A DNA stretch of 64,000 nt from Pocillopora damicornis (GCF_003704095.1 NW_020844150.1:1-64000), one strand, 5' to 3'; shown: positions 1 through 64,000, counted from the stretch's first letter. The notes: generated from the letters alone by a model not told the origin. Numbers and translations are program-made.

Positions 1-10840: not shown

Positions 10841-13312
10841 TTTTAATAGCATTTGGTGAGGAATTAGAGGAAAGACTTCAGTTGATGCATAAACCTAGCA
10901 CTTCTCTTAGTTCTGAGGACAATCGGCTGTCAAGCCGTGTGAGATGGATTATTACCTTCTCTTAATTGATATCTAGTTTTTAAAATAGCTTGCACTGTAA
11001 CCAAGAAAAATATTTCGGTGCAATTATATACGATTGTGATGCTCATATCCACACATCATATTGAATATATCGAGACTGTTCTTTGCTAGAGGAAGTTACT
11101 TTTTTTAAAATTAGTGAAGCTTACTGGAATTTCAGTGTAAAAGATATCCGGTTCCTAAAACTAAATTTATTAACTTGTCTAATGCATTTTGAAATAAGAG
11201 AAAGTAGATCATATTCCACCTCAATTTTGCTGTCCGCCGCGTCCACTGTCTGTTCTCTTCAATGCTTTAGACCATTATGTTCTTGTTGATAAACTATATC
11301 AAACATAGCTTTGAAACGAGGAATGCTGGGATAGAAGACCTGACATTTTTACATTTTTGCCTCCGGTAGCTGATTTGTATACATGTCAACTTCTCCATAA
11401 GTTGAAATTTTCGCGTAATTTACCTTTGCTGGTCAATATCAAAATTATTTGACTGTTTGATATAAACACCTTTCCTTTGGCAAATTTTCGTTCGGTAGCG
11501 TAGACGACTTTGATATGACGTTTAAAAGGCTTTTTCATTAGATGGAAATGCTTTTTAAAGAGAATGTTTGTTAGACTAACAGGAAATTACTCAACAAGTA
11601 TAAAACTCATGCTATTGACTGGTCTAATGGCAAGGAAATTCTTAAAGGAAAGCGCTTTCATGAAACAAGTCTTCGTGACAGGTTTTTAGGCTTTGTTAGT
11701 GTGTTGTACAAACAACCATTTTCTTTTTGAAAAGAAGCGCACATGCTAAGGAAAAGATGATATTGGGCATTTAGCCCACGAGCAGGACCTTAGTATTGGT
11801 GTCTCAGTAAGCGCGTGTCGTCGCCTGCCAGATAGTTTGAGGCCATGAGTAGTCTTGCATGCTTTGTTCAAGGCTTTAAGCTTATTTGCAGGTGGAGGAC
11901 GCACGTGCCGCAGCGCTAATTGGGTACCTTTAGCAGTCAGCTCGGCAACATCTGACGACAAAGTTAATTTAAAAGTGAGCTTAAATTTCTATTTATAAAA
12001 TAATTCAGATTGAGTACGCAACCGAGCTTTCATTGGTCAACGGGGAAATTTAGATGAGAGTGCGTATACACAGTTGGGAAGTCTAGCTTCTTGCGCTTGC
12101 CGACACAATTTGAAATCATCTAAAACTCAAAAGCTTTCGCAATACTTGCAGAAAAAATTCAAGTACACATGACAGAATTAGAAATGGAAAAAAATTCAAA
12201 ATTTTGATGTGGGGTTTAGCAATCACTTTCCCCTGTGAGCCCAAGCAGAAAAAAAGAGGAAAAGTTAGAACTACAGCGCTTTAGCTGCTTAGATGATCGT
12301 GAGCTGGAAGACCTCGCCGAGGGAGCTCATGTTTACTAAAAAATGTCCACGAAAAGCGCAGACCGAACTAAGTGCCACGGTCTGTATTGTCTTGAAGTAA
12401 ACAACGCACACAGTCTATCGATTGCCATGTTTTTGCTTTAAAATTTCTCTTAAATTGTAATTTTTACTAAGACGTTCTCGGCGTATGAAACTACTTTCGC
12501 ATTGGCATTAATAATCGTAAACTATTTTTTCGGTTAGAATGGGACAGAAAAACTATAGTAACCAGCACAAAGGCGCGGTGAATGATTCAAGTTCTCAATT
12601 GTGTTGTCGGGCTGTTTTTTATTCAGCTTAATTTGAGTTATGTGAGTAGTTTATCCAGAGCACCATGCTTACTATATTGGGCGCTGCCAAATCGGGCAAG
12701 TTTTCGTCACTTTCATAAGGGATAAACCTCGGTGATATTCAGTTTCAGCTTAATCAAACTCCTCCTCTAAAAGTTCTTTACTTAAGGGATTGTATATTTT
12801 AAATATTTTGGTATTTTGTTGTGAAAAGAAATCGTTTAATTCACACGGGGCTGGCACAAAAAATATTAACTCGACTTTAATTTTTATAAGACGAATTTTG
12901 ATAGGTTTGTGTGTTTTTATCGCCCAGAGCATTTATTGAGAAAATATATTTCAATCGAGTAGTAAATAAATAATTATTTTTCCTTTTTTATGTTACTGGA
13001 GAGCCATATCCAAAAATAAAGATAATTTTTTCCCGTGTGTACATAATCTCATCCAAACAATTGAAAGTTGAAAAGTTATCGAAAATTATATCAATAATTT
13101 AATAAAAATGAAAACAAAATGCCAGATATGGCCGATGTCGGCGTCTATGTTTCCCTGCAAAGCCCACGGAAACCTCCTACGTATCGTGGTTTCACTTAAA
13201 TTTTGAACGTTTTTGACGTCATTGCTATGATGAATAAGGTTATAGACAATAATTCTTCTCGATTTGTTAAAAACTAAAGTTGTTCTAGAAGTGGCCATCA
13301 AAAAGAATTTCG

Positions 13313-14179
13313 ATGGAAACGTGGTTCTGGCTTCTCGGCTGGTTCCTTTGCATCCTAACGATGGTTGGAAATGGATTTGTCATCTTCCTCTTTTGCAGTA
13401 AACGTCAGCTTCGCACCAAAACCAACACATTCATCATGTCTTTAGCAGTGGCTGATTTTTGTGTTGGAATGATTGCTGCTCCTTCACGTTTTCTCTACGC
13501 TATGATAAATGAGCACATTTCCGATGATGATCTCCGACTAACGATGTACGTGTGGGTGTTCATACTTTACGCGTCTGGAACCAACTTGTTAAGTTTGATA
13601 TTTGAACGATATATCGCTGTCGTGAAACCTTTAAAATACTTGACTCTTATGAAGCGCCGCCGAGTCATTCAAATGGTTCTAACATCTTGGGGTATTCCTT
13701 TTCTTTTTACTCTGACTACATTATTGATGGGATTCTTTTCATTGCATCGAATCGAAGGCTATTTGTATCTATTTTACGAGGTAATCTCGTGTGTAATTTT
13801 AATATTTTTCCTTGCATCCATGTTTCTTGTTATTTACAAGCAGAACTCTAGAGATCGCACCTTAGCGAAACAATTGCAGTTTAATCGAAGGGTCGCTAAA
13901 GTTAAAACTCAGAACAGGTCAGCAGTAAAATGGTTAGCATTGGTGACCAGTGTGTTTCTACTGTGTTACGGAATATACATGCGTTGTAGTTTAATAATTT
14001 TAATTGGTTATCATTGTAAAGATTTTCATTACAAAGTCCCTTTACAAGTTGTCAACTCTGGAATAAACCCTATAGCTTATGCTTTCTTCAAAAGGGACAT
14101 AAAGCAGGTATGTAAAAGGCTTTTTTTCAAAAGGTTTCGTTCATTTACTATAGAGCAATTTTTGGGCAGGAAAAATTAA
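13313..14179 (+). CDS. Intronless class A GPCR, family A copy A3 (288 aa)
   Basis: SLAVADF, ERY, NSGINPIAY; C-terminus slightly extended past the paralog stop position. Confidence 0.92.
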   Translation: METWFWLLGWFLCILTMVGNGFVIFLFCSKRQLRTKTNTFIMSLAVADFCVGMIAAPSRFLYAMINEHISDDDLRLTMYVWVFILYASGTNLLSLIFERYIAVVKPLKYLTLMKRRRVIQMVLTSWGIPFLFTLTTLLMGFFSLHRIEGYLYLFYEVISCVILIFFLASMFLVIYKQNSRDRTLAKQLQFNRRVAKVKTQNRSAVKWLALVTSVFLLCYGIYMRCSLIILIGYHCKDFHYKVPLQVVNSGINPIAYAFFKRDIKQVCKRLFFKRFRSFTIEQFLGRKN

Positions 14180-14692
14180 CACTTCTCTTAGATCCCGAGA
14201 GCATTCGGTTGTCGATGTATTAATTATTGTGTTTATTGATACCTAAATGAAAAGCTTTCGATGAAACAGAATTCTCTGCTGCGTGAGACTTGATATTTTT
14301 TTTTTATCTCTAAGATATAGGACCATATTTCGAATATATTGAAACTTTAATTTGAGATGACAAATTGATGGATATTATTTTTGGTTTCTTTCCTCGAAAA
14401 TGGTGCTACACCTTAAAAAAAGAGATCACTCCGTTGGAGAATGGGGCGCCATGTTAGTAGTGCGTCATCTCGATATGCGTTTTGTGAACCTGAAATTAAA
14501 TAAAAAAGTCCGATTATAAAAAGAATACTAAAATTTATACCTCATTTTTTTTTATCTTTTTTTTTTATTTTATTTATTATTTTTTTTCGGTGGTTGGATT
14601 CACCGCAACCTGGAATAGAGATTCACCAAACGATTGGAGCTTAGATATAATGAGGTTATTTAGAGCACTACCTCAAGATTTTTTTTTTTTAA

Positions 14693-14832
14693 TTTTGGCA
14701 TCGTGCCTAATCATTTAACTACCTGTCTTCCCAGAAAGTGGAGGCAATCATGCTTTGATGATTTTGGCATCGTGCCTAATCATTTTAACTTCCCGTCTTC
14801 CCAGAAAGTGGAGGCAATCATGCTTTGATGAT
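14693..14832. repeat. Tandem duplication, 2 x about 70 bp
   Basis: ttttggcatcgtgcctaatcatt...ggaggcaatcatgctttgatga occurs twice. Confidence 0.9.
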
Positions 14833-15486
14833 TTCGTCATCAAAAAAAATTATTTATGGCAATCAGTGGTGGCAAACCACCTACAATCAGAACGACAAGA
14901 CGCATGAAATTCAAGCGTACAAAGCTCCGCTGCATTTTGAACTGTTCACCTTCATCCGTTTTCGTAGAGGCCCCCTTCGAACGAATTTACTGAATCAATC
15001 CTTATTCTAATAGCATGCTTAGGAAATTGGCTTGCCTGGTGATTCAGTTTAGGTTTTTATAAGAAAAATCGAAATGCTCTTGCTCCATCTAAAACAGGAA
15101 GATGAATATTTACTGATCTACTCTGTAATTGACAATTGGTGTTTATAGCAATCATGCTATCTTCATAAAAATCCTCGTCGCCAGGATTTTTTTTTCATTC
15201 AAACAGATGTAAAAGCCATTCTGGATTCATTGCTCTTTTTTTCAGTTGACCTGGTATTAAACTTATAAAAATGAGAAAGAATGATTCGATATGGCTTAGA
15301 GAAGTCGCTAAGAAAAAAACAAAAGAAAAGGAAGTTTGCCTTTTATAGAAATTGCGGGTGGGAGCAGGTGGTTCCAAAGAACTTCGAGATGAGTACAAAT
15401 ATGAATTCTTAAAGTTATTGCTTTTGAAAATTCTCTTCGCTCTGCAAAATTGGACGATATGAAAAAAATTACCAGTATGAATTCGA

Positions 15487-15805
15487 TAGAAACTTAAAAG
15501 GTACTGGTTTTTTGGCTGGTTTTCAAATTAAGAGAATTCGTAATTTGCCTTACATCTATGTTTCTTGCTGTTAACAAGAGCTCAAGAGATCGCAACTCGG
15601 CTAAGCAATTGAAGATAAACAAACGGGTCGCTAAAAATAAAAATCAGGACAAGTCTGCGGCGAACTGGGTGGCATTGGTAACGAGTTTGTTTCTTTTGTG
15701 TTACGGAATATACGTGCGTTGTAGTTTAATAATTTTAACTGGTCATCCTTGTAACAATTTTCATTACAAAGTACCTCTACAAGTTATTAACTCTGGAACA
15801 AATCC
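15487..15805 (+). pseudogene. Family A GPCR fragment (N-terminal relic plus TM5-TM7)
   Basis: MFLAV..WVALVTSLFLLCYGIYVRCS..FHYKVPLQVINSGTNP, cut off right after NP. Confidence 0.88.
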
Positions 15806-16754
15806 TCTTTTCTCATTGGACGAGACTTCTTGGCAACACTTCTGCAGCGGTGAAGAAGGATGCGGAGGGCTTCTCGGTATATCGCAGGACTCGTCAAGCT
15901 TACACAAATGGATTAATTCCAATTTTGAGATGTATCAAAATAAGCATCATCAAACCCCATATAAATTCCTTTTCTGAAGCAAAACACAAAATTAGCACGA
16001 AAAGAAGCACGAAATTTAGACGCACAAAGCTACGCTATACATGGAAGTGTTTACCTCGCTCCGCTATTGTATTGATCTTTTTACGCGATAGTCCTCTGGC
16101 CATCTTTTTTCTTATAGCTCGATGCAACATAACGAAGATGCTGATATTGATGCCGACAAATACATAGCCTTGAATGACTGGGTAGTCGCGATGCAGAATA
16201 TCATACCATTGAAAAAACCAAATAATCCCAGAGCAAAGATATATTGCTAGCACAATTGAAAGCGCTTTTTTTCTCGTTACCAGACGTCCGTACTTAAGAG
16301 GAGAAGAAACTACACTGAACTGAGTCAAGGTAAAGGCGAAAATAGTTGAATTCGACGTCGTTATATAAAATTCGGTGAACGTTTGAAGAGCGTTTAATAA
16401 AGTTGTCAATTTGATTGAATATGGATGTTGAAGGTAAAGGAACACATAAAGTGTGGCCAAAACTGTTTCTTGTACCAAAGCTGTTAGCAGATCGGCTATA
16501 GCCAAACCAAGCAGAAAATAGGAAGTTGGGTTGCGGAACATCCTCAATGAATCGATATGAAGAACAAGGAGGAGAAAGCTATTGGCCACAATAGTGATAA
16601 GCGAGGCTATGAACATGAAAACTGCCGCGCTAAAGGCCACTTTGTAGAAATCTTAGTCCATTGGATTAAGCGTAAAACCGGGATGGAAATTGTCGAGGGT
16701 CACATTTCCAAAGGAATCGTTGATATTCGAATTCTCTGCAAACACAATCTCCAT
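15806..16754 (-). pseudogene. Divergent family B GPCR pseudogene
   Basis: GLAIADLLTALVQE and FTLTQF in ORF 16035..16640; after stops and frameshifts, TM7 reads LIHLKIGINPFV*A*R; candidate start MEIVFAENS at 16754. Confidence 0.85.
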
Positions 16755-19522
16755 AGAGGCATTTATGAGTTTGCTTGTCAAAGGATTGCTGTTAATGAAT
16801 CGTTTTGTGGTGATGTTAGTTTTTTCACAACAAACATGATTAAGTGATTAACAGTTTTACTGATTGAACCCATATGAATAGCAGTTCTACAAAAAAAATG
16901 TGTAACCAGCACAAATTCTTGAATGAAAAGAAGAGTAATATTTTTCCATCTAACAAGGAGACTTTTCATGGTAATTACTTCAAAAATAAACTTTTCAAAG
17001 GCACTTCTTTCAAAGGCCTCTAACAGACTTTTCACCAGCAGGAAGTCCTTGCTGACCCTGTTGATGCCAGCTGGCTTCCAATCGAAGGATTTTGAAATGC
17101 TTTCCGAGGCATAATTTGAAGTGAGGATTGGTAACTGAGTTGCCTGTCCAAAATAAAACTATCATTTGTCGGAAAAAGTCAACGTGATGACAAATCGTTT
17201 AATTATGCGAACTAATTTAACTTTCCTTGCGCTTTTCAAATTGTCCAATACTTAACTAGTTTACCTTTTTTGGTGGGAGCTGTTTTCTCATGGCACAATT
17301 GTCAATTTAGATACTCGCGACTGGTTGCTTTCGGAAACCTTGTGCAGCTTTTCTAGGTTATGTTCACTCCATGATATGACATTTTGTGAAATATTTTCTA
17401 GGTATGAAAAAAAGTCCTGGAGTGTTATACTCAATTGGACACCGAATTATGTTGTTTGAAGCACTAAATCAAGGTAATGACTCTGTTAATTGCTTTGTGT
17501 TTATTCTTGACTTGCTTCGTTTAGGTGTTCAAAAACAAAAGTGACATTTGCGCAAGGTAATAGGCCTATGGTTGGGTCCTCTTTCTCGCTCCAATCTCAT
17601 AGTACCCAGGTCTCTATATTTTGACACTTTCAGGAAGTTTGTTACGATCACGTAAAAAAACGGAAAGAAAAGCTATTCAATTCGGACAAACCATCGGGTC
17701 AGTCACCGATTGGTTCCCAGTTCTCATGTTTCCCTTACTCTGTAGAAGACAGCACCATGCAGTACTCTAACAGCACTCTAAGCCGGTCTTGCGATTAATC
17801 CACAGAGAGATCAAGTTACCGACTTAGTTATACTGATCTCCAGATTTTTCTAAAAATATAAATTTCTGTGTTTGTTTGTATTTTTCTTAAAATATATATT
17901 TCTGTGTTTGTTTTCTTAAACTGTGTGGTATTAGTTGAAACTTTGCGTGAGATTTTAAAATCAAAATTAATTAAAAGATTAATAGGCAATAGCAGAACTA
18001 AAAACACTGGTTAGTTTCCAGAATACTCCTCTAAATAGTTTGAATCACTCGTGTGAAAAAACCGACAATATTTCAAAATGAAGTATACCCTCTCTTGAAC
18101 TTTTCCAAGTTTCATTTTCTCATGTTTAAAATCAAAACCAGACACCGTCCAACATCGGGGTTTTCGTCTCAACTTTCTTTAAAAAAATTTCTTTTATTTC
18201 AATGGAAAAGTCTATTTCTCAATACGTTTTCTTATCTTTCCTTCGGCGTTGCTTGTGAATGTTAAGCAGTTTTACCGAAGTGTGCATCCAAACAAATCTG
18301 TTGAAAATGCTTCACTTTCTATGAATTTTTAAAATGTTCGTTCTTATGAATGATTAAGCTAAATGCTTACGGCTAATACTGAAAAGGTAGAAAAGCAAGA
18401 CGTGTGTGCTTGAGATTTCTCATTTCGTTGAGATAATATTCTAATGGATTGAATTGTGGTTGTAAAGTATCTATCAAGTAGTTTAAGGTAAAAATAAAAA
18501 TTACATATCATTCTACAATTTTTATGACGAGTGGATAGCTGACATGATTTGAAGATTGTCCTCTCCTTTTTTACCATATCTTTATTCAAAAAATACTCTT
18601 ATCTACCAATTGAGCTAAAAATTTCAATATATGCATATTTACTTGATTTTTTGACAAAATAGAAAAATAAATTGTTGTGGTAGCAGATTTTTCACTGCAA
18701 AGGGCTTGTTAGATTTGACAAGTTGGGAGGAAAAGTCTTTCTGCTAAATCTTGCACAAACCGTACCAATTTGTATATGGCAAATACCAGGACAGTTTCTG
18801 TTCAAGGAAATTTTCAGATTTTTGCAGCACAAATACATATCATTTTACTGTAACGAATTCAGAAATTCATTTTGAGAAAGAAACCATGGACTTATGTATC
18901 ACACTGGCAAATTCAAAATTTCTTCAATATCTCTAGTAGAGAAGAAAAGCCAGAAAAAAAAATACAATACACTTTCTTATTTCAATTATCGACTGTATTT
19001 ATGCACCTTTAGAGACTCTACGGGAGCACTCGGTTCAATTACGAAAATTTCTTCAAGTTCTGAACGGGAAAACAATTCGCAGCCCTTCGATGCCTCTCTC
19101 TTTGAATCAAACCGGCATGCAATAATAAAACACGCTCTTGCTTCCATGTAAAAACCTCAGAATGTATACCTTAATTGCAGTGAGTTTCATTTAGTTCAAA
19201 CATACAGCTGCGCAACGTGATAAAAGTTTGTCGAATTCGTGTGTGTGCTTTACACTTCTAGCTACTAGTGTAATTATTTCATAGCGGGAACTACATCTAC
19301 ATGTGAATTCTTTGGGGAAATCAATGAAGTATTCTTACGGTGGCTTTCCCACTGTCACAAACATTAACCAATTACCCTCCTTATAAGCACAACAATAATA
19401 ACCTAGAAAAAAGTTGATAGATTTGTCGATCACTTTAGTAACGGGCGAAATCAGTTAGACTTTCGTTCCGCTTGTTGTCAAGGTCAGTTGTGACACACCT
19501 TAAAATTGAACCAGCACCGAAA

Positions 19523-20623
19523 ATGGACTCTAAATCTCCGACGAAATGCAGTACTTCGATGAATTTCACCGGTAATTTATCACTTTGCCCAACTGTCCAA
19601 CCTGTACTGTTAGGACCCATGGTAAATCCATTTGACGAGTTTTACAAGTTTGCCTTCGGATCAGCAATTTACATTATCATCGTTTCCTTCATAACCATCT
19701 TAGCCAACGGTTTGTTACTTGTGGTTTTCTTCTTCGATCCATTGAAGATATTTCGCACTGCCACTACCTATTTCTTGATCGGTCTGGCCTTAGTGGATAT
19801 CTTAACCGCCGCCTCGCAAGAACCCATGTACGCTACATGCTTTATAATGATGTATCTTAGACATCCTGACACCCTAACAACGTGCACACCTCTTCTGAAT
19901 GTGGGCCAAGTGATAGCTGTTGCAGCCATGAATGCATCATTTCTGATAGTACTTGCTTTCACAATTACACAGTACATTGTGGTGGTCTCGCCGCTAAAAT
20001 ACGGCCGGCGCGTTACAAAATCGCGGGTGGTGATCTGTGTATTGGCCATATACGCGTATTCCATATTGTTCAGTCTCTTTCCTGTTATGGGCATCGCCGA
20101 AGAGATCGTGCAAAAGATCGATAACATTTTTCACTCCATTACTTTGGTCTACGTCACCATTATCTTTTACATTCTGCTGTACGTCGCCTTTAGGAAGAAA
20201 ATGGCTGCTTCTGAAAGTCTTCGAGAAGACAAGACCACACAAGCTAGAGGGAGAGAAAATAAACAAACAGGGGTGGAACGCAAGTTTATCATCGTCAATT
20301 TTCTCCTAATCGCCATCTTGTTTTTGACGTCTCAGCCGTCTGCCATTTTATGGATTTACCGCTTGTATTCCAACGAAAACCCCAACTCTCCAAGAGTTCT
20401 GATTGTCAATCTCATGGTGGCCGACAACCTACTTTACCTGAAATTCCTGCTCGACCCGTTTGTCTACGCATGGCGAATACCCAAATATCGACAGGCCCTA
20501 AAAAATGTCCTGCGCTGTGGCAGAGAGGAGCCTGAAACAACCTTTAGTGACCGCGTCATGGCCCAGGTTAGCAAGTCACGCGAGACTGTAGTGACCCTGG
20601 ACTTTAAAAGCATTCGGGACTAA
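19523..20623 (+). CDS. Intronless class A GPCR, family B divergent member B0 (about 366 aa)
   Basis: 7 TM; GLALVDIL, TITQY, LKFLLDPFVYAWR, helix 8 YRQAL; first in-frame ATG at 19523 (alternative MNFT at 19559). Confidence 0.92.
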   Translation: MDSKSPTKCSTSMNFTGNLSLCPTVQPVLLGPMVNPFDEFYKFAFGSAIYIIIVSFITILANGLLLVVFFFDPLKIFRTATTYFLIGLALVDILTAASQEPMYATCFIMMYLRHPDTLTTCTPLLNVGQVIAVAAMNASFLIVLAFTITQYIVVVSPLKYGRRVTKSRVVICVLAIYAYSILFSLFPVMGIAEEIVQKIDNIFHSITLVYVTIIFYILLYVAFRKKMAASESLREDKTTQARGRENKQTGVERKFIIVNFLLIAILFLTSQPSAILWIYRLYSNENPNSPRVLIVNLMVADNLLYLKFLLDPFVYAWRIPKYRQALKNVLRCGREEPETTFSDRVMAQVSKSRETVVTLDFKSIRD

Positions 20624-22308
20624 AACATTGATACTAGTTCGAGGTTGCCCATAGTTCTCTGCAAAATCTTAAGCCTCGCAAGCTTCTTATCCAATCTCGA
20701 GATCTTGATAACCTTTCTATAGTTTCGATCTCGATTTTATTTCAATTTCTTAGAGTCTAGTTCCAGAGGTTAGAGTAGCATTAACGTAATTTCGTGAGCA
20801 AGGAAATTAACTTTTAAATCACCTTCGTTTGAAATATTGTAGAACAGAAGCTGATAAATGGCAAAAATGAACGCAAATAGGAAAACCGCAAACATAATGC
20901 ACGATTTCTTTAATTTGTCATAAATAGCATATTGCAATAATCCTATAGAAGCGTAACAAGGGGTTGTGTTGATAAAATTATTCAGTCTCCGCCTGTGGTT
21001 TAAACAAGGACTTTGCTTCTCACGAGGGCAATCAGATGTGTCACATCATTCTTAGGAGGAGTATGGAAGATCACCAAATAGCGTCATGAAAGTTTTATCG
21101 CTCGTACCGCTGTATAACTGTGCCGATATATCACCATTTAAGTCAAGGCTTTATTGGCGTTATTTAACTTGATTATCTGCGCCTCTGGAAATGTTTAGCT
21201 ACTCCGAAAAATTGAATTGGTTTGTCAATGTAGACAAACCGACAGTTTTTTACTTAATTATCCCAGGCCCTAGGTAGCCCAAAGTAGACGAAAAACCGAC
21301 AAATTCAGTCGCTTTGTCGGCAACGACAAAACGATTTTTCTTCGCTTAATTTCGACAGGCGTATTTAAGGCTCAACACAGTATACTTTCACAGACAAAGT
21401 GACTACGGAAAAATTATCTTAGCACCGACAAACGGACTACAAATACTTTTAATCAAACGTTCTGTCGGGTGCATAGCAAGCCTGAAGAATTTAATTTCAG
21501 TTATTCACTTGAAATGAATAATAGCGCCTAACTCTTTTGGAAACTGAACAAATTGTTTTCCATATTTTTTTCTGTTATGTTTTAAAGGTTTAAGTACAAT
21601 TTTTCGTTTGCAAGATGTTTTTAATTTAAGTCTTCCCTCATACAATGCATTGGTAAAGATGGGGGCGGCAGTATTTTCTCTATACTGCAATAGTTATGAA
21701 ATTGTTTCTTCTCTTTTAGCGTGACAAACGTTGGGTCAGATTTACCCTTTGATACCTTTTCATTAAGCTTCTAGTTCACTGTAAATACATCCTTTTTTAT
21801 ATAGCTGAGAGCAAACATTCCTTGAAGTCCAATTTTCGCATCCTTCTAAGGTCTACTGTTTGAAAGAGAACTTCGATTATTTGGCATATGTCACTACTGC
21901 GAAATATCCAGATGGAAAATGAAATTCCCTGCTATGCTGAATAATCTGTTCTTCTTTGATCCCAACACGCGTGGGCCTCTACTGGAATAATTGAACCTTT
22001 TCCAAAAGGCGCAAACTCGGTGCAATTTTAAAACTAGAAGGCTTATCACACACCTAAGTTCTTAATAATGGCGAAACAGCGTCTCACGTCCATGGTAAAC
22101 AAATTATAAAATTAATTTTTATAAGGCACAAGGTTAATAAACGAATAGCAAAAGTGTTTTCACGCTGATAGGAAGGGAAAGTTTACCTTAGTTAATTAAT
22201 AGAAGTTCTATTGTAAAAGTAGAAATTCTCCCTCTGCATTGAACCACAAACTGAAGAGCTTGACCCTAACCACTAATTTTCTTTCGTGCCCTGATCATCA
22301 TTTTCAAG

Positions 22309-23478
22309 ATGAACTTCACTTGTGGAAATAATACGTTGCTCAACATAGGCGTTGATTATTTCAAAGAGCTACAACAGAGCCAAAAACCTTCAAATTCTTC
22401 AGTTTGCACCGGGGCAGCTGGCCTTGACTCACAGGAAGGGATGATGCATGTTGAGGAGTTTTCAAAGGCAGCTTTCGGCTCTTCCATCTTTATCATCATA
22501 GTTTCGCCCATGACAATCGTGGCCAACAGTTTGCTTCTTGTAACTTTTCTCGTCGATCCACTCAAGATTTTCCGCAACCCAACCAGCTACTTTCTCATCG
22601 GTTTGGCCATCGTGGATCTCCTAACGGCACTGATACAAGAACCTATCTATGCCACCTGTTTCATGTTGATGTATTTCCAGCATCCTTCGTGGACGAAATG
22701 TGAATCTTGGATGGAATTTGCATTCTATTTTTCAGCATTTCCAGTCTCAATATCGGCATCTATCGTTTTTGCCTTTACATTGACGCAGTACATCGTAGTT
22801 ACATCGCCTCTGAAGCTCGGCCGCATGATTACAAAGAAGAAAGCCTTACTTAGCGTTTTTGCTATATACCTCTATCATACGCTTTTCTGTTGTTTACCAC
22901 TGATGGGTATTCCACAGAAGACCAAACACGCCATTGACTTATTCTTTCACAGGTACGCTGTTGTTCTCGTCACCATCGTGGTATACATTATTCTGCATTA
23001 CACCATGAAAAAGAAAATGACCGCAGGGCGCTCACTCCAAAACGAAGGCTCATCCACTTCTCGCGAGGAGGGAAGACACGCTCAGGTGCAGCGAAGCTTT
23101 GTCCGTATAAATGTCGTTCTTCTCATTATTATGATCATGTTTTTCGTGCCTTCAGTTCTACTGATGACAATCAGATTTTTTCTGGACGACATATTTACTG
23201 CTCGGTATGGGATACGGGTTCTCGTTGTAAATTTGATGACCGACAACGTGCTTTACCTAAAATTTCTGTTTGATCCGATTGTGTACGCGTGGCGCATGTC
23301 CAAGTACAGGAAGTCTCTGAAAAGCACTGTTTATCGTAATAAAGATAAACAGTCCAGCAGAAGCGAAGGCGAGACTAAGATCACAGATGCAAGAGGTCAG
23401 ATAGGTGAGCTAACAAGTGCTGAACTGAACAAGTCAGCGATAACTTTACTCAGCTTCAAAAATGTCAGCACAGATTAA
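22309..23478 (+). CDS. Intronless class A GPCR, family B copy B1 (389 aa)
   Basis: N-glycosylation sequons at the N-terminus, GLAIVDLL, TLTQY, LKFLFDPIVYAWR. Confidence 0.93.
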   Translation: MNFTCGNNTLLNIGVDYFKELQQSQKPSNSSVCTGAAGLDSQEGMMHVEEFSKAAFGSSIFIIIVSPMTIVANSLLLVTFLVDPLKIFRNPTSYFLIGLAIVDLLTALIQEPIYATCFMLMYFQHPSWTKCESWMEFAFYFSAFPVSISASIVFAFTLTQYIVVTSPLKLGRMITKKKALLSVFAIYLYHTLFCCLPLMGIPQKTKHAIDLFFHRYAVVLVTIVVYIILHYTMKKKMTAGRSLQNEGSSTSREEGRHAQVQRSFVRINVVLLIIMIMFFVPSVLLMTIRFFLDDIFTARYGIRVLVVNLMTDNVLYLKFLFDPIVYAWRMSKYRKSLKSTVYRNKDKQSSRSEGETKITDARGQIGELTSAELNKSAITLLSFKNVSTD

Positions 23479-25796
23479 GGGTAGACCCTCTCCCATTTTG
23501 GTACACACGAGCGGTCATAACTGATGAAGCAGACGTCTCCTATGGATAGAGTTGAAACCATCACAACTGAGAAATTCACCGTGAATCGAACTCAGTGTTC
23601 TATTATCACGATAAAACTCATTAAAAAGGTACAACAAACTGGACTTCATTAAAACTTGGAATCGACAATATAACTCTTCGCCAGACTCTGAAGACTTTAG
23701 TGGAACAACGTTCATTGAGAGCGTGGTTGAGAAATCAAGCAGTTTGAGAACATGGTAATGACCACTAGTGAGAGTTTATGGAATAAAGAAAGGTCTCTGT
23801 TGAGCAGCCAAAGTCCGACTTTGACAATGAATAATATCCTCCCAACTTTAATTGCTTACAAACTCACATTTAACCTTGCTTAAATTGACGACACTGGAAG
23901 ACAAAGGAACTCAAATTGAACTCAAACATTTCTATTTTCTAAGACTAAATGATTTGATTCTTAGACCTGTGCTGCGTTTTTGCCTTTGTTTGGATTAACA
24001 CATGTTGGGTTCGCATCAATTTGCCTTTGCTCTCCAAAATTAAGCTTCTGGTTTTTCGCTTACTAAAGAAACATTTTGGCGATGTTATGATTGAAGTTTT
24101 ACTGAACGTTAGCAACTATTTACTTGACTGCAACATTTCACAATATAATGTTGCAAAAAGTATTAAAATAACTTAATATACATATAAANNNNNNNNNNNN
24201 NNNNNNNNNNNNNNNNNNNNNNNNNNNNNNNNNNNNNNNNNNNNNNNNNNNNNNNNNNNNNNNNNNNNNNNNNNNNNNNNNNNNNNNNTACATTAATCAG
24301 CAAACAGGTAATGAGAATATTCAAACTTATCAGGTAGAAGCTACTGTCTTGATCTAGCACCAAGTTCTCATACCTAATTTAAAAGGAGATGTGTAGCAGG
24401 TAGAGGGGAGAACTAACAATCAGATCTTGGGAGTTAAAGGGTTTAGAGGCGTGGGAATGTTCTCGTAAGTAAGATCCATAGCCACAAATTTTTCACCTCC
24501 TCTTTCCTGTTAGAACTTTTGTGTCAACAGAGTGTACTTCATATTTAATAGTGTTCGCAACAATTTTCAAAATTATGAAACTGTTAATGTATTGAGGTTT
24601 ATTTTGGTAGGCGTCTAAAGCCAAATGGTAAGAAAACCCCTCTTAGCAGATTAGAAACGATAAGACTGGGGAAAAAACGTCTTTTTTCTTGCTGGAGAGA
24701 AAGCCTAATTTTATGTCGTGAATTTGATGACACAAAGAAACAAAACGAGCAAAAAAGCTTTTTCCTCGGAAAGCAATGCTATCGATAATTTAAAAAATCT
24801 TGATGATGCGATTTTGAAACGTGTTTTGTTTAGAAAATTCTAGAATGTTCCGTTATTTACCTTGGTATTCGAGGTTATGCTGATACTTATTCCTGAATAA
24901 GATATGATGTAATCGAAAGGCCTTATATATTTCGTAAGGCATATCCCTATCACTGGAGCTCACATCAAGCTGTTTTTGTTTTCAATCGATAAGCTGACTA
25001 TATGGTTGTATATTACAGATTACAAAGGACCACTGGACATTTTATCAACAGCAATGACAAATATAAAGTGAAGTTTGGTTATTTAATTTATATGTATATT
25101 AAGTTATTTTAATACTTTTTGCAACATTATATTGTGAAATATTGCAGTCAAGTAAATGATTGCTAACGTTCAGTAAAACTTCAATCATAACATCGCCAAA
25201 ATGTTTCTTTGGTAAACGAAAAACCAGAGGTTTAATTTTTGAGAGCAAAGGCAAATTGATGCAAACCCAACATGTGTTAATCCAAACAAGGGCAAAAACG
25301 CAGCACAGGTCTAAGAATCAAACCATACAGTCTTAGAAAATAGAAATATTTGAGTTCAGTATGAGTTCCTTTGTCTTCCAGTGTCGTCAATTTAAGGAAG
25401 GTTAAATATGAGTTTGTAAGCAATTCAAGTTGGGAGGATGTTATTCATTGTCAAAGTCGGACTTTGGCTGTTCAACAGAGACCTTTCTTTATTCCATAGA
25501 CTCTAACTAATGGTCATTACCATGTTCTCAAACTGCTTGATTTCTCAACCACGTTCTCAACGAACGTTGTTCCACGTAAGTGTTCAGAGTTTGGTGAATA
25601 GTTGTATTGTCAATTGAAAGTTTTAATGAAGTCCAGTTTGTTGTACCTTTTTAATGAGTTTTATTTTGATGATAGAACACTGAGTCCTATTCACGATGAA
25701 TTTCTCAGTTGTAATGGTTTTAACTCCATCCATAGGAGATGTCTGATTCATCAGTTATGACCGCTTATGTGTACCAAAAAGGGAGAGGGTCTACCC

Positions 25797-26885
25797 TTAA
25801 TCTGTGCTGACATTTTTAAAGCTGAGTAAAGTTATCGTTGACTTGTTCAGTTCAGCACTTGCCAGCTCACCTACTTGACCTCTTGTATCTGTGAGTTTAG
25901 TCTCGTTTTCGCTTCTGCTGGACTCTTTATCTTTATTACGATAAGCAGTGCTTTTCAGAGACTTCCTGTATTTGGACATGCGCCACGGGTACACAATCGG
26001 ATCAAACAGAAATTTTAGGTAAGCAGGTTGTCGGTCATCAAATTCACAACGAGAACCCGTATCCCATTCCGAGCAGTAAATATGTCGTCCAGAAAAAATC
26101 TGATTGTCATCAGTAGAACTGAAGGCACGAAAAACATGAGATGAGCCTTCGCTTTGGAGTGAGCGCCCTGCGGTCATTTTCTTTTTCATGGTGTAATGCA
26201 GAATAATGTATACCACGATGGTGACGAGAACAACAGTGTACCTGTGAAAAAATAAGTCGATGGCGTGTTTGGTCCTCTGTGGAACACCCATCAGAGGTAA
26301 ACAACAGAAAAGCGTATGATAGAGGTATATAGCAACAACGCTAACTAAGGCTTTCTTCTTTGTAATCATGCGGCCGTACTTCAGAGGCGATGTAACCACG
26401 ATATAGTGCGTCAATGTAAAGGCAAAAACGATAGATGCCGATATTGAGACTGGAAATGCTGAAAAATGGAATGTAAATTCCATCCAAGATTCACATTTCG
26501 TCCACGAAGGATGTTGGAAGTACATCAGCATGAAACAGGCGGCATAGATAGGTTCTTGTATCAGTGCTGTTAGGAGATCCACGATGGCCAAACCGATGAG
26601 AAAGTAGCTGGTTGGGTTGCGGAAAATCTTGAGTGGATCGACGAGAAAAGTTACAAGAAGCAAACTGTTGGCCACGATTGTCATGGGCGAAACTATGATG
26701 ATAAAGATGGACGAGCCGAAAGCTGCCTTTGAAAACTCCTCAACATGCATCATCCCTTCCTGTGAATCAAGGCCAGCTGCCCCGGTGTAAACTGAAGAAT
26801 TTGAAGGTTTTTGGCTCCTTTGTAGCTCTTTGAAATAATCAACGCCTATGTTGAGGAAGGTATTATTTGCACAAGTCAAGTTCAT
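25797..26885 (-). pseudogene. Family B copy B2: open 362-aa ORF with TM6 destroyed
   Basis: Versus B1: 80-nt deletion after GSS plus a 1-nt deletion before YLKF; frame is restored but the middle segment is off-frame; TQY>THY. Confidence 0.8.
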
Positions 26886-27742
26886 CTTAAAAATGATGAT
26901 CAGGGCGCGAAAGAAAAGCAGTGGTTAGGGTCAAGCTCTTCAGTTTATGGTTCGGTGCAAAGTCAGAATTTCCACTTTTTTTTTAATAAAACTTCTGTTA
27001 ATTAACTAAGGTAAACTTTCCCCTCCTATAAGCGTGAAAACACTTTAATTTGCTATTCGTTTATCAACCTTGTGCCTCATTAAAATTAATTTTCTAATTT
27101 GTTTTCCATGGATGTAAGAAGCTGTTTCGCCATTATTAAGAACTTAGACTTATGATAAGCCTTCTAATTTCAAAATTGCACCGAGTTTGTGCCTTTTGGA
27201 AAAGGTTCGATTATTCCAGTAGAGACCCACGCGCGTTGGGATCAAAGAAGAACAGATTATTCAGCATAGCAGGGAATTTCATTTTCCATCTGGATATTTC
27301 ACAGTAGTGACATAGGCCAAATAATCGAAGTTCTCTTTCAAACAGTAGACCTTGGCAGGATACGAAAATTGGACTTTTGTAAATGTTTGTACCAAATATT
27401 TAAAGTGCTCTCTCAAACTGTGGACCTTAGCAGGATACGGAAATTGGACGTCAATGAATGTTGAAGCTATTATTCATTTCAAGTGAATAACTGCACCCGA
27501 CAGAACGTTTGATTCGTCATTGTAATTATTCGTAGTCTGCTTGTTGGTACTAAGATAATTGGTCGGTACAGATCCTTGGATATGCAAGACCAAAATTAAG
27601 TTAGGAAAAATCATTTTGTCGGTATCGACATAGCGACTGAATAAACACAAAAAGGAGAAACGCAAACATAATGCACGATTTCCTTGTCATGAATAGTATA
27701 TTGCTGATGGAATGATCGTAACAAGGGGCTGTCCGAATAAAA

Positions 27743-28376
27743 TGGTAACGTTAACGAACATCAAGACGAAATGGTGCCAAGAGATATCGCGAACAGATGA
27801 GTATAACTTGCCAAGATACAGGGCTATGTTACGAATACGGCGAACAAATTTAAACGCCGATCTTTATTACAACTGTCTATGTTGTCTCGTAAAATGAAAT
27901 CAATAAATTAACAGGAACTAGTGTAAGAACGCGCGTGGCGATTAATAAACGAAATACAATAAAAATAACCAAGAGAAACCTAAGCGACACAATAAACATA
28001 TGATAATAAACGAAAGACCAAAATGCGCCCAATGAGGCTGAGCTTGCCCCGAAATTACAATAAAATAATATTTAAATTTCATCGAAAATTTCTACGCGAC
28101 CTCGAAGGCACGACATCTCTAAATTACATACACAAATAATGAATAAACAATGGCTAGAAAGTTAGGAGGCAAGCTAAACGAAAATGGAAACAGAATATTA
28201 AATATTTACACATCGATCCCGCAACGCTGATGGCACGCACAATTAAAAACTTGATCGACAAGGACAAAAAAATTACTACAACTAACGACACGGAGAATAC
28301 CAAGTTAAATTTTGAAACCTTAATGATCAAAGGGCAAACTCGCAGCCCAACTGTAACGCACAGTCACGCAATCACA
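27743..28376 (-). mobile_element. Solo LTR (Gypsy-like)
   Basis: TG...CA termini, AAAA 4-bp target-site duplication; empty site gaataaaattgttcag at about 34030. Confidence 0.75.
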
Positions 28377-28741
28377 AAAATTGTTTAGTCTCCGTCGGTC
28401 TCAAAGGGCTTTGCTTCTCATAAGGGCAATCAGATGTGGCACATCATTTCTTAGGGGGAATTTGGGAGTTTCGTGGTATGGAAGATCACCAAATGGTGTC
28501 ATGAAAATGTNNNNNNNNNNNNNNNNNNNNNNNNNNNNNNNNNNNNNNNNNNNNNNNNNNNNNNNNNNNNNNNNNNNNNNNNNNNNNNNNNNNNNNNNNN
28601 NNNNNNNNNNACATTTTCATGACACCATTTGGTGATCTTCCATACCACGAAACTCCCAAATTCCTGAGAAATGCTGTGCCACATCTGATTACCCTCATGA
28701 GAAGTAAAGCCCTTTGAGACCGGCGAAGATTAAACAATTTT

Positions 28742-29640
28742 TGTGATTGCGTGACTGTGCGTTACAGGCTGCGAGTTTGCCCTTTGATCATTAAGGTTTC
28801 AAAATTTCACTTAGTATTCTCCGTGTCGTTAGTTGTAGTTGGTTTTTGTCCTTGTCGATCAAGTTTTTAATTGTGCGTGCCATCGGCGTTGCAGGATCGA
28901 TGTGTAAATCTTTAATATTCTGTTTCCATTTTCGTTTAGCTTGCCTCTTAACTTTCTAGCCATTGTTTACTTATGATTGAAGAAATGTAAAATAGTTTCG
29001 GTGTTTACATAGCCTGATGCGAGATAAGCGTAGGAAAACCACGACGCGAAGTGAAGTGGTTTCCAGCTTATCGAGTGTTCTCCCAACCTCCCAAGTGTTT
29101 ACATCAGGCTATGTAAACACGGAAACCATTTTACATTTCTTTCATAAAATAGCTAATGAAAGAGGAACGAAAACCGTGTTTACATACATCATGTAAAATG
29201 GTTTTATGGCCAATCAGAGCGCGCGTACTATTTGATTTATTTTATAACTGTGTATGTAATTTAGAGATGTCGTGCCTTCGAGGTCGCGTGCAAATTTTCG
29301 ATGAAATTTAAGTATTATTTTATTGTAATTTCGGGGCAAGCTCAGCCTCATTGGGCGCATTTTGGTCTTTCGTTTATTATCGCATGTTTATTGTGTCGCT
29401 TAGGTTTCTCTTGGTTATTTTTATTGTATTTCGTTTGTTGATCGCCATGCGCGTTCGTACACTAGTTCCTGTTAATTTATTGATTTCAGTTTACGAGACA
29501 ACATAGACAGTTGAAATAAAGATCGGCGTTTAAATTTGTTCGCCGTATTCGTAACATAGCCCCGTATTTTGGAACGTTATACTCATCTGTTCGCGATATC
29601 TCTTAGCACCATTTCATCTTGATGTTCGTTACCATTACCA
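28742..29640 (+). mobile_element. Second copy of the same solo LTR, interrupted by a later insertion
   Basis: tgtgattgcg...ttacca; reverse complement of 27743-28376; AATAAA at about 29515. Confidence 0.75.
28975..29248. mobile_element. Small hairpin-containing insertion inside the solo LTR
   Basis: Absent from the other LTR copy; internal inverted repeat gaaatgtaaaat..tttacatagcctgatg / catcaggctatgtaaac..ttttacatttc. Confidence 0.75.
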
Positions 29641-30183
29641 TTTCATTCAGACAGCCCCTTGTTACGATCATTCCATCAGCAATATACTATTCACGACAAG
29701 GAATTCGTGCATTATGTTTGCGTTTCTCCTTTTTGTGTTTATTCAGTCGCTTTGTCGGTACCGATAAAATGATTTTTCCTCACTTAATTTTATTCTTGCA
29801 CATCCAACCATACCGACATCCATCCATACCGACCAACTATCTTATTACCGACAATTAGACTACGACTACTTACAATGACGAATCAAACGTTCCGTCGGGT
29901 GCAAAGCAGGCCTAAAGAATTTTATTTAGCACGCTGATAATTAACTGAATTCTGGGAACAACTATTCAGAAGAAAAAATTCGTGGAAAGTTAAAAAACAA
30001 TGTAGTAACAGTGCATAGGAAAGGTGTTACAGTTAATTCATGGTTGGAGGGGAACGTTTCCCTTGGTTAATTAACACAAGTTCTATTATAAAAGTGGGAA
30101 TTCTCCCTCTGCATAAAATCATAACCTGAAGAGCTTGACCCTAACCACTGCTTTTCTTCTGCGCTCTGCTCATCATTTCTAAA

Positions 30184-30439
30184 ATGAAATTGACTTGTGC
30201 AAATTATTCCTTGCTCAACATAGGCGTTGATTATTTCAGAGATCTACAACAGAGCTGAAAACTTTCAAATTCTTCAGTTTGCACGGGGGCAGCTGGCCTT
30301 AATTCACAGAAAGATGATGATGCGTGTTGAGGAGTTTTCAAAGGTAGCTTTCGGCTCGTCCATCTTTATCATCATAGTTCCGCCCATGACAATCGTGGCC
30401 AACGGTTTGCTTCTTATAACTTTTCTCGTCGATCCACTG
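30184..30439 (+). pseudogene. Family B copy B3, 5' fragment
   Basis: MKLTCANYSLL.. frameshifted, TM1 to VDPL, then joined to sequence equivalent to about 37065 (about 1.24 kb deleted). Confidence 0.88.
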
Positions 30440-32521
30440 TGGCGGAAACTGCCAACAACCATAAATATTTACAACGGTGTCATTAACGACTAGTGTAGAT
30501 TGAGTAAGAATCGGGCAGTACACCAATCGTTTGTTGAATTTTTGGTTAGATTTCACCTAGAGCGCCGTTCAGAAAAGTGCAGCTGAGAAATTTAACGCAG
30601 GCACCCTAAGTCTGTTAACCAAAGCTTATCTGCAATATCTGGTTAAATTTACCTCGGTAACGGAAGAGAATGTCAAATCAAGCAAAGACATATGCTTCAT
30701 ATTTCTAAGATAAAGAAGTTTTACCAGTCGTGATTCAGAAAATAATGTAAACAGGTATATTTAACGCTTAGCCTCAGGGCCTCTAAACATTATGACAAAT
30801 ATCATAGAGGATAGTCAAGTAATATCATACGATAAATATGAATGGATAGAAAATGACTCGGTGGCTATGTTTGAAGGCTTTTTTCACCAAGCAATGTCGT
30901 TTAAGAGGACTTTTTATTCTTAGCCTCGTTTCCATGCTGGCGAATTTCTGACATGCGTGGTTCTCATCTCCAGAAGTTAAATTGAATTAGCCTTTATCAG
31001 AAAATTTTAGTCTGAGGGTCATAAGTGCTGTGACAACGTTTCATCCTTTTATCATTAATTTGAACAATTTTGGTCGATAACCGCGAGACCACATAGGGAT
31101 ATGCCTAACACAATATGTATGACTTTATGATCATATCATATCTTATTCACAAATACGTATTAGCATGGAGTACCGAGGTAAATAACTGAACATTCTAAAA
31201 TGCTATTCTAAAAAAAATACATGTTGTAAAATCGAATCATCAAGTTTTATGACATTAACAATAGCATTGCTTTCCGAGGAAAAAGCTTTAGAAAAAATAA
31301 AATTAGGCCTAGCCTAATCGTTTCTAACCTGCTATGAGGGGTTTTCTTGGCATTTGGCTTTCTACGACTACCAAAATAAACCTTGATACATTAAACAATT
31401 CCACAATTTTGGAAATTGTTGTGAACCCTATTAAATAGGAGTACATTCTGTTGACATAAACGTTTTAGCAGGAAAGAGGTGGTGAAAAAATTTGTAACTA
31501 TGGATCTTATTCACGAGAACATTCCCCCGCCTCTTTAGCCAAAGAAAATGAAACTGCCTCAGGAGCTATAAAAGATGTTGACCTTCGAGTACTTATCATC
31601 TTCGGCTCGCATTTATAAAACACCAGCATAGGTGAGTCAAATTGCTCAATATAATTCATAGTCTGCTTTGTACCATGCAAAATCCCCCAAAATGAGTGGT
31701 GAGATATCTAAAGACGCTTTCGTAATTTATCTTTTCGTCTATATGCTATGTTTGCTCACGGTATTTAATTACTTATGGGACTTTCACAGCGGTGGTCCAC
31801 TCTGAGTATTCTACATCTTCGGGGAAAAAAATTTAGATTATTCCCCTTCTATTTGTTTCAAGACTTCCGTAAAATTACTTCACTCTCATCTATATCTGTC
31901 TTGAATGATCAACTCTCGGTTGAGTATCCTTGAGTCTACCTTATTTTGCAGTTTTTTTAGAAATAATTTCATGTTATATCTCAGCTATTCTTGAAACGAC
32001 TTGCTTTCTGACAGCGGGATTTAAAGCAATCACCTGGCCCTCCATGAAAAGTTCTCTCTGAAATAATCGCTCTCCTTTGAAACATGAAAAGGGATGGAAA
32101 TAATTGCCCCAGTTTGAGACTCATCGAAATAATGTGCAGCAGTTGCGGTAAATCTTAATTAGAAATCACTCCAAATAAGAGCAACTAAAATTAACCAAAA
32201 CAGCCTCTAAAAATATGAGCTAATCAATTTAGACCATACAAAGTAAAGTTAGTTTACGACCAATATCTTGAGGGCACTTAGAACGATGGAAAGATTTGGG
32301 TTCCTTCTACTCTCCAAATTTTATCATTCCACTCGTTTACTAATAAGCTACGAAATGTTGCATAATCAGTGGTAAAACATCAAGCGATGTAGGCGGTCTA
32401 GAGTAAAGCGAGTCAATGTCTACCAAAACGTGATAAGTTTCAAATAATTCATCTCAAACCTTGGTATCTAAAGATAGTCTGCAGCTTTCCTTTCAAAGTG
32501 GTCAAAGATTCAAATCCAGAC

Positions 32522-32940
32522 TCACTCTATTGGCAAAGTTTTGAAGCTGGACAATGTTATTGCCGATTGGTTGAGTTCAGTTGTTGATCTCTCAATTCCG
32601 GTCAGCTTGCTCTCCCCGCCGATATCTTTGTGGGGACAATATATTTTTCCGAAAGAATCACGGTAGTTAAGCATGCGCCAAGCGTACACAATCGGATCTA
32701 ATAGAAATTTCAGGTAAAGCAGGTTATCGCTCATCAAATGAAGGAACGAAAAACATGATCATAACAATGAGAAGAACGACATTTAAACGGAGAGAGCTTC
32801 GCTGCACCTTAATGTGTCTTCCCTCTTCGCGAGAAGTCGAAGAGCTTTCGTTTTGGAGTGACCATCCTGCGGCCATTTTCTTTTCCATGGTGTAATGCAG
32901 AATTATGTACACCACGATGGTAACGAGAACAACAGTGCAC
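32522..32940 (-). pseudogene. Family B copy B4, 3' half only
   Basis: TVVLVTIVVYIILHY...SDNLLYLKFLLDPIVYAWR...SAITLSSFK, with an internal deletion. Confidence 0.88.
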
Positions 32941-35569
32941 CTCAGGCGGTGCGCGCACTCTGATTGCGTTGCATCATGGTCGTAAAACGAAAAGCGAGTC
33001 ATTTACATCCTGTCGTGGTCGAGCGAACATCTCTGGTGGCAGGAAGATAGCGCGAATGAACGTGGAATGTAATGGGGATTCACTGCCTGTTGCCATTCCT
33101 TCCAAAGTTAAAAATTTTTGGCAGGCCTGCGCGACTCCTGTCATTCTGTGGGGCAATTGAAGAGATTCAGAAAGAATCGAAACTGCAGCCTTGCCCAAGA
33201 ATCTATTCATTTGGCAGCAGTTACACTCATAGCCGATGGCTGTGTGAATAATATAAAATTATAAAATCGCAAGTTATTTAACAGGGAGCCAACCTTTGAC
33301 ATGCAAACTCATTAAAACTCAAACTGATTTATGGTTTAAGGCATCAAAAGGGCGTGGGAAATGATCTGGCGAGTAATCGAAAGTACTTCGCACTCGGAAA
33401 TATATTTTTTGAATGGTTAAGTCTGCTGCTGACAACCCCTTGAGTTCACATGTCTCAGTTGTCTTAGTGATGCGTTCGTATAACTTTTGAGTTATTATTG
33501 AGATTACTTCTTGATTCCCGGAGGCAAAGTTTGAAGTAATCACCTCCCTCTCAAATAATTTCTCTCTCAGACAGTTGCTCTCGTTTCGAGAAAACATATA
33601 AATGCTGTAATTGCCCCAGCTATCATCCAAAGAAATAATGTTACACCAATTGCAAAAAATTAATTGTAGCTCATCGCTCTGAAAAAGAACCCCATAAATT
33701 ACCCTGAATAGCTGCGAAAAGTGTAAGCCTAATCTAATATGTAAAATATTAGATCTCGATAACCTTTCTATAGTTTCGAACTCGATTTTCTTTCAATTTC
33801 TTAGAGTCTATTTCAAGAGAAGATTAGAGTTGTATTAAGGTAATTTCATGAGCAAAGATAGTCACTTTTTGATCACCTTCGTCAGTTTGAAATATTGCAG
33901 AACAGAAGATGGTAAATCGCAAAAATGAACATAAATAAGAGAACCGCAAACACAACGCGCGATTTCCTTGTCACGAAATATATATTGCAATATTGTTATA
34001 GAAAGAACGGTCGTGGCAAGGAGTTGTGTGAATAAAATTGTTCAGTTTCCGCCGGTCTCTTGTGCTTTGAACGAGGGCTCTGCTACTCATGAGTGCAATC
34101 AGATGTGCGCATCACTTCTTAGGGGGGAATTTGGCAGTGTCGTGGTATGGAAGATCACCAAATAGCGTCAAGAAAATTTTATTGCTCGTACTGCTGTATT
34201 ATTGTGCCCATATATATCATCATTTAAGTCAAGACCTTATTAACGTTGTTTGACTTGATTATTTGCGCCTCTGGAAATGTACACCTGCTCTGAAACATTG
34301 AATTGGTTTGTCAATGCAGGCAAGCCGACAGTTTTTGACTTAATTACCCTAGGCATTAGGTAGCCCAAAGTAGACGAAAAACCGGCAAATGCGGTTGCTT
34401 TGCGGTACCAACAAAATGATTTTTCTTGGCTTAATTTTCGACTGACATATCCAAGGCTCTATACAGTAACCTTTCAAAGACAAAGTGACTACCGACCAAT
34501 TCTCATAGCACCGACAAACAGACTACGAATACTTACAATGACGAATCAAACGTTCTGTCGAGTGCAAAGCAAGCCTGAAGAATGTAATTTCAGTTATTCA
34601 CTTGAAATGAATAATAGCGTTGGAAAACGAATTGTCATCCATACTTTATCCCTTAGGTTCTTAAAGTTCAAATACAATATTTAATCAACGCGATATTCTT
34701 AATTAAAGTCTTCCCTCCTACAATGCATTAGTAAAGGTGAGGGCGGCAGTATTTTCTCGTCGTTATATCCTTTATACAGGCGCAGTTTTGTTATTTGCGG
34801 ACACACTATATAGGATGTTTTTATACCACAATCGTGACAATGTTGGGTCAGGTTTACCCTTTGATACCTTTTCACTACGCTCCTTGTTTACTGTTAATAC
34901 ATCTTTAATTTTGTAAATAGCTGAGTATAAGCATTCATTAAAGTCCAATTTCCGTATCCTGCTAAGGTCTACTGTTTGATAGAGCTTTTCAAATATTTGG
35001 TATTTGTCACTCTGCGAAATATCCAAATGGAAAATGAAATTCCCTGCTATGCTGAATAATCTGTTCTTCTTTGATCCCAACACGTGCGGGCCTTCACTGA
35101 AATAATTCAACTTCTTTCAAAAGGCACAAATTCGGTGCATTTTCAAAATTGAGAGGCTTATCACATCGTTCGATAAAATACTTGGCTTGATGGCTATGTC
35201 TAAGTTCGTAATAATGGCGATACAGCGTCTCATGTCCATGGTACACAAATTGTAAAATTAATTTTAATGAGTTATATAAACGAAAAACAGGTTAATAAAC
35301 GAATAGGGAAAGTGTTTTCACGCTGATAATTAACTGAATTCTCGGAACAACTATTCAGGAGAAGACATTCATGGAAAGTTAAATACAATGTAGTAACAAT
35401 GCATAGGGAAGGTCTTACGGTTAATTCAGCTTGGAGGGGAAAGTTTCCCTTGGTTAATTAACACAAGTTCTATTATAAAAGCGGGAATTCTCCCTCTGCA
35501 TAAAATAATAAACTGAAGAACTTGGCCCTAACCACTGCTTTTCTTCGCGTGCTGATCATCATTTTTGAA

Positions 35570-36739
35570 ATGAACCTGACTTGTGCAAATTATTCCTTGC
35601 TCAACATAGGCGTTGATTATTTCAAAGAGCTACAACAGAGCCAAAAACCTTCAAATTCTTCAGTTTGCACGGGGGCAGCTGGCCTTAATTCACAGAAAGA
35701 GATGATGCATGTTGAGGAGTTTTCAAAGGCAGCTTTCGGCTCGTCCATCTTTATCATCATAGTTTCGCCAATGACAATCGTGGCCAACAGTTTGCTTCTT
35801 GTAACTTTTCTCGTCGATCCACTCAAGATTTTCCGCAACCCAACCAGCTACTTTCTCATCGGTCTGGCCATCGTGGATCTCCTAACAGCACTGATACAAG
35901 AACCTATCTATGCCACCTGTTTCATGCTGATGTACTTTCAGCATCCTTCGTGGACGAAATGCGAATCTTGGATGAAATTTGCAGCGTATTTTTCGGCATT
36001 TCCAATCTCAATATCGGTATCCATCGTTTTTGCCTTTACATTGACACAGTATATCGTGGTGGCATCGCCTCTGAAGTACGGCCGCATGATTACAAAGAAA
36101 AAAGCTTTCATTGGCGTTGTGGCTCTATACCTCTATCACACGCTTATCTGTTGTTTACCTCTAATGGGTGTTCCACAGAAGACCATGGACGCCATCGGCT
36201 TATTTTTTTACAACTACGCAGTTGTTCTTGTTACCATCGTGGTATACATTATTCTTCATTACACCATGAAAAAGAAGATGACGGCAGGGCGCTCACTCCA
36301 AAACGAAGGCTCATCCACTTCTCGCGAAGAAGGAAGACACGTTCAGATGCAGCGAAGCTTTGTCCGTTTAAACGTCGTTCTTCTCATTATTATGATCATG
36401 TCTTTCCTGCCTTCAATTATACTCATGACAATCAGATTTTTTCTGGACGACATATTTACTGCTCGGTATGGGATACGGGTTCTCGTTGTAAATTTGATGA
36501 CCGATAACCTGCTTTACCTGAAATTTCTGTTAGATCCGATTGCTTACGCGTGGCGCATGTCCAAGTACAGGAAGTCTCTGAAAAGCACCGTTTATCGTAA
36601 TAAAGATAAAGGGTCTAGCAGAAGTGAAAACGAGACTAAAATCACAGATGCAAGATGTCAGATAGGTGAACTGGCAAGTGCTGAACTGAACAGGTCAGCG
36701 ATAACTTTACTCAGCTTTAAGAATGTCAGCACAGATTAA
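35570..36739 (+). CDS. Intronless class A GPCR, family B copy B5 (389 aa)
   Basis: Full-length paralog of B1; ATG at 35570 (MNLTC). Confidence 0.93.
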   Translation: MNLTCANYSLLNIGVDYFKELQQSQKPSNSSVCTGAAGLNSQKEMMHVEEFSKAAFGSSIFIIIVSPMTIVANSLLLVTFLVDPLKIFRNPTSYFLIGLAIVDLLTALIQEPIYATCFMLMYFQHPSWTKCESWMKFAAYFSAFPISISVSIVFAFTLTQYIVVASPLKYGRMITKKKAFIGVVALYLYHTLICCLPLMGVPQKTMDAIGLFFYNYAVVLVTIVVYIILHYTMKKKMTAGRSLQNEGSSTSREEGRHVQMQRSFVRLNVVLLIIMIMSFLPSIILMTIRFFLDDIFTARYGIRVLVVNLMTDNLLYLKFLLDPIAYAWRMSKYRKSLKSTVYRNKDKGSSRSENETKITDARCQIGELASAELNRSAITLLSFKNVSTD

Positions 36740-36881
36740 GGGTAGACCGTCTCCTGTTTTTGTGCACATTAGCGGTGATAAATGATGAATCAGACATCTC
36801 CTATGGTTTAGATTTAAACCCATCACAACTGAGAAATTCACCCTGAGTCGAACGCAGTGTTCTAAAATCACAATAATACTC

Positions 36882-37091
36882 ATGCTTCCAAGCCTATATA
36901 ACTAAGGGTGGCAGCAGCTCAACAACTCATGGTCACTATTCTGGACAGCTTTACCGCAAGCAAAGGAATCTTGCCACGAACTCATTCGATGTGGATGTAG
37001 AGCCTCACGTAGAGGACAATACAAGTGCTTAAAAGCTAATTTGGCATGCACTGGTTTGTGCAGCTGTGGCGGCAACTGCCAACAATCATAA
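36882..37091 (+). mobile_element. Decayed C-terminal CXC-type Cys-rich coding fragment, probably transposon-derived
   Basis: ELIRCGCR..KCLKANLACTGLCSCGGNC; paralog of 42471-42680. Confidence 0.55.
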
Positions 37092-39257
37092 ATATTTACA
37101 ACGGTGTCACTAACGACTAGTGTAGATCGGGTAAGAATCGGGCAGTACACCAATCGTTTGTTGAATTTCGGTTAGAGATGAGAACAGTTTAGGATTTCAC
37201 CTAAAACGCCGTTCAGAAAAGTGTAGCTGAGAAATTTACCGCAGGCATCCTAAGTTGTTAACCAAAGGTTATTTGCAATATCTGGTTAAATTTACCAAAG
37301 TAACGGAAGAGAACGTCAAATCAAGCAGAGACATATGCTTCATGTTTCTAAGATAAAGAAGTTTTACCAGTCGTGATTCAGAAAATAATGTAAACAGGTA
37401 TATTTAACGTTTAACCTCAGGGCCTCCAAACATTATGATAAATATCATAGAGGATAGTCAAGTAATATCATACGATGAATATGAATAGATAGAAAATGAC
37501 TCGGTGGCTATGTTTGAAGGCTTTTTTCACCAAGCAATGTCGTGTAAGAGGACTTTTTATTCTTAGCCTCGTTTCCATGCTAGCGAACTTCTGACATGCG
37601 TGGTTCTCATCTTCAGAAGTTAAATTGAATTAGCCTTTATCAGAAAATTCTAGTCTAAGGGTCATAAGTGCTGTGACAACGTTTCATGCTTTTATCATTA
37701 ATTTGAACAATTTTGGTCGATAACCGCGAGACCACATAAGGATGTGCCTAACACAATATATGTTACTTTATGATCATATCATATCTTATTCACAAATACG
37801 CATCAGCATGGAATACCAAGGTAAATAACAGAACATCCTAGAATGCTATTCTAAACAAAATACATGTTTCAAAATCGAATCAACAAGTTTTATGACATGA
37901 GCAATAGCACTGCTTTCCGAGGAAAAAGCTTTAGAAAAAATAAAATTAGGCTTCTCTCAAGCAAGAAAATAGACGAGTTTTTCCCAGCATAATCGTTTCT
38001 AACCTGCTATGAGGGGTTTTCTTGACATGTAGCTTTCTACGACTACCAAAATAAACCTCGATACATTAAACAGTTCCACAATTTTGGAAATTGTTGTCAA
38101 CACTATTAAAAATGGAGTACATTCTGTTGACACAAACGTTTTAGCAGGAAAGAGGTGGTGAAAGAATTTGTAACTATGGATCTTAATCACGAGAACATTC
38201 CCCTGCCTCTTAAGCCAAAGAAAATGAATTTGCCTCAGGAGCTATAAAAGATGTTGACCTTCGAGTACTTATCATCTTCGGCTCGCATTTATAAATTACC
38301 ATCATAGGTGAGTCAAATTGCTCAAAATAATTCATAGTATGCTTTGTACCATGCAAAATCCCCCAAAATGAGATATCTAAAGACGCTTTCGTAATTTATC
38401 TTTTCATCTATATGCTATGTTTGCTCACGGTATTTAATTACTTATGGGACTTTCACAGCGGTGGTCCACTCTGAGTATTCACCATCTTCGAGGAAAATAT
38501 TTTAGATCATTCCCCTTCAATTTCTTTTAAGACGTTCGTAAAATTTCTTTGCACTCATCCATATCTGTCTTGAATGATCAACTCTCGGTTGAGTATCCTT
38601 GAGTCTACCTCATTTTGCAGTTTTCTTAGAAATAATTTCATGTTATATCTCAGCTATTCTTGAAACGACTTGTTTTCTGCTAGCGGGATTTAAAGAAATC
38701 ACCTAGCCCTCCATGAAAAGTTCTCTCTCAAATAATCGCTCTCCTTTGAAACATGAAAAGGGATGGAAATAATTGCCCCAGTTTGAGATTCAACGAAATA
38801 ATGGTGCAGCAGTTGCGGTAAATTTTAATTAGAAATCACTCCAAATAAGATCAACTAAAATGAACCAAAACAGCCTCTAAAAATATGAGCTAATCAATTT
38901 AGACTATACAAAGTAAAGTTATTTTACGACCAATATCTTGAGGGCACTTAGAATGATGGAAAGATTTGGTTGCTTCTTCTCTCCAAACTTTTATCATTCC
39001 ACTCGTTTACTAATAAGCTACGAAATGTTGCATAGTCAGTGGTAAAACATCAAGGGATGTAGGCGGTCTAGAGTAAAGTGAGTCAATGTCTACCAAAACT
39101 TTATGTTTCAAATAATTTATGTCGTAATTGAGCATTCTCAATTTGGTTTTTCCTCCAAGGTAGCATCAAAATCCATGTTTCGTTGTTTGAAAGACCTTGG
39201 TATCTGAAGATAGCCTGCAGCTTTCCTTTCAAAGTGATCAATAGTTCAAATCCAGAC

Positions 39258-39655
39258 TCACTCTATTGGCAAGGTTTTGAAGCTGAACAACTTATTGCCG
39301 ATTGGTTCAGTTCAGTTGTTGATCTCTCAATTCCGGTCAGCTTGCCTTCCCCGCCGATATCTTTGTGGGTACAATATATTTTTCCGAGAGAATCACGGTA
39401 TTTAAGCACGTGCTACGCGTAAACAATCGGACCCAACAGAAATTTCAGGTAAAGCAGGTTATTGCTCATCAAATGAAGGCACGAAAAAACATGATCATAA
39501 TAATGAGAAGAACGACATTTAAACGGAAAGAGCTTCGCTGCACCTTAATGTGTCTTCCGACTTCGTATTGGAGTGACCATCCTGCAGCCATTTTCTTTTC
39601 CATGGTGTAATGCAGAATAATGTATACCACGATAGTAACGAGAACAACAGTGCAC
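39258..39655 (-). pseudogene. Family B copy B6, 3' half only
   Basis: Paralog of 32522-32940 with the same 5' breakpoint (gtgcacctcaggcgg) and the same TM6-TM7 deletion. Confidence 0.88.
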
Positions 39656-39994
39656 CTCAGGCGGTGTGCGCACTCTGATTGCGTTGCATCATGGTCGTAA
39701 AACGAAAAAGCGAGTCATTTACATCCTGTCGCGGTCGAGTGAACATCCCTGGTGGCAGCAAGATAGCGCGAATAAACGTGGAATGTAATGGGGATTCAGT
39801 GCCTGTTGCCATTCCTTCCAAAGTTAAAAATTTTTGGCAGGCTTGCGCGACTCCTGTTATTCCTCCGTGACAAATTCGTTGTTAGGAGGCAACTGAAGAG
39901 ATTCAGAAAGAATCGAAACTGCAGCCTTGCCCAAGAATCTATTCATTTGGCAGCAGTTACGCTCACAGCCGATGGTTGTGTGAATAATATAAAA

Positions 39995-40445
39995 TTTGCG
40001 AGTTATTTAACAGGGAATCAACCCTTGACATGCAAACTCATTACAAAGAGACAGCTACCTTCTTATACACCTATTATTTTTCATGTCATACACTTAAAGG
40101 CGTAAATACTGGAATCGCAAAAGGAGAAGCGTTACGCCTTTTAAGACCAAATTCGTCACGCTCAACGTTTAATAAAAAACGTACAGATTTTCAAATATGC
40201 TTAAAAGAATAGAGAATACTTAAAATAAGGTTCTCTGGAGTTATCTTCTACGGTAGAGACAGTATACTTGAAAACAAAGAAAATAGCGCGCGCACATGAA
40301 AATATTACCTTTTGTGACAATCTCATTCGGCTTTGCCAAACCTCAAGAACGTACCGACAGGGAAATTACACCTTAAAACTAACCCTTATTATCACATCGC
40401 GAAGGAAAGTCATTAAAAGATATCTTAATAACAGCTAACTTTTCA
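39995..40445 (+). mobile_element. Penelope-like retroelement remnant (region downstream of the RT core)
   Basis: FNRESTLDMQTHYKETATFLYT..SCH..KGEALRLLR.NSS, then ILPFVT..HSALPNLKNV..GKSLKDIL; a short start of the same sequence is at about 33280-33312. Confidence 0.8.
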
Positions 40446-41159
40446 GGTCAGAAGATCAAAAAGCGCAAACGAATGGCAGAAGTCTCAAGTGACTTCTTTC
40501 ATCGCTCTAATTCAACTGTCCTTCATTCAATGATCAAGATCATAGATTTACCATACAACACTCGCGATTAGTAAATCTGCTTCTACTTAGGAAAGTAGAT
40601 TTACGACACAATTGGGTATACAATAGTAACGCTGTGTAACGCAACAATGGGCCTTTTCTTGGTCTTGGTTGAAGGTCCAAGCTCTTTGTTCACTGTAAAT
40701 ACATCCTTTTGTAAATAGCTGAGAATAAGCATTCGTTGAAGTCCAATCTCCGGATCCTGCTAAGGTCTACTGTTTGATAGAGCTTTTCAAATATTTGGTA
40801 TTTGTCACTTAACGAAATATCCAGATGGAAAATGAAATTCCCTGCTATGCTGAATGATTTGTTCTTCTTTGATCCCAACACGTGCGGACCTCCACTGGAA
40901 TAATTGAACTTATTCCAAAAGGCACAAATTCGGTGCAATTTCAAAATTTAAAAGGCTTAGCACATCTTACAATAAAATACTTGGCTTGATGGCTATGTCT
41001 AAGTTCGTAATAATGGCGACACAGCGTCTCATGTCCATGGTAAAAAAATTGTAAAATCAATTTTTATGAGTCATATAAACGCAAAACAGGTTAATAAACG
41101 AATGGGGAAAGTATTTTCACGCTAATAATTTCTTCCGCGCTCTGATCATCATTTTTGAA

Positions 41160-42329
41160 ATGAACTTGACTTGTGCAAATTATTCCTTGCTCAACATGGG
41201 CGTTGATTACTTCAAAGAGCTACAACAGAGCCAAAAACCTTCAAATTCTTCAGTTTGCACAAGGGCAGCTAGCTTTAATTCACAGAAAGAGATGATGCAT
41301 GTTGAAGAGTTTTCAAAGGCAGCTTTCGGTTCGTCCATTTTTATTATCATAGTTTCGTCCATGACAATCGTGGCCAACAGTTTGCTTCTTGTAACTTTTC
41401 TCGTCGATCCACTCAAGATTTTCCGCAACCCAACCAGCTACTTTCTCATCGGTTTGGCCATCGTGGATCTCCTAACAGCACTGATACAAGAACCTATCTA
41501 TGCCACCTGTTTCATGCTGATGTACTTTCAGCATCCTTCGTGGACGAAATGTGCACCTTGGATGGAATTTGCATCTTATTTTTCGGCATTTCCAATCTCA
41601 GTATCGGCATCTATCGTTTTTGCCTTTACATTGACGCAGTATGTCGTGGTGGCATCGCCTCTGAAGTATGGCCGCATGATTACAAAGAAGAAAGCTTTCA
41701 TTAGCGTTGTGGCTCTATACCTCTATCATACGCTTATCTGTTGTTTACCTCTAATGGGTGTTCCACAGAAGACCATGGACGCCATCGGCTTATTTTTTTA
41801 CAACTACGCTGTTGTTCTCGTTACCATCGTGGTATACATTGTTCTGCATTACACCATGAAAAAGAAGATGACCGCAGGGCGCTCACTCCAAAACGAAGGT
41901 TCATCCACTTCTCGCGAGGAAGGAAGACACGTTCAGGTGCAGCGAAGCTTTGTCCGTTTAAACGTCGTTCTTCTCATTATTATGATCATGTCTTTCCTGC
42001 CTTCAGTTATACTCATGACAATCAGATTTTTTCTGGACGACGTATTTACTGCTCGGAATGGGATACGGGTTCTCGTTGCAAATTTGATGACCGATAACCT
42101 GCTTTACCTGAAATTTCTGTTAGATCCGATTGTCTACGCGTGGCGCATGTCCAAGTACAGGAAGTCTCTAAAAAGCACTCTTTATCGTAATAAAGATAAA
42201 GAATCCAGCAGAACTGAAAACGAGATTAAAATCACAGATGCAAGATGTCAGATAGGTGAGCTGGCAAGTACTGAACTGAACAGGTCAGCGATAACTTTAC
42301 TCAGCTTTAAAAATGTCAGCACAGATTAA
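41160..42329 (+). CDS. Intronless class A GPCR, family B copy B7 (389 aa)
   Basis: Full-length paralog, closest to B5. Confidence 0.93.
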   Translation: MNLTCANYSLLNMGVDYFKELQQSQKPSNSSVCTRAASFNSQKEMMHVEEFSKAAFGSSIFIIIVSSMTIVANSLLLVTFLVDPLKIFRNPTSYFLIGLAIVDLLTALIQEPIYATCFMLMYFQHPSWTKCAPWMEFASYFSAFPISVSASIVFAFTLTQYVVVASPLKYGRMITKKKAFISVVALYLYHTLICCLPLMGVPQKTMDAIGLFFYNYAVVLVTIVVYIVLHYTMKKKMTAGRSLQNEGSSTSREEGRHVQVQRSFVRLNVVLLIIMIMSFLPSVILMTIRFFLDDVFTARNGIRVLVANLMTDNLLYLKFLLDPIVYAWRMSKYRKSLKSTLYRNKDKESSRTENEIKITDARCQIGELASTELNRSAITLLSFKNVSTD

Positions 42330-42470
42330 GGGTTGACCCTCTTCCATTTTGGTGCACATTAGCAGTCATAAATGATGAATCAGACATCTCCCATGGATAG
42401 AATTGAACCCACCACAACTGAGAAATTTACCGCGAGTCGAACGCAGTGCTCTATCATCACAATAAAACTC

Positions 42471-42680
42471 ATGCTTCCAAGCCCATAGAACTGGGGGTGG
42501 CAGCAGCTCAACAACTCATGGTCACCATTCTGGACCGCTTTACCGCTAGGAAAGGAATCTGGTCACGAACTCATTCGATGTGGATGCAGAGCCTCATGTA
42601 GAGGGCGATTCAAGTGCTTAAAAGCTAATTTGGCATGCACTGGTTTGTGCAACTGTGGCGGCAACTGCCAACAACCATAG
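42471..42680 (+). mobile_element. Decayed C-terminal CXC-type Cys-rich coding fragment, probably transposon-derived
   Basis: LPSP*NWGWQ..WSPFWTALP..ELIRCGCRASCRGRFKCLKANLACTGLCNCGGNC*; present 3' of B5 and B7 but not B1 or B2. Confidence 0.6.
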
Positions 42681-44362
42681 ATATGTACAACGGTGTCACT
42701 AAAAACTAGTGTTGATCGAGTAAGAATTAGGCAGTACATCAATCGTTTGTTGAATTTCGGTTAGATAGGAGAACAGTTTAGGATTTCACCCAAAGCGCCG
42801 CTCAAAGAAGTGTAGCTGAGAAATTTACCACAGGAATCTCAAATCTGTTAACCAAAGCTTATTTATAATAGCTGGTTAATTTTACCAAAGTAACGGAAGA
42901 GAATGTCAAATCAAGCAACGACATAAGCTTCATGTTTTTAAGATAAACAAGTTTTAACAATTGTGATTCAGAAAATACTGTAAACATGTATATTTAACGT
43001 TCAATTCCAGAGCACCCAAACATTATGATAAATATCAAAGAGGATAGTCACGTAATGGCATAAGATGAATATGAATGGATAGAAAATGACTCGGTGGTTA
43101 TGTTTGAAGACTTTTTTCGCAAATGTCCGTACCCAATGTCATTTAAGAAGATTTTTTATTTATAGCCTTTTTTCGCGAATTTCTGACATGCGTGGTCCTC
43201 ATCTCCAGAAGTTATATTGAATTGGCCTTTTTCAGAAAATGTTAGTTTGAGGGTCATTAGTGCTGTGGCAAAGTTTCATGCTTTTATCATTAATTTGAAC
43301 AATTTTGGTCGATAACCGCTAGACTACATAGGGTATGCCTCATACAATAAAGAATACGCACAAATACGCATCAGCACGAACGCCATTTTTAACAAAATAC
43401 ATGTTTCAAAATCAAATCATCAAGATTTGTGACATTAACAATAGCATTGCTTTCGGAGGAAAAAGCTTCTTGGATCGTTTAAGAAATCTAAATTGTTTGT
43501 TTGTGTCATTAAATTCACGACATATAAATAGGCTTTCTCTCCAGCAAGGAAATAAACGAGCTATTCCCATCCTTATCGTTTCTAATCTGCTATGAGGGGT
43601 TTTCTTGCCATTTGGCTTTCGACGACTACCAAAATAAACCTCTATACATTAAACAGTTCCACAATTTTGGAAATTGTTGTCAACACTATTAAAAATGGAG
43701 TACATTCTGTTTACACAAACGTTTTTAGCGGGAAAGAAGTGGTGAAAAAATTTGTAACTATGGAACTTAATCGCGAGAACATTCCCACGCCTCTTAAACC
43801 AAAGAAAATCAAACTGCCTCAGGAGCTATAAAAGATGTTGGCCTTCGAGTACTTATCAGCTTCGGCCCGCATTTATAAAACATTAGCATAGTTGAGTCAA
43901 ACTGCTCAAAATAATTCATAGTCTGCTTTGTACCATGCAAAATCCCCCAAAATGAGTGGTAAGATATATAAAGACGCTTCTCGTAATTGATCTTTTCGTC
44001 TGTATGCTATATTTGCTCACGGTATTTAATTACTTATCGGACTTTCACAGCGGTGGTCCCATCTGAGTAGTCAATATCTTCGAGGAAAATATTTTAGATC
44101 ATTCCCCTTCTATTTGTTTTAAGACGTCCGTAAAATTACTTCACTCTCATCTATATCTGTCTTGAATGATCAACTCTCGGTTGAGTATCCTTGAGTCTAC
44201 CTCATTTTGCAGTTTTCTTAGAAATTATTTCATGTTACATCTCAGCTATTCTTAGAATGACTTGTGTTTTGCCAGCGGGATTTAAAGCAATCACCTGGCC
44301 CTCCATGAAAAGTTCTCTCTCAAATAATCGCTCTCCTTTGAAACATGAAAAGGGATGGGAAT

Positions 44363-45122
44363 AATCTTATTGTCATGAGTATAACCTAAGGCACAAATAA
44401 CACGATCATAATGAGAAGAACGACATTTAAACGGACAAAGCTTCGCTGCACCTTAATGTGTCTTCTCTCTTCGCGAGAAGTCGATGAGGTTTCGTTTTGG
44501 AGGGACCATCCTGTAGCCATTTTCTTTTTCATGGTGTAATGCTGAATAACGTATACCTCGATGGTGATGAGAACAACAGCGTAGTCGTGAAAGAATAAGT
44601 CGATGGCGTCTTTGGTCTTCCGCGGAACACCCATCAAAGGTAAACAACAGATAAACGTGTGATAGAGATATACTGCAACAACGCTAACGAAAGCTTTCTT
44701 CTTTGTAATCATGCGGCCGTACTTCAGAGGCGATGCCACCACGAAATACTGCGTCAATGTGAAGGCAAAAAGGATGGATGCCGATATTGAGACTGGAAAT
44801 GCCGGAAAATGACCTGCAAATTCCAGCTGAGGAGCACAATTTCTCCTCGAAGGATGCTGAAAGCAAAAAAAGTTACAAGAAGCAAGATGTTGGCCAGGAT
44901 TGTCACGGGCGAAACTATGATGATAAAGATAGACGAACCAAATGCTGTTTTGGAAAAACTTTCAACATGACCCATCGCGTGCGCTGAAATAACGGAACTC
45001 GGTACAATGCTTGCAACTGAAAGGTTGTCATTGAATACGGATTCATTTAACAGGTTTGGAATTGGTTACCTTCAAGAATTTTTGCCAAAGCTAAAGTGGG
45101 AGTTGTTGCATGTGGCATTCAT
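44363..45122 (-). pseudogene. Family B copy B8 (N-terminus to TM6, internal deletion, 3' truncated)
   Basis: MNATCNNS.., HVESFSKTAFGSSIF, TQYFVVASPLKYG; TM2 deleted; ends after VP*VILMTIR. Confidence 0.88.
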
Positions 45123-46304
45123 CCTTTTCCTAGCCTGGTCATGCAAACCCAGCGTAGTAAATAAATTTCTGCGGCGTGATTAGCAGATCTACGGAAACCG
45201 TTGGTTTATAAGGTGTTTATGTCATGCAATCGATGTTAAAAGAAGGCCGCTGTTAAACCGTTGCATATTTAACAGTGGCCAGTAGGAGAAGAGATAGATA
45301 TTTGTTCACACTGATGGTTCAGCAGGAGAGAAATGGAAATTCTTTTTCGCTGAGGGTCTTACTCGTCAAAACATTTCCCACGCCTTTTTATCTCTAAAGC
45401 CATAAAGAATGAAACTTTCTTAGAGGAGATATCCAAAATGTTATCCTGCATGATCTTCAAGGGATCCTCCGAGTGTTAAAATAATGTCAGCTCCAACTTC
45501 TTTTAAGACGTAATCGAAAGTACGTCACACCGAGCAATATCTTTCATAGATGGTAAACTCCACATGTTACAGTTGTCTTAATAACACTTTCGTATTATTT
45601 TTGAGTTATATTGGAATTATACTTCTTGATTTTCGCGAGCAAAATGTGAAGTAATCACCTCCCTCGTAAACAGTTTCGCTCTCAAAAAGTTGGTTTCATT
45701 TCGAGCAGACAAATGAATGCTGTAATTGCCCCTGTTAGCATCCAAAGAAATAATGTTAGACTAGTTAAATTATCGCTCGTCGTTCTGAAAAAGAACCACA
45801 AAAATATCCTAAACAGCAGCGAAAGGTGTAAGGCTAATCTAATATGTAAAATATAGTAAAGCTTATTTTCGACGAATAGATGGAGCGCATTCAGGATGGT
45901 TGAAACGTTTGGCTTGGTTCTTCTCTCCAAATTTTCTCATTTCACCCATGCATTATATGCATGGGTGAATAATATTATAATGTTGCAATTTAATTAATAA
46001 ACGATGAAGGGTTTTAGTAATAGGTGGTCCAGGGTAAAGCATGTCTATGTTTCTCAAAATGTAAAGGATTCTTGTCACGTATTTCATTGTTGAGCGCCAT
46101 CAATGTGGTTTAACCGCTAAGACAGCGCTGAAATCCATATTTCTATTTCTGAAGACTTTGGAAATCATAGATAGTCTTGGTTGTAATTCTAGCTTCCTCG
46201 CAAGTCCTTTGCGCAGACTGAGGGGATACTTGGAGGGTCCACACCCACTAAGCAACCCCGCCCAACGAGCCTGCCGCTTGGCTTCAAACTATTCAATTCC
46301 AGTC

Positions 46305-47400
46305 TTATTCCGTGTACACAGTTTTGAAGGTGAGCAATGTATTATTAATTCTTATAACTTATTCAATTCTATTACTGAACTCTCCTTTCCAGCCAAGCTG
46401 CTCTCTCTCTGCCGATATCCTTCTAGCGACAAAATATTCTTCTCAGAGACTCACGGTACTTCGGTATGCGCCACACGTATACAACCGGGTCTAACAGGAA
46501 TTTCAGGCAAATCAAATTATCGGCCATCAAATTTACTATTTGAACCTTTATTGCACAAGCACCGAATAAGCCCTCCATGAGAAATCTCATTGTCAAGAGT
46601 ATGATCGAAGGCACGAAAGACACGATCAAAATAATAAGAAGGAAAAAATTTACACGTACAACGCTTCGCTGCACCTTCATATGTCTTCCTTCCTCGCGAG
46701 AAGTCGATGAGCTTTCATTTTGAAGCTACAGCCATTTTCTCTTTCGTAGTGTAATGCAAAAAATGTACACCATGATGGTGATGAGAAAACGGTGTAACTG
46801 TGAAGAAATAAGTCGATGGCCTCTTTGGTCTTCTGTGGAACACCCATCAGAAGTAAAGAACAGTTGAGTGTATGATAACCATCTATTGCACCAACCTTAA
46901 TGAAAGCTTTCTTCTTTGTAATCATGCAGCCGTACTTCAGAGGCGATGCAACTACGATATATTGCATTAATGTGAAGGCAAAGACAATTGATGGTGATAT
47001 AGAGACGCAAAACTCTGAAAAATAATGCCCAAATCGCATCCAAGCAACAAATTTTGATGACGAAGGATGTTGAAAGTACAGGAGCATGAAACAGGTGGCA
47101 TAAGTAGGTTCTTTTACCAATCCAGTACGGAGATCTACTATGGCCGAACCGATGAGAAAGAATGTGGTAGGGTTGCGAAAAATTTTTATTGGATCCAGAA
47201 GAAAAGTTCCGAGAAGCAAACTGTCGACCAGGATTGTGAAGAGCGAAACCACGACGTGATGGATGACGCAGAAGCTGCTTTGGTTCAACGCAAATGGCCG
47301 ATCGATTTTCACCAAATATAACTTCATTTAACAGGCTTAGTTGCCTCAATGAATTAGTGCCAAAGTGAATGCGAGGGTTATTACGAGTGTCGTTCCTCAT
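46305..47400 (-). pseudogene. Family B copy B9, full length, frameshifted
   Basis: LDPIKIFRNPT, LMQYIVVASPLKYG, MADNLICLKFLLDPVVYVWR, C-terminal TLLTFKTV split over three frames. Confidence 0.9.
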
Positions 47401-48395
47401 TTCCTTCGCCTGGCCATGCAAACAAACGGTGTTAAAGTGGCGAAAGTGTGACAAATCAATTTATGGATCAGCTCCACGGCACCCCGGAGTTTCAGTATTA
47501 GGTGTTCATGTTCTTGAAGTAAACTCAAAAGCGGCCACTAACGGTGTTCGAAATTGAATCCTTTGCGATTAGCACTAGATTTTATTATCTCTAATTTACC
47601 ATGTTTATTACCATTTTCGGTGGTCAACAGACTTCACATTCCTAAACTTTTACTCTTTAGCCAAAGTGCAAGTTTTTGGTTCTTTTATAGGTAGCAATCG
47701 TTTGCATGTTTTCCTACAGAAATGTTGACTATTTGAAATCAATAAAAGAGATCGTTGTTGTTGAAGTTTCTGTAAGTTAGGGAAATTTCAATGCCATAAA
47801 CAGACAGTTAACCTAACATCAAGAACAGGAAATCAAAGAAATTACATGTTTTAATTTTTTTTTTTTAGTCTGGTAAAGATATATTTTCATTCACTCACTC
47901 AGATTCAGCCGTTTATTTTGTCATTTATAACACTGCAATCAGATGAACGAGGCTGAAATTTCTTTTCGCTATCCCCCAAATAAAGAGAGATGGAGAAAAA
48001 GCAAATCTCTTTGATTCACGAGCTACAACTTAAATCAGTTAAACCAGAGGCTCCAGGTTAACTGATAGCTGAAAGACCGTCCTGTAATAAAGAGGTCTAT
48101 CTACAAATCTTAAAGTTTCCCATTTAATATTCGCACGTTTACTCGTAACTTATTGCAATGCGATCTTGAAAAGTTCATTTGGAGAGTTCCTAAATTCACG
48201 GAACTGCAGAGCCAACTTTCAACTGCGAAAAGTTAAAAATGAGCGTCGGGACGCGATTTTGTATGGGGGGAGGGGGGGGGGAGTGGACTAAGGCCATCCT
48301 CTCCCAGGCCCCAAGCTCAGTCGTCCTTGATTCAAATAGTCAAATTCAATGTGAGACGATGGCTACTTAGCTATAAACTGTGCGAAACCTGAAGC

Positions 48396-48698
48396 TAGTA
48401 TACCGTCCAAATCGATCGCTTTCGTCTAAACCGTCCGAAGTCCGATGTTTCGTCCAAAAACGGACGGTACCGTCCAATACCAGACGGAATCGTCCTCAGT
48501 CGCATCCTTCCGTTCGAAATCGGACGTTGCTGTCCGATCATGGACGGTTGTTTTCCCATTCCAAAAGGAATGTGACCGAAGAAGAGTGCAGGGGATTGGA
48601 AACGAAAAAGCTCGGTCTGGCTTTGTTGCCTTGCTACAGCAACACAGCGGTCAAACACCGGTCATGCGCAAGAGTCTCAATAATAAAGTGGTAGACTG
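48396..48698. mobile_element. Probable MITE rich in ccgtcc/ggacgg inverted motifs
   Basis: Imperfect terminal inverted repeat agtatacc...ggtagact; GC-rich with repeated internal motif. Confidence 0.45.
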
Positions 48699-49336
48699 AA
48701 GTGTTCAGGGATAATTTTATAAAACCGTGTGCTTCAAACTCTTAATTGAGTTATGCTTTATATTCACTTCGGTGATGAAGATAAATGACAGAACCTTTCA
48801 ATTTTCAATCCCTGTAGCTCTTGCCAGTCCACTGTACGCGTTAAGCATGCATCTGCTGTCGTCAAAAATACCTTGTGCGGCTCTGATTCTTTCTCTTTAC
48901 ACACAGTTTCCCCCGGTGTTTACCGACAACTCTTCCATGAAAACATCAAAGAGCAATCCAAACGGCTGAGCTAACCGGCGACTTCATCACTCCACCGTGC
49001 AAAGTGTAAAACAAGTATTGGAGTGTAGACCAGCTCAAAGTGGAGAAAGTCTATAAAAGCAAAGCACATAAGTCTTGACGTAAGAATTTCGAACCTCCCT
49101 CACAAACTACCAAAGACTAGGTCTCACTTCGACTCTCAACAGAATGCCCTGCGGCTTGGATCCAAGTGCACATGCGTCACCGTTTGACCAGTCGTCTGTT
49201 AAATCGTTGACTTCTGTGTTTGCTGCAGCTTAGCAGCCTCGCCTTAAGTGAAATATGTAAAGAATCACCGAGGTACCCTTTTACTTTGCTAAAGTTCTAT
49301 CTTTTGACCAGAGATCTCAGATATATAGACAAGGAT

Positions 49337-52300
49337 ATGCAGATAACTGTCAAAATACTAAATGGCCAAGAAGCGCGTCTGGAGGTAGGTAAGATTTGCT
49401 CAGAAAAAAGGAACAGTGTTGCATCGTACGAAGAGGAACAAACGCTCTCCTGAAGAAAGACATACGATATTTTCTTGAACATTAGATTTTTATCTTTACT
49501 GTCTTAAACTTAAAGGTCTCAAAGGATATATGGTTGTCAATGAAGAGGCAGCTTCAAAATCGAAACGTTTACATGTTTGATACAACTTGAAAGCCGTGGA
49601 CGTGCAGTTAGGAGTCGTTCTGCGACACAGACGGCTGACATCTTGAACTTGCAAGTGGGACTTTGAGCGCGATTCTCAACAAATTTGTGGAAAATTCCGA
49701 AAGGTAGCTGATGAGACTTTTGGCCAACACGAAACGCTCCGTTATACCACCACAAATTATTTTTTTCACAAGTATTTGACAATCTCCTGTCATAAAATAT
49801 AGGTTGCTTCATATTTTAATGGCTGTATTTTGTTTTCTTCTGTTCTTGTGGTTTGATTACAGGTATCTGCAAGTGATCAGATCTCGCTAGTAAAAAGACA
49901 AGTTTATGAAAAGCTTGAAATTCCAGTGTTACAACAGAGATTGATTTTTAGGGGAAAAACTTTACCAGGTATTGTTATGAAATTGGTCAAGTAAATGTGG
50001 TTAAATTATAGCAGGTTTAAGTTCAATATATTTAAAAAAGAAAAAAGAAGGGGAAAAAAACAGATTCTTTTGTAAGATATGCACTGTTATCATATGTTTA
50101 TTTCATAGCGGCAAATGTTTGATTTGCAACTTGTTACAGCACCAAGTTGACAGGAAGTGTTGACTGGAAACAGAAATTTAAACTGAAAGTATTTTTGTAT
50201 AATTATGCTTCAAGGTATCAAAAGAGAAAACTCCTTTAAAGTTTTAGACAATTGCAAGAAACAAGTGTAAGCAATATTAACATTTAAGCTTCTTGCTACA
50301 TGTACAGGCGTGAAGGCGTTATTTTGGATTGGATGCATTATGTGGCTTCCACTTTTCTCATTCACCTTTTAACTCTAGGAGTGATTAACATGTAACTTCT
50401 CCCCATAATATCCCTACATTACCCAGCAAACAGGTGATGAGAATATTCAAACTTATCAGGTAGGAGTTGTTATCTTGATCTAACAAAAAGTTCTCAAAAC
50501 TAATTTACAGGAAGTATGTAGCAGCTAAAGGCAGAATTCACAATCAGATCTTGGGGGTTCCAGGGTTAAACAGTTTTTATAGCTCTTTTACTTGCAAAAG
50601 TCCGAAAGCGATCACAACAAATCAGATAATTGAGTATACTGTGTAATGTCGCCATCCATCGGGATAGCTGAAGCACCCAAAATTCTAGTTTCAAAAGAAC
50701 CATCAGTTGTTTCAATTTTTTTTAATCTTAATACTTTATTCCCATAAACCTTTAACTCTCAGAACTGACAGACATGTAAATTCTCCTTTTAATTAATATC
50801 CATAAATTATCTAGGTAAACAGGTAATGAGTCTACCCAAACTTATCAGGTAGAATTTGTTATCTTGATCCAACACAAAATTCTTGTAACTAATTTATAAG
50901 GAAATGTGTGGTAGCTAGAGAGGAGAATTAACAATCAGATCTTGGAAGTTAAAGGGTTAAATACTGTGTTAATGGTTAAAGGTTAATTTTTTTCTTGCCA
51001 TCAGACTCTTCCACTTTACGAGATCATCACATTGTGGATGGGAGCAAACTTCACTTATCTGTGAAAAAACAAAGTGAAGGAGCCAGCAGTGGAAATAACA
51101 GTGAATTTTTTGGATTACTGAGAGATCTTCTCAGAAGCCATTTTAGTGAACAGGACACTGAGCAAGTGATGAAAAAATTCAAGGAGGTTTGTTGTTATTT
51201 ACACTCTTTACACACGAGATTTCATGTCAATCAACAGGAGACATTAGTGTTTGTTCACACCTTTTACTAAGGGATTTTGATGCCTGCACTGTTAGTTATG
51301 GACCAATTTTTTCTGCCCCAGTTTTAAGGCTTAGGCCCAAAAAAAAAAAAAACAAGGTTCTGTAGTTTACAATAGGGACCAAGAAATGAGGCTAGTGAGA
51401 TATTTACTATATCACTGTGTTCAAATTCATGTTGTGGAGGAAGATTTCAATTAAAACAAATGTTTGAATTTAGCAGGCCATACAATTGAATTACAGGGAT
51501 ACCTTTATCATAAGCTGAGATATGAAGCATATACCCTGTAGGAAACCAAGAGTTGCTGGCTTCTTGATTGCTCCTGAAAATTTCTCAGTTGCTTCATTTC
51601 CTAAGCAGTGCAAAGCTCATACCTGAAACAATTTTTTTTATACCCCTTTTCACCCTAACATCAGTATCCATAATCTCCTTACTCTTCTCTGTACATTTCC
51701 TTTGGTATTGTAAGGGAGAATTTGTTTAAAAATCAGAGCTTCTAAATGTTAGTTTGGTTGTCGTTTCCTCTATTCTTATAATCGTAAAGAATGATTCAGC
51801 AGTATGACTGGAAGAGGAAGTTAGATGCTGATCACCTTTAGGGTTTAAAGCATTCAATGTTTGGCATGTATGATCTGAAGTTATCTCTGTTATGCTTCGT
51901 TTTAGTCTAATTGGTTCACACACTTAATCAAAGTAAACAATGAGATCATAAGCAGACTTGAGAAAAAGGAATTTTATTACACTAATTTCTCCTTACAATA
52001 TCACCCCTGAATCACACAATTAGGTCGCAAGAAATAAGAAAATTATCACCAATTAAAGAAGGTCTTGATTGTTAAACAAATTCCCCTAGTTAGCATCTTA
52101 CAAAATGTATATACAGAGCAGTATGGAGAATACACAGACTGGTGTTGGGTTATGAAGACTTAAAGTACTTACTGAGAAGTTAAACTTCCTTGTGTGACCA
52201 CTTCAAGGAAGTAACCAGCTTCCCAAAATCAAGCCAGAAAGATTGTTGTTTCAAAATCTTGTGGAACACACCACACCAATCTCTATCTGTGACTCTGATC

Positions 52301-52879
52301 AACCTCTCTTATGTTTGCTGTGAGACTCGGAAAACTGTGAATACCTCAGACTGACACCATTTTCCAGCTTTTGGTTGATAAAATTCCCTTAGCAGGAAAG
52401 TGTGTAGTGAAGCCATCGACCTTTTCACTCCTAAGATCTCATTAGTAATTCTCCTTACTGCTCGCCATATAATTCAATATTTTGCCCTGAGGAAGGGCTA
52501 ACTCTTGAAATGTCAGCTTTGAAACTCTTAACAGTGGCAAATTTACATTATCAACTCAGTTGATAATACTTAATTACCCTGTTATAGTCTTCCACCAATG
52601 CAGAACCACAGTTTCTTTCGTAACTTACCCGCTTTAAGATTTTCCAACTGATCCTGGTCATAATTATCATACTTATGTAATAACAAGTTTGCAATTACAT
52701 AAATTCAACATCACTTACTGATTCATAAACAGAGTAGAAAGGATTGAGCTTATGTGTTAACAGTTTTCTCTGTTTTATTTTCTACATAGGATTTCAAGAC
52801 ATGGGTTTGGTCTCTGAGCCTTGATGACATTGAGAGAATGGCAGCTCTTCATTTGAGAGAGGCATCTGATGAACAATGA
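49337..52879 (+). CDS. UBL4A: Ubiquitin-like protein 4A (GET5 orthologue, BAG6 complex), 141 aa, 4 coding exons
   Basis: Exons 49337-49384, 49863-49968, 51005-51186, 52790-52879, all GT-AG and in phase. UBL domain MQITVKILNG..QQRLIFRGK.L.D..TL.D..I.DGSKLHL, no di-Gly; C-terminal SLSLDDIERMA TUGS motif. Confidence 0.92.
50365..50960. mobile_element. Two TTAA (piggyBac-like) MITEs in UBL4A intron 2 (about 50365-50568, about 50746-50960)
   Basis: cctttaactc...gttaaagggttaa termini; similar to each other and to 24289-24444. Confidence 0.7.
52484..52635 (+). mobile_element. Penelope-type repeat with a degenerate hammerhead motif
   Basis: ctgaggaagggctaactcttgaaatgtcagc followed by cattatcaactcagttgataa, as at 8845-8930. 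Confidence 0.55.
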
Positions 52880-53793
52880 GGCCCCCCCCCCCTCCCCTAA
52901 ATAATAAAGAAAAAAAAGATGTAACACTGCAAAAAGACCAGTTTGCATTGTTTTTTGAGTATGTTGATGAACTGTGGCAAGTATTTTCTAGGAAGTTCCC
53001 CCTTTCTTTGGACTACAGGTCTCTTGGTCATGGTCTTTACAGACATTTTTTATGACAACTATGATATCACTACAAACGGACAGGAACATGGATGAAGCCT
53101 GTTAGAGATTTCTGATAAACTGTTAAGTTCTCAGTCCAAATTGTTGGTGTGTTTCCTCATGGAAGACAAGGAGAATCTAATGTTGCATTTATAGTCTATG
53201 TTTATTGGCACCTAATTTCAACCTCTTCAGTCAAAAGTCTTGTTAAAAGTACTGTTTAATTTTCAGCAAGGGATCCTGAAACTTTTACATTGACAAAGTT
53301 TTGGTTACGATTTTTATAGTTTACTAAGAGTGACTAGCATCATGAATCATAGGCATTAATGTAATTAACTGTCTTGTTCTCAATATCTTAAAGTAACCAG
53401 GCTACTCAGCCTCCTGATATAAACATACAAGAATTAAGTTTTGAACAGAGGAAAAGTGGTAAAATGAAAAACTTGACTATGAGCCACATTGGCTTAATGT
53501 TCTTTGGCGATTATAAGAAATATAAAAATTGTCGTTACTGTAGCCGGTGTGACTGTCTTTTCTGTCTTTTTAGCCATAGAGTGGTTTCAGAGTTGTGTGA
53601 CAGCCTGGGAGCTACTTAAGTGTTAAAATGAAAAAAATACAAGACAAAACAAAATAAAAACTAGAAAAAAAGTAAAGAGTTCCAATCCTTGTACTCTCTC
53701 TTTTTTAAAATTCCTTTGCAGGGGTTTCATGAACCATCTCCAAGTGGCTGCTCATGGTGTTATTGGCAGTTGAGCCCTTAACCACTCATCCCC

Positions 53794-53989
53794 TTAACCC
53801 TTTAACTCCCAGATCAAATTTGTCATTCTCCTTACTATTGACCATACAATTCTTATAATGCCAGTTGAGAGAATTTCGTATTGGATCAACTAATTATCCT
53901 CAAATTGATATTTTTCTTTATTCTCATCACTCCTCTGATATTGTAAGGAGAAATTCTGTCTTGGTCACTCATGAGAGTTAAAGGGTTAA
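53794..53989. mobile_element. piggyBac-like MITE
   Basis: TTAA-CCCTTTAACTC ... GAGTTAAAGGG-TTAA. Confidence 0.85.
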
Positions 53990-55383
53990 TCCCTAAGAGT
54001 GATTAGTTATTATTTTCCCCAATCAAAGAAACATTGAGGTCATGAGAATAAAGGAAATGATCACCAACTAAAGAAGCTTTTGATTGTTAAACAAATTCTT
54101 TTCGTCAGAACCATAGGAAATGTATAGAGAACAGTGTGGAGAAAATTTATATAGATGTTAGAGTGTAGAGGGTTAAAGAGGCAGTTGAAACCCAAACACG
54201 AAAGCCTGCCTACATGCTACACGGATGGAAGTAGGAGATCTTATAGGAGACAGGAGACCCCAGCTGATAACTGGATTTTATTGAAACCCTGCACAGTTAT
54301 CTGGTGGGCTAAGAGTACATTTTTATTAACCTGTTAAACCCTAAGAGTGACTAGCATCTAATTTCTCCTTACAATATCACCCCAGTTAATTTGTGAGAAT
54401 TTAGGAGCAAAAGAAACCATTGATTGTTACACAAATTCTCTTTATCAGCACCTTAGGGAATGTATGGGAAACAGTATGAAGACTACTTTTACTGATGTTG
54501 GGGTGTAAAGCATTAAAACACTGATTTATGACATTGAGAATGTATCTTATTGAAATGAGGGTTGTCAAGTTATCTTAATTCTGTTTTCTCTTTTTTCTTT
54601 TTTCTTTTGTTTATGTTTTGTTCCTTTATCTTCATTCCCCTTTGCCTTACTAATAGCATGTGATAGCTTAGGATGGATTTAAATGTAACCAGCAGTTATA
54701 CAATAGACACTTCACACTTTGTCCCCTAGAAGTGACTGGAACTTAAATTTCTCTTTACGCTGTCAACCCCAAATCACACATTAATGTCACATGTATAGAG
54801 CAAATGATCACCAACTAAAGAAGTTGTTGATTGTTAATTAAATTCTCCTTGTCAACTCTATGGGAAATGTCTAGAGAGCAATATGGAGAATATACTTACT
54901 GATGTTAGGGTACAAATTAAGGGTTAGAGCTGTTGTTATTTTGGATGGAATTGATACATTGATATTTTTTAGTTTCTCCCTCTTTTGTATGTTTTGTATG
55001 AGGATTAATTGCAGCAGTGTGAATTATTTCCTCTTATTTTGGCCTAAAAAAATAAATGTTAACTGAAATATCAAAGAACAGCATCTGTTTTTAAAATAGA
55101 GTAGGTTACCTTTAGTTTATTTTTTGTCATCCTGCTTCATCAAATATTTGCACAAAGTGTAATGTCTTGTCAAGAAGCTGCATTGATACTGATGAGGTAA
55201 GACTGTGATTTTCCGTTGAGTTCTTGCATTATTAACCCATCTATACATTTCTTTGGGTGCTGACAAAGAGAAATCTTTTCAAAGTCAAAGCTTCTTGCGT
55301 TGGCGATCATTTCATTCAGTTACTCTCGTGATCGTAACGATTGATTCAGCAGTAGTAAACTGCAATGAGAAGTCTCTTAGGGT

Positions 55384-55594
55384 TTAACCCTTTAACTCCC
55401 AGGATCTGATTGTTAATTCTCCCCTCTAGCTGCTACGCATTTGCTTCTAAATTAGTTGCAAGAATTTGGCGTTAGATCAAGATAATAACTTCCACCTGAT
55501 ACATCTAAGTATTCTCAATACCTGTTTGTTGGAGAATGTATGGATATTGCAGGGAGAGGTTACCTGTGAATCACTCATGGAGTTAAAGGGTTAA
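55384..55594. mobile_element. piggyBac-like MITE
   Basis: TTAA-CCCTTTAACTCC ... GGAGTTAAAGGG-TTAA. Confidence 0.85.
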
Positions 55595-55649
55595 GGGTCA
55601 AAAAGAGTCGAACAGGGAGTTAAGTAAAACAGCCTGTATCTTTGATAAC

Positions 55650-55972
55650 GACGTTTTTCGTCTTGTCACGAGCTTAGGACAAAGAAAAAATTTTCATGCT
55701 CTACCACTGAGCCACAGAGAATCCGTGGTGAGCAAGACTGATTACGAAGTTCATATATGAGACCCGTCCTGCATTTTGCCAGGATCAGCGATGTAGATAG
55801 AGTCTTTTTTGTAAATAGAATTAAAGAAATGGTTAGTTTTTTTAGCTCGGTAAAGAAGTAAGGAGAGAAGTATTTCGATTTGCCACGAGCGTAGGAGAAA
55901 GAAAAAAAATGATTCCGGGTCCCTCTTCATCGAGCTCAAAGCTCAAACTTACCATCTCTCTTGTACTATTTA
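55650..55972 (-). mobile_element. tRNA-derived SINE-like repeat
   Basis: Minus strand tgtggctcagtggtagagcat (A-box-like); second copy at about 61282-61650. Confidence 0.55.
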
Positions 55973-56894
55973 CAAAAAGTGTATCCTGTATCGTTTTCAT
56001 TTATTTTTTTCTTTTTTTGTGCTTAATTAAACATTTGAAACTCCGCCTGCTATGGCAAACACCACTCCTCACCGTTCATTTCACTCATTTCATGACCTCT
56101 GAATGATAATTTATGCACTCTTGTGATCCAACAATATCAACATTTGCATTTGTCTAATGCATCTGTTAAAATCGTTGCTCAGACAATCTCCGTTATTATA
56201 TATTTTTAGTAAACCTGCTTGGTTTCGTGAACGTAGATTTAGGAAAAGACAACTGCGACCTTTTTCAGTCTCCAGGTTTAAAAATAAATAAACACAGCGA
56301 AATGAAGCCTTGGAATAGTTTTGATGGCATTGGGGTCATTGGAATCATCCCACCCACCACTTTCACAGATATGTTTTTTAATTTTTGTTTGGTTTTGACA
56401 GGTGAATTCACACATGTGCTCGCTTTCCTTTTCTCCTATTTTTATTTTGTCGCATATTTCAAAAATAAAATTAAAAAGAGCTTAAAATAAGAACTTTTCA
56501 GACGAGAAGTCGTTTTGAGGGGGGTTTTTGAAGCTATATTTAGATACAGTAAGTTTTTTTTCTTTTAAATATATATTGTAAAAAAATATCCAAAAAGAGC
56601 CGACAAAAGGTTAAATTGGCGGTACTCCTTTCGATTTCAACATCTCCACAAACATCATGCATAATTTACTGTGGTAAATAAAGAAACAGATTGCGACGTA
56701 ACTTGTAAAAGCCCTATCTCAATTTGAGAGCTATATCAGACAATTTTGCTATCTGCTTTCTAAAATCGACGATCTTTTTATGATAATTACGCATTTTGTA
56801 GCCTAAAATTGTCGTGAATTTGACAAGGAAATTCACAAGACACTCACAAAAGCGAAAGTAATTTATGCAATGTAAACCAGTGTTGTGTTTCAAA

Positions 56895-57000
56895 CAAGCT
56901 CTGATTGGTGAAAAGGAACAAAAGTTCGTATATACGCGACTATGATTGGTTAGTTGTAACAGCTGGCTGAATTGATTGACGTGTGATCACTGCGTGTGGA
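56895..57000 (+). promoter_or_regulatory. NF-YB promoter with two CCAAT boxes
   Basis: CTGATTGGTG (ATTGG 56904-56908), TGATTGGTT (56945-56949) and TGACGT at about 56977, upstream of a probable non-coding exon ending at 57138 (donor gtttgt; acceptor ttttccag at 57428). Confidence 0.6.
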
Positions 57001-57455
57001 AGTTCTACTCTTGTAGCTCGTTCGTGAGTGGTGAAGAAAGGGAGCGAACAGCCACTCGTGTGCGATCTGCTACTCGCATTTTCGTTGGCTACTCTAACTC
57101 AAACGAAACACCGGCCAGCCAACAAAAAATCGAGAAAGGTTTGTTTTACCTTCACGCCCTCCACCAATAACATTTCTTGCCATTGAGATTCCACGGTTTT
57201 CACTTGAACTTTTCGAAGCGTTTCGAAGATTCGCGACGAGACGTGCCGCCGCGGTTTCGCTCACAAATTTGACTTCAAAATTTGTTTACATCGGTTTTTT
57301 CCGGGAGGTTTAAGCAGTCAAATAGCCCCCGTGGCTATTTTTTGTTTTGGAGGCGAGGGTTTGAAACCACTTAACGCCAAATAACATTCTTACTTTTGCT
57401 TTCTTATTTTGAAAATGGCTTTTCCAGTGCGTTGTCTCAACATCGACATTAGCTT

Positions 57456-60400
57456 ATGGAGGGCGTTGAGGAGGCGAGAAACGAAAGTACAGATGGGCTA
57501 AACACTCAACCTCCTGACAGCGGACAAGCTAGCTTTGCCCAACCAGGACTAGCTACTTACGCTCAAGGGAGCACTGTTCCAAACGGACATGGCGTTCAAC
57601 AAGTGATCGAGAACAGACCTGAAGTCCAAAACGAAACACATGTAGGTCTAGGAGATGATCGTGGACACCTCTCCATCTCCAATGTACCAGGTGGCGTTCA
57701 AGTCGCAGTTGTACCGGCTTCAGATGATGTGGGAGTCGTAGATGGAAGTTTGACAAACACCTCGGCCGTAGATCGAGGAGATGAAGCAACACATACCGTT
57801 GTAACAGCAATGCCCGCTGATTATGGGTTACCAGGGCCTCTACCGACTCAATTTGTCATTCAGCACGAAGACCACGAGGGTAAGAAAACAAAAATTATAT
57901 TTGTTTGCAGTATTTTACAAGCTAATTACCTCTCGTGATGCATTTAGAGTTAACTTAATTACGAGGTCTGGAAAGGTGTTGATTTTAGCGGCCTTTTTAA
58001 TGGTATCTTGTCAATTTCGTGTTCTTGTTTATATTCAATTTCCGTTGAAGAAATCCTTGAAAACTTTATGCTTTACAAAACAGATATTTCGCATTCGACC
58101 ATGTTCTGTCAGTTAAAGAACTAGATACACTTTTATCGTGTCATTATCTAGAGTTTAACCAAATATTAACGGAACTTATTGGGATAGTTACCTCGATGTG
58201 AAAATATCTCTTGTGGAAAGATTCTGTGTCAATATTCTGCCGCCAAATTTGCAAGAAATATCACTTCATAGAAAATTTATCTCTAGTTTAATTCAATTTC
58301 ACGATCACGAAGCTCAACAATAGAGAACTTGAAAAAATTTGAAGACTTGGCAAACTTTCTCCCATGGTTAAGTTTTTGGTTTGAAAAAAAGTACCTCGTA
58401 GCTGAATTGCTAAATTGATTCTAAATCTACCTGGCTGTTTAAGAAAAATTGCATTCTTGCACTCTTTCTCAGCTTTAAATTTCCTAATTTTTGACAGACT
58501 GATATTGATTGTACAAAATGATGGATTTGTAGAGAGAATGTTTTTAATATGGCTATGCTGCCAATTCTTCAGCCTCCATGGGATTCTTGGAAATAATTGA
58601 ATTTCACTGTGAAAATATTGAAAGAAAAATGTTATTTATATCCTCTTTAAATTCCTGTTACCTTACCTGAACTCAGGTTAAGACTGTTAAGTAAATTTTA
58701 CAGGCAACAAGTGCCACTATTTACTCTGCCTAGAAATAGGAATAGGGGTTTAGAAGAACAACAGCAGGTGCAAAATTAGATAAAATAGGAAATGTTATTC
58801 ATTCTTCAGACATAAATGGTTTTAGGCCTGGGGTTTTCATGTAAACAAGTGTCATATTTAGTTAACATTTGTTCCTTTCCCTCCCCACCCTGCAGAAATA
58901 GTGCTCTTTTAAATTGTGACTTGGTTACAAGTGGTAAACCAAACATTTTCCCAAAATCTTATCAGAAAGTGACTTGATCACCTTAATTGCATTGGGTTCA
59001 TATAGAAATGTGCAAATTAATTGATCCTAGTCTTTAAATCCTAAGTCTAATAAAAAATTCTCTCCTTCAGCTGCTACACATTTCCTTGTAAATGTGGTAT
59101 GAGAATGAAGTTTTAGATCATGATAAACACTTCTACCTGATGAGTTTGATTATTCTTATTACCTGTTTGTTGTAAAATGTATAGATTTATGGGGAGAAGT
59201 TATATGTTTATCAGCTAAAGGGTTAAAAGGTTAAGGATGACTGGATATAATTGAGTGACACTGATTTCAAATAAGCAAGTTGAAAAATTTAACATGTCTA
59301 CAGTGTGGCATCGTATCTGGGATCTTCATGGAAAGATCAACCAATGTAACAAAGTGTTTGACTTTAACACAGTGCATACATTTAATTGGTTGTTTCTAGG
59401 GTTGATGTCTGTCTGGCAATTGGAAACTACCCTGACTCCTTCCTTATAAATATAAGTTGCAGTAGAAATGATTCTGGTTTTTTTTTCCTTTTTATTTCGA
59501 AAGTCTCCTCTACAGATATTAAAATAGACTTGTACTTTTATAATTAAAAATTCCAGTGTGCCAGTAATTTTGCTTCTAAAACAGAGTCTTAATTTCTTAA
59601 ACCTTTAGTTTTACAAAATTCCCAATGTTTTGTATAAAAAATGGCTTTCTTCCTCAGTGAACAATGTAAACTCACTCCTAATTTTTAAATCTCGCAATAA
59701 TCTAAACTAATTTCTTTTACCCAAGGAATTTTTTTTTTCATGTTTGGACGCAGTTCAGTTGACATGTGCTTTATGAAGTTTTCATTTCCCTTTTATTTTG
59801 TCTGACAGTGTGTTGCTGGCAGGAATATTAAAGGATTTGAAATATTTGTTTTTGAATATATCTTGTTTCCTGCATGGAAAGCTTTTTTTCCTAGATTATT
59901 TTGCTATAAATATTTAATTCCATCTGCAGTTATGGTGCATTGTGTTCTTATAAAAATTTGATGATTGTCTCTGTAAAACATTTTCTTTCTTTTTCAGAAT
60001 AAATTAAATAAATATTTGTTAATTTTCGTTACTGTACTCTCTTACTGTGATATTCTATTTGTGTAAAACTATTTAAAAGCTTTAGTAACCAAATATAAAT
60101 GTTAAAAGTCCAGAAGAAACTACAGTCAAAGTAAGCATATACTTGTTTAGTTTACATGTATGTTAGTGCTTTGTGCCTAAAATTATCACATTTGTTACCC
60201 ACTGTGGTATGAATTATATATTACATACAAAATACAATAAATCAGTGTAAGGAATAGGGCATTCCATCAGAACTGGCCAATAAGGTCTTGCAATAAAAGT
60301 ACTAATTTGTTTTCATCAGATAAACTTTCTTGATACAATTTCTCAAAGGCCTAATTGAGTAATTAGGCTCCCTTGATTAAATTTTCAAGGCTGAAAAGGA

Positions 60401-63400
60401 TAGTAAACGTATTTGGAAATTCCCAGAATCATGAATATGAACATGGGGTATAGTGGCGGTTATCCGATGATGCCATTTGATCCAAATTTTCCACCACCTT
60501 TTAACCCTTTTGCATTTCCAAAAGGTTAGTGTTCCGTCTGTTTTTTCAGCATTTTGTGCTGTGCCTTGTTTGGCACATTGTAGGAGTTTTTTTCAGCAAG
60601 GTGAATTGAGACATTCCTCATTGGCTGTCGCTTTTGATGAATTTGTCCTGGTTCACCAATAATTCAAAGAACTTTCCACATACTTCCAATCATCTTCTAA
60701 TGGAGTTTATGTTCTAAAGGGTTATTCTGTGAAATAAGAAAATTTTCTTCCTGTCCAATAGTGATGGCAAATCTTTGATGCTTCCCAATCAGTTTTGAGA
60801 GCAGCTTTGTGGTGTTCATTGTGTGTGCAATCTTGTCAGTAAAACTGGCTCTGATTTGAAGAAAAATTCATCTTTGGTTTTCCTAGATAATCTTCCTGTT
60901 ATGAATTGGTATTGTTGGTTTTGCTTTTGGGAACAAATTACAAGAATTTTCAAGCATATCCAAAGACTCCATAGTGCATTTTTTTCATTTAACTTTAACC
61001 ACAAGTAAAATTATTTATGGCTTACCCACATTTTCAAAATTGGTTTTGTCAAGATTTTCTTACTATATTTGCAAAATGATGCAAAGGGTGAAATCTATGA
61101 AGTTCAGTTTTGAACTGTGAGGAGTAAAACTTGATCTTCAGAACAACAAAAGAATTCCTTGATTTTCTTGAATATTGGGACAACATCATTCCATGTATTC
61201 CTGGTCCATCTGTTTAAAGGAAAGAGGATTTTCTTAATCACAAATTTTGATTAATTGTAGGAAATGTACTTAGAAAAATATGTTTTTTCGTTTCATCATG
61301 AGCGTGGGACAAAGAAGAAATCTGAGTGCCCTTGAGGAACCTCAGACCTTTGCATTCCACGCTCTGATGCTCTGCCACTGAGCCGCAGATACTCTATGGT
61401 GAGCAATCACCATTACATAGTTCATATATGACACCCATCCTGTATAAACTGCTAGGATCAGTGATGTCAATAGCATTATGTTTTGTAAATAATATTTGCA
61501 AAATATAATATATAAATTATGATATATAAAAATATGATAGAATATGGAGACTTGGAACTTTTTCTTTGCCCAGGCTTGTGATAAGACATGAAAGCATCTT
61601 TTTCTATTTCTTTACTAAGCTCAAAACTTACCATTTTTCTTATTCTGCATGAAATGTGTAGTTAAAAACTGAATGTGCTCAGGTGAATAGTATATAAAAG
61701 CTTTGTTTGAAATGCCACACTGTAGGGTTTTATTCAAAATTCTAACCATATTGATGAAAATGAATTACAAGATAATTATTAGTACAAAAGTGCAAAACTT
61801 GTTGTCCTTTGCACCTTTGGGTCTTGTGAGTCCACAACATTTTGACCACTGTGATGAAGAATATTGTTGTCAACAAGAATACAGATCACTAAACCACTGT
61901 CTGTTGTATTTTATTACAGTATTGATTTCAAATAAAATGATTCTTTCAGTGCGTGACCAATGAATGACAGGTTGATGCAAGCAGCATTGTCTGTATTCGG
62001 ATTGTGACATTACTGCTAGTTGTAGTAAAAAAAAAAAAAAATGAAATCAAAATAATTGTTAGTACATCAAGTTTACAATGCTAAAGTATGTTGTCCTTTG
62101 CACCTTAACAGGAGCAGAAGACACTGGGGTTCATGATGTGGATGGTGACGAGAAGGAGCGTGATGACATTCTTAGAGAGCAGGTAATTTGTTAAGAGATA
62201 TTTGCTAGCTCTCCGGTGGTCAATGCACAGATCTGGTCCAAGGGTCTGGGTTTATGCCATGGCGGGGGCATTGTGTTGTTCACTTGGGAAAGACCCTTTG
62301 CCTCTCTCCGCTTTAGAGTTTTCACAAAGTCATGGATTTATCTATTTATTTACCAGTATTAGCAATATTTATGCAGGCTGGCCCAGTTTCTAAAGCTTCA
62401 AGCTGATTTGAATGAGGGCCTGCTTAAGATATATTACTTAACCCTTTAACTCTCATGAGTGACTATGACAGAATTTCTCCTTACAATATCAATACAATAT
62501 CAACCAGATAAGTGATGAGAATACAGAAAAATATCAAATTTGGAGATAATTAGTTGATCCAATACTAAATTCTCTGAACTAACGCTATAAGAATTGTATT
62601 GTTGATGGTAAGGAGAATTACAAATTTGATCTGGGAGTTAAAGGGTTAAAACAACATGTATTTAGAAATATAAGATACAAAAGGAGCCCACAACACAAAT
62701 TACAATCTACACATAAGATATACAATTTATGTTACATACAGAGTACATTGCATCAGTTACTTAATGAAGTTTGAGAAGTTTCTTAAAATTGGGTGGTGAA
62801 GTTGTTTATTAGTTTACTAATCAGAGTATTCCACGCCTATGCACCTTTGTAGCAAAAAAAAGGAACCTTAAAATTTTGATGTTTTAGCCAGGGTAATCAT
62901 ATAAGGTCTCTATGTCTGGTATTGTTGGCATGATAATGGCAGGAGCTAAATTCATTCAAAAGATAGGCAGGTGCAAGACTGTGTAGGCATGTAAACACTT
63001 GTAGGCAAGTTTGATGTATCCTTCTGATTTTCTAAGGAAGGGGAGTTAAAAGTACTGCTGGTATTTTCTACTTTATGCCCTTTGATGATATGAGCTGCTC
63101 ACAGTTGCAATTTGTCCAATACTGGTAAACTGTTTGGGAACTTGAGAGAATGTCAGTGTTAGTTGTGCTGAGGGCTGGAAAACTAATACACAATCTTAGT
63201 GGCTTCTTGATTTTTAAACAGGGATACAAATGTACACACTCTGCTAACACGAGCCATTATGCTTGTAAATACTGTCAACTTTTTCCTTCATTATCTTCTT
63301 ATTGTGAGTCATAAAGAGCACACTCCTGATGACTTCTCTTGTTTCAACACAGCTTAGTTCAAATTGGTATTTATGATTGTCGCGAGGGCCACCCCTTCCT

Positions 63401-63879
63401 AAGGAGGTCATGGCCCCTCCTGTGAAATTTTGAAGGTGTTGACTCAGCAAGACTTTAATAGAAGTATATACATATGTATGTTAGGGGTTAAAAGACATTA
63501 ATGTAAAGGCTACAAGCAGGTTTCATGCACATTACAAGCAGGTAGATTGATCTACTTGCTTGCTACAGTGAAGCTGCTATTGACATCCCAGTTGCTTGTT
63601 GCTCGCTAAACAGCCAATGTGCATGTAAATGTACTGCTGTACTACTGATTTTGTATCTCCACAGTGTGATCTGATTTATCCTTTTGTATTCAATGTTTTA
63701 GTTTCTGTGTGAATTGTGGGTTCTAAGAGTTGGCTGGCTGGTCTTGACTTTAATTTATCATAGAAGAGTCTGCAGTTATATATTATTTATTATTATTTTT
63801 TAATCCTTTTCAGGATCGGTTTCTACCAATTGCAAATGTGGCCAGAATAATGAAGAAGTCCATTCCAAAGACAGGAAAG
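57456..63879 (+). CDS. NFYB: Nuclear transcription factor Y subunit beta, 5' partial (continues beyond the window)
   Basis: Exons 57456-57879, 62112-62182, 63814-63879 splice in phase to ...LREQ|DRFLPIANVARIMKKSIPKTGK, the start of the NF-YB histone fold. Confidence 0.9.
61282..61650 (-). mobile_element. tRNA-derived SINE-like repeat in an NF-YB intron
   Basis: Minus strand gcggctcagtggcagagcatcagagcgtggaat..ggtctgaggttcctca; homologous to 55650-55972. Confidence 0.55.
62438..62649. mobile_element. piggyBac-like MITE
   Basis: TTAA-CCCTTTAACTC ... GAGTTAAAGGG-TTAA; inverted relative of 53794-53989. Confidence 0.85.
62700..63090 (-). mobile_element. 3' remnant of an L2/CR1-type LINE
   Basis: Minus-strand peptide VFTCLHSLAPAYLLNEF..HANNTRHRDL..LP..CYKGA*AWNTL, typical of the RT C-terminal tail. 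Confidence 0.7.
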
Positions 63880-64000
63880 GTATTAATATATATAATTAAA
63901 CTTTCAATGTGATAACGAACACAATTGGGCAGCCTTCAACCCATTACACCCTTACATCAATTTCCATATTCTCTTCACTTTGCTTGTTACATGGTTAATG

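Follow-up and report, generated by a model that had tools for sequence, protein, structure and literature searches.

Replacement of the pocket sodium ion by a basic side chain is already known from solved receptor structures. In human DP1, K2.54 replaces Na+ in a receptor that carries C3.50, S6.48 and D7.49 and couples to Gs (PMC12508460; PMC12146711). A DRY motif with R3.50 is thus typical of class A receptors and not universal to them. The only precedent found at position 7.45 itself is human GPR75, where a preprint puts the K7.45 amine right in the middle of that pocket (bioRxiv 10.1101/2025.07.30.667585). The effect has also been engineered, with M4 N7.49R and M2 S3.39R mimicking Na+ and stabilizing the inactive state (PMC7055379). 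Chemokine receptors with H7.45 or R7.45 share with the coral receptors described here a clade-defining change at this position of the sodium site; however, their H7.45 still coordinates Na+ in simulations, Arg occurs in only three of them and they lie on a different branch (PMC6037435).

The Pocillopora Locus

The window is a stretch of 64,000 nucleotides from the coral Pocillopora damicornis (NW_020844150.1:1-64000). A first-pass annotation had proposed that it holds a receptor family in which T-Q-Y stands in place of D/E-R-Y and a conserved lysine sits in the sodium pocket. Between 15.9 and 47.3 kb there are four class A GPCR genes that are intact and consist of one exon each, and seven copies that are broken:

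19523-20623, + strand: intact class A GPCR gene, single ORF of 366 aa; TQY at nt 19967; K7.45 codon (AAA) at 20441-20443; S6.48
22309-23478, + strand: intact GPCR paralog, single ORF of 389 aa; TQY at nt 22783; K7.45 codon (AAA) at 23260
35570-36739, + strand: intact GPCR paralog, single ORF of 389 aa; TQY at nt 36044; K7.45 codon (AAA) at 36521
41160-42329, + strand: intact GPCR paralog, single ORF of 389 aa; TQY at nt 41634; K7.45 codon (AAA) at 42111
15873-16709, - strand: diverged pseudogene with in-frame stops; TQF; HLKIGINPF from 15932, that is K7.45 with N7.49
25797-26885, - strand: copy of the 22309 gene, inverted and damaged; THY; ORF of 362 aa still open, but with the frame lost and sequence deleted between TM6 and the start of TM7
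30184-30439, + strand: 5' fragment, N-terminus to TM1, with a stop and a frameshift
32534-32942, - strand: 3' fragment, TM5 to C-terminus, frameshifted; YLKFLLDP kept
39275-39657, - strand: 3' fragment, TM5 to C-terminus, frameshifted; YLKFLLGP
44353-45122, - strand: pseudogene (TQY) with the TM2 region deleted, a stop in TM6 and no TM7
46399-47264, - strand: pseudogene (MQY) with a frameshift in TM5; CLKFLLDP kept

TQY occupies 3.49-3.51 in all four intact genes, together with K7.45, D7.49, D2.50 and S3.39, and the lysine lies in the context DN[LV]LYLKFL[LF]DP[FI][VA]Y, in agreement with the annotated TM7 pattern DNxLYLKFLxDPxxY. The readings TQF, THY, TQY and MQY given for the damaged copies (at 15.9-16.7, 25.8-26.9, 44.4-45.1 and 46.4-47.3 kb) were borne out, as was K7.45 in the divergent minus-strand pseudogene, where its presence reflects inheritance and not function. 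At 6.48 the 19523 gene has S and the other three have F. The inverted copy at 25797-26885 adjoins an assembly gap and may be an alternative haplotype. The window paralogs are under purifying selection (dN/dS 0.24-0.37 in all four measurable close pairs). RNA reads from four runs form short low-depth contigs, which for X7 and X8 fall on 7 of 30 bins and are mostly coding, and which for X1 and X3 also cover intergenic DNA (19 and 22 of 30).

Class A Fold and Register of the Lysine

The receptors have the class A GPCR fold. The four intact genes all score above the Pfam 7tm_1 threshold (44-57 bits vs. 30.5), and the predicted model (pLDDT 76) is a seven-helix bundle with helix 8 that matches class A structures at a Foldseek probability of 1.0; its fold neighbor CB2 (VIA Z 26.9, rmsd 3.2, 282 residues aligned) is tied with many others. 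In an alignment of 124 rows, made up of the window genes and 120 homologs among the matches listed, the class A anchors N1.50 (119), D2.50 (119), P6.50 (121), P7.50 (120) and Y7.53 (118) are retained. With Q3.50 in 121, K7.45 in 116 and D7.49 in 115 of these rows, the TQY/K7.45 pattern is not due to chance. Arginine stands at 7.45 in six rows, two of them truncated and misaligned.

A search with the clade profile placed CB1 (E 6e-28) and MC5R (E 2e-27) at the top of the solved structures, with aminergic receptors also ranked first, and by profile and fold the nearest structures are those of cannabinoid, melanocortin, adenosine and aminergic receptors (alpha-branch class A). The clade resembles cannabinoid and melanocortin receptors in lacking C3.25 and P5.50, but all four groups have DRY and N7.45, and identity to them is only ~15-21%. 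The MC5R TM3 aspartates, which we take to be residues 3.25 and 3.29 of the melanocortin calcium/peptide site, align with non-acidic consensus residues of the clade. Because the lysine of the clade profile sits gap-free on N7.45 of CB1 and MC5R and on N7.45 of coral sister receptors, the 7.45 register is right.

Conservation Across the Clade

Conservation was counted over 102 clade rows, window genes excluded, with 44 outside rows as the comparison set. S3.39 is present in 101 of 102 rows, K7.45 in 98 of the 100 that are ungapped there, D7.49 in 93 of 99 and Q3.50 in 90 of 102, while the canonical R3.50 of the DRY motif occurs in none; D/E3.49 is found in only about 10 rows, most having T, S, V or A. 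By comparison, the outside rows carry N/S/T7.45 in 41 cases, R3.50 in 39 and N7.49 in 35. Of the columns scored, K7.45 ranks in the top three for conservation, and in TM7 the polar positions 7.45 and 7.49 show low entropy amid hydrophobic columns, at a median pairwise identity of 29% (51 selected clade rows).

Other traits of the first-pass annotation hold in the window and less widely beyond it. Retention of D2.50 falls to 74 of 102 clade rows, unlike that of S3.39. D7.39 and the QEP of TM2, both seen in the window, are features at subfamily level (D7.39 in 55, E2.58 in 73 and Q2.57 in 14 of 102 rows). The clade lacks P5.50 and W6.48 as well as the C3.25-ECL2 cysteine pair, and ECL2 is very short; the loss of W6.48, however, is not specific to the family, since the Trp is also absent from DRY-bearing sister receptors. 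The combination at 2.50/7.45/7.49 is D/K/D in 65 rows, N/K/D in 24 and D/K/N in 4. N2.50 together with N7.49 occurs in none of the 102 rows, which is weak evidence as D7.49 changes only about five times on the tree. D7.49 is a more constant candidate partner of K7.45 than D2.50 is. In 84 of 102 rows F or V takes the place of the canonical pocket residue S7.46, so the sodium pocket may be reshaped.

The putative ligand pocket has D5.42 in 80 and H/N5.46 in 99 of 102 rows, and D5.42/H5.46 are also found in the sister receptors. On the coupling side the clade keeps P34.50 (99/102), Y5.58 (74/102), Y/F7.53 (96/102), R/K6.31 (94/102) and R8.51 (95/98), with basic TM5-TM6 ends and helix 8; 31 of the 102 rows have F for Y at 7.53, and at 34.51 His is frequent in place of a bulky hydrophobic residue.

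An invariant TM7 lysine with acids nearby invites comparison with opsins, in which case K7.45 would bind retinal. Several homologs are automatically named melanopsin-like, a spider opsin is the top single-sequence PDB match (E 4e-10), and Foldseek ranks squid rhodopsin third, though the scores are nearly tied. We nevertheless regard photopigments as scarcely credible here and rejected them. The retinal-binding lysine that serves as the opsin criterion is at 7.43 (K296; PMC8097283; PMC10512536), whereas the coral lysine lies five residues before P7.50, not seven as in the spider opsin, and position 7.43 is F in 50, Y in 29 and L in 14 of 102 rows. No opsin is among the best 60 clade-profile matches, and the opsin-like reading fits poorly with the missing cysteine pair and with closest relatives that are DRY-bearing, N7.45 coral receptors aligned without gaps, although the trees placing them included no opsin. 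The name melanopsin-like is therefore unsupported.

Origin and Distribution

The clade is monophyletic with a bootstrap of 100 and an SH-aLRT of 98 (51 clade rows against 32 others, trait columns dropped), and its support is 96 in a larger tree of 152 rows, or 91 once the trait columns are removed. Relatives with a species name are from stony corals, Actinia and Nematostella, XP_032219169.2 being a member from the last, and on the sequences compared the family is old and shared by corals and sea anemones; the P. damicornis genome has at least 19 intact members. A word search with the profile gave 20 matches, with only Nematostella and Actinia named inside the clade. Five of 30 clusters are named, all from Nematostella, and atlas matches are mostly cnidarian clusters.

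The first-pass annotation had proposed surveying cnidarian proteomes for the motif and for co-occurrence of Q3.50 and K7.45, and both prove conserved across the clade by a single origin. Among 147 representatives, 91 have complete motif columns, divided into K/non-R (71), K/R (0), non-K/R (19) and non-K/non-R (1). Since the carriers form one clade, the co-occurrence is one evolutionary event; repeated co-evolution of Q3.50 and K7.45 was considered and rejected, all cases falling on a single branch. The genome also holds a second group without R3.50, with C3.50 and N/S/E-type pockets and no lysine (L028, L030, L031, L033), so that loss of the arginine does not require the lysine.

A Proposed Tethered Cation in Place of Sodium

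We propose, with slightly more conviction than doubt, that K7.45 acts as a fixed cation in the sodium pocket, which predicts Na+-independent receptors that probably still activate G proteins without Arg3.50. The lysine amine would pair with D7.49 and/or with D2.50 and S3.39, the Na+ site of other receptors, and the resulting salt bridge would do the work of Na+ and of the absent R3.50 lock in holding the receptor at rest, comparable to K2.54 in DP1. An agonist could then enter the acidic pocket formed by D5.42, H/N5.46, E2.58 and D7.39 and break or shift the bridge; from these residues we guess at a cationic small molecule or peptide. The intracellular cavity would open, allowing Q3.50, Y5.58, the ICL2 proline and helix 8 to engage a G-alpha subunit. 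In fish TAARs, Asp5.42 is reported to recognize amines.

The tethered cation suggested in the first-pass annotation fits the register and near-invariance of K7.45 and the precedents of GPR75 K7.45 and DP1 K2.54; the interpretation as a whole is supported in part. DP1 is a parallel in design: a natural lysine for Na+ in an otherwise kept pocket, with D2.50 and D7.49, without R3.50 and W6.48, and with F tolerated at 7.53. However, DP1 carries its lysine at 2.54, a trait said to be found in that one receptor only, and it has E3.49 and the prostanoid R7.40, whereas the coral lysine is at 7.45 in a design common to a whole clade. Position 2.54 of the clade is G in 76 and A in 22 of 102 rows, so there is no K2.54, and the carboxylate-binding R7.40 of prostanoid receptors is missing (N 33, D 16, L 15 of 102); the two lysines would be a case of convergence. 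Like the M4 and M2 mutants, the coral lysine is predicted to bridge D2.50 and S3.39 with a basic side chain in the place of Na+, but the mutations are artificial and lock the receptor inactive, whereas the lysine here is natural and under selection.

GPR75 shares the position of the lysine and the absence of W6.48 but retains R3.50 and, according to the preprint, activates itself through ECL2, whereas the coral clade has no R3.50, carries D7.49 and has a very short ECL2. The preprint also reports an active-like apo structure and lost expression of K7.45A, so the lysine could favor the active state or be structural. K7.45 might accordingly fill a collapsed pocket, as in apo GPR75, and disfavor the inactive state. 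No R3.50 lock would then restrain the receptors, whose tonic signaling would be adjusted through expression level or by inverse agonists. The missing P5.50 and W6.48 are consistent with this, as is the fall in DP1 basal activity when R3.50 is restored. We consider constitutive activity unlikely, if worth taking seriously: the pocket cation stabilizes the inactive state in DP1, M4 N7.49R and M2 S3.39R, and a conserved polar pocket (D5.42, H/N5.46, E2.58) in at least 19 diverged paralogs per genome suggests ligand detection.

Non-canonical or absent G-protein coupling had also been suggested for the family. The first part stands, as R3.50 cannot be used, but an absence of coupling is not supported, given DP1, which activates Gs without R3.50 or W6.48, and the coupling features that the clade keeps; the retained ICL2 proline, Y5.58 and helix 8 favor G-protein coupling. 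DP1 contacts G-alpha-s through E3.49, whereas most clade members have T, S, V or A there. Coupling is lost in atypical chemokine-type receptors whose DRY motif is altered, and the coral receptors could similarly be decoys, scavengers, arrestin-only receptors or heterodimer partners. The complete absence of R3.50 and the rarity of D/E3.49 point in this direction, yet Q3.50 itself is kept along with P34.50, Y5.58, basic TM5-TM6 ends and helix 8, and uncoupled receptors are in our judgment improbable.

In 65 of 102 rows the lysine is flanked by two buried aspartates, and DP1 simulations require D2.50 protonation for the lysine switch. Low pH could similarly protonate D2.50 or D7.49, free K7.45 and activate the receptor without an organic ligand. 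N2.50 in 24 of 102 rows speaks against this, as do the S or H of the window genes at 4.53, presumably the position of the third acidic residue (E4.53) of GPR4/65/68, and direct proton activation seems decidedly improbable. A broader proposal is that the clade has substituted for the sodium ion and the DRY arginine alike, and that the K7.45/D7.49/D2.50 triad forms a proton-gated switch proof against seawater sodium, signaling by a route unlike that of R3.50 receptors, through an odd G-alpha interface or no G protein, and maintained since before the split of stony corals and sea anemones in about 20 genes per coral genome. We hold this to be quite unlikely; if true, corals would possess a receptor family that senses pH or amines and has an activation chemistry of its own.

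Significance

The coral receptors are a real variant, on the scale of a clade and apparently undescribed, of a known mechanism. The first-pass annotation had gone further and seen an uncharacterized signaling class, an overstatement given that lysine for Na+ is already known in solved structures. The DP1 and GPR75 papers call a sodium-pocket lysine unique or unparalleled; here a lysine predicted to lie there is fixed clade-wide although median identity is ~29%, and R3.50 has been lost as well. Dozens of natural variants (D/N2.50, Q/H/S3.50, Y/F7.53 and rare R7.45) could serve to test which state, resting or active, a pocket cation favors, and by what means receptors engage G proteins when R3.50 is absent. 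In terms of coral biology this is an orphan receptor family whose melanopsin-like and melanocortin-like database names are unsupported by the defining residues. Full-text searches of the literature found no description of a K7.45/Q3.50 clade, the term 'K7.45' giving 0 matches, though papers put residue numbers between the letter and 7.45. The cluster files of PMC11087051 may contain Nematostella members as unnamed orphans.

The Receptor Locus and Its Residue Numbering

The 15.9-47.3 kb interval of the window, in a genome of 234 Mb, carries four intact GPCR genes, each a single ORF, together with seven broken or fragmentary copies, spread over both strands.

Features of the receptor locus
19523-20623, forward strand: intact gene, 366 aa
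22309-23478, 35570-36739 and 41160-42329, forward strand: intact genes, 389 aa each
21825-27376 and 28144-28969: inverted copies, about 93% identity, flanking both 100-N gaps
24189-24288 and 28511-28610: 100-N gaps

Each of the four intact proteins scores above the Pfam 7tm_1 cut-off, and the predicted model of the 19523 protein has seven helices plus helix 8 (pLDDT 76), with a fold that matches class A structures. The three 389-aa genes arose by recent duplication (dS 0.12-0.21, dN/dS 0.24-0.37), whereas the 366-aa gene shares about 44% identity with them and is matched by a copy of its own on another contig (87% identity, dS 0.21, dN/dS 0.32). The inverted copies at the gaps may stem from alternative haplotypes that scaffolding joined; since they flank both gaps, the 25.8-kb GPCR copy may be a haplotype artefact, and the copy count would then be inflated. 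Named close homologues come from the stony corals Oculina, Orbicella, Desmophyllum and Stylophora.

Every motif described in the first-pass annotation, TQY and K7.45 among them, was found at the position assigned to it. W6.48 is indeed absent (F6.48 in three window genes), but its loss is not specific to the family, as the sister receptors (the nearest coral receptors outside the clade, with DRY and N7.45) also lack this Trp. Residues follow the Ballesteros-Weinstein scheme, and the numbering holds because the family profile alignment sets the lysine without gaps on N7.45, and the glutamine on R3.50, of CB1 and MC5R. In a 124-row alignment of the four intact window genes and the best 120 of 236 homologues, Q3.50 and S3.39 each occur in 121 rows, D2.50 in 119, K7.45 in 116 and D7.49 in 115. 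Four homologues (P0020, P0063, P0066, P0067) carry a natural K7.45R, three of them with N7.49 too.

A Single Cnidarian Clade

Among the best 40 of 113 genome matches outside the window, 15 intact ORFs combine K7.45 with loss of R3.50, one further member is truncated and the remainder lack K7.45; window genes included, this genome holds at least 19 intact members. The 15 are about 27-42% identical to the 19523 protein, except for the 87% copy, and two other members used as queries ranked the same loci first. A profile searched against 1.84 billion representatives yielded 147 new proteins. In those 91 whose motif columns are complete, K7.45 never accompanies R3.50 (71 K/non-R, 19 non-K/R, 1 neither). 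Trees place every K7.45 row on one branch, with SH-aLRT 96 in a 152-row tree (91 with trait columns dropped) and bootstrap 100/SH-aLRT 98 in an 83-row tree from which near-duplicates and four long-branch rows were omitted. Since Nematostella and Actinia are among its named members, the clade predates the split of corals and anemones.

An opsin-like pigment is highly improbable. A spider opsin is the top single-sequence PDB match and several homologues are named melanopsin-like in databases; however, the lysine lies two positions off the opsin site (7.43 is F, Y or L), the family profile favours CB1, MC5R and aminergic receptors, and the nearest relatives, in trees built without opsin sequences, are ordinary DRY/N7.45 coral receptors.

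Conservation was counted over 102 non-window clade rows, with 44 outside rows for comparison. S3.39 is present in 101/102, K7.45 in 98/100 ungapped rows (the exceptions being one R and one Q), D7.49 in 93/99 and Q3.50 in 90/102, with H, S, Y, L, A or N otherwise and never R. N7.49 dominates outside the clade (35/44), so K7.45 and D7.49 arise on the same branch. D2.50 is found in only 74/102 rows and N2.50 in 24, while N2.50 together with N7.49 is seen in none of the 102; this fits a lysine needing an acidic partner, although D7.49 changes too rarely for a strong test. Subclades with N2.50, K7.45 and D7.49 include loci L011, L014, L015 and L017 and related proteins. The earliest-branching of these keeps D3.49, with H, S, Y, L, A or N at 3.50, and may represent an intermediate stage.

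P5.50 is lost, and F or V stands in place of S7.46 (84/102). With TM5 positions, here and in the outer pocket, counted from the sister receptors' P5.50 and perhaps off by one where the clade lost a residue, the cytoplasmic side keeps P34.50 (99/102), Y5.58 (74/102), R/K6.31 (94/102), Y/F7.53 (96/102) and helix 8, and the outer pocket has D5.42 (80/102), H/N5.46 (99/102), E2.58 (73/102) and D7.39 (55/102), D3.32 being absent from the 102 rows. P34.50, Y5.58 and helix 8 have roles in G-protein coupling. That the receptors do not couple to G proteins seems quite improbable, and gating by protons slightly less probable again.

Precedents and a Candidate Mechanism

The sequences establish the family, its register and its conservation, whereas how the receptors work is inferred from precedent. 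In human DP1, K2.54 sits at the Na+ position bridging D2.50, excludes Na+ in simulations and swings toward the agonist on activation; DP1 carries C3.50, S6.48, D7.49 and F7.53 yet couples to Gs, and restoring R3.50 lowers basal activity (PMC12508460, PMC12146711). Arg engineered into position 7.49 or 3.39 acts as a Na+ mimic that stabilises the inactive state (PMC7055379). By analogy, we modestly favour DP1-like receptors, in which K7.45 would be a built-in cation holding the resting state, an agonist would displace it, and a G protein would then be engaged without R3.50. The ligand may be cationic, because the pocket is acidic with D5.42, as fish TAARs suggest by analogy (PMC4695389); this is the weakest step.

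Several points count against the DP1-like reading. The bulky 7.46 residue may reshape the pocket, and DP1 grips G-alpha-s by E3.49, which most clade members lack. Additionally, the only precedent at the same position is human GPR75, in which the amine of K7.45 occupies the middle of the sodium pocket, and it suggests an active-like state (bioRxiv 10.1101/2025.07.30.667585). GPR75-like constitutive activity, which this precedent supports, is rather unlikely.

The single ingredients are already known, namely K7.45 (GPR75), a pocket lysine with R3.50 loss (DP1) and a basic 7.45 in chemokine receptors (PMC6037435). Searches of full-text literature outside subscription found no description of a cnidarian K7.45 clade, nor is one given in main-text passages of cnidarian and placozoan GPCR and opsin papers (PMC8097283, 10.1101/2025.04.18.649542, PMC9897584, PMC10512536, PMC11087051, 10.1101/2024.10.30.621027). 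The clade appears to be a hitherto undescribed variant of a kind already known.

Other Receptors and Neighbouring Genes

A second tandem cluster at 989-15977 (forward strand) contains short (~282 aa) class A GPCRs of a different clade, with ERY and N7.45; the two families also adjoin each other on contig G000:C1156 (L065).

ERY/N7.45 receptors of the window
989-1837, 9998-10840 and 13313-14179, forward strand: intact
about 3320-3851, 6024-6881 and 15546-15977, forward strand: broken

Elsewhere in the genome, L028, L030, L031 and L033 (G000:C4221) form a second, independent group lacking R3.50, with C3.50 (ACF, TCD, TCY, ACY), no K7.45 and a position nested among DRY receptors. Two long-branch sequences fall outside the clade: P0262, of uncertain position, has Q3.50 with N7.45/N7.49, and L036 (G000:C1546:253950-255400) keeps ERL and aligns, unsurely, H2.50, R7.45 and T7.49, possibly another basic-7.45 solution. 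Lastly, a 160-aa ORF at 57456-57938 (forward strand) has no Pfam match and is probably an exon of another gene.
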